From positions 16,746,757 to 16,810,756 of the forward strand of contig NC_068984.1 of NCBI RefSeq assembly GCF_001194135.2: a stretch of 64,000 nt of DNA, in the 5' to 3' direction. Source of the DNA: Octopus bimaculoides (lineage: Eukaryota). The number at the start of each line of letters is the position of its first letter. Within the stretch, counting starts at the first letter, position 1. Under the pieces are notes generated by a model. That model saw only the letters and a program-made list of their open reading frames with translations, did no database searches and was not told the DNA's origin. Below, in pieces: positions 1-64,000 of this stretch. Made by a program: the position numbers and the translations under genes.

Positions 1-1129
1 TATACATATATATATATAAATATATATATATACATATATATATATAAACATGCCTTAACTGTTTAACTCAGACATTTTTTTTTTCTCTCCATCTTTTTAC
101 TCTCCTCCTTCCTTTCTGCAGAAGAACATAAGCTCGAAACACTAACAACTTCTTTCATTTTCCCTGAGCATGAAACTATTACACCTTGTTTGTTGTTCTT
201 TCACCTCTTCTTTTTGTTTTCTTTACTTTTGGACCATGTGTATGTATTTGCCCACCACCACTGCTTGACAACCAGTGTTGGTTTGTTTACATCCCCGTAA
301 CTTGGCTGTTCAATGAAAGAGACCATTAGAATAAGTGCCAGGCTTTAAGAAAAAAAAGATGGGTTAATTCATTGAACTGAAAAATTTTCCATTGGTTAGA
401 CAGATATATTATTGAGGCATTGTTTTAAAGCCAGATGCCTTTTCTATCTCTAACCTTTACCTGCTTTTCAAGCAAGGAATCTTCACATGTTTTTGAAAGC
501 ACAAAGCAAGCAACCAGTTTGTGATGGTCTCTAGGAGTTTGTAGAGTGTACCTTCTGGACAACAGACGTTACTGTGAAAAACTACACTTTCCATATGATC
601 AAAATTTAGCATCATGGATTTGAACCATATTTCATCTCTTTCATTTCTATTTATATTCTATGTTATTTACAGGCATTTGAGCCCAAAATACTAATATATT
701 GAAATGAATATCCCCCTTTTTGAAATTTAAAAAAATCTCCATTGTTGACAGTTTCTCATACACAATCTGTTTATTCACACAATGCTTCTAAATAGGTTTT
801 CTCAAATTGAAACAAAAATATAAAAAATAAATATCTATATGAAAATTACGTATCTATAAGTGTGATGTACGTACTTATCAATAAATGTACATGTAGGTAT
901 ATGTACGAATGTATGTGTGTGTATAAATGAATATATACACATACACATATATTCATAGATATATTTATATACACTTGCGTATATACAAATTCAGTAATAC
1001 ATAAATGAATACACACATATGCACACAATCACACAGTATCATACTATTTTCTGTCTTTACATTTTATATATATATATATGTCTATTTATCATTGATTCTT
1101 TGTACACACACCTATTTGCATATATATAC

Positions 1130-1162
<33 letters not shown>

Positions 1163-1573
1163 GACAGATAATTTTTTGCTTAAACATGTTATATTGAAGA
1201 CAGGAAATATGAAAAATCTTTAATAAAAAATATTAAATTCAAACACAGTGATGTCTTCAATATATGTGTGTATGTATATATGAGACAGAGAGAATAAATA
1301 CACTGATAAATGGATAGAGAGATTGAGATGTAAAGTCAGATACATGGATAGAGAGAAAATAGATTAATAGCATATAAATTGGTACATACAGACTGACGCT
1401 CCAACAGGTAGTTACAAAAATACATTTTTGTATAAATTAGATATATTGAAAGATTTCACAGGAAATGAATTCCTTCCCATGTGTGCATATGTATTTATAA
1501 ATGCTCATATGAAAGTGTGTATATATTTATATGCGTGTGTGTGTACGTATAAATGTGAGTGTGTGTATATATA

Positions 1574-1605
<32 letters not shown>

Positions 1606-2144
1606 ATTTATTTATTGATATATATAATTTATTTATTGATATGTACATAACTAATATAGTTATAATTTTCCTTCAAATATTTTTTCCATTTCAATGATTG
1701 CCTTCTCTTGTCGTTGCTTTATGCTTCACGAAACTCGGAGTACTGTGGGCTACAGAGTTAGGATTCAAGAAGCTTCTACAGCTAATAATATATATTTTAT
1801 CAGTCAGTGAATTGCATCCATGCTGGAGCACCAGCTTAAAGAGTTTTAGTCAAACAAATTAATCCCTCTATTTACTTTTTAAATCTAGTGCTTATTCTAT
1901 CAGTCAGTTTGCCAAACTGCTCGTTCACAGGGACATAAATAAACCAACACCAGTTGTCAAGGGGTGGCAGAAGACACAGATACAAATACACACATACACA
2001 CACACAAAATGCTTGCACATAGTTCCATTTACCAATTTCACTCAAAAGGTTATAGTGGAAAACCTTGCCTGACGTAGCACACAGTGGGACTGAACTCAAA
2101 ACCACATGGTTTCAAAGCAAGCTTCTAAACCACGCAGCCACACC

Positions 2145-2184
<40 letters not shown>

Positions 2185-2214
2185 CATATATGTATATATA
2201 TATATATATATATA

Positions 2215-2945
2215 NNNNNNNNNNNNNNNNNNNNNNNNNNNNNNNNNNNNNNNNNNNNNNNNNNNNNNNNNNNNNNNNNNNNNNNNNNNNNNNNNNNNNN
2301 NNNNNNNNNNNNNNNNNNNNNNNNNNNNNNNNNNNNNNNNNNNNNNNNNNNNNNNNNNNNNNNNNNNNNNNNNNNNNNNNNNNNNNNNNNNNNNNNNNNN
2401 NNNNNNNNNNNNNNNNNNNNNNNNNNNNNNNNNNNNNNNNNNNNNNNNNNNNNNNNNNNNNNNNNNNNNNNNNNNNNNNNNNNNNNNNNNNNNNNNNNNN
2501 NNNNNNNNNNNNNNNNNNNNNNNNNNNNNNNNNNNNNNNNNNNNNNNNNNNNNNNNNNNNNNNNNNNNNNNNNNNNNNNNNNNNNNNNNNNNNNNNNNNN
2601 NNNNNNNNNNNNNNNNNNNNNNNNNNNNNNNNNNNNNNNNNNNNNNNNNNNNNNNNNNNNNNNNNNNNNNNNNNNNNNNNNNNNNNNNNNNNNNNNNNNN
2701 NNNNNNNNNNNNNNNNNNNNNNNNNNNNNNNNNNNNNNNNNNNNNNNNNNNNNNNNNNNNNNNNNNNNNNNNNNNNNNNNNNNNNNNNNNNNNNNNNNNN
2801 NNNNNNNNNNNNNNNNNNNNNNNNNNNNNNNNNNNNNNNNNNNNNNNNNNNNNNNNNNNNNNNNNNNNNNNNNNNNNNNNNNNNNNNNNNNNNNNNNNNN
2901 NNNNNNNNNNNNNNNNNNNNNNNNNNNNNNNNNNNNNNNNNNNNN
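2215..2945. other. Assembly gap (N run)
   Basis: N run after (CA)n(TA)n microsatellite. Confidence 1.
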
Positions 2946-3737
2946 TAAAGGAATAAAGAATCTTGGTTCTGTAGTGATAATAAAAAAAATTAATCCGAAG
3001 TAATAAAGGTATCATTTCTTTATTTAAGCACTTTTCTTTATTTACACAAAGCCATTTATACATGAGGTGTAAATGGCTTTTAAATTTTCCTGAACAAGAT
3101 ACTGCTAAACTCATTATGTCTTAAAATTATGTACCTGTAATAAAAATAAACTTCAGACTAATTTTTCTTTATTATTATTATGATTATTATTATTATTATT
3201 ATTTGTGTAATTTATTTATTTATTGTAATGCTGAGATTATTTTCTATCACCATTCAATTTTATGTAACTGAATTGTAAAGCATAAGGCTCTATTCTTTAT
3301 TTATAGCAAAGATAATATGAATGGGCAATCTTTGATGTGGAAAGATGATAAAAATATGTCTATATAAAAATAATATCTATAAAAAGTGTGCACATTTCAA
3401 TAAATAAAAATATAGTTATGTATATATGTTTATTTGTGTATGTATAATATGGGCCTTGAATGCAGAGGATTTGCAAATATTAAACAAAATAAAGTGAACA
3501 TACTCCATTGGATGTGTAATGTGTGTGTGTATATAAACAACAGAGCACTAATGATCTGTAAGGAAAACTGGATATAAAATAGATGTAGTCTGCAATAGAG
3601 AAGACTAAAACTAGTATGGGCTGTGATGCATCTAGAACATATCAGCTGTCCAAGAACACAGATGTAGAAAGAAGTGCAGTAGATGGAACCTGAAGAGGAA
3701 TGATGAAGTTTATTATTTATGCGCCTTATTTATTATT

Positions 3738-4033
3738 TTAAAGCCTAGACAGGCTCATGGGATGGTTTCCCAGTTTCTATGCCGTATGTGTTCCCCCACT
3801 CAGCTGGACGGGACGCCAGTCCATTGCAGCTTTACTCAAGAAATAGGAAGAAAGAGTGAGAGAAAGTTGGGGCGAAAGAGTACAACAGGGGTCACCACCA
3901 CCCCCTGCCGGAGCCTCGTGGAGCTTTTAGGTGTTTTCTCTCAATAAACACACACAACGCCCGGTCTGGGAATCGAAACTGCAATCCTCCGACCACGAGT
4001 CCGCTACCCTAACCACTGAGCCATTGCACCTCC
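3738..4033 (-). mobile_element. SINE-G with different tail (tail 2)
   Basis: Same ~190-nt head as 34845-35219, then ATGGACTGGCGTCCCGTCCAG...GAAACTGGGAAAC; tail-2 piece also at 16680-16770+. Confidence 0.82.
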
Positions 4034-4230
4034 ACAGGGAGTTTGAAGTAGTGAAGATTAATCTTAGAAGGCTGATCTTCATGAAAATGGTGATAAAGTC
4101 TGTGATGGCTGCAACATGAAATGCTGGAAAAGGCTCATCCATGCAAGCATGACATAACAAACTTTAAAATGATAGGAGTTAATGAGGCTGCTCGGTTTAT
4201 ATTAACACTTGGACCTCTTGCCCAATATAT

Positions 4231-4305
4231 CTCTCTTAAATCTCCATCTGCCATTCTCTCTTAAATCTCCATCTGCCATTCTCTCTTAAATCTCCATCTG
4301 CCATT
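4231..4305 (+). repeat. Minisatellite, 3 perfect copies of a 25-bp unit
   Basis: ctctcttaaatctccatctgccatt x3. Confidence 0.97.
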
Positions 4306-6306
4306 CTCTCTCCCCCATCACCATCTATATCCCACATCCTCCTCTCTCTATTATTCATCCTTTCCTCACTCAATGTACCCATAACTCTCCCTCATAAGGA
4401 CTCTCTGCTCCTGTGGGACTCAAGGTAATCACAATATGCCCCCAATAGACTTTACTTACTTACTTACTTGGACATGCAGCAGCATTCACTTGGGATGGGT
4501 TGAACCAGTTCTGACCAACAAGTTCATGTTCGGAATTTCAGGGAGAACACAAGTTCACATGTGGTCTCCGATCACTCGACTTACTGTCAATAGTCAACCA
4601 TTGCAGAGGATTCACTGACCAAGTCACCACCAATTATTAGAGCAGACATAGCCTAGGTTTCAAGCTGGTTCTAGAGACATGCTTTAGCAAAAGCCAAGAG
4701 GTGCCTCACTCCCAGCAGTCTTTCAACACACCAGACACCAACCCAGAATTTCCGAGGGCCCATGCTATTTCCAGAGAGTCGTTGAACATACACTAGATTC
4801 ATTTGTCCGTTTGACAGGTCATGTTTTTAGTCCTGCTGGGTTTCTAGCATCCTTCCTCACACTGCCACACTAACAAAATAGACTCTACAAAGAGTAAGCA
4901 ATAAGCAGAGGCAAAATAATGGAGAGAGCCTTTACTTTGTTTAAGGACATGACAACCTCTCTTGTGCTGGGGCCACCATAAAATACATCCAGTTAGAATT
5001 AAGAAGAGCATTCAGTCATAGAAACCCTGCCAAAAATCAAAAATTCAAGTGAGGTGTGGGTTTACTGATCCATCTAGAAGTGTAGTATTTCCAAATAAGA
5101 ATTAACGCAGACTGTAATAATGACTTATTCAACCCATGCCAGTATGGAAAATGAATGTAAAATAACGTTGATGATAGTAGTAGAGGTGGTGGACACACAC
5201 ACACATAATGTGTTAAGTTATTTCTTCCATCTCTGTGTTTGTCTTATATATAAGAAAAGAGACGACAAAGGAAAAGAATAAGCGGATTATCTTATGAACT
5301 TCATTAGTTAACAGTTCTTTTCACAATAAGATACGGTGGACTCAGTTGAATGCTTGAGTACTGCACCTCATAGTGGAAACAGCTGTAAGCTAATGGAAGT
5401 TCATAAGATAATCATTTATTCCTTTGTCATCTCTTTTCTTATTACCACTCTGTACCCGACTTACAGTTCATCCAGAAGCACATGTATACTGAGATCTACG
5501 ACAGGTTATTGGTATCATAATGGCAAAGTGAAATATTAAAATATGCGCATATATATTATCTGTATAGCTATGCTTAGACATACAAACACACATATACATA
5601 TAAATTCATATGCATATATTTATGTATTTAAGTATATATGAAACAGTTTCTCTTTTAAATATGTTATATTAAAGACAAATTCTTCAATAAGAAAAGATTA
5701 AACTCAAACACAGTCATACCTTCAATGGGATGCATGTATAAGTGTGCAAAGATCTGTGTTAAAATGCATAGATAGATAGATAGATAGATAAAATGAAATG
5801 ACAGAGCTAGAGTGAAAATAGATTAACAGAGTTACAATGAGACTGACACTCCAACAGATAGTTACAAAGACAATTTTTTCAAATAAATTAAATATATTGA
5901 AAGATTTCATAGAAATTAATTTCTTTGTGGGTGTTTTTATGAGTAACCTGTATGCTTAAATATATAGTAATGCAGCTTCTCTGCAGCAAGAAACCTGTTC
6001 TGCTCTAGCCTTTTCCTCTCATACTTCACCTCTCTCAACTCCTCATCTCCAAGCATAAAGCTCTTGGTGTTTGTAACTGTGCAAGCTACATGGTGACTTC
6101 ACTTGTGCTGGTGGCTTGAAAAAAGAAACCCTGCTACATATTGTCAAGTGGTTGGCATTAGGAAGTGTATCAAGCAATTGCAACCATATCCTAGAGTGAA
6201 ATGCAGTCCTTGGGTCCATCAGATCCTGTGATACAAGCATGGATGTTAAATGATGATGATATATATTTCTATACTTATATATATGTGTGTGTGTGTGTGT
6301 GTGTGA

Positions 6307-7552
6307 TCATTACCATCATTGTTGTCGTCGTTTAACGTCTGCTTTCCATGCTGACATGGGTTGGACAGTTTGACTGATGACTGGCAAGCCAGAAGGCTGC
6401 ACCAGGCTCCAACCTGAGCTGGCAAAGTTTCTACAGCTGGATGCCCTTCCTAACGCCAAGTGCTCTGAGAGTGTAGTGGGTGCTTTTTACATGCCACTGG
6501 CATGATGGCCAGTCAGGTGGTACTGGCATCAACCATGCTTGGACGGTGATTTGTAAGTGCCACTGGCACAGGAGCCAGTCAGGCAGCATTGGCAATGACT
6601 ACACTCGAATAGTGCTTTTTATGTGCCACCAGTTAGGCAGTACTGGCATCAGCCACGACAATGACTTCACTTTAATCAACAGGTTTTCTCAAGCACAGTT
6701 CATTGTCCAATGATTAAAGGGTACTTTTAAATTGGCCTATATGCTACACTAGCATAGGCCACGGTTACGGTCTCATTTGGCTTACTGGGTCTTCTCAAGC
6801 ACAGCATATCTCCAAAGGTCTCAGTCAATCATCATCACCTCTGTGAAATCCAACATTCGAAGGTCGTGCTTCAACACCTCATCCAAGGTCTTCATGGGTC
6901 TACCTCTTCCACAGATTTCCTCTACTGCTAGGGTGCGATACTTTTTCACACAGATGTCCTTATCCATATGCAACACATGACCATACCAGCACAGTCATCT
7001 CTCTTGCACACCACATTTGATGCTTCTTATGTCCAACTTTTCTCTCAGGGCGCTTACTCTGTTGTGCACGTACACTGACATTACATCCAGCAGAGCATAC
7101 TAGCTTCATTCGTTGCAAGCTTATGCCTGTCCTCAGCAGTCATGGCCCATGTTTCACTACCATGTAGCATGGTTGTTTGCACACATGTGTCATACAGTCT
7201 ATCTTTTATTCTGTGCAAGAGGTCCTTTGTCACCAGAAGAGGTAGGAACTCTCTGAACTTTGCCCAGGCTATTCTAGCAGCTACACTTTCAGAGCGTCCA
7301 CCCCCAGCTACTGACTTGGTCACCCAAGTAACGGAAGCTATCAACTACTCGTAGTTTTTGCCCCTGGCATGTGACAGAAGCTGTTTTCTGCACATTTTCA
7401 GTGTTTATTGCCCCTGAGCATTTGCCACACACAAAAACTATCTCCCCAGTTAGCCTTCCTTTGATATTGCTGCACCTCTTACGTGTCCATAGCTTACATC
7501 GGGTACATCTTATGGAGTTTCTACCTACGCCTTTTCTACAGATCAAGCTTTG
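6307..7552 (-). mobile_element. 5'-truncated decayed RTE-type LINE (ORF C-terminus plus 3'UTR with (GAT)n tail)
   Basis: Minus-strand peptides CRKGVGRNSIRCTRCKLW (Cys/His finger), SFRYLGDQVS, WAKFREFLPLL, MLHGSETW; frameshifted; followed by the repeat-containing 3'UTR. Confidence 0.85.
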
Positions 7553-8655
7553 AAACTACAGAATGCAGCCCTTGCATTTAAACCCATTGAAGAAAACAAA
7601 AGTTCAAGTATCTTCTGCCATAAATTTGGGTCAGTCCAATTCTTGTGAATAAACTTGTGTACAGGGACTGTTCAGAGAAAAGCCCATTGTGTTGACTGCA
7701 CCTCAATTTGTCAAAGTTTCCTCCTCTCCTTTTGCCCATCAGTCCTGGAGTCCCAGCAAAAGGCCATGGGCCTAATCTGTCTTCTTTGACTAAACTAGAA
7801 AATAAGAACTTTTTTTTTTTTTTTTTAAGTGCAATCCTTTAGTGCTAAACATAAATTTGACTTTGTCAAAATTATTTGAAAATGGCTGTTTTATGAAAGA
7901 CTGAACAGCAATCAGAAAGCAATCAAAATAAAAGCAGTATGCTGATATGGATTTTTGAATGAAATTAGGCAACCAAGGCAAAAATTATCGTTATTTCCAT
8001 TCCAAAACTCATTCCACACCATGTTATTATCTAAGGCATAAAAGTATAGTTTCCTGTTTTATTACAGAGTAATTCTCATTTCATACTTGGTTAGTTATGT
8101 TCGAGCTGTCCGTTAATATATGGTTGTGTTCAAAATAACAAGCCAAGCCAATATATTGATACTCTAATTTTGGTGAGACATTAATGTTTTTTTTGTTTTG
8201 TTTTTTGTTAATGTTTCTTGTGTGTGTATGTGTGCATCAATTTTTCATTTAGGAAATATTTAAAAATAACATTATCTAATTATGAACAGGATTATTTTAC
8301 AGCTTAAAAACAGAAATTATTAATTAGGATATTTATCATAATGTTACTTTATTCCTCTGTATGTGTATGTGCATACAGATACACATACACAGAGGCTTGG
8401 TTGTGTGGTTAAAATGTTTGCAACCAAGTGGTTTCAAGTTCAGCCTCAATGCACAGCACTTTGAGTAACCGTCTTCTACAATTGCTTCTAGATAACCAAT
8501 GCCATGTGAGTTACATTAAGCCTGTTGTGTATATATGTGTATATGGGAGGGAGAATATATATGCATGTGTGCAAGTGTGCATGAATTCTTGTATCTTGTT
8601 TGTCACTATTTGAGTGAAGCCATTGTGATACTAACATTCCTTCAACTGAAAAGGG

Positions 8656-8696
<41 letters not shown>

Positions 8697-8699
<3 letters not shown>

Positions 8700-8925
8700 A
8701 GAATTCACAAAAAAAACAACAGATGAAGACAGGTGGTGTAGAAAACAAATAGACGTGTTAGTATAATGCAAGGGAATTGAAAAAGTCTTTAACGCTTCAA
8801 GCCTACGCTCTTCCACAGAAAGGAACACAGAAAGAAACAAGGAGAGAAAAAAAAGTGTGTAGTGGCTAACGATCTATCATGGCGAATCATAAATTTCGGT
8901 CAGCCCAATTATTCTTATATTAGAA
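8697..8925 (-). mobile_element. Possible Penelope-like terminal-repeat remnant; second copy ~80-230 (+)
   Basis: Two homologous copies sharing ttcctttctgNNGAAGARCRTARGCTYGAARC; hammerhead-core-like. Confidence 0.45.
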
Positions 8926-8930
8926 GTGTG

Positions 8931-8965
<35 letters not shown>

Positions 8966-9293
8966 TTCTAATATAAGGATAAAATTTTTTCAAAACAAAA
9001 TATTTTATCAGTGGCCAACATATTAAAATATCTTTTAAGGTGAAAATCATAAACAATTTTAAATAAAGACAAAAGAAAAAAATTTTATATGCCAATATGC
9101 TGAAAAATAGACTTTAGATTGTCTAACTACATACAATATTTTTCACTATAAATACAGTGTGTGAAATGTTTCAATATGCTGTGTATTTATAGTGAAAAAT
9201 ATTGTATGTGGCTAGACGATCTTTTGCCCTTATTTATAATTATTTATTTATATATATATATATTAAAAAAAATATATATATATATATACATAT

Positions 9294-9976
9294 ATACTTG
9301 TATATGATGTGTTGTGAATTTATGGAAGGAAGTCCCATAAAATTCAACAATTTTATTAAAAATGGAGGAGACAAGATGTTAAAATATATAAGAGAATTTT
9401 AATTCATACAGACGATCGTTTCATACAGTGAAATAAAAATCCTGCAAATTCATGGTTGAATTAATTAAATTAATCATATATCACTGTACTCTTCAGTGCA
9501 AGAAGTATAAACAAAATTTTTATAAAGAACTTGAGAAAGGAAAAACCAGAATAGGATCTAGGAGATTCATATTTATCCTTATGAGAAAAAAAGACTATGT
9601 GAGTCCAGTTAGGTATTAACTATAACTAAACACTATAACAGTTATTTGAAAATATAAGTAAAAGAGGTTTCAGAGACGTTCCCTCTATAGATGAGTAAGG
9701 AGGTTATATTTTCAAATAACCGTCCTTTCTCAATTTTGTTTATATTTCTTGCACTGAAGAGTACAGTCATATATAATTAATTTAATTAATTCAATTAATT
9801 TAATTAATTCAATTCAATCATGAATTTGCATGATTTTTATATCTCTGTACGAAATGATCGTCTGCATGAATTAAAATTCTCCTATATATTTTAACATCTC
9901 TTCTCCATTTTTAACAAAATTGTTGAGTTTTATGGGCTTTCTTTCCATAAATTCACAGCACATCATATACGAGTAT
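9294..9976. repeat. Long imperfect inverted repeat (~230-bp arms, ~210-bp spacer); probable old foldback element
   Basis: 9294-9520 is the reverse complement of 9732-9976 with scattered substitutions and small indels. Confidence 0.85.
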
Positions 9977-12423
9977 TATTTTCATATTCAAAATTTATGC
10001 CAGTAAGCTTACCAGCAAAATATGAAGAATCAATATTAGAAATCTTTTTTGGAAACCTCCAAATTAAAAGACGAATCTAATTCAACCTTTTTACACACAC
10101 ACACACAAATATATATATATATATATATAAAGAGAGAGATACAGCAATACCAATTTCTTACATTGGCGCACTACTTAAAGTCTGCAAGAGAGGAATATAG
10201 TCACTGGAATCAATGCCAGTATATCAGATGTTTATCTCAGAATGCTAGAAGATATAGTAGAAACCAATTGGAATGTGAACTCACAGTGCAGAGATACAAA
10301 CTAAATGTTGTAAAGCATGTGGTTCAGACGATATTATTTCTTTTACTCACCACTCTTTTCCCCTCCCCCCCCCACCTCCTTTGTATGGCTAAATAATATA
10401 TAAATCTTAGATTTCTGTGTGAGAGGAAAATTTAAGACCTGATTTTGGCAATATTAATATGATCCATAAAATACATTCATAATATTTACTCTGTGAATTA
10501 TCTTGTTTATTACTACCATTCAAGCAGAAGTACAATCAATACAAAGAAAATTGTCTAGAACTTAAAAGATTTCATCATAAAATACTTCCTAATAACTTGG
10601 TATCTAGATTCAATATTCACACAATCTCTTGACCCTTTAAGCTGGAGAAGAAAGCTGCTTTTTTTTGTTTAATATTAAATAATTTAATTATATATCAATC
10701 ACAAAGAAAGTTTTTGATTTGATTTTCTTTTTAATTTGTTTCATTCTTTTTTTTTTTTTTTTCAATTTTTTCTGGTAATAGGAAATTATTTACAGGGTTT
10801 TAATTTTTAAAAAGAAATATTTTCTAGAAAAAAAAAATCAATTTTTTTTTATAATGCGCAATGTCAAATTTTGTGCTGGATGGTTGAATTTACATCGCTA
10901 TATCTCCTGTAATTTAATTTATCCATCCTGAGTCCGGTTGGATAAAGCAAGACTTGCTTCTATCAAACTTGATCTCACAACATAGGGTATGAGGGAGGGA
11001 TGTTGAATATTGCAAGGCTTATTTAATCCTACATGACTTGTTAGCCAATTATATTTAAATTACTTTCCATATGCAATTATGACTCAGTTGTTTGATTAAT
11101 TTTCCTCTTACCCTACACTTGTCGTTGCAGTGTAATGGGACTTATACTAACTTCCATTGCTTTAAATAGGCACATGCTTGGCAGTGTGGTAAGAAGCTTG
11201 ATTCCCAGCCACGTGGTTCTGGGTTCAGTTCCACTGCAGGGCTCCTTCAGCATGTGTTTTCTTCTATAGTCCCAGGCCAACGAATGCTTTGTGAGTGAAT
11301 TTAGAACTTAGAAACTGTGTGGAAGACTGCTGTTATGTGTGTGTGTCTTTGTGTTTGTCCCCCACACCACTTTACAACCAATGTTGGTTTGTTTATGTCC
11401 CTGTGCCTTTGCAGTTCAGCAAAACAGACTGATAGAATAAGTACCAGACTTACAAAGAAATGAGTACTAAGGTTGATTTGTTTGACTAAAACACTTTAAC
11501 GCACTACTCCAGCATGGCTACAGACCACTGGCTAAAACAAGTAAAAGATATAACATAAAGAAATGCAATTGTGACTTGTTTGTTTAATTCTCCTCTTACC
11601 TCACATTTGTTGTTGCATGTAATGGAAATTACACTAATTTCCAATACTTTGAACAGTTATGAGGCATCTTGTCTCCATGTAGGGTGCCAGTTAGTTACAA
11701 GCTATTACCCATGCTGTGTTGGATTAACCATTAACCATGTGGTAAGTAACTTGCTTACCAACCACATGGTTCTGGGTTCAGTCCCATTGTGTGGCACCTT
11801 GGGCTGGTGTGGTTATGTCCCCGTAATGTAGTGGTTTGGCAAAAGAGACTGATAGAATAAGTATTAGGCTTACAAAGAATAAGTCTTGGGGTTGATTTGT
11901 TTGACTAAAGGCAGTGCTCCAGCATGGTCACAGTCAAATGACTGAAACAAATGAAAGAATATAAAATTATAAATGAAAGTGACCAAATAAATTAATTCCT
12001 TGTGGAATTACTGTTGATTCTCTATGGTCAGCCCAGAGCTATTGAAGAAGACAATTATCCAAGGTACCACACAGTGGGACTGAACTCTGAACCTAGTTGG
12101 GTAGCAAGCTTCTTAACCACACAGCCATCAATACTTCAGACTTAGCTGCTCTAGCATCAAAACCTCTAATTCAACTGATATACTAAAATTCTTCAATTAA
12201 GAATCTACAAACATAAATCTTTAGTTTTTTTATCTTATTTCAGTCATAGGACTACGACCATGCTGAGGCACCATCTCGAAGTTTAGTCAAACAAATTGAC
12301 CCCAGCAGTTATTTTTTTAAGTCCAGTACTTATTTGGCTGAATTACTAAGTTACAATGATGCAAACAAACCAACACCTGTTAAGCAGTGGGTAGCACAAA
12401 CACAAAAATGTGCACGCACACAG

Positions 12424-12470
<47 letters not shown>

Positions 12471-12700
12471 AGGCGAGCTGGCAGAAATGTTAGCACACTG
12501 GGCGAAATACTTAGCAGTATTTCGTCTGCCGCTACATTCTGAGTTCAAATTCTGCCGAAGTCGACTTTGCCTTTCATCCTTTCAGGGTCGATTAAATAGG
12601 TACCAGTTACGCACTAGGGTCGATATAATAGACTTAACCCTTTTGTCTGTCCTTGTTTGTCCCCTCTGTGTGTAGCCCCTTGTGGGTAGTAAAGAAATAA
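12471..12700 (+). mobile_element. SINE-A (tail 1) inserted in the microsatellite of a minus-strand SINE-B
   Basis: Near-identical to 17476, 60181 and 63407 copies. Confidence 0.88.
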
Positions 12701-12718
12701 CACACACACACACACACA

Positions 12719-12859
12719 NNNNNNNNNNNNNNNNNNNNNNNNNNNNNNNNNNNNNNNNNNNNNNNNNNNNNNNNNNNNNNNNNNNNNNNNNNNNNNNNNN
12801 NNNNNNNNNNNNNNNNNNNNNNNNNNNNNNNNNNNNNNNNNNNNNNNNNNNNNNNNNNN
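12719..12859. other. Assembly gap (N run)
   Basis: N run between (CA)n and (TA)n. Confidence 1.
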
Positions 12860-13167
12860 ATATATATAAATTATTATTTATATATAGAGGGTGATAAATT
12901 GAATTAATATTCAATTTAAAACCAAGTGGCCTAGCATATAAAAATTCTGAAAATTCAGAAAAATTGTATTACATGTGCATAAGAAGGGATGACCTCTTTC
13001 TAGCATATGCAGATGTCCACTTTGTGATCATCCCTTCTTATACACATGTAATATATATATATATATTTGGGATTGAACCAAAAGCCACATGATTGTAAAG
13101 CAGATTTCTTAATTATTCAGTCATTTCCTGCACTTTATGTATACTAATTCTTTGTGTTGTTTTACAG

Positions 13168-13438
13168 AGAAACGATATGCCGAGACATGGGACTACCACA
13201 TAACACCCTCCACTTTCCTCCAGTTTGATATCTCGATGGGCTGTGGTACACTATACAACACATTATACAGCGTAAAGCTGGAATATTCTATAGACACAGG
13301 CAAGACATGGCACTCTGTTATAGATGAGTGTGCACCACCAAAGTTTATTTGTAATGGCTACCATTTAAGTAGCCAATATGTTTCAGAACAACATATCAAC
13401 TGGACTCGTATTACTATCTATCTTCCTGCTGCCTCAAT
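13168..13438 (+). CDS. RELN: Reelin coding exon 1 in window (repeat 4A)
   Basis: ttttacag acceptor, AT|gtatgt donor; (E)KRYAETWDYHITPSTFLQFDISMGC...LEYSIDTGKTW...WTRITIYLPAAS; Asp-box-like YSxDxGxTW; phase 1 to phase 2. Confidence 0.95.
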
Positions 13439-14776
13439 GTATGTATTGATTTTATGTAATATTATTAATTACCTTAATGAGTTATTATTGTGCCTGAATA
13501 TTTTGTTCACTAAAAAAACAAACAAATAACTAATAAATTAATTTTCTATCTGATTTTTTAAACGAGCTGATATCTACATACAATCATGTAGTATAGAAAA
13601 AAATATGCTATGTAATTTAGAAGTGAGCTTGTATATAATCATAAAATTTGGTCATTAACTTTCATAAAAATTCATTATTCAACTCTATGAACACTGAAAC
13701 ATCATTTAAAACTTATTCCTAACTTCATCAATTACTTTATTTGGCTTCTTTTTAATGGAAACCTTTTGTGGGGAGACAATTTGTTCTGCAGATATTGTTG
13801 ATGAAAACTTTCTAGAAAGTTGAAGAAAATTAAACTTAGAAGAAAATGTTTGTCTGGGTTATGTACAATATGTTCCAAATTTATTTAAATTTACTTCATA
13901 TGTATATACTGTTAATTCTCCCCCTTTACCATTTAAACTGACCATATCTGGCCCAAATATTCTGTTTTATGTTCAAACAAGCCAGATCTGGTCTCTCACA
14001 TTTACCCTACAATGTCATTCTAAAAATAAACAATCACATCATTGAGATCTCAAAGCTACAAGATAATGCATGATTTATTCAAAATAATGTGAATAAGTAT
14101 TACACTTGACAGAGTAGTCTGAATGCTGAAAGGTTAGAATGTACAGTGCTGAAAAAAGAAACCAGTTACCATATTTCTGTTGAGATGCTCTGTGTTTCTT
14201 TCAATTAATTTTAAATATAACAAAGAATTTAGTAAAATAACATAGTTATCATTAAGCTGATGTTAGGAACATAAACTGTGACTAAGGTTTGGTGGAAGAT
14301 TTTAATTCAAAACTTATGAAAACAAGACATTTGTTCCACAGAGGCAGTTTCAGCCAGGTTGGTATCGAAAGGGTTAAAGGATTAACTTTGTTATACATGA
14401 ATATATTTGCTTTCTTCAATAAGAAACAGCCTATATTGTCATAAACAGAAGTGCTTCTAATTTACTGTGAAAGGGCTGATCAGTTAATATGCCAACAAAA
14501 AGTTATTGTTCTTAAGGCAGAATAACCTGACAATTGTTGTAGATCTTTAAGATTTGCTTTTCCTTTGAATGATGTCTTTCATTTTTGACCAGCAAATGGG
14601 TCATTTGTTTAGAGACTGTTTATCATGTATTACCAGACACTCACACAGGCACACACAGATACAATATCACACACACATTTAAGTACTTAGAATATTTTAT
14701 TCCCTTATTTCCATTTCTTATAAATATTGTAAACGGATTTTAAATTTCAGTGTTTCTTATTATTTTTAAATGTACT

Positions 14777-15002
14777 AAGGTGGCAAGCCGGCAGAATCAT
14801 TAGCATGCCAGACAAAATGCTTAGCGGTATTTCGCCTGTCACCATGTTCTGAGTTCAAATTCCACCGAGGTTGACTTTACCTTTCATCCTTTCGGGGTTG
14901 ATAAAATAAGTACCAGTTGAACACTGGGGTCGATGTAATCGACTCATCCCCTCCCCAAAAATTGCTACCCTTCTGGCAAAATTTGAAGCCATTATTATTA
15001 TA
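14777..15002 (+). mobile_element. SINE-A (tail 2, (ATT)n end)
   Basis: Same head and core, tail CCCCTCCCCAAAAATTGCT...AAATTTGAAGCCATTATT; second copy 27067-27295. Confidence 0.85.
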
Positions 15003-15079
15003 AGTATTTATTGATGTTACCCATCTTGGATTTGTAAATTTTGTTTGTAATTCTTAACATGACCTTTTCTCTGTATCAG

Positions 15080-15220
15080 TTCTCCAAACACCAGATTCCG
15101 GTGGTTTCAGCACACCGAAAGTCCTCGAGGTGATATTTGGGCCTTGGATAATGTATATCTAGGAGCAGGTTGTCCTTGGTTATGTTCAGGCCATGGCTAC
15201 TGTGATCAAGGGAAATGTAT
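15080..15220 (+). CDS. RELN: Reelin exon 2 (end of repeat 4A, start of EGF)
   Basis: ctgtatcag acceptor, gtgagt donor; SPNTRFRWFQHTESPRGDIWALDNVYLGAGCPWLCSGHGYCDQGKC; 141 nt, phase 2/2; absent from ORF track. Confidence 0.96.
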
Positions 15221-15804
15221 GTGAGTAATGTTTTTATTTATTCATTGTTTTAGCCTCTACATTTCTAGAAAACCTGTTTAATTCTGGTAAGGATACATCA
15301 TCTTCCTCATCATCATCATCATCATCTAATATGTTTTCCCTGCTGACATGAGTTTAACTGTTTGATAGGACCTAGCTAGCTGCAAAGCTACACTGAGCTC
15401 CTATGTCAGCTTTGGCATAGTTTCTACAGTATGGCTGGATGCCCTTCCTGCTGCCAACCATTTTACAGTGTGTATTGGGTGCTTTTTTTGTGCCATTGGT
15501 ACAAGTGAGGTTGTCAAGTAACTTTCAAAACAGGAAAAAAAATGCTTATTCAATGTTCTTTCATAAACTCTAATCAATGATTTAGTTTCTACTATTAGGA
15601 CACTAAATGGTACTCCATCAGTTATGACAATGAGGGTTCCAGTTGATCCAATCAATGGAAAAGCCTACTTGTGAAATTAACATACAGTTGGCTGAGCACT
15701 CCACAGACACATTCCCCCTTAATGTAGTTCTCTGCCAGCTCCTTCTCAAATTAGTTAGTTAATCTACATTACTCCATAAGGAGCAAAGGGCCACAAACAT
15801 TTCA

Positions 15805-16200
15805 TGCCAATTGAGGTAGCCCAAGGAAATAGGCTACCTCCTTGATTTCAGACCAAGAGAGACTGATTGCTTTTGCTTCAACCTTCATGCATCCTTTCCA
15901 GGTCTTCTTAGGTTGTCCAACCATGCTCTTTCCTTCAGATTGCCAGTCTGACATTTGTCTTGCAATGTTGCTTTCAGGTCTCCTTAGAGTGTGATCAATC
16001 TCGCCCCATTTCCTTTTCAGAATTTCTTGATTGATGGGAGTTTGGGTTATTTCTGTCTCAGACTTCTGTTTGAAATTTTGTCTGGCAACCAGATCTTGAG
16101 GAGGTAGCACAAACATTTGTGTTCTCAGATTAGATACACTAAATCTATTTTCTACTCTTTCAAGCAGCACTATTTTATCTCCACAATCCATCCACCTCCA
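15805..16200 (-). mobile_element. Old RTE LINE C-terminal fragment (second RTE family)
   Basis: EILKRKWGEIDHTLRRPESNIARQMSDW...GQPKKTW resembles RTE W.WIGHTLR...GRPK.TW. Confidence 0.75.
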
Positions 16201-16380
16201 GTGACTTCTATCACAGATATTTTTTCAAAATCATTTTGCATTCTTTATCATTTCCCATGATTCCTACTACACTTCGTATTTTCTTTCAAGTAGGTTTATC
16301 ATCTAACACACCAAATTAACAATCTTCAATTTGTTTTGTTGTTGTTATGTTTTAGATTTGTTTGTATTTTTTTTCACCAG

Positions 16381-16558
16381 ATGTGATAAGGGTTTTCTGC
16401 CACCCAATTGCGTACCTGAAAAAACTCTACGAATGAATCTAAGAGACGATTTTAGTTCTGAAAGTCTTGACTACAATAAATGGCAAGAATTATATGGAGG
16501 TGAAGTTTCTGACATATGTGGCCACTTGGTATCAGGAAATTCCTTAGTATTTGCAAAG
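16381..16558 (+). CDS. RELN: Reelin exon 3 (EGF end, repeat 4B start); GC donor
   Basis: tttcaccag acceptor; CDKGFLPPNCVPEKTLRMNLRDDF...CGHLVSGNSLVFAK; ends AAG|gcaagt, phase 0 matching next exon. Confidence 0.9.
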
Positions 16559-17475
16559 GCAAGTTCTTATAAACCATTATTACATTCCATTTCATGTTTA
16601 GAAAGTAAAATAAGGACATTTTAAAACAGACAAATACCTGATGGTATTGAGCTTAACCCTTTTGTTACCTACAATGGACTGGCATCCCATCCAGTGCTGG
16701 GTGTGGGTGGAATATATGCACCAGAGAAACCAGGAAACTGGCCCTATGAGTTTATATGACTTGGAAAGGATCTTCATCCTATTGTTATATTCTTTTGTCA
16801 CCATATTTCTGCTGAAATATACTGCATTAGATTCAATCAATTTTCAATCAAAAAAATTATGAAGAATTTAGTAAAACAACTGTCATTATTAAGCTGGTGT
16901 TTAGAATATAAACTGACATAAAATTCTGATAAAAGGTTTCAACTTAGATCACTCTAAAACAGGAAGTTTATATCCTGCAACCAAGGGCAGTGTCAAGTAA
17001 GTTGATATTGAAGAAGTTAAAATCCTATAACCAGTCTGAACAAAATAAAAGAGAGGCAATCCAGGATACTCTGTTTGAAAAATCATTATTCTATCACTTA
17101 CAATTAATAAATAACCCTATGATAAAGAGCTAATGAGGGAGGTGGTGATCTCTATGTTGTTGTTCAACTTGCTAGAAATAACAGCTAAATCATTTTCAAA
17201 TCACACCTTATCATCTTAAAATGATAAAACATTCATATACAAAATGGCAGGATAATGACCACTGGTATGTCTTTGATCAGAGCTGCCCTGGGGTTAAATA
17301 GAAACAATTGTAAATTGTATTAGTAAAAGCATGGTTGTGTCATTAAGAAACTCACTTTGCAACCATGTGTTTTCAGGTTTAATCCTACTGCATGGCACTT
17401 TGAATAAGTGCCTTCTATTGTAGCCCCTGGGCCAATTAATTCTTGGTGATTGAATTTGGTAGACAGAAACTGTGT

Positions 17476-17707
17476 GGCGGCGAGCTGGCAGAAACGTTTG
17501 CATGCCAGGCGAAATGCTAAGCAGTATTTCGCCTGCCGTTACGTTCTGAGTTCAAATTCTGCCGAGGTCGACTTTGCCTTTCATCCTTTCAGGGGTCGAT
17601 AAATTAAGTACCAGTTATGCACTGGGGTCGATGTAATCGACTTAATCCGTTTGTCTGTCCTTGTTTTTCCCCTCTATGTTTAGCCCCTTGTGGGCAATAC
17701 AGAAACA
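17476..17707 (+). mobile_element. tRNA-derived SINE-A (tail 1) nested in a SINE-B; 11-bp TSD
   Basis: A-box-like TGGCAGAAACGTT, B-box GTTCAAATTC; TSD agaaactgtgt at 17465-17475 and 17708-17718. Confidence 0.9.
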
Positions 17708-18202
17708 AGAAACTGTGTAGAAGCTTGTGTGTTTGTATTTGTCCCTCATTGCTTGACAACTGTTGTTGGTTTGTTTACATCTCTATAACTCAGTGGTTCA
17801 GCAAAGGAGACCAATAGAATAAGTACCAGACTAAGAAAATAAGTACTGGGGTTGATTTGCTCAATTACGCCTTCACTGCACCATGGCTGCAATCCATCCT
17901 GTGAATGGAACATGTAAACAATATAAGAAAGGTATAGCCATGGGATCAAGAAGCTTGCTTTACAACCATACAGCTTCAGGTTTGACCCCACTGTACAGGT
18001 GCTTGAAGTCCTGAATTAACCAATGCCTTGTGAATGGAATTTAAGTAGACAGAAGCTCTGCAGAAGCTTGTCATAGATAAATGTATAGACACACAGATGG
18101 ACAGATGAATGGATGGATAGACAGATGGTAGTTTGTGTCTGTGTCCACTGGTGTAAAAATGTTATGTTTAATTACATCCCTTTACATCAAAAGATAACTT
18201 AA

Positions 18203-18424
18203 CCCTTTCGATACCAACCTGGCTGAAACTGCCTCTGGCTCTGCAGTATAAATGTCTTGTTTTCATAAGTTTTGAATTAAAATCTTCCACCAAACTTTAG
18301 TCTCAATTTATGTTCCTAACACTAGCTTAATGATAACTAAGTTATTTTATTAAATTCTTTGTTATATTTAAAATCAATTGAAAGAAACAGAGAGCATCTC
18401 AAAATAAATACGGTAATGAAAGGG
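18203..18424 (+). mobile_element. piggyBac-like MITE family E (TTAA TSD, CCCTTT...AAAGGG ends)
   Basis: TTAA at 18199-18202 and 18425-18428; related copies 14165-14373-, 16790-17000-, 22633-22830-, 30275-30708-, 63774-63950-. Confidence 0.85.
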
Positions 18425-18959
18425 TTAACCATTTGATAAAAAGAGGGCGATAAACTAGGTACCAATTCAAAATAAGTATAGAGTCAATATGATCAAACAA
18501 AGCCCCTGAAGCCAGAAACCCAGCATAGTCTGTTTGTCTTACTTTTATAAGGTAAATGAAATATTTAATTCAATAGTCATTTGTATAGTATACTTAATGT
18601 ATACACACAGCTGATAAGGCCAGTTATTCCAGCATTTGCCCTGATATATCATCACTTGCAGTGTTAAAAACACAAATATTATCCCAGTAGTGGCGAGCAA
18701 GAGCTCAAGATGAATTTCAGCTTTTTGTGCCTTTCAATGATATGTACTTGCAACCAGCCCCATTAAAGCATGTGGTTGGCTGTGAATACACATCACAGAA
18801 GAGACCCAAAAAGTGCAAAATGCAGAAGAGGCCCAAAAAGGGCATCTGGCACTCTTGCTGATCATTGCTAGAGTGTTTTTGTCTCCCTCTGATATTTATT
18901 GTTTTTAACACAGCATGTCCATAATCTTGTGAAGGATCCACCAGATTCATATCCAGTCA

Positions 18960-19330
18960 ATGATTCACCAGATTTCACATCCAGCCAACGATTCTACTCT
19001 GAAACTGGGTTGTGTCTTATTACTTATATGATTTGGGAGTGTCAGCTCAGACTGTTTGGCCATGTTGCTCAATTTTCCAAGTTAGTCTGCTTAATGTCTC
19101 CTCTTCACTGATGATCTGACTGTGTTAACAACTTCTGTTGATTAACCATATGCCACATGGTCACATTAGACAAGGAGGTATCTTGCAGAAATGGAGACTG
19201 ACTGCTCAAAGGTCACCCAGGAGAATTCAGGAATATACTGACAAACAGCAAATGCAGCAGCACACTGCAACAGTGTATTCCCCCACACTTAACCTAACCA
19301 TATCCATAAGAGATGATATCTCAAGATGAA
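18960..19330 (+). mobile_element. Highly decayed LINE fragment
   Basis: CQLRLFGHVA peptide resembles RTE C-terminal RLRWFGHV motif. Confidence 0.45.
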
Positions 19331-19545
19331 TACTGGCTTGTTGATAGTGTGTATACATTAAGTATGATACATAGATGGCAATTTTAATTTAATACTGCCT
19401 CAACTGCTTATACCAGAAAATATCTAATTTAATAATAATGTTCATTTTTCAAGGAAAAAAAAAGAAACTTTCCATATTTGATTATATGGAAGAGGAAATC
19501 TTTCTTCATTCTGAATTGAAACTATGCCCTTTGCCTTCATTATAG

Positions 19546-19745
19546 GATTTACTACGGCTTGTTGTCACAGAGAATATGGACACAACCATGATTAACAATA
19601 TTGAGTTCTTCTTCAAATATGCTTGCAAGGGAGAATCACTTGCATGGCCACGTCGGGAGAGTGTACTGCTGCAATACTCTATTAATGGTGGCATCACGTG
19701 GCATTTACTACAGGAAATCCATTACAAGAATGACTCCAACACACG
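19546..19745 (+). CDS. RELN: Reelin exon 4 (repeat 4B)
   Basis: cattatag acceptor, CG|gtaaat donor; DLLRLVVTENMDTT...SVLLQYSINGGITWHLLQEIHYKNDSNT. Confidence 0.93.
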
Positions 19746-19918
19746 GTAAATGCAATTTTCTTTTTTAATCTTATAACAAAACTTAGGACTTCTAGTTATT
19801 GAACTTGTAACCATTTATCATTTTAATTTATTCTATCATTTGAACTGTTTTCTTTGGTCAACTATCCCTCATTGTATCTATGTTACAAATGATTATTATT
19901 ATTATTATTATTATTTAA

Positions 19919-20161
19919 AGGATTGATGTTACTCCTCCAGAAAATAAAGAAACAATAAGAAGAGTGTGACTGTTATCAAATGAACAATATTTCAACATCT
20001 TGTAGTAACATCAATCTTCTAAAAATTACCAAACTGAAGTAGATTGAGATGTTTATTTTGAACTTGTGGAAGACGCACGAGATGTCAAAATATTGTTCAT
20101 TCGATAACAGTCACACTCTTCTTATTGTTTCTTTACTTTCTGGAGGAGTAACATCAATCCT
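19919..20161. mobile_element. Foldback MITE, TTAA|AGG...CCT|TTAA ends (Kolobok-like), ~80-bp TIRs
   Basis: aggattgatgttactcctccagaaa...gtgtgactgttatc is mirrored at 20080-20161; TTAA at 19915-19918 and 20162-20165. Confidence 0.75.
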
Positions 20162-20177
20162 TTAAATAATAATATAT

Positions 20178-20340
20178 AGGCGTAGGATTAGCTGTGTGGT
20201 AAGTAGCTTGCTTACAAACCATGTAGTTCTGGGTTCAGTCCCACTGTGTGGCACCTTGGGCAAGTGTCTTCTACTATAGCCTTGGGCCGATCAAAGCCTT
20301 GTGAGTGGATTTGGTAGACGGAAACTGAAAGAAGCCCATC

Positions 20341-20396
<56 letters not shown>

Positions 20397-20600
20397 ATAT
20401 GTTTGTGTGTCTGTGTTTGTTCCCCCAACATCGCATGACAACCGATGCTGGTGTGTTTACATCCCTCGTAACTTAACAGTTTAGTAAAAGAGACAGATAG
20501 AATAAGTACTAGGCTTACAAAGAATGTCCTGGGGTCGATTTGGTCGACTAAAGGCGGTGCTCCAGCATGGCCACAGTCAAATGACTGAAATGAGTAAAAG
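20178..20600 (+). mobile_element. tRNA-derived CORE-type SINE-B with internal (TA)n/(TG)n microsatellite, full length
   Basis: A/B boxes, then GGCACCTTGGGCAAGTG resembling the CORE domain. Other copies or halves: 240-385+, 1790-2142-, 8395-8560+, 11170-11550+, 11735-11960+, 12020-12420-, 17325-17930+, 20820-21030+, 23485-23860+, 26210-26360-, 34250-34420+, 42830-43085-, 43625-43950-, 46075-46620-, 58780-58930-, 60000-60150-. Confidence 0.85.
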
Positions 20601-21146
20601 AGTATATAAATATAAATTAGAAATGGAAACCAAAACAATAAATTGAACAATTAACTAATGGTGTTGAAACAGCTGTAATTTATGTGAGATGTGTCATTTG
20701 TTTGTATAAAATAATAAAATGGACTTGAATTTATCATTTAATGATTAAATTATCTAATTGTTCAATTTATTATTTTGATTTCCATTTCTAATTTATATAT
20801 ATATATATATGTATGTATGTATGTATGCTTTTGTGTTTATCTCTCTCTTCTCCCACTGCTAGACAGCAGTGTTGCTTTGTTTACATCCCCATAACTTAGT
20901 GGTTTCACCAAAAGTGACTCATAGACTAAGTACCAGACTTAAAAGGAACTAAGTACTGGGTTTGATTTGTTTGACTGGACACTTCAAGGCATGAATGAAG
21001 TTCCATAACTAAAGCAAGTAAAAGATAAACAATATACATTTTCGCTTTTGATAAACTTTAACAGCTTGGAAACCGAAATGTTAAGACAATATTTGCATTA
21101 TAGATCTGACATTAATCATTTATGGTTTGTTTTTAATGTTCTTCAG

Positions 21147-21223
21147 CTTCTTCAGTGTATTTTTACCTCCATTAGCCAAAGCCAATGCAACAAAATTCAG
21201 ATTCTGGCAACCAAAGCATGGAG
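21147..21223 (+). CDS. RELN: Reelin exon 5 (repeat 4B)
   Basis: gttcttcag acceptor, G|gttagt donor; FFSVFLPPLAKANATKFRFWQPKHG; phase 2 to phase 1. Confidence 0.92.
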
Positions 21224-21492
21224 GTTAGTAACATAATTTATAATGCAGAAATACGATGTCAATTTGTTGGTTTGTTTTTTTGTTTCTAATTTTAATCTTT
21301 TAACAGTTTGTATGTATGATGAATTGTAGTAGAGTATAAAAATAATTATTTAGTAGTTTATTGAACAAATGAATATTCTTACAGTAGTTATTTTTCAGTT
21401 AGCAGAAAATTTTCTGTCATATAACGTGGTAAAATATTTCTTTAAAAAATATTTTCATAAATTGTTTTTACACATTCATACACACACTCACA

Positions 21493-21523
<31 letters not shown>

Positions 21524-22386
21524 GTGTGTATGTATCTACATATGTGAGTATCTATGTATGTGTGTATGCATCAATGTATGAATGTGAGTATAGGCATGTA
21601 TACATACATGTGGTATGAGTGCATATATATGTATGTTTATACATATATATATGAGAGAGAAAGACAGAGTGAGCAATAGTTAAGTACCATCCAAGGATAT
21701 ATATGTAAACATGGGTTTGTGAGTGAATAACTTAAAAACTGTTGTGGTTTATAATATATCATGTTATTAATGTTTTGTGGAAGTTCATCTGCTAGTTTTG
21801 AAGTTATCTCTATTAAAACACAAAGAAACAAAATCTAACTTTCCTAAGCATGTTGACTCAAAGAAGGTAATGATTTAAGACATTTTCAGTGAAATATTTA
21901 TCACACGTCTTAAAATATTTTCTAATATTAAACAAAGACTACAACAGTTGACACCAAATTTAATAATAGCTACTAAAGTCAAAACTGCAGTATTTTCTCA
22001 ATGTGTTCATTCACATAATTTAGCTTTAGTTCAAAAGTTAGATACTTTTTAGCAAATTTGGTGTGTTTACCAAGATACAGCATGCTGCCAATAGCTAGGG
22101 TCACATAGAATTAATTCCAATATCAACAGGGATATCATGTTTTGCATTATCAGCATATTCAACTAGACTGGTTCAATAAGCTGATAGGTAAAACCTGAAG
22201 TCCTTGTTGACTCAAATGTTATGGTAAATTTGACTCTATTCTCAGGGTTGAGTCACCCTATTTATATATATATTCCATTGTTATTCTTAAACTAGCTTTA
22301 AAATTATAATCCTATTTAGCATTTTCAATATTAAAATTTTTTTCTTCAAGAATTCAAATGAAATTGTTTTGTTGACTTTGTTATAG

Positions 22387-22549
22387 GTTCAATGAAGTCA
22401 ACATGGGCAATAGATAACTTTTTTGTTGGAACTATGACACTCAACCCAAACATGCTTGATGACAAATTTGAAAAACCATCATTAGATCAAGGTCTGTGGC
22501 AGTTTTCAAACAATGGAAAACTTGGGTCATATTGTGAATTCAGCAGACG
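22387..22549 (+). CDS. RELN: Reelin exon 6 (repeat 4B/5A junction)
   Basis: ttatag acceptor, CG|gtacgc donor; SMKSTWAIDNFFVGTMTLNPNMLDDKF...GSYCEFSR. Confidence 0.94.
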
Positions 22550-25236
22550 GTACGCCATTTTACTTGATTTTTTTTCTTCTTTCCAAAAGAAAATAAAAAG
22601 CTTCAAAAACTATCTTGGCTTCCCACTTTAACCCTTTTGTTACCATATTTCTAGCGAAATACACTGCTTTTGTTGTAATTAATTCTGAAAACAATATAAT
22701 TAATTAAATAAAATTGTCATTAAGCTAGTGTTTGAAACAAATTAATATGAAACTTTGATGGAAAGTTTTAATTTAGACTACTTTACAACAGGAAGTTTGT
22801 ATCATAGAGCTCGTGGTAGGTTGATATAAGATTCATTGTAGTAGTGTAGTTATGATTTCCAAAAATCTAGAGTAAGATAAAAAAAATTTCCCTTATATTG
22901 ATGACAAAAGACTATTTCCTGCAAACGAAACATTAACTTATAAGAATAAATTTACATTTAATATAAATAATGCCTCCTCAGTATTCAATGGTTAACTAAA
23001 TCTGGTAGAACAGAATTCTACAAATGCCTTTTTTGATTGACAATTGTCCAGAGATTATTTACTCTTGTGTTTTCATCACCCCTTGCTTGATATATTAACA
23101 AACCATTATCAGAGTGTTATGGAAGAGTCACATAAACGGATATGTAATATTTTAAAATCTTATAATTTTCAAAAATAAGCAACTATGTCAATGTTGGCAA
23201 GGTCTCTCTCTATCAAACATTATAACATTGTGTCTAAGCAGTTGTAGGTAAGTTTCCAATATGTTAGTGTCTAATTGCCTGCAACTACAACTTTTGTAGA
23301 ATTCTGTTGATGCTGCCACCTACAGTTGCTCTCAGAGTAAGAGAGGGAGGGAGAGAGAGTTTATTAAGGAATTATAGTTCCTTTATCAGAAAGACTAATG
23401 CCTGTTGGTCAGAAGGGAAAAATGATTGAAAATTTCAAGTTTCAAAATCATCTTGCAGGGAACAAATTGAATGCCAGTATGGCAGCATGGTTAACAAGCT
23501 CATTTTAAAACCGTGTGATTTCAGGTTCACTCCCACTGTGCGGCACCTTGGGCAAGTGTCTTCTACTATAATCCCATAGCAACCAATACCTTATGTGTGA
23601 GTCTATGCATGTGTGAAGGTGTATATATATAGGTATGTATGTATGTACGTCTTTGTGCCTATATTTGTCCCACCTACTACTTGACAGTGTTGGTTTGTTT
23701 ATGTCCTCCTAACTTAGGAGTCCAGCAAAATAAACGAACAGAATAAGTATAAAACTCAAAAACTAAGTACTGGGGTCAATTTGATCACAAAAAAATCAGT
23801 TCAAGATGGTGCCAGAGCTTAGCTGCAATCCAATGACTAAGACAAGTAAGATATAAAAGAGAAATTCTTCCTTTAGCTTTCTGACTATTATGCTCTTGCC
23901 TCCAGAGATGTCAGCACATTGGGAAGAGGTACTGAGCTGCATAAAGAAGCACTAAGCTCTAATTGTGGAGGGTACCTGTTGAAGGGGTAGACCCAGGAAG
24001 ACATGGGATGAAGGGTGAGAAAGGATCTTTAAATGCTGGGCCTCACTGAAGAAATAACAAGGGATCAGGAGATGTGGCAATTTGCTGTACTTGATAAGAC
24101 ATGACAAGCTAAGCGAAATCGCTGTCTTCCATACATACAGATTTGTCCTTTCAGGTGCCAGTGTCATTAAAAAAGCAGCCATGCCAATGCTGTGTTAACA
24201 CACCTGTACCGGTGTTGTGTAAATGCACCTGTGCTGATGGCATGTAAAAAGCACCCAGCACACTCTGTTAAGTGATTGGTGTTAGTAAGGGCATCCAGCC
24301 ATAGAAGCCATATCTCAACAGACAGCTGGAGTCTGAGCAGCTTCCTGCTAGGCAGCTCAATGTCAGACCATCCAACCCATGCCAGCATGAAAGGTGGACG
24401 TTAAACAGTGATGATGATGATGATGACGATGACGACGACGACGACGACGACGATGACGTATTTATGTGAACAGCAAGCCAGTGGTCAATGGTGAATTTTT
24501 CTGTGGACCAGTTTTATGAATAATTATCTAATGATGGGCATCAGTATGAATTTATTTCTGTCATTCATCAACTGCCTAAACACCAGGAAGTTGTTGAGAT
24601 AATTTACACAGTGTGAGAGGTGACGGGGGTGGGGGGGTATCGTGAGTTTGAAGGAGAGAATCATTTCTAACAAGATTATCTGTAAACCTTGACTCATGCA
24701 CCAGAGGTCAATGCTTTTCAGAATGAAATTCTTTGTATATCTCTGAAGTATTCTGACAATCTGTATGGGCCTGTCTAATTTAATGACTCCATATCATATG
24801 TTATAACAGGAAAACAACAGATATCATTTGATAAAGTTTGATTCCAAACAATACAAAGATATTGATGTTTCAAAACTTTGGAATATTCCAATATAGAAGT
24901 AATGGTAATGATAGTAATGTTATTTATTAGATTATTAATCAGTACTACTAATAACTATGGAATCTGTCTTTAACATCATTAATTCTAAACAATTTACTTT
25001 CAGAATTTGATAGTTCTATACATTCCTTCAGTCTCTTCAATTTCATGCTCCTTTTGCAATTGTTAGCCATTATAGATCAATATTTTTACTGATCTCCTCA
25101 GCCAATTTACATCAATATTTTTCACTGGAAATGTTTGGTTTTAATGTTTTGCAGGTCTTTCTATTCAGTTCTCTGCCAGTTCAACATGTCTGTCATTAAC
25201 AAATATTTTATTGCATGGTGTCTTTGATATTTACAG

Positions 25237-25351
25237 GGAAAGCACTCGAACTGCAGGCAGCTCAGCTTTGGTATTCAAAAGGGGAACTGGAGAACATTCT
25301 ATTGTTACGAGAGATTTGGATATTGGACCTATGTCAGTTGTGCAATTTGAT
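25237..25351 (+). CDS. RELN: Reelin exon 7 (repeat 5A)
   Basis: ttacag acceptor, GAT|gtaaga donor; ESTRTAGSSALVFKRGTGEHSIVTRDLDIGPMSVVQFD. Confidence 0.94.
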
Positions 25352-25545
25352 GTAAGAATATTTATGTTATTATATTAGCTATATTGGTGATATAGAGCTT
25401 TGCAAAGATATTAAATATTGCCTAAAATATAGAGAAAGTATTATACACATCTATTTATTCCTATGGATTTGGTGTGATATGTGTTCTATTAACTTTCAAA
25501 ATGTTTCAATACTATTATACTTTTTGATTTTGAAATATTATAATG

Positions 25546-25785
25546 TTGCAGCATGGAAAGTGTTTATAAACCATTTAAAAATGCACAAAAACCATTAAAT
25601 TCACTTCAATATTTAAATTTAATTTGTCAAAATATTTTCGTCGCTTTGAGGCCGTGACCTGTTCACTGACAGGTTGTGGTCTCAAAGCGACGAAAATATT
25701 TTGACAAATTAAATTTAAATGTTGAAGTGAATCTAACAGTTTTTATGTGTTTTTAAATGGCTTATAAACACCTTCCATGCTGCAA
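25546..25785. repeat. 240-bp hairpin (117-bp arms, 6-nt loop)
   Basis: Arms 25546-25662 and 25669-25785 pair without indels; loop tcactg. Confidence 0.95.
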
Positions 25786-27518
25786 TTGTTTTTGTTTCAG
25801 CACACGATCTCAGATCAGATCACTTGCTTTGCAAGTACATCTCCGTAAATATTATAATTTTATTTTAATGAAAACATACTTACAAAGTACAATTATTATA
25901 AAATATCTATTAATTGTATCAAGGAGAAAGTTTTCAGCTAGTTTTTTTTTCTTTTTCTTTTTGTGGAAGGGGAATGTTTTTTGCTATTAATGAGAGGTTG
26001 AATGGCAGTATCTATATCCCACTTTAGGGCCTTAGTGACTGATAGAAAAGAAAGGAGAAAATTATCCTTTGACTAGAGTGTTGATTCAAATATCTACAAT
26101 AGCAAACTTCACTAAAGGTACCCAAGGCTCAAGCGTTGCTGTTAAACCAAACAACAGATTAATCTACAACCTCCAAAAGACAGAAATGATCTCTCCAACA
26201 GGCTTTCATTCAGATTTTTCTCCTGCAAAATTTCTGTTACAGGGTTTTGGTTGATGTGAGAGTATGGTAGAAGACACTTGCTCTAAATGCAGTGCAGTGA
26301 AATTGAACCTGAAATCAAGTAGTTGAGAAGAAAACTTCTTAACCACACAGCCATGCTTGCACTATGTTAGACTTCTAAACTCCCAGACAATGTATTGCTA
26401 GTGCATATGTTATTATCAACATTGCAGTTTATCTGTAACTATTACACACAGGTATGTTGTACATCAATATGTTTCAATTTAGCTGGACATAACTGCAGGT
26501 CATATGTGCAGCAGAGCAGATTGCAGCCATGTTCTTCCTATGTCTGAGTGTTGTTTTTTTTTTCTTTTTGTTTCTTTTTTGTCAGTTTTAATACTTTTGC
26601 TTTACTTTATAAATTATTGTATTGTCTACTATGGGAAATAGTTATCGTGCATGGTTTATAACTCTATACACAGTTTGTAGCAAAAATTTGTGGACCAGAC
26701 AAAGTTGACATAATTAGTATTGATCTTATGTTTTGCTTGTAGACTAATGTCACCATTTTATATTTTTATCTAATTTTCAAACCAATGAATGATTGCAGGG
26801 TATTTCATTGTCTTTGTCTTAACTGCATGAATGTTATTGGTGCGTTATTGGGACACCTAAGTGTTTCTCTTGTGTATTCAGAGAATATTAGTGTCATTGA
26901 ACAAGACAATGTTTTCCATTGTTTTTGTTGGAAAAGAAGATAGATTTATTTTTATCTGTTGCTGCAAATAATTTGTTCTTGAGAAACAAGGTTTTCATTT
27001 TGTAATTGTAATTATGTAATTATTAATAATTGCAATTATGTAATTATTAATAATTATAATTACTGATAAGGTGGCAAACTTGCAGAATCATTAACATGCC
27101 AGGCAAAATGCTTAGTGGCAGTTCGCTTGTCTTTACATTCTGAGTTCAAATTCTGCTGGGGTCAGCTTTGCTTTTCATCCCTTTGGGATTAATAAAATAT
27201 GGACCAGCTTGAGCACTGGGATCAATGAAATCAACTTACCGTTCCACCCTGAAATTGTCAGCCTTGTATCAAAATTTGAAACCAGTAATTATAATTAATG
27301 ATTAAAATATGTGAGTGACTATAAACATTCACAAATTAGGACAATTTAACTGACCGCAATGAAATAAACATTGAATTTTGAGTGTCTTTGCAGAGATTTA
27401 GGAAAGTCTTGTGTATGGATAACAAAGTATAATGTTGTAGCAACCCATTTAGGGAACCAAGGATCTTGGAAGTTTTTTGTTACCATAGAGTTGGGAGAGT
27501 TTATGGTAAATGCTTATT

Positions 27519-27625
27519 CTTTTCTACTCAAGGCACAGGCAGAATTTGAACTCAGAATGTAAAGACAGATGAAATACCGCTAAGCATTTCACCCAGCGTG
27601 CTAACGTTTCTGCCAGCTTGCTGCC
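27519..27625 (-). mobile_element. Internally deleted mini SINE-A (head plus tail-3 tip); 18-bp TSD
   Basis: ttatggtaaatgcttatt at 27501-27518 and 27626-27643. Confidence 0.85.
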
Positions 27626-27870
27626 TTATGGTAAATGCTTATTATTTGATAAATGTTGATACAATGAAAAGTATCATTTTTATAAAATACTAGCAAATTA
27701 ATGCAAGATCATAACAAGTTTTAGGATAGAGTAGTTTGGGTGAAACATTGTGTGATGTTGATATTAAATGATATAAAACTAACAATTATATTTTGTAAAT
27801 TCTACTGGCAGAAAGTTTACCCTTCAATTATTTTTATTCTTATTTATTCTATTTTTATTTATTCTGTCAG

Positions 27871-28091
27871 ATCAATGTTGGTTGTGGTGCCAGTTCAACT
27901 CACAAATATCCTGTACGTCTGGAATATTCTGTAAATGGTGGTAAAACATGGCAGTTGATTGTTCCTAATTGTGCTGATTATGCTTTGGCTCGTTGTGATG
28001 ACCAAACACAACCAACATCGATATATTATTCTGGCACAACCAAATATTGGAGAAGAATTATCATTCCTTTAGATGGACTTCATGCTTGTGG
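27871..28091 (+). CDS. RELN: Reelin exon 8 (repeat 5A)
   Basis: attctgtcag acceptor, GG|gtatga donor; INVGCG...PVRLEYSVNGGKTW...YYSGTTKYWRRIIIPLDGLHAC. Confidence 0.95.
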
Positions 28092-30410
28092 GTATGAACT
28101 TGGCTTTTTCCAATTTACTACTTCTGGAGTAAATATTGAATAAAAGGCTTTTGTGGGTGTATTTTAGAACATCATTTTGATTTGATAGGGAAAGCAATGA
28201 AATTTTTTTCCACACTAAATACATTATTACAATAAATACTGTATGGAATCTACAAGCAACTATTTTAGAATTCATTGAAAACAACAACTCCTCTACCATG
28301 TAAAGTAATAGGGTAAATCTTATTTAAATAGTTTACTTATTCTCACCAGACAGGCTATTTAGTAACCAAGAATTTTTGTTTTTTAAACTTTTGTCTTTTT
28401 GACAATATATAGATTCTTTTTCTTGGTGAAAGATAGCTCTTTGATGTCTTTATCAGAAGTTTGGCACTGAAAATCAATAGCTAACAATGCTAAAAGATTA
28501 AGTGAAAAAAAAAAATCTTCTGATTGTATAACAGGAATCTAAGTGATAAATTATATCGAAGCCACAAAAGTTACTGAGAATTACTTTCAACTTTTATATA
28601 CAAGTTTTGGCCAACTGTGGTCGTTGAAAGATTAACACAGTTGTCATGAGAAACTGTTTATCATACAATTCCATCAGATAATATTTCTCAACAAAAGGCT
28701 CTGTCTGTTATAGTAGGCTTCTTCCTCATGGTAAACCAATTTATTCCACTTTTGATCTGTTTATATTCATTAATTTCAACCACAAACCATTGTCACAAAC
28801 CATTGCTAGTTCCTTTGGATCTTACTATTTACCTAATGAATTTAATTAAGTTTGTTTTAAACATATTTGTTTAAGAATTCAAATAAGTTCTTTATATTAA
28901 CCACTGATACCCATACAGGTGTCAGTTAGAATCTCATGACATATTAAGCTCAAGATATTTCATATCTTATACAATATCATATTTTAGTAACACTTATTCC
29001 ATTACAATATCCAATTAAAATTAGTTTATTCCAAAATTACCAAAATGATCAGTACTGTAAATCTTTTTAAAAAAATAGATAGCAAATAACTCTGTAAAAG
29101 TGTAGGTGATCATATCACCAGATTGCCAACCTATTAGTCTGGGATCAATGACTTACTATTACATGATGCCCCTTACTAAAACATCCAGCAAACTAACTAG
29201 TGAGCAAATCATTATATAGTCTCTCAACATGCTAGAAATAGCTGTCAAATCATACCTTATTGTCTTTAAAAAATCCTGGAGGAATACGTTGAATAATTCT
29301 AAATGTACAATATACGGAAAACAAAACATGTGATGGTTCCAGCTGGAATTCTTTTGATCATAGATCTGTTCAATCAAGGATCACCTCAGGATAAACACTA
29401 CAATCAACTCTTAGTGGCCCACAATGCCAGTTGGCCACTGTAAGTAGTCTAAGTGCAATATAGTTGACAAAGTTTGTTAGCTTGCAGTCCTGGGTTCCAA
29501 TTCTCTTATGATAGGGAAGGGTTCCTCCATGAGTTATGACAGCAAGCAACATGGCAATTCAGTTTTTAGGTTGTGTGTGTGTGTTTGTGTGCTTATGTTT
29601 AGTTATATTAAAAACAATTTTGCATTAATCTTGGAGTTACTCTATACTTTCATATATATATATATAAAAACAAATAAAATCAGTGACAGTTAAAAATCTG
29701 CTTAGAATTAATTACTAGCCTGTATGGTCTGGCTAAGTCAAAATGTTTTTTTGTATTATTCCTTTCTACTTGGAGAGTTTAAATGTAGTTACAAAAATAT
29801 GTCCTTTGTTGAAATGAAATTTCAGTAAATTTCTATATCTTTGTGCAGCTGAGGATTGCTCTGCATTTTACATTTGATGTAATGTTCACATTGCTTAAAT
29901 AAATGGAGTCGCATGAAACGATCGTACTGCATTAACTTTGGATATCCTTGTTGCTTATTTTGATTATATATGTGTATATATAACCTGTGTGCTCATGAGT
30001 TGTTGGAATAGTTAGAAAAGACAAAGGATTGCATAATTATCTGCTTGTCAATGTGCGTTATATAATAGAATAGCGTGGGAAGGTTATACTTTGATTATCT
30101 TGTTTTTTTTTGTTGTTGTTTTTTTTATAAATTCAATAATATTGAATGCATTGTTCATCTTAAAAAAACATTTTTAATATGTGAAGAGCAATTTCTAAAG
30201 CCAGGTAGAGTTTTGCAAGAAATGTGAAAAGTCTATGGTAAACTTAAATGTAATAAACATTTTTATTACAATATTTCTTTTCAAATACACTGCCTTTGTT
30301 TTGTTCTAATTAATTTTGAAAACAATGAAAAATTTAATAAAATAACTTTATCCTTATTATGCTTGTATTTGAAACATAAATTAGCATGAAATTTTGATGG
30401 AGAATTTTAA

Positions 30411-30630
30411 CCCTTTAGCATTTAAACCAGCAATATCCAGCCAAAATATTCTGCCAATTTTATGTTAAAACTGGTTAGATCCAGTCCATCACACCTATCC
30501 TACAATGCCATTATAAAAATAAACAATCACATCATTGAAATCTTGAAGTTACAAGATAATGGAGGATCAATTCAAAACAATGTGAATAAATGAGCATTAC
30601 ATTTGACAGAGTAATCTCAATGCTAAGGGG
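30411..30630 (+). mobile_element. piggyBac-like MITE family D nested at a TTAA inside a family E MITE
   Basis: TTAA|CCCTTTAGCATT...AATGCTAAGGGG|TTAA; other copies 13922-14133+ and 56773-56992-. Confidence 0.87.
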
Positions 30631-30879
30631 TTAACATAGATCTCTTAAAAATAGAAAGTTTGAATCATAGAATCAGAAGTAGTTTCAAACAGGTTGGTAT
30701 CAAAAGGGTTAACATTGAATATTTTTACAACATAGTAGCAAAGCTGTAAGACCGAAATTTTTTTTTTTTTTTATCATTATAAAGCTAACCAATTCTGCTT
30801 CCCATACTATGATATGATATAATATATGCCGACAACATATTATTTCTTTTTTTTTTTTTTTGCTTTTTTATTAAAACAG

Positions 30880-31169
30880 TGCTATTCGCTTCCGTTGGAC
30901 ACAAGGATACATTCCTCACTTTGACTATGCCCCAGAGTGGGCTATTGATAATGTGTTTATTGGAATGATGTGCCTTAGTAATTGCAATGGACATGGAAGT
31001 TGCGGGAGCTCAATGTTGTGTGAATGTGATGAGGGTTATGGAGGAGACAGCTGCACTCCCCTCCAACAACACCCCACCTCTATGAAAGAAGAGTTTAAGG
31101 AACCAGTGCTGGGTGGATCAAGTGCAGTTCGAGATTACTTTCAGAAACCATCTTCACAGTTGCTTGAAG
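30880..31169 (+). CDS. RELN: Reelin exon 9 (repeat 5A end, whole EGF, 5B start)
   Basis: poly-T...aaacag acceptor, G|gtaact donor; AIRFRWTQG...WAIDNVFIGMMCLSNCNGHGSC...CECDEGYGGDSC...MKEEF. Confidence 0.95.
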
Positions 31170-31240
31170 GTAACTGATACACTGTATTTGGAATTTATTG
31201 TGAATACTGCTTAATTACAGCATATATTTGTGTACATGTA

Positions 31241-31293
<53 letters not shown>

Positions 31294-31452
31294 ATGCATG
31301 TGTGTGCATATGTATGTGTTTTCTGGTACATACCTGAACAATGAAGAAAGTGTATTGTATGTGCTCATATGTATAATGTTGTTAATGTCACTGTTGTAAT
31401 TCACTCTATATTAATAATAATTATGTTACATTCTCCTTATGTTCTCTAACAG

Positions 31453-31609
31453 CACAAACTGCATTGGATGAGAAAAAATGGTCTATTTGGAGCAATGGCC
31501 GTATTACACCTAAAGAGTGTGGTCTTTTAATCAGAGGTGCAAGTCTGTACTTTGGAGAAAATGGTGACAGAGTTCTTATTAGCAAAGACCTAGATTTGTC
31601 TCGTGTCAG
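31453..31609 (+). CDS. RELN: Reelin exon 10 (repeat 5B)
   Basis: ctctaacag acceptor, AG|gtagaa donor; QTALDEKKWSIWSNG...CGLLIRGASLYFGENGDRVLISKDLDLSRV. Confidence 0.94.
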
Positions 31610-31934
31610 GTAGAAACACTTTTATTATTTTAAACTAATTCATTATTGCCTTTTCATTGATTTATACTGAAATCTACAAAAGATTTTTTATAGTTTCTTT
31701 CTAATAAAATACATTTTCTCACACTTTTAACTAAATACACCAACATGGTTTCCTGACAAATTGAGCTATCAATGATTTTTTTTTCTTACTGAAATAATTA
31801 CGATAACACTGCATTGCTGTCTGAAACTGTGATAATCCACTCAGAAATAATGCTTATAAGTCAGTTCTTTATACAACCCAGAAATTACTCTCGAGGCTAA
31901 ATCTCATTGTCTAAATATACCCAGTGAAGGTGCA

Positions 31935-32265
31935 TGAATCAGTGGTTAGAGTGTCTGACTTACAATCATAAAATTGAGAGTTCAATTCAAGAACTGAGCT
32001 GTGTGTTGTGTTCTTGAGCAAGACACTTTATTTCATGTTGCTCCAGTTCACTCAGCTGAAGAAATGAGTTGCGATGTCACTGGTGCTAAGTTGTATCAAC
32101 TTCTGACTTTCCCTTGGGCAACATCGGTGGCATGGAGAAGGGAGACTGGTATGCATAAGAGACTGCTGGTCTTCCACAAACAACCTCGCCTGGACTTGTA
32201 CCTCGGAGGGGAACTTTCTAGTTGCAATCCCATGGTCATTCATGACCAAAGGGGGTCTTTACCCT
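31935..32265 (+). mobile_element. tRNA-derived SINE-H
   Basis: GTGGTTAGAG A box, AGTTCAATTC B box, TTGAGCAAGACAC core; related 47660-47790+ and 56225-56446-. Confidence 0.7.
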
Positions 32266-33727
32266 TTTTTTATATATACCCAAAATATATGGATAGGTCC
32301 AAAACAGAACAAGCATAGAAATACAATGCTAATACTTATGACATTAATGAAACAGGAATTGAAGCCACACTATAAATTTAGCTCATAAACTATCTCCTGC
32401 ATACATGATAATGTATAAAGCTATGACTATATTCTTTTACTTTAGTAAATTCATATATCCTAGTATATCACTGTGATGGTAATTAGTCTGAATGCCACAT
32501 CTATATCTTGTCAGATGATATATTAATTGATTTACTGAACAACATGCTTTGGATAATGCAAACCATCATTTAACCCCTATTTACCCATGCTGGTATGGGT
32601 TGGATGGTTTAACAGGAACTGACAGGCTTGAGGGGTGCATCAAGCTCTATCGTTTGCCAAGTGCCCTTCTTAATGCCAACCATTTTACAGAGTGTACTTG
32701 GTGCATTTTTCATAGTATCAGAACTGCAGAGGTCACCAAGTAACTTGTGAGACAAGACCTTCAACTGAGGAGGGAGAGTAGTATTGAGGGAGGTGCCTTT
32801 ATGCCAGGTGATGAGAGATTGAACTATGATAGAGAGACAGGAACACATAGGTACCCTAGCAGCTGGAAAAAGGAAGACTGTGATGATAAGATGTCAGGGA
32901 ATAACTGCAATGAACAAGAGGGTGAATATAAGAGAGAAGTGGAACAAAGGATAGGATGAGTGGATAGGAATGTTTATGAGACTATGAAAGGAGAGTGGCA
33001 GATGGATAGCAATGGAGATAGAAGGGAATAGAATATATCTATCTATTTTGGTAGTACGAATGTTAGTTGACACTGCAGATAATTAAATGCACAAGACAAA
33101 ATCTAACATGTTTTTGCACTATTTAATATGCACCGTTGTGCACATCAGTAATCAATTGACCTAACTGTCAGCAAAACTTTTTCTGTACATCAGATTTTTA
33201 TGGTCAAGTGCAGTTCTTAATAGTAGTGGCAGTATACAATTTCTCTGTGGGCAGAAGACCAGGGGGTACACACTTTCTGATTAGTTACCCCAAATAGGAC
33301 CAAAACCAATCAAACTGATCTTCCTTTTTCTGCCTGCAAAGAGATTGTTTAGACATTTGTTTATATTTGCCCACTGTATTTAATCACACACTGTAATTAC
33401 AGCTAAAGCTTGTACTATTTTTATAGAGAAAACTCTATTGTGCATTTACATTATGTCTCTTAACTATTTCAGCACAACCTCATGCAATATCAAAATTATT
33501 ACCCCAGAATTCAATATGTTAATAAGATACTCATTGAATATTTATATTGTTTAACTCTAGAGCAACCATGCTAGAACAGACCTGTCATCAAAGGCATTCC
33601 AACCATGACAATCTCATTTTTTCAACAATAATAATTCAACAATAAATACTAGAGCTATTTCTTATCTATTTCAGTGTTCTGTCATTCAAGAATAAATTAA
33701 TCTTTAATTTTGTTAATTTCCTTTCAG

Positions 33728-33986
33728 TATTGTTCAATTCTTCCTGCGACTTGGTTGTAAAGCCTCTCCTCCCAGCACAGGTACCCCTCCAGTGTATGTC
33801 CAATATTCAGTCGATGGTGGAATTACATGGCATACCTTTGAGCAATTTGACTTTTCCTATGAAAGTAACAAACCTGAATACATTGTTCTTCATCTGCCTG
33901 AGAAAGCTCGAACAAATTCTACCCAGCTGCAATGGTGGCAGCCATCAACCGATGGTACTTTCACTGAACAATGGGCAGTCGATCAG
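33728..33986 (+). CDS. RELN: Reelin exon 11 (repeat 5B)
   Basis: ctttcag acceptor, CAG|gttggc donor; IVQFFLRLGC...VQYSVDGGITW...LPEKARTNSTQLQWWQP...QWAVDQ. Confidence 0.94.
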
Positions 33987-34547
33987 GTTGGCAATCAAGA
34001 AATTCCTTTTTACAAATGTTTGCTTTCATTGGTTTTAGTCTGTATTTTTGTAAATATCTGTGAAAACTGAGTACGGTAATACTAGACTTACATTATTCAG
34101 ATCACATTTTCATTTCATGATCACAGTACAATGAGGCATTAGAACACTTTTGATGAACATACCATAAATTAAGATTTCCATGAAGAAATTCTTGAAAACA
34201 AATCTGTGTATTCTGGAAAAGTTTGGCATCATAGAATCTTATATAAGTCCAGGCACAGATATGGCTGTGCGGTTAAGAAGTTTGCTTTCCAGCCACATGG
34301 TTTCAATTTCAGTCCCACTGCATGGCAGCTTGAGCAAATGTCTTTTACCACAACACATGCCAACCAAAGCCATGTCAGTGGATTTGACAAACAGAAACTG
34401 AAAGAAGCCCATTATATATATATATATATATAAAATTAATTTACAAAGGTACCGTTAATTCTATTATTATCCAATGTCACTAATTTAAGAATGATAGTAA
34501 CAGAATCAATGATACAGGTGACAGCAGGTCAAAAAATGCTATTTAAA

Positions 34548-34549
34548 TG

Positions 34550-34592
<43 letters not shown>

Positions 34593-34599
34593 CACACAC

Positions 34600-34630
<31 letters not shown>

Positions 34631-34673
34631 TATATACACATACACATACACACACACATACATACATACATAC

Positions 34674-34712
<39 letters not shown>
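34548..34712. repeat. Compound (TA)n/(CA)n/(TACA)n microsatellite, representative of many
   Basis: Similar tracts at 1-47, 2147-2214, 8657-8696, 21475-21660, 24409-24457 (GAT/GAC), 31240-31292, 42655-42822, 52379-52418. Confidence 0.97.
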
Positions 34713-34719
<7 letters not shown>

Positions 34720-34844
34720 TTGTGTATTTATGTCTCCTTGTCCTTGACACCACATGATAGTTGTAAACGAGCATCACCATCATACAGGCAGCATCCTTCA
34801 TTTCCAACCTTCAGAGAAATCATGCTTAACAATGGCAAAATATT

Positions 34845-35219
34845 GTTGTTGTTGGCACTCTGTCGCTTACGACGATGAGGGTTCTTGTTGATCTGATCAA
34901 CGGAACAGCCTGCTCGTAAAATTAACGTACAAGTGGCTGAGCATTCCACAGACACGTGTACCCTTAACGTAGTTCTCAGGGATATTCAGTGTGACAAGGC
35001 TGACCCTTTGAATTACAGTCAGAACAGAAACAGGAAGTAAGAGTGAGAGAAAGTTGTGGTGAAAGAGTACAGCAGGGTTCGCGACCATCCCCTGCCGGAA
35101 CCTCGTGGAGCTTTAGGTGTTTTCACTCAATAAACACTCACAACGCCCGGTCTGGGAATCGAAACCGTGATCCTATGACCACGTGTTCGCTGCCCTAACC
35201 ACTGGGCCATTGCGCCTCC
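34845..35219 (-). mobile_element. tRNA-derived SINE-G (tail 1, (CAA)n end), full length
   Basis: GGAGGCGCAATGGCCCAGTGGTTAGG A box, GGTTTCGATTCC B box; head-only copy 44175-44283-, tail fragment 15575-15750-. Confidence 0.85.
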
Positions 35220-35604
35220 ACGGCAAAATATTACCTTACTAGGAAACAGGAAAGGGTTAGCAATAGGAAAGTCATCTGGCTGTAGAAAATTTGCCCCGAT
35301 TCTATCCAACCCATACAAGCATGAAAACCCTGGATGTCAAAAGATGGCAAATGATAGAAGTGTTTGTTTGAAGACATAAATCCTTTCATTTTAACGTAAT
35401 AATCTTTTAATCTTTCTCACCTTCATTTAACTTCAGACAGTATTTATTAACCCAACACTTAACATTTTCATTCATCACTATTCAATATTGGGCTTATCTT
35501 TTACTAATCGCCATAGCATCTTAATTCCTAATCCAGGTCAATTTCAATATAAATCATTTGGATTCCTAGTTAAATTAGTTAATTATTGTCTTGTTTCTTC
35601 AAAC

Positions 35605-36005
35605 CGCTCTTTTACTTGTTTCAGTCATTTGACTGCGGCCATGCTGGAGCACCACCTTTTAGTCGAGCAAATCGACCCCAAGACATATTCCTTGTAAGCC
35701 TAGTACTTATTCTATCAGTCTCTTTTGCTGAACTGCTAAGTTACGGGGACATAAACACACCAGCATCGGTTGTCAAGCGATGTTGGGGGGACAAACAAAG
35801 ACACACAAACACACACACACTCACATATATATACATATACATATATACAACAGGCTTCTTTCAGTTTCCGTCTTCCAAATCCACTCACAAAGCTTTGGTC
35901 GGCCCGAGATTATAGTAGAAGACACTTGCCCAAGGTGCCACGAAGTTGGACTGAACCTGAAACCATGTGGTTGGTAAGCAAGTTACTTACCACAAAGCCA
36001 CTCCT
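35605..36005 (-). mobile_element. SINE-B, full length, ending ~80 nt upstream of exon 12
   Basis: Close reverse-complement match to 20178-20600. Confidence 0.88.
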
Positions 36006-36087
36006 GCACCTGCACCCACTGTAGAGTTTTAATAAAGAAAATACTGATTAATTAATGAATAAAATTATACTTCCTTCATTTGTGCAG

Positions 36088-36229
36088 ATTTATGTTGGTG
36101 GAGATATTGATGGCACTGAAATGCTTCTGGATGAACCAACGATTCCTCAAGACACAAACTGGCTGCTTTATCCTGGAGGAGAAATTAAAAAAGTCTGTGG
36201 GTCTGTTACAGATGCCCTCTCCTTTGAAG
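36088..36229 (+). CDS. RELN: Reelin exon 12 (repeat 6A start)
   Basis: tgtgcag acceptor, G|gtatac donor; IYVGGDIDGTEMLLDE...NWLLYPGGEIKKVCGSVTDALSFE. Confidence 0.94.
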
Positions 36230-36249
36230 GTATACTCCATCTTTTACAT

Positions 36250-36501
36250 CACTGGTTCTCAACAGGGGTTCATATGACCCTTAGAGATCCATATAAGATT
36301 TTGTTATTAAAACTTATGTACAATAAATTGGTTATAATTCTACTATATGCAAAATATTTTAACAATTTTTTTGTACAACTGATAATATCTAATTAAAAAG
36401 AATGTTATAGGATTTTTTAAACATCAAATGTCTATGAAGATCCATCCGAGTAAAATAGAAATCAGTGGGGTCCATAGGTGAAAAATGGTCAAGAACCATT
36501 G
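36250..36501. mobile_element. hAT-like MITE (CACTGGTTCTCAAC...AAGAACCATTG), 8-bp TSD
   Basis: ttttacat / ctttacat flanks; related element 55566-55907. Confidence 0.7.
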
Positions 36502-36879
36502 CTTTACATTTTTGTGGTTGATACAGAAATACAACATGAGATGATGTTTTTGTTTCTATGCATTTGGAATGGAATTGAATAATCTCAACAGGTTTCACAG
36601 TTTAGGAGCCATTGTCTGCATAATATTATAAAATTTATCTTTTTGGAATTTTAAATTAAATTGTTAGCTGATGGACTCTGGAACAGGAAACACATCTTGT
36701 AAAACATTCTACTGACATCTGTGAAGGTGACATTCATAATAGAATGGATTTATATTGACCCACAAGTGAGATTTCTAAGTAAAAAAATATTAAAATATTT
36801 TAATATCCAAGTTGGAGCCCAATAATTGTAAAGAGGATAATTAGAGATCATGAGGTCTTCATTTTACATTGTAATATTG

Positions 36880-37090
36880 TTATTTTGTTGTCATGGATTA
36901 GTCCAGCTCAGCTTGGATCAAACAGACCTATAAATCAAAGACATTCCAACCATGACACATCATCCTTTTGTATATCCTACACTACAAGGTTCCTTTTTTT
37001 TTAAACAGTAGGGTGTGATTTGAGGGAGATTCAGTTGCTACTTTTATCAGATTAAACTATATATAGACTCCATTGTTGGCTTCAGAACTC
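36880..37090 (-). repeat. Old interspersed repeat family F (SINE-like 3' part)
   Basis: Shared CTAGAAATAGC...AAATCACACC...GTCATGG.TGGAATGTCTTTGATC; other copies 17140-17300+, 29195-29405+, 33560-33680-, 42124-42245-. Confidence 0.6.
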
Positions 37091-37782
37091 CCCTCGCTAT
37101 TGTTGTCCTAACTAATACGCATTACTTTATCTTAATCTACCTCTAAATTGAAATATTTTGCCACTCCTATAACTTTGTGGCTATCCCGAGGAAGAATATC
37201 TAGTGTTTGATGAATATATTTGTTTAAGCAAGTCAAAATTTTTGTTGCATTGATGGTGTGCAAATGTCCTAACTCTCCAGGACATCCCCTCATTAACAAC
37301 TCAACAGGACTGTTGTAAATCAAAAGCAATCGAAAGCTTAATACTTTTATCTCCTCTTTTATGTATCTCTAGGGCAATTTTTTTGAAGTGCTTAAAATGC
37401 TTATTAAACATACAAGTCTTGGTGGAATAAAGACTTGTTTCTTCTTTTTATTTCCCAATGGTCATCTTTCCTACTATTAATGAATATAAATTATTTTAAT
37501 ACAAGCATATTTTGTAGATGTTGACAAGTCATATAATTTCTTTCCACTACCAATTTCACAAAGTATCCCAGTATTTACTGGTCTATTTTTAAGTTCATTC
37601 TCACATCTCTGCCATAAGAATCAGTAGTAGAATAGATATAAACGAAGCTAATTCTTTTCTTAAAGATGTGATGATGATCAAGTTTGTTAATGTTAAAATT
37701 AAATTGTATTTTTTTCTTGTCATGAATCTCTAATAAATCATACTTTTTCTTTATGCTAATATTAAATACAAATCTTTTCAAG

Positions 37783-37890
37783 ATGAAGGTAATATGAGGT
37801 ATGCAATATCCAGAGATGTGACCACCTATTCGGGGGCATTCATTCAATTTGAACTTTCAATGGGTTGCAAAGACACTAAACAATGCTATG
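37783..37890 (+). CDS. RELN: Reelin exon 13 (repeat 6A)
   Basis: cttttcaag acceptor, G|gtaagt donor; (D)EGNMRYAISRDVTTYSGAFIQFELSMGCKDTKQCY; phase 1/1. Confidence 0.93.
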
Positions 37891-40800
37891 GTAAGTTTAA
37901 TATTCTTTTATCAAATTCGGTTACATGTTATAACTTCTATTTCTGCTCTATTCAATTATAATGTATCATTAATATACTCAATATATCATTTAACATATTG
38001 TATAATATACCATATATCATTAATAAGCAATATACCATATAAAATACCACAAATGTACCATATACTTAGGAATGATATACACACTATTCAAGTCCACTTT
38101 CTTGGATTTGCCCTTCTTAATATTATAAATCATAGCTAAAATTAAAAAGGACCACTTAATGATCTGGGTGTGTGTATAGTTTGGTAATAATAAGCAGATT
38201 CCAAGGTAGAGTAATTGTGGATAATTACTTTACATTGCAAAGCAGACAAGCTTGAATTAAATAAAACTGACCTATCAATAAAAAGTACATATTCTCCCTG
38301 CAGCTGAAGTTACTGTTGTAATATAAACTCATCGTCTATGTTTGTCAACTAGAGCTATGCTATTCTGAGCAATCAGTGTTGGATTGGGACTTAGATTTTA
38401 TTAAATCTATTAAGTAGCTATCGTATTAGCAAATTATAGCACCAATTAAATTCCGTGCTTTGAAAACACTTAGAGATTCTCAGCTCTCATAAATACCAAA
38501 GAGCTATCATCACACAAACACCCTTTCTTTTCTTTATGTGAATTATTAATAACCTTATTCAATCCTTCTCAGAAGACATAACCATACTTTGTTTAAATCC
38601 TGTCTTGTCTTCTGTTAATATCAAAAACACCTAACAGCTATCTATGTTTTCCCCATCAACAATGATCTCCCATATATCCTCTCACAGAATATGACAATTT
38701 AATGATATTTAGCAATATGCGGTGTTGAGTCAATCTCTTATTTCTCATGAATATTAATCAGTTTAAAGGTTTCCATTCACAAGATTCCTGTATTAACTAT
38801 CTGAGATCTATCTTATGTTCTCAACCATACCGAAATTGCATAAGCAACACTTTATATTCTCTTGAGAGCTAAAATATATTTCATCTTTAGTCATTATTTT
38901 CTCTCTTCAAAGCTTAAATATATTTAAAATGTTCATCCTCTTTAATCATTTAAATATTAAGAAGACATTTTAAAAAGATGTATTTGCATTATTAATAAGG
39001 TTTGCTGAAAATGTTTGCTTGCTAACATTACAGATATCTTGTTTCTATTTCAAGAGAAAAATCAACAAACCACACACTAACTCCCCACCAACCCACTTGT
39101 TTTTTATTATTTATTACCCACGCTCTATTCTCCTTCCTAAAGACTTTCTGGAAGTATAAATGCAGTCCATTATTCCACTAAACTTGTCAAATTCCATCCT
39201 TGTCCATGTGTTTCTAAACCAACTTTCAAAATTTCAAAATTTCACATTAATTGCATCAGTCTTGCATGTTTTAGTATATTTTGGTGGACTTAGACAGTGA
39301 GCTGACAGAATCATTAGCACACCAGGCAAAACGCTTTGCAGCATTTCATATCTTTACATTCTGGGTTCGAATTCTGCCAAGGTCAATCCATTCACATTAT
39401 TTTACCTTGTGGATATGCCTTTACACTTTGTCACTAACATCTTTATTTCTCTTGTCAGAGCCATCCCAAGTACTCCTACACACTCTTATCTAATATGAAG
39501 TAGCTATGTATCCCCTCCACAGCAACAAACCTGTTCTTGTTGCTTTTATCTTACTTTAATATCTTAACACCTAGCATAAAGCTTCCTCTCTTTGTCTACT
39601 ATTTTGCCCCCCACCCCATCCCCCACTTTGTCGAGGGTGCTTTTTAGTCTTGAAAGTTACATGGCGACCTCACTGTGCTAGGGTCACAAAAAAGGCACCC
39701 GGGACACTCTGTAAAGTGGTTGACATTATGAAAGGAATCCAATCATAGAAACCATACCAAAGCAGACATAGGCACATGAGGCAATCCTTAAAACTGTTAG
39801 ATCATGTCAAACCACCCAACCCATGCCAACATGGAAGACACATAGATGATGATGATGATGATGATGACGGTCCCCATGGACAGAATTGATTAAAATAATA
39901 AACACTTACCATTGTGATAAATGAAGGTAATGGCTAAAAGAAATCTCAATTCAAAGAAAGCAAATTTGAACTCTCAAACATTCCAAAGCTGATTTTAAAA
40001 TGTTCCATAGCAACAGCTAAAGCTATTTAACAACTCTTGCTATCGCATTTATATAACCTAATCTGGAATAGCAGCTGTATTGCAGATCAATAGTAGAAGT
40101 TGAACAGACCCATAATTCATTAGATTCCATGTGGAAATTATTATCTCTGCTTTGGGAAAAATGTAAAAATCTCACCTCTATATGTTAAAATAGTGAAGGT
40201 CATATTCATCCAGACATCTTAATGACCAAACTCGATATTGTAAACTTAATTACAGCAGTTTTTCTAGCAACTGTTGATGAACAGTTACACAACAGAAATA
40301 ATTTTTTTATATAATTCCTCAAATAACGTTTTCATCATGAAGTAAATTTGATGCTATTCTCTGTACAAGAAGTATGTATTTCAAAGTGGAAAACCAGAAA
40401 ACTTCATAGAACTAAGTGCTGAAGGCAAAGAATGTCTTTTTCATCATTCGTTGTGTGGTGTATGCATGCGAGTAGATGTAATCGCCTTACCTCGGTTTTC
40501 CTTTCGTCGACTGCGAGTCTGTCTTGCAGTATCCAATCCTTGAAGCTTGCCCCGACCCAAAGAACACTAGGAATAGCAGCTGCTTCTCCCAAGCCTAGAC
40601 CGTCGCTTAGCACGTCTTCTCCTGACCACAACCCCGTTCGAAAAGGGCATGAATCCCGATCGAGGCTCCCTCTGCCCTTCTTCCTCTTCCGGTCAACTCG
40701 CCCTTCTGGTCAGCCTCCCCAGTCACTGACGTCATACCACACGTTGAAAGTTCATGACCAGCTTTATTATGCTCAAGCTGTTTTCAGAAGCGAGTGCCTA

Positions 40801-41575
40801 GCATCAAGTACTCTTACCATCTCTCCACTCATTGATGAGCCATGAAGGAAAGACAAGTCATTATGTTCACAGCATCCATGAATCCACAGGGGGTGCCAGA
40901 TATTGGTTAAGTATAACCATACATATCTGCTTTAGGGTCTCTCCTACAGGATTTTCTGTAGGGGTTTACTCACTTAACCTTCTTTTAAATGCTCAATAAA
41001 TAACACCACAAGGCAGCAGAGGTTTGAATTAGGAATTATCCTCATCCTAGACAGATGTCCCTGGAGAGGTGTAATGGGCCATATCTACTTGTGTGTGTGT
41101 GTGTGTTTTCAGCAGATGACAAATGGTAATATCCTTAATGCTTTAAAGGGCCTCTGAAACTGATAAGTTATTCACAGACTGGAAACTTGGTCCAAATACT
41201 TAGACCAGAATCAAAACCATGGAGACATCCAAGAGCAGGCATGATATCTCCAATAATCTTCCACACAGTTTAGTTCTAATTTAGGAAATTTGACTCACAA
41301 CATTGGACTGACTCCTGTGCAGGTGGCACATAAGAAACACCATTTGAGTGTGGCCGTTGCCATTACTGCCGGACTGGCCCTCGTGCTGGTGGCACGTAAA
41401 AAGCACCCACTACACTCTCTGAGTGGTTGGCATTAGGAAGGGCATCCAGCTGTAGAAGCTCTGCCAGATCAGATTTGAGTCTGGTGTAGCCATCTGGTTC
41501 GCCAGTCCCCAGTCAAATCATCTAATCCATGCTAGCATGGAGGGCGGACGTTAAATGATGATGATGGATTTGGCC

Positions 41576-42184
41576 AATGGGTGTTCAAACTGGAAAATGT
41601 TCTGGATACATAATATCAGAAAAGAAAATTGGATGGTAGAAGATACTTTCCTAAGGTGGTATGCAGTTGGGAATCAAACTTAGTACCACTTAACTGAAAA
41701 GCGAATTTAACTATGCTTGAACCCAAGGTGTATTATTACAACCTGAACATAGATAGCACTGCAATGCTTTTTTATAGATAATACTCTATGTAGTTTGTTT
41801 TATCTCAAGAGAGTCATTATGCCAATAATAAATACACACTGGTTCTATTTCAATTCTGTTATTATTTGTCAATTTGTTAACATTTAACAAACAAACTAAT
41901 CAATTGTTTGATTAATCAATCAATCAGACAGGTTTATCACAGTCCTCCTGTCACCATCTGTGACCTCATCAATGAGATATTCTCTCAACTCCAAGTAGCT
42001 GTCTGTCTAAGTGTATTACAGCATGTCTATTTTTTACACTGGAGAGGAAGCATAACAACCAGAATTGTTTATCTTCAGCTCATTCTTGTTTTATGTAACT
42101 TACCAAAGACTTTTCAGTCTAGCCCATCCAATTTTCTTTTCTGATATTATGTATCCAGAACATTTTCCAGTTTGAACACCCATT
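41576..42184. repeat. Perfect 61-bp inverted repeat, 487-bp spacer
   Basis: 41576-41636 is the exact reverse complement of 42124-42184. Confidence 0.95.
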
Positions 42185-42701
42185 TTAAGACGATAGGATA
42201 TGATTTAGGGAATAACAGCTGCTGTTTCTAGCAGATTTAGAAACTGAGTATAATCAGTATTGGCTCAACCAGAATTATTTGATAAACTGGTTAAACTGGT
42301 TTATTTTCATTAGCATTAGTTTGTAATGCTAATAAAAATCTTATATGATTTTACTGCTTCTGGATTCTACCTCAAATATAATTAATAGTTCTCTTAAATT
42401 ATAAAATAGAATATTATCAAGTACTTGTGACATGAAACAAAAGCCAAATGCTCTGTCATTGACAATAGATCTTATAAATAAAAGAATTCTGACTTACATT
42501 TATCAAAAATTAAAATATGAACAGCTGCTTAAATCTTACAATATTACTATTCAGCAAGATTATTGTCTTGCAAAAATACATTACAACTGCTCTAATATAT
42601 TCTTTATTTAGTTCAATTATGTAACTGAAATCTCATCTCAGATTTGTGTGCATATGCATGTGCATATATGTATGTATGTATGTATGTATGTATATAGGTC
42701 C

Positions 42702-42740
<39 letters not shown>

Positions 42741-42749
42741 GTATGTATG

Positions 42750-42802
<53 letters not shown>

Positions 42803-44597
42803 AATATGTATATATATATATACTTATTTTGTTGTCATCTTTTGCTGAACTACTAAGTTACAGAGATGTAAACAAACCAACACTGGCTGTCTAGCAGTGG
42901 GGGAAGACAAACATACACACAATGGGCATCCACAGTTTCTGTCTACCAAAATTCACTCACAAGGCATTGGTCAACACCCAGGGCTATAGTAGAAAACACT
43001 TGTTGAAGTTGCTGCACAGTGGAGTTGAACCCAAAACCACATGCTAGCAAAGCAAGCTTATTAATCACACTGCCATGCCTATCTGTTTCATGGAGATGAT
43101 TATTTTTACGTTTGGCTCTTGGGGAAGGAACAATGCTGGTAGCCTTCATAGACCTTCTGAGATCAGTGAGATTGATGGCATTAATATTCCACTTAAACTA
43201 TTTCAAGTCTTCATCTACAAGAAAGACATGTATAGGAAGGTAGTTACAGTTAACCAATGTTCTGGAATGGAAGAAGTAGAAGTTATGGCTATTACAGGAC
43301 TAGTTGGGCTAGAAGCAACAAGAGTGATGACAGGAGGAGAGACATGCGAGAGGAGTCTGGGAGAAGATAGTACAAGGCCAGCCAGATCCAAGAAGCAGAG
43401 GCCATTATAGTAGTGGGAGAAAAGGCAGGACTAAGCAACAGGCTCTCAGTGGGTCAGAGACTGAGACATATTTTTGAGTGGCTTTATGCTTATCAATCAC
43501 GTGACTGTAACGAAGGAATATTTGATTGGTTGACAGAACTAAAATCTGTATGAAATTCAAATACAAAAATATTTGAGTCGTACAGTTTGCATGAAGCATT
43601 GCCTGGTATATACCTTCCATCTGCTTGTTTCAGTCATTAGACTGGGGCTCTAACTTGAAGAATTTTTTAGTCAAATGAACTGACCCCAGTACCTATTTTC
43701 TTTTTTAAGTCTGGTACTTATTCTATTGGTCTCTTTTGCCAAACTACTAAGTTATGGTGACATAAACACACCCACACTGGTTGTCAAGCAGTGGTGGTGG
43801 ACAAACACAGACACAAACATGCACACACACATAATGGGCTTTTTTCAGTTTCTTTCTACCAAATTCACTCACAAGGCTTAGGTTGTCCTGTGGCTATAGT
43901 AGAAGACACTTGCCCTAGGTGCCATGCAGTGGGACTGAACCCAGAACCAAATGTTTTTAATTATTATAGTTTTCTGTAAAGTCAAAATAATGCAAGTTAC
44001 AAGAAATAATATATGTCAATGATTTGTACATCCTGAAGACGGGGTTCTAACCCTGACATATTGCAGCAGCAAATTAAAGTACAAGCTATCGACTAGTATT
44101 ATTTCTAATAGCTTGCATTATTTTGGCTTTATAAAAAATAAATAATAAAAATATTTTCATAATTAACAATAAAGCTTTAGGTGTTTTTATTCAATAAACA
44201 CTCACAACACCCAGTCTGGGAATTGAAACAACAATCCTACGACCGCGAGTCCACTGCCCTAACCACTGGGCCATTGCACCTCCACACACATACACACACA
44301 CACACATCATCATCATCATCATTGTTTAACGTCCGCCTTCCATGCTAGCATGGGTTGGACGATTTGGCTGAGGACTGGTGAACCAGATGGCTGCACCAGG
44401 CTCCAATCTGATCTGGCAGAGTTTCTACAGCTGGATGCCCTTCCTAACGCCAACCACTCCAAGAGTGTAGTGGGTGCTTTTACGTGCCACCGGCACGAAG
44501 GCCAGTCAGGCAGTACTGGCAACGGCTACGCTCAAAATGGTTTTTTTTACATGCTGCCTGCACAGGAGCCAGTCCAGCGGCACTGGCAACGACCTCG

Positions 44598-45633
44598 CAT
44601 ATATGTTGGACACATAAGAGGTGCAGCAACATCAAAGGCAGGTTAACTAGCAAGTTAGTTTTTGTTTGTGGCAGATGTTCAGGTGCAATAAAGACTGCAA
44701 ACAAACAGGAAACAACTTCTATCTCATTCCAGGGTGAAAAACTAGAGGTAGTCGATAGCTTCCGCTATCTGGGCGACCAAGTTAGTAGTGGGGGTGGGTG
44801 CGCTGAAAGTGTAGCTGCTAGAATAAGAATAGCCTGGGCAAAGTTTAGAGAGCTCTTACCCCTGCTGGCGACAAAGGGACTCTCACTCAGAGTAAAAGGC
44901 AGACTGTATGACGCATGCGTACGAACAACCATGCTACATGGCAGTGAAANNNNNNNNNNNNNNNNNNNNNNNNNNNNNNNNNNNNNNNNNNNNNNNNNNN
45001 NNNNNNNNNNNNNNNNNNNNNNNNNNNNNNNNNNNNNNNNNNNNNNNNNNNNNNNNNNNNNNNNNNNNNNNNNNNNNNNNNNNNNNNNNNNNNNNNNNNN
45101 NNNNNNNNNNNNNNNNNNNNNNNNNNNNNNNNNNNNNNNNNNNNNNNNNNNNNNNNNNNNNNNNNNNNNNNNNNNNNNNNNNNNNNNNNNNNNNNNNNNN
45201 NNNNNNNNNNNNNNNNNNNNNNNNNNNNNNNNNNNNNNNNNNNNNNNNNNNNNNNNNNNNNNNNNNNNNNNNNNNNNNNNNNNNNNNNNNNNNNNNNNNN
45301 NNNNNNNNNNNNNNNNNNNNNNNNNNNNNNNNNNNNNNNNNNNNNNNNNNNNNNNNNNNNNNNNNNNNNNNNNNNNNNNNNNNNNNNNNNNNNNNNNNNN
45401 NNNNNNNNNNNNNNNNNNNNNNNNNNNNNNNNNNNNNNNGTGCGGGTGACACGTAAAAGCACCCACTACACTCTCTGAGTGGTTGGCGTTAGGAAGGGCA
45501 TCCAGCTGTAGAAACTCTGCCAAATCAGACTGGAGCCTGGTGTTGCCATCCGGTTTCACCAGTCCTCAGTCAAATCGTCCAACCCATGCTAGCATGGAAA
45601 GCGGACGTTAAACGATGATGATGATGATGATGA
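44598..45633 (+). mobile_element. Young 5'-truncated RTE-type LINE spanning a gap
   Basis: Open frame WTHKRCSNIKGRL...DSFRYLGDQVSSGGG...WAKFRELLPLL...TMLHGSE; 3'UTR ends ...GGACGTTAAAC(GAT)n. Confidence 0.9.
44950..45439. other. Assembly gap (N run) inside an RTE LINE copy
   Basis: LINE ORF on left, LINE 3'UTR on right. Confidence 1.
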
Positions 45634-45864
45634 TATATACATATGCGTCAGACATTTCCCATCTCTAAATGAAGAATTAAAATATTTTACTATAGTTTTG
45701 TACTTGCATGGCAAGACCAAACGATTTCTCTGCAGTTTTCTGAGGACTAATGCTAAACCAAATAATACCAGCTATATTTTCCTTGAATTTGAAATAAATT
45801 CTGTTTATGAAATCTATGATCAATAAAGATTTAATGAGCAATGTTTAACTTATCTTCTTTTTAG

Positions 45865-46033
45865 GTATGGATCTTCAGTTTTCTCTGGATATGGGAGTCA
45901 CATGGGAACTTTTTCAGACTGCCTGCACTCCTTCCGATATAGACTGTGCCAGCTATCATCAGAGCAGTCGATTTATGTCTGATATTTACCATGGATGGAA
46001 TAGAATTACATTGCCTGTCCCTTATTATGCAAA
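45865..46033 (+). CDS. RELN: Reelin exon 14 (repeat 6A)
   Basis: ctttttag acceptor, AA|gtaaga donor; MDLQFSLDMGVTW...CTPSDIDCASYH...GWNRITLPVPYYA. Confidence 0.94.
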
Positions 46034-46290
46034 GTAAGACAGCAATATCTTTTTAACATTTTTGTTTTGTTTTTTTTAACTTGTTTCAGCCATTGAACTG
46101 TTGCCAAGCTGGAGCACTGCCTTGAAATGTTTTAGTCAAACAGTGCTCTCTTTTTATTTCATGTCTGGTATTTATTCTATCAGTCTCTTTTGCTGAGCTG
46201 CTAAGTTACAAGGACATAAAAAAACAAAACCAGTTGTCAAGTGTAAACACAGGCTCAAAATGTACACACACTTATCTGATGGGCTTCCAC

Positions 46291-46477
46291 CATTAGCATA
46301 GCTAGTGGGGGGTGCCTTAGGGGCAGTTCGCCCTGGGCAGTTCACCCTGGGCAGCCCTTTCAGTGGGGCACCACTTTTGAGTCTGCTGTAGGGAATATGT
46401 GTTTTTTTTTTTGTGGTTTCAGGGGGTGGAAAACAGAAGGGCTGCCCTGGGTGGCACACACTCTAGCTATGCTAGTA
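46291..46477. mobile_element. hAT-like MITE nested in SINE-B, 8-bp TSD
   Basis: TIR tagcatagctag / ctagctatgcta; flanks gcttccac / gcttccat. Confidence 0.7.
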
Positions 46478-49012
46478 GCTTCCATACAATTTCTGTCCAC
46501 CAAATCCACTCACAAGGCATTGGTCACTCTGAGCCTACAGAAAACACTTGCCCAAGGTGTCATATAGTGGAACTGAACCTGAAATCACTTAGGTGCAGAG
46601 TGAGCTTCTTAACCACACAGCAATGTTTTCAAAAGAAAAGAACACTAATTTCAGAAATTATAACAAAACACATGAAGTATTAGATTAAATTGAATTTTGT
46701 ATGTATAAATTTTAAAATATATTTCAATTTTCACATTGGTAAAACTTGACATTTTCAATTCTCTGTCATCATTTGCTTCTCTGTTCAGTACAAAAAACTT
46801 ATTTTTCAGACTAGTCATACCTTGAACTCAGTACAGGTTATAGAGCATATTCTTTTCTCATTTAATGGGATCCTTCTGGCAACAATAGAATGTTAGTGTC
46901 TGAACAATCATATCATGCTAGAAACTCTGAGTAGCTATTGATTGTGTCACCAGCTTTGTGCAAATATATTTACTCTATCTACTTTTCTATATATTACTCT
47001 ATCTATGTCCCTCTTGAAAACATCTTTTTTCTTTCTTTTCCTCTTACTGATCTTGGTGTTATTTCTATTAAATAATTTGTTATACATATGACTAGGTGGG
47101 AATGATTTATTAATTTGTGTTTAGAGGTTGCTGGAAATACTTGATCTTATTTAAGCTAAAGTAATGGATGAACCAAATTATATTCTATTTTCTACATATT
47201 ATATTCTGTTTTCAGCAATTACTGCTCTTTCTTAAGAAATTGATCTCATCTTTATATTTGCATTTACTTAATGTCCCATAATAATAACTGACAGTTTTAT
47301 CAAATGTTAAATTATCTGTTTAAATGTTAAATATTCTTTTATTTATGTTACTGATTTACAAATATACCTGTAGGGTGGTTGAAATCTTTATCAGTATACA
47401 TAAGGTTTTCATTCAGTTTTCTGTAAAGTCAATGTCTATCTGCCAACAGGTAACATCTAAAAAGTTGACTGATATTAGTGGTTATTATGGTGTTGAGGCC
47501 AAGTTCATTCAAACGTGCTTATTGGGGCTATTTTAATCTTATCTAACTTTCAGCTAGTCTTGTGTGAAAATGCAAAACCATCATCCCTATATAAACCTGT
47601 TTTTTTAAGGTTTTAAATATACTTTTGAATATATCTAGAATATGTAATCCAATTGTGAAGACACATGGTTTAATGGTTAGAGTATTTGGCTCACAATCAT
47701 AAAGTTGTAGGTTCAATTCCTTGACTGAGTGGCACATTGTATTCTTGAGCAAGGCACTTCATTTTATATTGCTTTAGTTTACTCAGTTGTAAGGAGTACT
47801 CCTATCTGTCACATCCTAAATGTTCCACTGGATCAAGGATGAGGGGACTGAGAGGGTGTCTTATGTTTACATAAACACCTAAAACAAATAGTGAAAACAT
47901 GATACATGTTACCAAACCATACTCACTAGTGAATGACAGCTGGCTATGTTATCTAATCAAATCACATACCTTAGCTTCATCAAAGTTCTCCATCCTTACA
48001 TCAACAAAATAGGGCTTTTCTGACAAACAATTATATCTACATTATTGCTGTTGATAATGAATGTTTCTTGCCAAATCCCAGTCGTCTGTTGAAGAAAGGG
48101 TTGGAAATTGATGGATACAATTCAACAATGTCAAAATATGAGAACCTGAATTTACTATTAAACCAACCAACTATATTATTATTCTGGTTCCACAGTTGCC
48201 AGTTGATGATTTTTCAAATATTTTTGCAGATATTAAGTAAAATCTATTTTCTAACTACACTAAATTTGTTCTTTACCAAGAATATAACACTGCTCATGGG
48301 GTTAACTGTGAAATTATCTTTGTGGTCTTTGAAGGTGGTGTATTTTTACATTTGGTTAGACATTCTATCTTCTTATTACACTTCAGGCAAGTAACAAAGA
48401 TGTTTCAATATCATAGGTGCTACTATTGTTTGTGTAATGTCGTTTGTTGGAAGTCTGCTGTAGTTATCTATATCTAGTTTATATATAAGTTTAAAACTTT
48501 ATCAAAAAATGTGTATAATTAAAGATGTTGAATTGTCAAAAGCATTAGAATACAGTAGAATACAGTAAATAGAATGTCTCACTCTATACATTCTGGATCT
48601 CTACACTCTGATTTCAAATCTCACTGAGATCAACTTTGCATTTCATCTTTCAAGGGTCAATAAATAAAGTACTCTAGCAAGGGCAGTGGATTGGTAGAAA
48701 TCTTAGAAGCACCCATGCTGGTGTTGTGTAGAAAAGCACTTGTTCAGGGCCACATAAAAAGTGCCTGCGCTGGTTCCACATAAAAAGCACTCATGCCAAG
48801 GCCTCACAAAATGCACCGGTGTTGGTGCCATGTATAAAGTATCCATGCTGGTGCCACGTAAAAAGCACCCAGTACACTCTGTAAAGTGGTTGGCATTATG
48901 AAGGGCATAACATAACCATGCCAAAACAGACAATCGGAGCTTGAGTAGCTCTCTAACTGGCCAGCTCCTATCAATCCATCCAACTTGTCAGACCACCACC
49001 AGCATGGAGAAT

Positions 49013-49597
49013 CTTTTCTACTCTTGGCACAAGGCCCGAAATTTTGGGGGAGAGGTCAGTCAATTAGATCGACACCAGTATGAAACTGAGCTATGTCTCC
49101 AGCAGAACCTCCATCTGAAGTGGTTTAACAGAGTACCAAACACCGACCTGAGGGAAAGGGCCAACCAGGAGCCCATACATGTTCAGATTAGATGAAGGAA
49201 ATGGAGATGGATCGGATACACACTGCGGAAAGAACCCTCAAATGTGACACGACAAGCACTTGACTGGAACCCACAGGGGAAAAGGAAGCGAGGACACCCA
49301 AAGCAGACATGGAAGCGGAGCATTTTGGACAAGTTCAGGACCAACGGCCTGACGTGGGAAGGAGCCAAGAAACACGCCAATGACCACAAAAAGTGGAAAA
49401 TAACTGTTGAGGCCCTATTCTCCACAAGGGGCAAAAAGGATTAAGAGAGTATGCAACTAGTACTTACTTTACCGACCCTGAAAGGATGAAAGGCAAAGTC
49501 AACCTCAGCAGAATTTGAACTCAGAACGTAAAGACAGATAAAATACTGCTAAGTATTTCACCTGGTGTACTAACATTTCTGCCAGCTCACCGCCTTG
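49013..49597 (-). mobile_element. SINE-A (tail 3) interrupted by RTE fragment; 14-bp TSD
   Basis: ccagcatggagaat at 48999-49012 and 49598-49611; decayed tail-3 copy at 50695-50915+. Confidence 0.88.
49083..49447 (+). mobile_element. RTE LINE 3' fragment inserted in a SINE; 6-bp TSD agtatg
   Basis: WRWIGYTLRKEPSNVTRQALDWNPQGKRKRGHPKQTW; agtatg at 49077-49082 and 49448-49453. Confidence 0.85.
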
Positions 49598-50920
49598 CCA
49601 GCATGGAGAATGGACATTAAATGATGATATTAGAGCAAAGGACAAGATTCGTTGTGGTAATGGTTTTGGCTATTTGCATTTTGAATTCAAATTCTGCTAA
49701 TGGCCAGGCTATATCACCCAACAAAGGAAATATCCTGTTCAAACTGGCATTTGACCAGCTTTGGTAGGTAGGCCCACTACAAGCTTAGATCAAGCTGACA
49801 ATGTTATAATGAAACTTTCACCCAACAATAGATTGACCATGGCTGAATAGTACAACTAAGCACTGTGTATAAGAAGCTCATTATTATCAACATTTGACCT
49901 TTGGGTATCATAAGAAGAATCATTGAGACTTGGTCTCTGGTCTGAGAATAACTTCCTTCCTTCTTCATACTAGTCTTGGAGCCCCTCCAAATGGTCATGG
50001 TTGCTGCACTTCTTCCTGTGGGTAAATCATAAAAAATTAAAATATGTATTGTAATCTTATATGCTATTCAATCCATTGATATTATTGATTTCTAAGTTAG
50101 CCCAGAATTTTATGGGAAAAGGAGAGTAGCCATTATTGCTATGGCTACACATGTGGTACAAACGGTTATTTCCTGGCTATCAATTTATACAGTTCAAAAT
50201 GAATATTGATTTTTATTGATGAAAACTTTCTCCAATTAAATTATTTAATTATGCTAGATGTAATTAAGGTCAGGCTCACAGATATAAAGTATAACAATGC
50301 CAGTGTTTCTGGTAAAGTTCCATAAAGACTTTCTCAATTGACATAATAATAGGGAAATAGTTTTTCTCACATTTTCTATTCCACTTTGTTGTTCTATAAT
50401 TATTCTTTAATGATAGTTTTTGAATTGATAGTGAGAGGAACAAGATATTCAAATGCCAAAACTTGCTTTTTCAATCCATTAAACTTTCTTAACAACTTCA
50501 ACAAAAGCCAGTAAAATACATGTTGGAAAAATCTGAAATACGTAGCAAATAACAAATTTTATATTTGTCACTAAATTCATTCTGCTACACTATCATTATT
50601 ATTATTATTATTGTTATTTGTCCAACCCATGCCAGTATGGAAAATGGACGTTAAATGATGATGCTGATAATGATGACAACAATGATTTTCAGGACACTGA
50701 ACTGCTAGAATCGTTAGCAAGTCAGACAAATTGCCTTGTGACATTTCATCTACCTTTACATTCTGATTTCAAATGTCAACTTTGCCTTTCATCCTTTCAG
50801 GATCAATGAAATAACTATCAATCAAGCAATGGGATTGATGTAACTGTTTAGTCCCCCTTCCCCACAATTTCAGGCCCAATGCTTATCACAGAAAGAATTA
50901 TGATTATTATTATTATTATT

Positions 50921-51478
50921 GAGTGAGAGAGCACTGCATGCCATCAAAGTGACACTGGGGTAAAATATACGAAGCCCAGTACACCCATCATGACTACCCA
51001 TCTGATAAGAGTATACCAGGCACATGCATCACAACCTTATGTGTGCAACATAATGGTCTCATATCAAGATAAACAGCGCATGACCTTGCAGGTGAGGGCC
51101 CAGTTAGAATTTTCTTCATGTTGAGTAACCCATCCCACTCAAAAGGTCCTTGAATAAAGGTTGTTTGAGGATGTCGAACGAAATACCCATGTTTCCAAAG
51201 ATGAATTATCCAAACCCCAAAGAATTCCTCTCAACACATGGCTATGATGCTCCCCCACTACTTCTGCTCATGATCAGAGATGCACATATCGTCAGCCACC
51301 AAGGGACATGCTCAACTGGTTACGGTCGAACAACTGACAAGCAAATCTGTGGTTTTGAACAGAATATTTGCTGTAGCCCATCTTTTATACCAAGACAAAA
51401 CAATATACATGATAGCACCTCCAATCAGTTAAGATAAGAAGCCATGAGAACCACTGTCTGATGCCACATCAGGGCATT
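50921..51478 (-). repeat. Unclassified ~550-bp insertion bounded by (ATT)n on both sides
   Basis: GC-richer block with sharp edges in ATT microsatellite; no convincing ORF; repeat status inferred, single copy here. Confidence 0.5.
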
Positions 51479-51769
51479 TTATTATTATTATGATTAAGGG
51501 GGTAAATGACAACGAAGATGATGGTGATGATATATATATATATATATATATCATCATCATCATCATCATCATCATCATCGTTTAACGTCCGCTTTCCATG
51601 CTAGCATGGGTTGGACGATTTGACTGAGGACTGGTGAAACCGGATGGCAACACCAGGCTCCAATCTAATTTGGCAGAGTTTCTACAGCTGGATGCCCTTC
51701 CTAACGCCAACCACTCAGAGAGTGTAGTGGGTGCTTTTACGTGTCACCCGCACGAAAACGGCCACGCTC

Positions 51770-52378
51770 NNNNNNNNNNNNNNNNNNNNNNNNNNNNNNN
51801 NNNNNNNNNNNNNNNNNNNNNNNNNNNNNNNNNNNNNNNNNNNNNNNNNNNNNNNNNNNNNNNNNNNNNNNNNNNNNNNNNNNNNNNNNNNNNNNNNNNN
51901 NNNNNNNNNNNNNNNNNNNNNNNNNNNNNNNNNNNNNNNNNNNNNNNNNNNNNNNNNNNNNNNNNNNNNNNNNNNNNNNNNNNNNNNNNNNNNNNNNNNN
52001 NNNNNNNNNNNNNNNNNNNNNNNNNNNNNNNNNNNNNNNNNNNNNNNNNNNNNNNNNNNNNNNNNNNNNNNNNNNNNNNNNNNNNNNNNNNNNNNNNNNN
52101 NNNNNNNNNNNNNNNNNNNNNNNNNNNNNNNNNNNNNNNNNNNNNNNNNNNNNNNNNNNNNNNNNNNNNNNNNNNNNNNNNNNNNNNNNNNNNNNNNNNN
52201 NNNNNNNNNNNNNNNNNNNNNNNNNNNNNNNNNNNNNNNNNNNNNNNNNNNNNNNNNNNNNNNNNNNNNNNNNNNNNNNNNNNNNNNNNNNNNNNNNNNN
52301 NNNNNNNNNNNNNNNNNNNNNNNNNNNNNNNNNNNNNNNNNNNNNNNNNNNNNNNNNNNNNNNNNNNNNNNNNNNNNN
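51770..52378. other. Assembly gap (N run)
   Basis: N run between LINE 3'UTR and (TA)n(GA)n. Confidence 1.
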
Positions 52379-52421
<43 letters not shown>

Positions 52422-53529
52422 GGAAGGAAAGTAGAGAAGTAAGAAGCACGGGGGCAGTGACAAGTGACCGAGACCTTTGACAATATACCTGTCAAGCCAG
52501 GTGAAATCATAGTCATGGCCGATGCCTGTGTCACATATCTGGCACAGAAAAGGCACCCTTTGAACTTTGGGCCTCAAGCCAAGTGAGGTCATAGTCATGG
52601 CTGATGCCGGTGTTTCATAACTGGCACCCATACCAGTGGCACCCACCACACTCTTGGAGTGGTTGTTGTAAGGAAGGGCATCTAGCCGTAGAAACCATGC
52701 CAAATCAGATTGGAACCTGATGCAGCTCCCCAGCTTAACAGTTTTCAGTCAAACTGTCCAACCCATGTCAGCATGGAAAACAGACGTTAAATAATGCGGA
52801 TGATGATAAGGATGATATAAAACAGGTTTCCATACAGTTTCTATCTACCAAATTTATTCACTAAATCATTGGTAAGCCCCAAGGCTAGTAGCAGATATTT
52901 TTCTAAGGTATCGCGGTGTGAATGAACCTGAAACCACATGATTGGTAAGTGAACTGTACTTGTTTAGCAAGTAATTTAATCTGAAATACCATGTTGAAGC
53001 TAAAAATAATCTCATTGTCAAAGACGTATTCTAGCTATTTAAAATACACATATTTTGTTAAGTTCACTTTTCCTCTTTTATTATTTTATAACCTGAATAA
53101 TAATAATGTGTAATTATTGTGTGTCAGTTTGTTTTGTTTTTTTATTATAAATTTAAGTTGCTTAACAGGTGATGAGGAGCTTGTTTCCTTGGTTTTATCT
53201 GTTTTTGCTTTGTACATGTATTGAATGAAATATGAGTCTCTATAATGTGAGAACAAAAAACAGTTGTTTCTGATACTCTGCTTCACTATTGAATACAATT
53301 TATCTTTATTATGCGATGTAGTAAAAGTGCATGAAGTGCGAATAACAGTTTATGTGCGTCTACAACAAACACATATACCCACATTCTCATACAGACACAC
53401 ATACACTCACTTGCATGTATACTCACACAGGCTCACACATGCACACACAAACATATACATGCATAAAATCCATTATCATTACATCCGTCTTTTCATACTT
53501 GCATTAAGGTGAACAGAATTTTTTCACCA

Positions 53530-54665
53530 CAGCATCTCTTCACTTGACTTTGTCGTTCATCTTCTCCTTTGTGAAGCTCAGCATTTTAAGAATATCTTTC
53601 ACCAGTGTCTTCCTTAGTCTTCCTCTTTCACATATTTTTCCCATTTGAATCACTTGGAACTTCTTTGCCCAACCATCATACTTTATAGACATCACTTAAC
53701 CATACCTGTGCAGCTCCATCTCTTGTACACTACACTAAATTCCTCTTAACCTCAGTTTTTCTCTCAGTTGATTTGTGCTCCACCACTCATAAACATTATA
53801 CAACCAATGATACATACTCCCTTCATTTCTTTCCATCTTTCACACATCCTTCACACTTTTTACCTGCAGTTCCCAATCACACAGTCATCCATATGTTTCA
53901 GTATCATAGTCCCTGTCATCTTCTCTGTGAGTCCCAACGTCTGTAGATCCTTTCTCACCACTTTGTCCCACATCTTCCTGGGCCACCCCTTCCACAATTA
54001 GAACTCAGCATTTCTTGATGCATCTGTCTTCATTCATACACATCACATGACCAAACCAGCACAGTCTTCTCTCTTGCGCACGATATCTGATGCCTCATAC
54101 ACCCAGTTTTTTTCTCAAATCACTTACACTCTATCATATATGCACATTGACATGACCCATCCAGCAGAGCATACTGGCTTCATTTCTTTCAAGCCTTCAC
54201 ATATCCTCAGTAGTCACAGCCCATATCTCACTGTCATGTAGCATAGCTGTTCGTACACAGGCATCATACAACCTACCTTTCACTCAGCAAGAGAGGCCCT
54301 TCATTACTAAAAGGGGTAGTAGTTCTTTGAATTTTGCCCAGCCTATTCTTATTATAGCAGCTATGCTTTCAGGACAACCTCCCCTACTATTAACTTGGTC
54401 ACTTAAGTAACACAAACTGTCTACTACTGCTAAGGATCCCCACTGACATTTGAGGGAGTCTATTTTTTTGGTACATTTCTGGTGATTAATATACCTGCAT
54501 ATCTGCCACACATAGACTACTTTCTTTGTTAGTCTTCCAGTGATACTGCTGCACCTCTTATGCATCCATTGCTTGCACTGGGTACACCTTATGGAGTTTC
54601 TGCTGACACCTTTTCTACATACTGAGCAAGACCATCTCCCTGAAGAGATCTGTGATTTGTCTATT
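53530..54665 (-). mobile_element. Decayed RTE-type LINE fragment, same family as 6307-7552
   Basis: WSCSVCRKGVSRNSIRCTQCKQWMHKRC...WAKFKELLPLL. Confidence 0.85.
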
Positions 54666-55079
54666 TTCCTACTTATCAATACTTTACTTTGGTCTGCTAA
54701 ATTAACTCTAAGGTCATTTGATTCCAGTCACAGAGAGAGGTGGGGGGTTGAGGTAATTATGCAGATAAACAAATTAAAACTATAACAGCTTGGGTATGAT
54801 ATACAAAATATGTATTCATGCAAACAGAAAGAAAGCAAAGACTGAAGACTTTCAGATGGATATTTAACTATAAATATATAGACATTTATACATATAAATA
54901 GTTCAAACTTACACAGAGTACAAAACGACAGAGAAAATTAAAGGGGAAGAAGTAAGGTGTTATAATTCCAACAGCTGTTTCTGGGGGCTTGGAGATCCAT
55001 CATAATGTTGGTGGATATAATTCACCAAAATATGCAGCACATAATGGAAACAAATAAACATTGTGTGTGTGTGTGTGCG

Positions 55080-55552
55080 CATATACTTTTTGTGTCTGGC
55101 ACCCATGCCAGTGGAGCGCTAACAGCACCATCCGAGCGTGATCATTGCCAGAGCAGCTGTCTGGCTTCTGTGCTAGTGGCACGTAAATAGCATCATTTGA
55201 GTGTGATTGTTACCAGCGTCGCCTTACTGGCACTTGTGCCCGTGGCACGTGAAAAAACATTTGAGTGAGGTCATTGCCAGTGCCACTGGACTGGCTCCTG
55301 TGCAGGTGGCATGTAAAAAACACCATTTTGATCGTGGCCGTTGCCAGTACCGCGTGACTGGCCCTCATGCCGGTGGCACGTAAAAGCACCCACTACACTC
55401 TCGGAGTGGTTGGCGTTAGGAAGGGTATCCAGCTGTAAAAACTCTGCCAAATCAGATTGGAGCCTGGTGTAGCCATCTGGTTTCACCAGTCCTCAGTCAA
55501 ATCGTCCAACCCATGCTAGCATGGAAAACGGATGTTAAACAATGATGATGAT
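55080..55552 (+). mobile_element. RTE 3'UTR-derived element with tandem ~60-bp units and (GAT)n tail
   Basis: GGCGTTAGGAAGGGYATCCAGCTGTA...CAACCCATGCTAGCATGG...GTTAAAC(GAT)n. Other copies: 6020-6245+, 15310-15530-, 24150-24460+, 32560-32740-, 39630-39870+, 41310-41567+, 44305-44597-, 48700-49630+, 51551-51769-, 52430-52810+, 58565-58710+, 59770-60000+. Confidence 0.85.
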
Positions 55553-55958
55553 AATCTATGTATATCTGTGGTTCTCAAACATTTTTTATCTATTTTTTTA
55601 TCTTTGATTACAATTCCATTCTAGTGGACCATTATAGTTATTTGATGTTTAAAAACTGGTTTGATAGATACTTCTGTAAAAATTCCTGTTTTGTTATTCA
55701 CACATTATTAACTTGTGTAGATTGAGCTATGTAAAACATTTGTGAAAGAAACCCATCTGTTTCTTGCAATAAACATCTAAGGCAAAATTTTTTCATGGAC
55801 CCTTAATATACTACTATGGATCCCCAAATTACTATTTTGTTTGCATGGACCCCAAAAATCACATATAGAATCCCTGGGGTCATATGGATTCTGGTTCAGA
55901 ACCATTGATCTATGTAAAAGATCACTAACTATATGGAAACTTTTATATTTCTGTCCAG

Positions 55959-56099
55959 ATCCAAGTCAACAAGATTCCGTTGGATCCAACATGCTCCTTT
56001 CAATAAACAGCATCATTGGGCACTTCGAGTGCTCTACATTGGCAAAAGATGCCCTCAGTTATGCAGTGGTCATGGTAATTGCATTGGACATGTTTGCAG
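55959..56099 (+). CDS. RELN: Reelin exon 15 (repeat 6A end, EGF start)
   Basis: ctgtccag acceptor, AG|gtaagt donor; SKSTRFRWIQHAPFNKQHHWALRVLYIGKRCPQLCSGHGNCIGHVC; 141 nt, phase 2/2. Confidence 0.95.
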
Positions 56100-57165
56100 G
56101 TAAGTCATTCTCTCCCATTGTCACATAAATAATCATTAAAACATAAAACATTACATAATCATGTGATCAACCAGACTAACAGATGTTGTTATACGTCACT
56201 GATCACAATGCACTTTTGCATCGTTTTAGCTTTTTGAATGATGCCACCCCACTGACTGGGGGAATAGGCCAACATTTCCTCTGATAAGAGGGCTCATCCA
56301 TCACAGGATCACAGCTGAGTGGACAGGAGCAATGTGAAATGAAGTGTTTTGCTCAAAAACACAATACACCACCCAGTCTGGGGATCAAACCCACAATCTA
56401 GTGATTGTGAGTGCAACACCCCTAACCACTAGGCCACACGCCTTCATAAAATATAGAAAATAAAAAAGTATATTTGTTTAATATCTATTTCCATGTTTAA
56501 TTTTTTTCTATACTATTTTTACATTTTATTATACTTTTCCTTTTTTTTTTTGTTATTTGCTTGTTTTATTCATTTCAATGTGAGATTTTCTAGATTTTTT
56601 TTATATTCTTTTAGAGAAGATTCTAAAACAAAACTCACTTTTCTGGAAACAAATAATCTCTTCATATTAGTTTATATTTGTTACTATTTATATCCCTGTA
56701 TAGTGCAGATAGTCAAAATTTAATATTGTGACTAAGCTTAGATTTAAATTATCATCAGTCTTTACACTTTAACCCTTTATCATTCAGATTATTCTGTCAA
56801 ATGCAATGCTTATTCATTCAGATTGCTTTGAATTAGTCATGCATTATCTTGCAGCTTTGAGGTTTCAATGATGTCATTGTTTATTTTTAGAATGACATTG
56901 AAAAGTAGGTGTGAGAGGCCAAATCTGACCAGTTTGAATATGAAATAGGCTGAATATTTAAGCTGGATATGGGCAGTTTAAATGCTAAAGGGTTAAAGAT
57001 GGATGCATCATCCAGATGACAGGGTGCTGTGTAAGAGTTAAAGGATTTCATTGTTCACACCTTGTTGGTATATCCAGAGTCAATTCTGTCAGTCTGTCAG
57101 TCCACCATAATCAGGAGTGTTTGCTCTTAAAATTATATTTAAGATTTTTTTTTTTTTGGTTATAG

Positions 57166-57346
57166 ATGTGATAGTAATTGGCAAGAAGAAGACTGCCATA
57201 AACCAAAGAACCCACTGCCAACCATTCTGAAAGACTCTTTTATGGACGCAGACATATCAGCTCAGAATTGGTTAAAAATTGCTGGAGCAAAGATAACTAA
57301 TACTTGCACAAATCTAGCCTCAGGAATGGCAATACATTTTATTGGA
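57166..57346 (+). CDS. RELN: Reelin exon 16 (EGF end, repeat 6B start)
   Basis: ttatag acceptor, GGA|gtaagt donor; CDSNWQEEDC...LPTILKDSF...NWLKIAG...CTNLASGMAIHFIG. Confidence 0.95.
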
Positions 57347-57669
57347 GTAAGTTTGAGTTTTCTCTATACTAAAAGTTCTCAACTATTTATTACCTGTGAA
57401 CCCTTTTATTTACCTACTTTTGATTCATGTTTTACTCAGGTAGACCCACCTAGTCATTCAATGATTTTTAAAAGTCCAATTATAATTTTATAATTAGATG
57501 CTATTAGGAATTGCATTGAAAAAATTAAGATATTTTGTTTATTGAAGAAGTATGACTAATTTATTGAGCATAAATTTTAACAAAATCTTATATGGGCCCC
57601 CAAGGATCATATGGGAATTGATGTCAGGTGATGAAGTGGGCAATTTGACAAGACCCTATTTTGGACAGG

Positions 57670-58046
57670 CAGCACTGGATTAACCATTAAGCAAAATAAG
57701 CATGTGCTTAAGGCATCAAAGTAAGGGGAGACTCCACAGAAATGGTAAATGGTTTATAGCACAAAAGAAATTATTTTTAACTTGCTAAAATAATATCCAG
57801 GGTACCATACTTCTACTAAGTATAGAAGCAGGTGTGTTGCATAAGATTAATTTTGAAGATCTGATCATAGACTTAGCAATTAAAAAAAGTAGAAGAAAAC
57901 TATACAGAAATAAACATTATCTTTCATATTACTGTTAGTTTTGTTACATTTTGAAAAATATAAATTTATTTTATGGTTTATTATTTATATTTTGAATTAC
58001 ATATATATGGGGGCACCAAAATGTGGGTCTACGTGGATCAGCCTTG
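57670..58046. mobile_element. Decayed hAT-like MITE, 8-bp TSD tggacagg
   Basis: tggacagg at 57662-57669 and 58047-58054; degenerate ends cagcactggatt / gatcagccttg. Confidence 0.5.
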
Positions 58047-58258
58047 TGGACAGGCAGCCAGCAAGAATGGACATGTGGACAGAGTCCTTCAATATTCTAT
58101 CTGCTAGCCAATGATTTAGGGCAGAATGTTCTCTGAGTTTCACAGCAAGTTGTAATCGGCGGTTGAGGAATTCCTTTTGCTGTTATTTGCCATGTCCAGA
58201 CGTTTAGTCCTTTAGACTTAAATGTTATGTCCTATTTTACTCTTCTTTTCTCTTTCAG

Positions 58259-58452
58259 GGCTGCAGTCGAATTCTCATCAGTACAGATTTAGATTTGAGA
58301 GATTCAAAATTCATTCAGTTCTATTTCATGTTTGGTTGCAACACAGCTCCCCTGATTCGAAACCAAGGGGTCCTTGTTGACTATTCAGCAGATGGTGGTA
58401 TTTCTTGGTCCCATATAACAGAACTTTACTACAACCAATACAAAGCACCAAA
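58259..58452 (+). CDS. RELN: Reelin exon 17 (repeat 6B); gene continues beyond window
   Basis: tctttcag acceptor, AA|gtaagt donor; GCSRILISTDLDL...FIQFYFMFGC...RNQGVLVDYSADGGISW...YYNQYKAP. Confidence 0.95.
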
Positions 58453-59699
58453 GTAAGTCAACCATGTTTTTGATTTGCTTAATTACAAAGTAGCAATGAT
58501 ATCTTTTAAATTAATAATCTAATCAACAAATTCACATTTTTTCCACATCTGCCACTTATATATATACACTCTCGGAGTGGTTGGCATTAGGAAGGGCATC
58601 CAGCTGTAGAAACTCTGCCAAATCAGATTGGAGCCTGGTGTAGCCATCTGGTTCACCAGTCCTCAGTCAAATCGTCCAACCCATGCTAGCATGGAAAGTG
58701 GACATTAAACATACATACATACATACATACATACATACAAATTTTGAAATAAACTGAATAATGTCATACATACATATGATGGGCTTCTTTCAGTTTCCCC
58801 TGTACCAAATTCACTCACAAAGCACTAGACTATGGTGAAAGGCACTTGCCCAGGGTGCCACACAGAGGGACTAAACCCAGAACCATGTGGTTAGGAAACA
58901 AATTCCTCACCACACAGCCACGCCTGTACCACCCATGTGAAAAACTATAAAGATTTGTTACATAATTTCTTTCTTACTCCCCAATTTATCTTTCTTAATC
59001 CTCAGCTAATCCTGCTCACCTACTTTAGGTCAACATATATTATTATTAATGACTGAAATATGTTGGGTTAAGTTAAATAATATGAGTTAAATATGTTGAA
59101 TTACCTAATACATTTAGTCTGGTAATATGTTGTGTAAAATAAACATCATTTGAGGAAATTATTGACCAAACCAATATCCAAACTGGCAATGCTAGATTCT
59201 TTTAGAAATGTTAAGATTCCCCAAAGATAAATATTCAAAGAATAGAAACAGTGAAATCTCATCAACAATTAGAAGCTGAATTCTGTTTTATATTAGCTTG
59301 GTAAATTAAAATGACATGAATTTCTAAGCAACTCTGTTTCTTTATATTATGTTGCTGAAGGCCAGATATACAGTGTTTCATCCTGTTGATCACAGAATCG
59401 ATACTTCCAAAATTGTTCTGAGTTGTAAATAAATACAATGGACAGGTACAACTCATTATTGAAAGCAGCTAGAACACAAAATCATCATCAGCATCATTTT
59501 AACATCCATGTTTTCGTTGCTTCATGGATCAGACAGAATTTATTGAGACAGATTTTTCTATAGTCAGATCTCCTTCTGGTCACCAAGCTAGGTAACATTT
59601 GCCAATGGCCCAACATGTTTTCATGGAAGGTGGGGAATGAATGACACTGTTTGGAGGATGATGACACTTGTTTACATTTATTACTCAATGTCAAGACAA

Positions 59700-59734
<35 letters not shown>

Positions 59735-60180
59735 CACACACATACACAAACACACATAAATATACATGATGGAAAATAACCTGGTGATGGTGCCACATAA
59801 AAAGCACTGCTGATGGTGCAATGTAAAAAGCACCCAGTACATTCAGTAAAGTAGCTGGCATTAGGAAGGTTAGCCAGCTGCAGAAACCAACCCAAAACAA
59901 GCAATTGAAGCCTAGTGCTGCCCCTGGCCTCACCAGCTCCTGTCAAGCCATCCAACCCATGCCAGCTTGGAAAAGGAATGTTAAATGATGATGAGGATTT
60001 CTTTAGGTTTCCATCTGTGAAATTCACTCACAAGGCCTTGGTCAACTCTGGACTTTAGTAAACAACACTTGTTCAAAGTGTCATGCAGTGGAACTGAACT
60101 AGAAAGCATGTGGTTGGGAAGTAAACTTCTTAACTACGCAACCATGCCTAACAATATTTTTACCTAACAGAATTCATTAT

Positions 60181-60412
60181 GGCGGCGAGCTGGCAAAAAC
60201 AACAGCACGCCGGGCAAAATGCTTAGCGGTATTTCGTCTGCCGTTACGTTCTGAGTTCAAATTCCACCGAGGTCGACTTTGCCTTTCATCCTTTCGGAGA
60301 TCGGTAAATTAAGCACCAGTTACGCACTGGGATCGATGTAATCGACTTAATCCCTTTTTCTGTCCTTGTTTGTTCCCTCTATGTTTAGCCCCTTGTGGTC
60401 AATAAAGAAATA
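60181..60412 (+). mobile_element. SINE-A (tail 1); 10-bp TSD
   Basis: agaattcatt at 60169-60178 and 60413-60422. Confidence 0.9.
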
Positions 60413-63406
60413 AGAATTCATTCAAATTTTATGTGAAGAGATTTGTTGCTGACTTAGATACATAATGTGAATCTGTCGTTTTCAAATGGTTTCTTTACCA
60501 TGCAATGGGTTACAGTACTTTATTACATCTTTTACATAAGGAAACGTCTCTGGGACAGAACCCTATTTTCATTTCAAAACAAAACTTAAGCCTAACAGCA
60601 AATTAGAGTGATAAATGAATAATCATCTCAGTTAATTATAGTTTTCCTTCGACTGAAGGTGACTTACACTTTTCTCCTTTATCTTTATCTGGTCAAAACT
60701 CTATATCTTCAATTCATTTTTCACTGATTTGACAAGCAGATTAATTTTGCATATTTTGAGATTATTGATTCCAATTTATGAGAATAAATTGATAAAAAAT
60801 TTTTAGATGTAATGTTATATTCATATTAATAACGAATGAACAAAACTGATTGACTGAAATTCGATATAAATGTATCTCAGGGAATAACAGGACTCTTTAG
60901 TCTTGCTAGATATTAGGCAACCTCCCTAGTGCATGTGCCATGATAACGACATGCTGTGCACTCAGTGCTTGGAATTCAGAATAGTATCCAAAGAAAGAAA
61001 CTATGGCAAAAATGGAATATACCAAACACATCTAAGAGGGCAGTAACTCCAAATATGAACTGACTCAGATGGTGATAAACACATCTAACCCATGCAGTAT
61101 GGAGAAGTAGACATAAAATGATTATGAAATTAGTATTGTTAGCAAAATTTCATTGCTGGCATCAAGGGTTATCAAGCAATTCTGTTTGTATTCCATCTTT
61201 TTCAACATTATTTTTTCTTTGATGTCCCAGCATAATTTTTCTCTTTGCTCTTCATTTACCAACACCAATAGAAGTAATGTAAACATCTGCTAAGAAAATC
61301 TACATCGAAAGTTATTTTGAAGCCTAATCTCTTAAATAAAACCACAAAATCTTCATAACTACCAGACTAAGTGGTTTTCAACCTTCATGTTTTCATAGTA
61401 CACTTGAGATCAAAAACAAAACAATTACTAACTCAAATTGCATGCAAGGTTTTAAAATTATTAGCACATTTCATGTGGCACACTTTGCATAGTAAGTTCA
61501 AAAAACAAAACTGTTTTAAAATTAGAAAATTTAGGGAATTATTTACTTTGTTTTACTGTTCATACTTGTATATAACAAAATTATGATGAACATCTTTTTA
61601 AGATGCTCAAACATAAGTATGAGCTTCCTAAAGCCTTAAATCATATTTTTTTAAATCTGCTGCAGAGTTTCATTATCACTGATCTAAGTATTACCATGCA
61701 AATTTATGACAAAGTCTATATTACATATCATGTTTTTTATTTGTTTACCTTGAATTGAGAAAGTGCTGAAATTTAGTCTTATAAAATATTTCTCTTTTCA
61801 ATATTTCTATCAGAAACAGATGGAAAGTTTAAATGCAAATATTAGGTGGTATTATTTGAATAAATCTCTTTCGTTATTTAAAGTCTTCATGAATTTTTTA
61901 ATGAGACCTGATTTATATACTAAGGTAAAAACAATGCATTGACCAAGGGCTCATTTATAATGTTTTACTAACTCCTAATTCTTTTAGCAATGTAGTTTTT
62001 TCTAGAATATCGAGAAGGAAATACTCAAGTATGTCTACTGTATGAAAACTTAATAAAGTGGGTGCTAACATACTTGATGTAGAAAGCTAAGAATTTTAAT
62101 TAATTAAAATTACACCTTTGGTGATGAGAACAAACCATCATTGAAATGACAGTTAAGATTTAGAGGTTATCTCCCCTGCCGTTTTGATATGAATTATGCA
62201 TTCAGTTACTAATTACCATATTTGCTCATTTATGTCACACCCCTAATTTAGTGTTAAATCTTGCTACAAAATTTTTATCCCTTCATAATTTTAGCTTTGT
62301 TTCATATATGTCATGACCTGGTTTTCTCAGTAAAATCAAGTATTAAATAGCGTGGTTTATATACGAGCAAATACAGCTGTTCATTCTGTAAAAAGTGTTG
62401 ATATTCTGATATATCTTAATGAAGAATTTTAGTAAAAAATGCTTTTGTTCTAAAAACATTGGCAAATAGTGAAAGTCCTTGCAAGGAATATAGCTATATT
62501 TATTACGATTAATCTTTATTAATATTGATTTCATTGTAACATAAATCTTCTTCAGATGGACTCAATGACCAGTTGAAACTGAAGGAAATTTATTTCCATT
62601 GAAATGAAAGAAATTTATTGCCATTAAGTTCTCAATAAATAATCATTATCCAGTTGACAATTAATTATATTCCATTACATCTAAAAGAACATTGATGCCA
62701 AAACTGAAATAAATTATTCTCTGCTCTAGCAAATTCAACACGTATTTCCCATTATTTTTGGATAAAAACAAAGCTTCTATCCAAGCTGCCAATGCATTTT
62801 TTTTTTTCATTCCCTCAGCATTAATCTCAGTTACTCAGTTGAACCTTTTGTCAAATGGAAATGTTTTGCAAAGTCATCCAAATATATTATTTTGGTTTCT
62901 CTACAAGCAAGAAGTGAGTTAGTAAAGTCTTAATTCTTCATAAAAGTGTCTTTAATTGAAAACTAAATATCTCTAACCTTAGGACAGTCTGGAACCATAC
63001 AAAACATGATCTGGCGTCTAATGAGAGTAAAGAATTAAGTTTAATTTTATGTCATTTTCTTATTCATTAGCAGCAGAAAATTACATTTAAAATACTGTTG
63101 GAGGGATAAACAAATACTGTTATAGGAATACACAAAATTATTTCTGCAGATAATTTATTTTGGGATAAATATTGCTTTTTTGAATTTAAAAAAGTTATAG
63201 TAAAACAGTAAAAACCAATATTGTGCTTTTAGGTGTATGAAGCAATGTCTGTTGATAACATTATGTAGTATGAGAATTATATTTCTTTTGGCTCAACTAT
63301 TTCTTTAATCTACTTTAGATTGTAAGAAAACATAGGATGTTAACCTATCATTTATTTGATGTTTTAAACTACAGTGTTACTTTTTAGTCAACAGAAAAAT
63401 GAACAT

Positions 63407-63636
63407 GCGGCGAGCTGGCAGAAACATTAGCACACTGGGCGAAATGCTTAACGGTATTTCGTCTGCCATTATGTTCTGAGTTCAAATTCTTCCGAGGTCG
63501 ACTTTGCCTTTCATCCTTTTGGGGTCGATAAATTAAGTACCAGTTAAGCACTGGGGTCGATGTAATCGACTTAATCCCTTTAACTGTCCTTGTTTGTCCC
63601 CTCTATGTTTAGCCCCTTGTGGGCAATAAAGAAATA
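63407..63636 (+). mobile_element. SINE-A (tail 1); 14-bp TSD
   Basis: agaaaaatgaacat at 63393-63406 and 63637-63650. Confidence 0.9.
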
Positions 63637-64000
63637 AGAAAAATGAACATGAAGTAATAACATTAGTCAACATTATGAAATTAACTCCAACAGCTACATT
63701 TTATTATAGTATTTGGAACCTTTGAAAAGCAGCTTGTAGACCTGGGCATTTCAAAAACCATTATTTCAATTTTAACCGTTTTGTAACCATATTTCTGTTG
63801 AAATACAGTCTTTGTTTGAATTAACTTTGAAAATAATGAAGAATTTATTCATATAACTTTATTATTATTATTACTATTATTATTATTATTATTATTAAGC
63901 TGGTGTTTGGAATATAGTTTAGCATGAAAGTTGGCATCTAAAAAGGTTAAAACTGTTTGATATTTTGTCCAAAGCTTTACTGATTTGTCATCCAAAAGGT

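Follow-up and report, generated by a model that had tools for sequence, protein, structure and literature searches.

Seventeen consecutive exons of a very probable reelin orthologue in Octopus bimaculoides

Reelin positions neurons in vertebrate brains, and it is commonly portrayed as an invention of the vertebrates. Recent reviews, one of 2025 among them, still deny the existence of reelin in invertebrates. The locus analysed here, which lies in a 64,000-nucleotide stretch of Octopus bimaculoides DNA (the window), together with its relatives in other animals contradicts this presentation and points to the survival of an eight-repeat reelin, each repeat individually recognisable, in an animal whose brain is both large and layered. 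It raises, and makes testable in a cephalopod, the question of whether the positioning of neurons by reelin is old or a vertebrate novelty.

Coding segments were located by tblastn with reelin fragments combined with a motif scan, and the splice junctions were predicted from homology and consensus sites. This analysis delineated 17 coding segments on the plus strand between 13168 and 58452 (Table 1), which join in frame into 982 codons with not a single stop. As some 7% of random codons would be stops at the local base composition, we estimate the probability of such an open chain arising by chance at ~1e-31. A sequence-only reading of the window had proposed an intact 17-exon frame of about 1000 codons; our first acceptor and last donor fall exactly on the ends that it gave. 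The GT-AG rule is observed in 15 of the 16 bounded introns; for intron 3, a GC site (16558/16559) is the best choice of donor. The alternative GT donor would also preserve the frame, at the cost of four conserved residues, and the alignment to R4B orthologues (subrepeat B of repeat 4) is gap-free only with the GC donor. Likewise, exon 13 aligns without gaps to the mouse and molluscan sequences only with the upstream acceptor. Every exon junction sits in gap-free columns of the alignment with scallop reelin. No additional reelin exons were found in the flanking parts of the window (1-13167 and 58453-64000), which covers three of the eight expected repeats, from a partial R4 to a partial R6, and neither terminus; the reelin gene extends past both window ends, so that the signal peptide, the reeler domain and the basic C-terminal region expected of a reelin would fall outside it.

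Table 1. Predicted reelin exons and assembly gaps in the octopus locus (positions refer to the window; a slash marks the exon-intron boundary).
Feature	Position	Strand	Content	Evidence and remarks
Exon 1	13168..13438	+	R4A, C-terminal two thirds (KRYAETWD...LPAAS)	tblastn; splice sites; R4A clade, bootstrap 98
Exon 2	15080..15220	+	R4A end (TRFRW...WALDNV) and first half of EGF4	tblastn; splice sites; Pfam EGF match
Exon 3	16381..16558	+	Second half of EGF4 and R4B start	putative GC donor AAA/gcaagt; GT alternative 16546, 4 aa shorter
Exon 4	19546..19745	+	R4B middle, Asp-box SINGGITW	tblastn; splice sites; Pfam
Exon 5	21147..21223	+	R4B (LPPLAKANATKFRFWQP); below ORF-list length	motif scan; splice sites; alignment
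Exon 6	22387..22549	+	R4B end (WAIDNF) and R5A start	tblastn; splice sites; alignment
Exon 7	25237..25351	+	R5A (GEHSIVTRDL)	mouse R5-6 match; tblastn; splice sites
Exon 8	27871..28091	+	R5A, Cys2101 equivalent (LHAC, codon 28087-28089)	tblastn; splice sites; residue conservation
Exon 9	30880..31112	+	R5A end (IRFRW...WAIDNV), entire EGF5, linker	mouse R5-6 match; tblastn; splice sites; Pfam
Exon 10	31453..31609	+	R5B start	mouse R5-6 match; tblastn; splice sites; alignment
Exon 11	33728..33986	+	Remaining R5B (Asp-box SVDGGITW; WAVDQ)	tblastn; splice sites; R5B clade, bootstrap 99
Exon 12	36088..36229	+	R6A start	mouse R5-6 match; tblastn; splice sites
Exon 13	37783..37890	+	R6A; Glu at mouse Lys2360 position	splice sites; alternative acceptor 37789, 2 aa shorter
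Assembly gap	44950..45439		Within intron 13	left flank retrotransposon ORF; right flank ~190-bp repeat
Exon 14	45865..46033	+	R6A middle; sole exon on the contig between the gaps	mouse R5-6 match; tblastn; splice sites; alignment
Assembly gap	51770..52378		Within intron 14	left flank inverted ~190-bp repeat copy; right flank (TA)n/(GA)n run
Exon 15	55959..56099	+	R6A end, Lys2467 equivalent (APFNKQHHW, codon 56005-56007), and first half of EGF6	mouse R5-6 match; splice sites; residue conservation
Exon 16	57166..57346	+	Second half of EGF6 and R6B start	mouse R5-6 match; tblastn; splice sites
Exon 17	58259..58452	+	R6B middle (GGCSR, FIQFYFMFGC, RNQGVL, Asp-box SADGGISW)	tblastn; splice sites; R6B clade, bootstrap 100

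The spliced product consists of three units of subrepeat A, EGF and subrepeat B; the window truncates subrepeat A of the first unit and subrepeat B of the third. The same threefold architecture, proposed from the letters alone, was borne out by domain searches, as the Pfam reelin subrepeat (PF21471) matches twice (E 7e-60 to 3e-70) in each of the three units, on either side of the EGF match, and each subrepeat B carries an Asp-box (BNR, PF02012). The structure of mouse reelin R5-6 (PDB 2E26/3A7Q) is matched collinearly (E=1.7e-118), and the 982-residue model aligns from end to end (1-982), as one collinear match, to the complete reelins of scallop, horseshoe crab, hemichordate and shark, covering positions ~1600-2700 in these four phyla. 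Identity amounts to 56% with scallop, 55% with periwinkle, 45.7% with both horseshoe crab and hemichordate, and 44.5% with shark. Conserved cysteines, Asp-boxes and hydrophobic cores are distributed along the whole chain, and gaps relative to scallop are confined to loops. All motifs quoted in the sequence-only reading are present and match, in order, vertebrate R4A (RYAETWD), R5A (GEHSIVTRDL, LHACG) and R6B (GGCSR...FIQFYFMFGC...RNQGVL), and its identification of the protein holds, with reelins as best matches and no other BNR/EGF protein ahead of them. It was also right in suspecting an octopus: the nearest reelins are molluscan, and the best named matches of an intronic retrotransposon ORF are O. 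bimaculoides proteins (71-96% identity), which shows the molluscan (octopus) origin of the locus. Overall, the locus is almost certainly the octopus orthologue of reelin (RELN), and the 17 segments are very probably consecutive, intact exons of this gene, running from the C-terminal two thirds of R4A through most of R6B.

The repeat-by-repeat correspondence was assessed in neighbour-joining trees of the subrepeats that included the complete sets of eight A and eight B subrepeats from the shark, hemichordate and horseshoe-crab proteins. A one-to-one grouping with R4, R5 and R6, so far argued from motifs, was recovered for all six subrepeats in the window with bootstrap values of 94-100 (R4A 98, R5A 97, R6A 99, R4B 94, R5B 99, R6B 100). 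Since the reelins of horseshoe crab, hemichordate and shark each possess eight equally spaced, EGF-centred repeats, whose subrepeats cluster by position across phyla, this comparison shows that an eight-repeat reelin predates the protostome-deuterostome split.

Could the locus nevertheless represent a lineage-specific paralogue, or some other protein with reelin-type repeats plus BNR and EGF modules? Reelin-type subrepeat proteins are numerous, with 1,717 representative matches that include sponge, choanoflagellate and even bacterial-looking proteins (the latter on short contigs), and just three repeats are visible in the window. However, each subrepeat clusters by position and not with the remaining repeats of its own protein, which, together with the one collinear alignment across four phyla, renders this reading scarcely credible. 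The integrity of the assembly could be questioned as well, as two N gaps lie inside the gene, one in intron 13 (37891-45864) and one in intron 14 (46034-55958), and the same ~190-bp repeat adjoins both of them, in inverted orientation at the second; a high-copy repeat at each gap is a typical place for scaffold misjoins. The exons are thus spread over three contigs, with 1-13 on the first, 14 on the second and 15-17 on the third, and their order, strand and phase are as expected. That even the lone exon 14 of the middle contig conforms, and that both gaps are crossed with no residue missing or duplicated when the model is aligned to mouse R5-6 or to the scallop protein, makes an artefactual exon chain exceedingly improbable; no coding sequence is lost within either gap. 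A pseudogene, or a decaying, unexpressed reelin fragment, is only slightly less far-fetched and still very unlikely. It would be in line with the lack of any cephalopod reelin entry among those retrieved from protein collections, even though these do include UniProt proteins of O. bimaculoides; but the uninterrupted reading frame is free of frameshifts, usable splice sites are found at all junctions, and the conserved cysteines, Asp-boxes and cores, at this level of identity to scallop, speak against it. An exact look-up of one ORF from the locus returned no match.

The closest sequences to this orthologue are molluscan "reelin-like" proteins of RefSeq and UniProt, aligned in one piece across the entire model. 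Seven of the eight compared reach 52-56% identity (Mizuhopecten yessoensis, 3499 aa; Littorina saxatilis; Mercenaria; Tegillarca; Solemya; Ruditapes; and a fragment from Dreissena) and Elysia 45.8%, versus 44-46% for other phyla. Across the non-molluscan invertebrates compared (Tachypleus, spiders, lobster, krill, Ptychodera, echinoderms, Tubulanus, Helobdella, amphioxus and Ciona), identity is lower, about 37-46%. Full-length molluscan proteins share the repeat order and have an N-terminal reeler domain (PF02014) and eight repeats; on the other hand, they come from other molluscan classes, are computer predictions, and differ from octopus in the R6A loop, where the lysine is shifted or absent. 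We found no functional study of these molluscan proteins. With vertebrate RELN, the octopus model (44% identical to shark and lizard reelin) has in common the A-EGF-B units, collinear over all 982 residues, the one-to-one orthology of the R4, R5 and R6 subrepeats, the Asp-boxes and the Cys2101 equivalent, while the linker after EGF5 is six residues shorter in mouse. As the existing annotation of molluscs, spiders and echinoderms already includes reelin-like proteins of full length, the novelty is lower than had been implied before; it is modest, this being not a new kind of gene but one whose relatives have been named by automated annotation.

Roles of mouse Cys2101 (covalent dimer) and Lys2467 have been described (PMC4882317, PMC5452030); Lys2467 inserts into the LA1 module of the receptor (PMC4882317), and Lys2360 makes a salt bridge (PMC5452030). 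The Cys2101 equivalent is retained in octopus (LHACG), as in nearly all bilaterian reelins compared, and the Lys2467 equivalent occupies the same alignment column as the vertebrate lysine (APFNKQHHW versus APFDKQQTW). Conversely, the Lys2360 position is taken by Glu (SFEDEGNMRY), and a Lys at this position was found in no invertebrate reelin compared. The label "signalling core" given to this region therefore holds only partly at the level of residues, for the two former but not for the third. The strand following the lysine loop also differs, being WALRVL in octopus and WA[IL]DNV in vertebrates. Among invertebrates the loop around Lys2467 varies. No basic residue occurs there in echinoderms, in a hemichordate and in some gastropods, chelicerates have one a position earlier, and the exact form of the octopus loop is absent from all of the other 17 invertebrate reelins compared. 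Because of this variability, binding of LA modules may be a derived trait, and the lysine of octopus could be there by coincidence. As handles on the question of neuron positioning, the locus provides the exon layout of the part that would bind the receptor, a candidate docking lysine and the dimerising cysteine.

Judging by vertebrate reelin, the product would belong to a secreted glycoprotein of very large size, about 3,400-3,600 residues, which would consist of jelly-roll subrepeats that bind calcium and would probably form a disulfide-linked dimer via the conserved cysteine of repeat 5. The lysine at the end of R6A would probably be presented for docking and could enter the acidic calcium cage of an LA module in an LDL-receptor-family protein, which would in turn recruit a Dab adaptor. 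The receptor side exists in protostomes, where LpR1/2 and Dab of the fly mediate a response to mammalian reelin (PMC9454125). Binding of octopus reelin to a receptor through this lysine is rather less likely than not, and a role in positioning neurons in the octopus brain is unlikely. As the vertebrate-type loop and the dimerising cysteine are kept, a pathway from reelin through an LDL-receptor-family protein to Dab may be at work in cephalopods and contribute to the layering or positioning of neurons in a brain that is large and evolved independently, the eight-repeat reelin being ancestral to bilaterians and lost in flies and nematodes; we regard this scheme as a long shot.

A considerably stronger contender, to which we give close to an even chance, is that the octopus gene is a true orthologue acting mainly as a structural or immune-related protein of the extracellular matrix, with neither LDL-receptor/Dab signalling nor neuron positioning. 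It would agree with the absence of Lys2360 from all invertebrates compared and the variable Lys2467 loop, with reelin-repeat domains in sponge and choanoflagellate, which are devoid of neurons, and with a "reelin-like" protein in the haemocyte proteome of the snail Biomphalaria (PMC6281880), a detection that hints at non-neural roles. The proposed signalling role, on the other hand, is favoured by the conserved dimerising cysteine, by the response of protostome LpRs and Dab to mammalian reelin (PMC9454125), and by the octopus loop itself, which is near the vertebrate APF[DE]KQQTW with Lys at the same position.

The plus strand of the window (64 kb, 35% G+C, four N runs) contains many short reelin-like open segments in its ORF list. 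Using eight reelin fragments from a word-based protein search as tblastn queries, we placed 16 coding segments, including short ones absent from that list, which bears out the remark of the sequence-only reading that several exons were missing from the ORF track. A seventeenth segment was found by a motif scan. Joined together, the 17 exons yield 982 codons in frame and without a stop; the intact 17-exon frame proposed from the sequence alone thus stands, with both of its end coordinates reproduced exactly. By our own estimate, a stop-free run this long would arise by chance with a probability of ~1e-31 (~7% of random codons being stops at this composition).

Splice sites were picked on phase, consensus and homology, and the resulting borders are GT-AG in 15 of the 16 introns, all exon junctions falling in gap-free columns of the alignment to scallop reelin. 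For intron 3 the best fit is a putative GC donor (AAA/gcaagt), forming a GC-AG pair. A GT donor for exon 3 at 16546 was rejected since it would cost four conserved residues (VFAK); with the GC donor the alignment has no gap. Two other candidates were likewise discarded: an exon 13 acceptor at 37789, which leaves a two-residue gap relative to mouse and molluscs, and a shorter exon 9/10 junction (31105/31473), whose acceptor is poor and which lies in a linker that is even longer in the molluscan relatives.

Features of the octopus reelin locus (window positions)
Feature	Position	Strand	Remark
Gene model, exons 1-17	13168-58452	+	repeats R4-R6
Exon found by motif scan	21147-21223	+
GC donor of intron 3	16558/16559	+	putative
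Intron 13	37891-45864	+	contains gap 1
Intron 14	46034-55958	+	contains gap 2
N run	2215-2945		upstream of exon 1
N run	12719-12859		upstream of exon 1
N run, gap 1	44950-45439
N run, gap 2	51770-52378
R6A loop APFNKQHHW	55993-56019	+	exon 15
Last R6A strand, WALRV(L)	56017-56031	+	exon 15
~190-bp element copy (example)	6314-6497
~190-bp element copy (example)	41383-41566
~190-bp element copy (example)	44305-44496
~190-bp element copy (example)	45440-45640
~190-bp element copy (example)	51559-51753
~190-bp element copy (example)	55368-55555
~190-bp element copy (example)	58565-58710
Retrotransposon ORF fragment	15802-16191	-
Retrotransposon ORF fragment	44484-44949	+	155 codons
Retrotransposon ORF fragment	49244-49444	+
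Retrotransposon ORF fragment	54284-54679	-
Dinucleotide microsatellite	12400-12470
Dinucleotide microsatellite	34540-34760
Dinucleotide microsatellite	42640-42800
Dinucleotide microsatellite	52379-52420		abuts right edge of gap 2
Dinucleotide microsatellite	59650-59760

The contig between gaps 1 and 2 holds exon 14 alone, with strand, order and phase all correct. In the alignments to scallop reelin and to mouse R5-6 (the crystal-structure sequence, PDB 2E26), no residue is skipped or duplicated at the exon 13/14 and 14/15 junctions, and no coding sequence is lost in either gap. Gap 1 is bordered on its left by a retrotransposon ORF. On its right, and again to the left of gap 2, stands a copy of one interspersed element of ~190 bp, the two copies being inverted relative to each other. 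The assembly broke at these points because they are flanked by this element, of which the window contains 14 or more copies, lying in either orientation (70-99% identity); tRNA and Rfam scans of the window gave no match, and the element has no detected tRNA-like head or Rfam family. Fragments of retrotransposon ORFs lie in the introns; the one beside gap 1, the sole fragment searched, has as its best named matches uncharacterised Octopus bimaculoides proteins (71-96% identity), and some of its relatives contain a reverse-transcriptase domain (PF00078). Long dinucleotide microsatellites of the (CA/TG)n, (TA)n and (GA)n types are also present.

A rough concatenation of the open segments matched the Pfam reelin-subrepeat family PF21471 over six stretches (E=1.5e-96), together with Asp-boxes, and gave a collinear match to mouse R5-6 (E=1.7e-118). 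When the three units were scanned singly, each showed an EGF match flanked by two PF21471 matches, and an Asp-box in the second subrepeat, so that the subrepeat A-EGF-subrepeat B architecture read from the sequence does occur three times. The first A (R4A) and the last B (R6B) are incomplete because the part of the gene covered by the window ends within them. Neither motif searches nor tblastn at relaxed settings, queried with flanking sequence from vertebrates, arthropods, a hemichordate and molluscs, revealed a convincing further exon in 1-13167 or 58453-64000; the reelin gene therefore continues outside the window. An exon for the start of R4A, which was not found, could conceivably lie within the larger of the two N runs within the intron upstream of exon 1.

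In an initial comparison with vertebrate fragments the positional counterpart was the best match for five of the six subrepeats, and the first neighbour-joining trees, built on a reference set lacking some repeats, placed all six at their own position (bootstrap 90-99). The word-based search, with eight matches and none of them long, could have been read as an absence of invertebrate reelins. In fact, this was a limit of its sensitivity, as demonstrated by the molluscan proteins and by an exhaustive search of representative proteins with mouse R5-6 (P0002) as query. The latter search returned full-length proteins named as elephant shark reelin and as "reelin-like" in a hemichordate, horseshoe crab, nemertean, crinoid, amphioxus and krill, with additional named matches in sea urchin, starfish, Ciona and leech. 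The shark, hemichordate and horseshoe-crab reelins have eight EGF modules each, with a spacing common to all three proteins, and trees that include every A and B subrepeat of these proteins separate into eight positional clades for A and eight for B. The window subrepeats fall within the clades of R4A (bootstrap 98), R5A (97), R6A (99), R4B (94), R5B (99) and R6B (100), upholding the repeat-by-repeat orthology with R4, R5 and R6 that had been proposed from vertebrate motifs. Since these positional clades are common to different phyla, divergence of the eight repeats predates the protostome-deuterostome split.

The best single-piece alignments of the model are to full-length molluscan reelins (scallop, 56.0% identity; periwinkle, 55.1%; Solemya, 54.7%), followed by horseshoe crab (45.7%) and hemichordate (45.6%), and then by vertebrates (~44%). 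These matches, together with the Octopus bimaculoides matches of the intronic retrotransposon ORF, mark the window as molluscan and almost certainly octopus, in line with the original guess; the species is probably O. bimaculoides or one closely related to it. No cephalopod reelin protein was retrieved from the protein collections searched, the ORF at 13137-13529 has no exact match in public assemblies, and no paper describing a cephalopod or molluscan reelin was found in the literature, where molluscan "reelin" mostly denotes the unrelated short reeler domain of shell proteins. Full-length reelin-like proteins are already named in public annotation of molluscs, spiders, lobster, echinoderms, a hemichordate and others. 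Overall, the octopus locus is well preserved and serves an open evolutionary question; with reelin-like relatives already annotated, it is no new type of system.

Three residues of mouse reelin are of functional interest, namely Cys2101, Lys2360 and Lys2467 (156, 415 and 522 in the R5-6 construct). Cys2101 is involved in dimerisation, Lys2467 makes the critical contact with ApoER2 LA1, by way of three aspartates (PMC4882317), and both lysines form salt bridges to LA1 (PMC5452030). The octopus protein keeps the equivalents of Cys2101 (LHACG) and Lys2467, the latter in a loop, APFNKQHHW, very similar to the vertebrate APFDKQQTW, and has Glu at the position of Lys2360. Nearly all of the 23 reelins compared have the cysteine, and the IEK lysine (Lys2360) is confined to vertebrates. 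The Lys2467 loop is variable among invertebrates: most molluscs and chelicerates have its lysine displaced or lack it, and in echinoderms and the hemichordate the loop contains proline and no basic residue. The octopus loop is the nearest to the vertebrate APF[DE]KQQTW among the invertebrate reelins compared, a likeness that may reflect either retention or convergence. The adjoining last strand of R6A reads WALRV(L) as against WA[IL]DN in vertebrate reelins and most other subrepeats, and it deviates in all invertebrate reelins compared except lobster. We considered a sequencing error and take WALRVL as real, because no frameshift recovers WAIDN and other invertebrates deviate there too.

By homology, the product would form part of a secreted multi-repeat glycoprotein that binds calcium and probably dimerises via its R5 cysteine. 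Binding of the R6A lysine to an LA module of an LDL-receptor-family protein is plausible but unproven: of the two lysines that make contact in vertebrates the octopus protein has just one, and the loop varies among invertebrate reelins. The receptor side is present in protostomes, as mammalian reelin evokes a response through LpR1/2 and Dab of the fly (PMC9454125). A serious rival to such receptor signalling is a non-neural role of octopus reelin, in the matrix or in haemocytes, and a snail reelin-like protein has been detected in haemocytes (PMC6281880).

Two further observations concern the reelin-like proteins retrieved. In the predicted protein P0003 (585 aa; "reelin-like isoform X1" of Dreissena polymorpha) Kunitz-type inhibitor domains (PF00014) are joined to mid-R4A, probably through a gene-model fusion rather than as a real architecture. 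Very long proteins of the choanoflagellate Salpingoeca infusionum (P0020) and the sponge Sycon ciliatum (P0024 and P0187) match reelin R5-6 with E values of 1e-145 to 1e-176, which suggests that the subrepeat module predates neuron-bearing animals.

Follow-up and report, generated by a model that had tools for sequence, protein, structure and literature searches.

The window (the whole stretch of 64,000 nucleotides that was analysed) contains on its forward strand 17 canonical GT-AG exons, which encode 976 amino acids with zero stop codons and are colinear with the R4A to R6B region of reelin. The window starts inside R4A and stops inside R6B; a complete reelin has in addition a signal peptide, a reeler/F-spondin-like N-terminus, a total of eight repeats and a basic C-terminal region. 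The exons are listed below.

13167..33986, forward strand: upstream reelin exons R4A to R5B, located by tblastn using the reelins of shark, acorn worm and horseshoe crab
13167-13438, 15080-15220, 16381-16546, 19546-19745, 21156-21223, 22387-22549, forward strand: first six R4A-R5B exons
25237-25351, 27871-28091, 30880-31112, 31453-31609, 33728-33986, forward strand: last five R4A-R5B exons
36088..36229, forward strand: first exon of R6A, encoding IYVGGDIDG...DALSFE and followed by base one of an Asp codon
37783..37890, forward strand: second exon of R6A, DEGNMRYAISRDV...KQCY
45865..46033, forward strand: third exon of R6A, encoding GMDLQFSLDMG...PVPYYA and followed by two bases of a Lys codon
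55959..56099, forward strand: fourth exon of R6A, with the R6A end and the start of the EGF module, KSKSTRFRWIQHAPFNKQHHWAL...GHVC
57166-57346, forward strand: exon with the remainder of the EGF module and the start of R6B
58259-58450, forward strand: R6B exon, after which the gene runs on past the window

The exons of the 13167..33986 region map colinearly onto shark residues 1594-2257 (tblastn). Their junctions were picked by splice search, and those at 16546/19546, 19745/21156, 22549/25237 and 31112/31453 are less certain. All four R6A exons (36088-36229, 37783-37890, 45865-46033 and 55959-56099) have an AG acceptor after a pyrimidine tract and a GT donor.

Pfam analysis identified Reelin_subrepeat-B in six stretches (E 3e-189), plus EGF and BNR domains. 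The predicted protein is composed of tandem repeats in which an EGF module lies between subrepeats A and B, with the A/EGF junction exons (n = 3) placed at about 15.1, 30.9 and 56.0 kb. The order of the exons matches shark residues 1594-2570, Ptychodera residues 1632-2632 and Tachypleus residues 1627-2594, which indicates positional orthology of R4-R6. The R5-R6 part of the model aligned in one stretch with the mouse R5-6 crystal construct 2E26 (667 bits, E about 1e-204), while a phmmer search against PDB gave R6A a score of 231 bits with mouse reelin R6 (3A7Q/2E26) compared to 100 bits with R5. The A-EGF-B layout and the BNR/Asp-box motifs are common to the window protein and mouse reelin R5-6 (PDB 2E26; complexes 3A7Q and 5B4X), and R6A aligns nearly gap-free, at an identity of only about 42-45%. 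A single-sequence search for protein homologues with the window sequence returned zero matches even at E 10, a four-sequence profile search retrieved short vertebrate fragments only, and a literature search on cephalopod reelin found nothing. By its colinearity and domain content, the window carries the central part of a true reelin orthologue, spanning R4A to R6B; the gene is that of a non-vertebrate animal, perhaps a mollusc.

In the vertebrate complex two lysines of R6A, K2360 and K2467 (mouse numbering), are joined by salt bridges to the acidic cluster of LA1 (PMC5452030). Replacement of either lysine with Ala disrupts receptor binding, as does K2467R (PMC7701066). The corresponding positions of the window are the following.

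37785..37787, forward strand: gaa codon for Glu, aligned with mouse K2360 (HMMER, MAFFT)
56005..56007, forward strand: aaa codon for Lys, aligned with mouse K2467, the docking lysine (HMMER, MAFFT)

The initial annotation had placed a Glu at the K2360 position and a Lys at the K2467 position, and this assignment was confirmed by the codons, by HMMER and by three MAFFT alignments (4, 5 and 13 sequences), which are concordant with HMMER on both residues. The R6A translation around the two sites (DALSFEDEGNMRY and QHAPFNKQHHWALR) is identical to the peptides reported there, and the mouse peptides used for that comparison are correct. In the 3A7Q/2E26 chain, the K of FIEKASTRY (residue 415) is aligned with the Glu and the K of PFDKQQ (residue 522) with the Lys. 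The docking lysine of R6A is present (window PFNKQ over mouse PFDKQ); at the second position there is Glu instead, and the E-D-E-G-N-M loop of the window contains no basic residue (Lys or Arg). Neither a Lys at 2360 nor a register shift was found: phmmer and MAFFT agree, and the two sites are exactly 107 residues apart in the crystallized chain (522-415), in mouse reelin (2467-2360) and between positions 714 and 821 of the window model. Since the spacing between the L-x-F anchor and R-Y is equal in the window and mouse, no register shift can put a Lys at 2360. The lysine at the 2467 column is located within a vertebrate-like APFxKQ..WA loop, in which 5 of 9 variable positions are as in shark, compared to 1-4 in other invertebrates.

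The two site exons lie on different sides of two assembly gaps.

44950..45439: assembly gap within the intron that separates R6A exons 2 and 3, bounded on the right by a SINE-like repeat copy
51770..52378: assembly gap within the intron that separates R6A exons 3 and 4, bounded on the left by an inverted copy, 99% identical, of the 45440-45634 repeat

This separation, together with the inverted repeat copies that flank the contig between the gaps, raises the question of whether the combination of Glu and Lys is an artefact, produced by a scaffolding error over both gaps, by a wrong choice of exon or acceptor, or by a pseudogene. However, codon phases are consistent over both gaps, where the split codons join properly (g/gt = Gly, aa/a = Lys), and the middle contig holds the single expected exon in the expected orientation. 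Across the gaps, zero residues of R6A are missing in comparison with mouse, shark, acorn worm and horseshoe crab, and the exact 107-residue spacing of the sites, the lack of stops in 17 exons and the GT-AG boundaries throughout likewise argue against an artefact. The Asp codon preceding the Glu is split across an intron (g at 36229, at at 37783-4), and a second in-frame acceptor is present 6 nt downstream in R6A exon 2, giving an alternative exon start at 37789. Use of this tandem acceptor would delete Asp-Glu, but neither acceptor produces a Lys, and the Glu exon was confirmed in the independent assembly of a close relative (L001). No duplicate or alternative copies of either site exon were found in the readable introns of the window. 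We regard an artefactual origin of the pattern as very improbable.

Reelin is usually regarded as a vertebrate molecule, and full-length invertebrate orthologues are present in sequence databases. Those of the acorn worm Ptychodera flava (XP_070558262), the horseshoe crab Tachypleus tridentatus (XP_076339324) and the nemertean Tubulanus polymorphus (XP_074645991) are full-length and colinear with whole shark reelin, the last from shark residue 291 on; like the window protein, they have no Lys at the 2360 column. This column is occupied by K in shark, snake, bat, sturgeon and hagfish, by N in Ptychodera, the crab Petrolisthes and krill, and by P in two horseshoe crab sequences. At the 2467 column, shark, frog and cobra have K. 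Ptychodera and sea urchin have P there, horseshoe crab (Tachypleus) S, krill H, the nemertean (Tubulanus) L and an ostracod E, in contrast to the Lys of the window protein and of a distant relative (L003). Lys was found in neither column among the other sampled non-vertebrate reelin-like proteins (7 lineages, of which 6 are readable at 2467 and 4 at 2360), and the vertebrate-only status of K2360 rests on the four non-vertebrate lineages readable there. Amphioxus and crinoid models, incomplete or non-colinear and without a usable R6, were left out of this census, their best-matching residues coming from other repeats; the B. floridae model is without R6, and the sequence of the leech Helobdella aligns unreliably over R6. 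Named mollusc, annelid and brachiopod orthologues are likewise not represented in the census. By this comparison, it is the retained Lys at K2467, and not the Glu, that is the unusual feature among non-vertebrates. Its rarity had been missed in the initial annotation.

In horseshoe crab, a Lys is present one position earlier in the K2467 loop. Loop lysines may therefore be movable, in which case a census by column may understate their conservation.

Comparison with the two relatives provided information on constraint. Neither the Glu codon nor its acceptor differs between the window and the close relative (84% nucleotide identity), in which R6A exon 2 is 94% identical to that of the window and the flanking intron 84%. 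In the distant relative, of which only the exons still align to the window, the Lys at 2467 is kept (PFEKK), and the orthologue of the R6A fourth exon has the same splice phase as in the window. Of these two relatives, the Glu column was read in the close one alone and the Lys column in the distant one alone. From these alignments, the retained docking lysine K2467 and the loop around it seem to be under constraint within the clade.

Two further positions of the window correspond to published features of mouse reelin.

28087..28089, forward strand: Cys codon tgt at mouse C2101, which makes the reelin dimer's intermolecular disulfide (window LHACGAIRFRW, mouse LHLCGSVRFRW)
31512..31517, forward strand: Lys-Glu (aaa gag) at mouse R2193/K2194, the R5B contact with ApoER2 LA2 (HMMER and MAFFT: ITPKECG, mouse KPS-RKCG)

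The cysteine of the intermolecular disulfide is conserved in the window protein; at this column the proteins of acorn worm and horseshoe crab also have Cys, and that of the nemertean has Ser. The basic pair R2193/K2194 on R5B, a published contact with ApoER2 LA2 (PMC5452030), is represented by K-E (R2193 to Lys, K2194 to Glu), with only the first position basic. This second contact, located in the same window, is absent from the initial annotation.

The Glu had been described as a Lys-to-Glu replacement, with the proposal that this charge reversal may point to a different receptor or binding mode, or alternatively that the vertebrate interface arose later. A replacement in this lineage is not borne out, as there is no sign of Lys at this position outside vertebrates; in the sample K2360 is seen in vertebrates only, and so the Glu represents no special or lineage-specific loss. 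A later origin of the interface is supported for K2360, which is present in the vertebrates and missing from acorn worm, horseshoe crab, crab and krill. Since K2360 is confined to vertebrates in the sampled sequences, the most fitting interpretation of the complete two-lysine clamp is that it is an innovation of vertebrates, which would have been added to an older surface.

The surface with which vertebrate reelin grips the first LA module of ApoER2/VLDLR is only half present in the window protein, with the primary lysine K2467 and its loop kept and the auxiliary K2360 represented by Glu within an acidic E-D-E patch. We favour, with some reservation, the reading that the two-lysine clamp belongs to vertebrates and that binding in the present protein would involve a single lysine. 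In canonical docking to LA modules of the LDLR family (RAP and others), as presented for the Blacklow model in PMC4882317, one Lys enters a tri-aspartate Ca2+ cage and is stacked on a Trp; a lysine for docking of this type is available in the homologous loop of the window protein. High-affinity LA ligands usually have a second basic residue, whereas the homologous second position of the window protein is acidic. The protein would not be expected to bind a vertebrate-type LA1 with high affinity through two lysines. Its own LDLR-family receptor, if bound, would probably be engaged through one lysine docked into the acidic Ca2+ cage, and the avidity of a disulfide-linked dimer, suggested by the conserved cysteine, would aid such docking. 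The window itself contains no receptor gene. If this explanation is true, the complete two-lysine clamp dates to the vertebrate stem, and the window gene, which has the primary lysine and not the auxiliary one, would be a natural intermediate for the history of the reelin receptor site.

A more far-reaching and distinctly tentative proposal is that the APFxKQ..WA docking loop is an ancestral bilaterian LA-binding site, kept by this lineage and by vertebrates and worn away in those of acorn worms, sea urchins and arthropods, with K2360 as a later affinity clamp of the vertebrate stem. Were this so, reelin signalling via LDLR-family receptors would be older than vertebrates and would have begun as a single-lysine interaction relying on dimer avidity.

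The Lys at the 2467 column could instead be unrelated to receptors, if invertebrate reelin-like proteins act without LDLR-family signalling, e.g. in matrix or adhesion, and the likeness of the loop is neutral or due to chance. Lysine makes up 4.7% of the window model, so that one Lys by itself is weak evidence; moreover, all six other readable non-vertebrate lineages have no Lys at 2467, and the mouse residue is retained at only one of the four published basic contacts, with Glu at two of the others. On the other hand, the distant relative retains both the Lys and the HAPFxK motif despite fully diverged introns, and both the resemblance of the loop to that of shark and the conserved dimer cysteine are at odds with a receptor-independent lysine. 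The receptor side is also old, as fly lipophorin receptors internalise mammalian reelin and respond to it via Dab (PMC9454125). On balance, this explanation seems unlikely, though it deserves consideration.

Even less probable, in our estimation, is a compensated interface, in which K2360 would be replaced by a co-evolved receptor (e.g. one whose basic residue faces the Glu) or by a different basic side chain within R6A, so that high affinity would be preserved with a changed geometry. The conservation of the Glu in the close relative would fit such compensation, as would the repetition of the one-basic, one-Glu pattern at the second contact (K-E, 31512-31517). Nevertheless, in all known ligand complexes the surface offered by LA modules is an acidic Ca2+ cage (PMC4882317), and the nearby lysines of the CKDTKQC loop are absent from the close relative, where this loop reads CENTEQC.

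The AT-rich window (35% G+C; four N gaps) carries on its + strand a large multi-exon gene, reelin-like stop-free translations of which are scattered from 13 kb to 58.5 kb. Its base composition, its long introns full of repeats and its microsatellites are reminiscent of cephalopod genomes. When full-length reelins of elephant shark (P0003), the acorn worm Ptychodera (P0001) and the horseshoe crab Tachypleus (P0002) were used as tblastn references, the coding stretches were found in strict order relative to all three, spanning shark residues 1594-2570 (late R4A to R6B). A splice search yielded 17 exons, all with GT-AG borders, and a stop-free translation of 976 residues, in which Pfam recognized six Reelin_subrepeat-B stretches as well as EGF modules and BNR motifs. 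The R5-R6 part aligned with the mouse R5-6 crystal construct (2E26) in a single 667-bit stretch. These sequence comparisons identify the gene as a reelin orthologue, and R6 as the repeat carrying both lysine-equivalent sites. We consider the orthologue functional, as suggested by its open frame, canonical splicing and the stronger conservation of exons than of introns. In R4B, R5A and R5B the model is less secure at four junctions, with similar-scoring competing donor/acceptor pairs (16546-25237, 31105-31473); these do not affect the residue sites discussed here. A short exon between 19745 and 22387 may be absent from the model.

Exons of R6A and codons aligned with mouse K2360 and K2467
36088-36229, + strand: R6A exon 1
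37783-37890, + strand: R6A exon 2
37785-37787, + strand: Glu codon gaa (K2360 position), first whole codon of the second R6A exon
45865-46033, + strand: R6A exon 3
55959-56099, + strand: R6A exon 4
56005-56007, + strand: Lys codon aaa (K2467 position), in the fourth R6A exon

The Asp codon preceding the Glu is split (g/at) by the first R6A intron. HMMER paired the Glu with the Lys of mouse FIEKASTRY and the window Lys with that of PFDKQQ, and MAFFT alignments of 4, 5 and 13 sequences agreed on both placements. The mouse pair (chain positions 415 and 522) is 107 residues apart, as expected from 2467-2360, and so are the window Glu and Lys. Since the loop at the K2360 position reads E-D-E-G-N-M and the spacing between the L-x-F and R-Y anchors is identical in both proteins, a register shift cannot supply a basic residue. 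The codons, both methods of alignment and the spacing thus confirm the initial annotation, which had read Glu at K2360 and Lys at K2467; the mouse peptides it quoted were correct, and alignment to mouse revealed neither a Lys at 2360 nor a shifted register. The Glu exon also has a tandem in-frame acceptor (caag/atgaag/gt, 37781-37790), whose downstream AG, 6 nt on and with a nearly equal splice score, would start the exon at 37789 and remove the Asp-Glu pair; Lys at 2360 is absent from both isoforms.

An assembly or annotation artefact, which two gaps between the sites (44950-45439 and 51770-52378) might bring to mind, is an unlikely source of the Glu/Lys finding, and the sequence evidence counts against it. 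Both gaps fall within introns. The exons around the first end in g and begin with gt (Gly), those around the second end in aa and begin with a (Lys), and no residues are missing across the gaps relative to mouse, shark, acorn worm and horseshoe crab. The intervening contig (45440-51769) contains the one exon expected there, in the expected orientation, and no second copy of the Glu or Lys exon was detected in the readable introns. At their inner edges (45440-45634 and 51559-51753) the gaps are bordered by inverted copies, 99% identical, of a SINE-like element of ~195 bp. The window contains eight or more copies of this element (others near 6.3, 41.4, 44.3, 52.6, 55.4 and 58.6 kb). The sequence bordering the first gap on the left corresponds to another repeat, at 7152-7443 and 54228-54400. 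The assembly broke at both gaps because their edges are interspersed repeat copies.

The Glu column was compared with contigs of a close relative (L001, L002), reached via a 95-residue ORF (P0096; Logan assembly), and the Lys column with L003, which comes from a 60-kb ENA contig of a distant relative, reached via fragment P0123. L001 and L002 show 84% nucleotide identity to window positions 36497-38038, intron included. The Glu exon is 94% identical, with identical Asp-Glu-Gly-Asn-Met codons and, in L001, both tandem acceptors unchanged. Four of the six exon differences between L001 (~1290-1400) and 37783-37890 alter the protein, three of them (all A/G) in one loop, CKDTKQC to CENTEQC; this loop is evolving fast, while E-D-E-G-N-M is unchanged. 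L003 aligns with the window in exons only (71-78% nucleotide identity). Its orthologous Lys exon has the same splice phase and reads SKSTRFRWIQHAPFEKKHSWAL. Since the Lys is kept at this much larger distance, the comparison argues for constraint rather than accident. That the Lys is functionally irrelevant, invertebrate reelins making no use of an LDLR-family receptor, is a less likely possibility. In L003 (5917-6063) the docking loop has two adjacent lysines, PFEKKHSW, and the introns flanking this exon exceed those of the window several-fold in length.

Reelin-like proteins of many animals were recovered by a profile-free search across 1.84 billion representatives.

Residues in the 2360 and 2467 columns
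Window gene: E at 2360, K at 2467
Shark: K at 2360, K at 2467
Snake, bat, sturgeon, hagfish: K at 2360 (sequences span this column only)
Frog, cobra: K at 2467 (sequences span this column only)
Acorn worm Ptychodera: N at 2360, P at 2467
Sea urchin fragment: P at 2467 (spans this column only)
Horseshoe crab, two sequences: P at 2360, S at 2467; Lys one position earlier
Crab Petrolisthes: N at 2360 (spans this column only)
Krill fragments: N at 2360, H at 2467
Ostracod Darwinula: 2360 uncertain, E at 2467
Nemertean Tubulanus: deletion at 2360, L at 2467

Among the sequences sampled, Lys at 2360 occurs in vertebrates only, and the Glu is therefore not a peculiar loss; the earlier view of it as a charge reversal was not borne out. 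The window protein is the sole exception among the tabulated non-vertebrates in having Lys at 2467, and its docking loop HAPFNKQHHWAL is closer to the vertebrate QAPFEKQQTWAL than other invertebrate loops are.

In mouse, replacement of either lysine by Ala disrupts receptor binding, which K2467R likewise abolishes (PMC7701066). Asp67, Asp69 and Asp71 hold K2467, the canonical lysine (PMC4882317). A second, weaker contact is formed by R2193 and K2194 of R5B with the ApoER2 module LA2, and mutation of both raises the KD about tenfold (PMC5452030). We read the window R6A surface as presenting the putative primary docking lysine, as lacking the vertebrate-specific second one, and as most likely unable to clamp a vertebrate-type LA1 with high affinity through two lysines. 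A receptor co-evolved so as to use the Glu seems improbable; the sequence evidence does not discriminate between this alternative, a functionally irrelevant Lys and the single-lysine reading. Under the single-lysine reading, binding to an own LDLR-family receptor, if any, would combine docking through this lysine with dimer avidity.

Other contact positions
28087-28089: Cys at the position of C2101 (covalent reelin dimer), conserved
31512-31517: Lys-Glu at the position of R2193-K2194 (LA2 contact, R5B)

The cysteine is also kept in acorn worm and horseshoe crab, whereas the nemertean has Ser. The R5B pair repeats the pattern of the R6A sites, one basic residue and one Glu; its counterparts are D-K in acorn worm, E-K in the nemertean and S-G in horseshoe crab.

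According to papers citing it, Manoharan et al. 2015 analysed invertebrate reelin-like genes. A 2025 review states that such genes do not exist, but the databases do contain them. No discussion of the receptor-binding lysines outside vertebrates was found in the literature searched, the coverage of which was limited. The finding is a correctly observed residue-level variant within a known family, valuable chiefly for making the question of how the reelin-receptor interface arose testable with one recombinant fragment.

The introns also contain a repeat-borne ORF fragment (54287-54727, - strand) that weakly matches a PHD/C1-type zinc finger (Pfam E 2e-5) and has related copies at 7152-7555 and 44650-44949; it probably belongs to a transposable element. 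Retroelement-like ORFs at 15805-16224 (- strand) and 49196-49441 (+ strand) had no Pfam match. Long TA/CA-type microsatellites and GAT-type runs, translating as YIYIY, THTHT or poly-Asp, are common in introns (20.3-20.5, 34.4-34.8 and 42.6-42.9 kb, and elsewhere).
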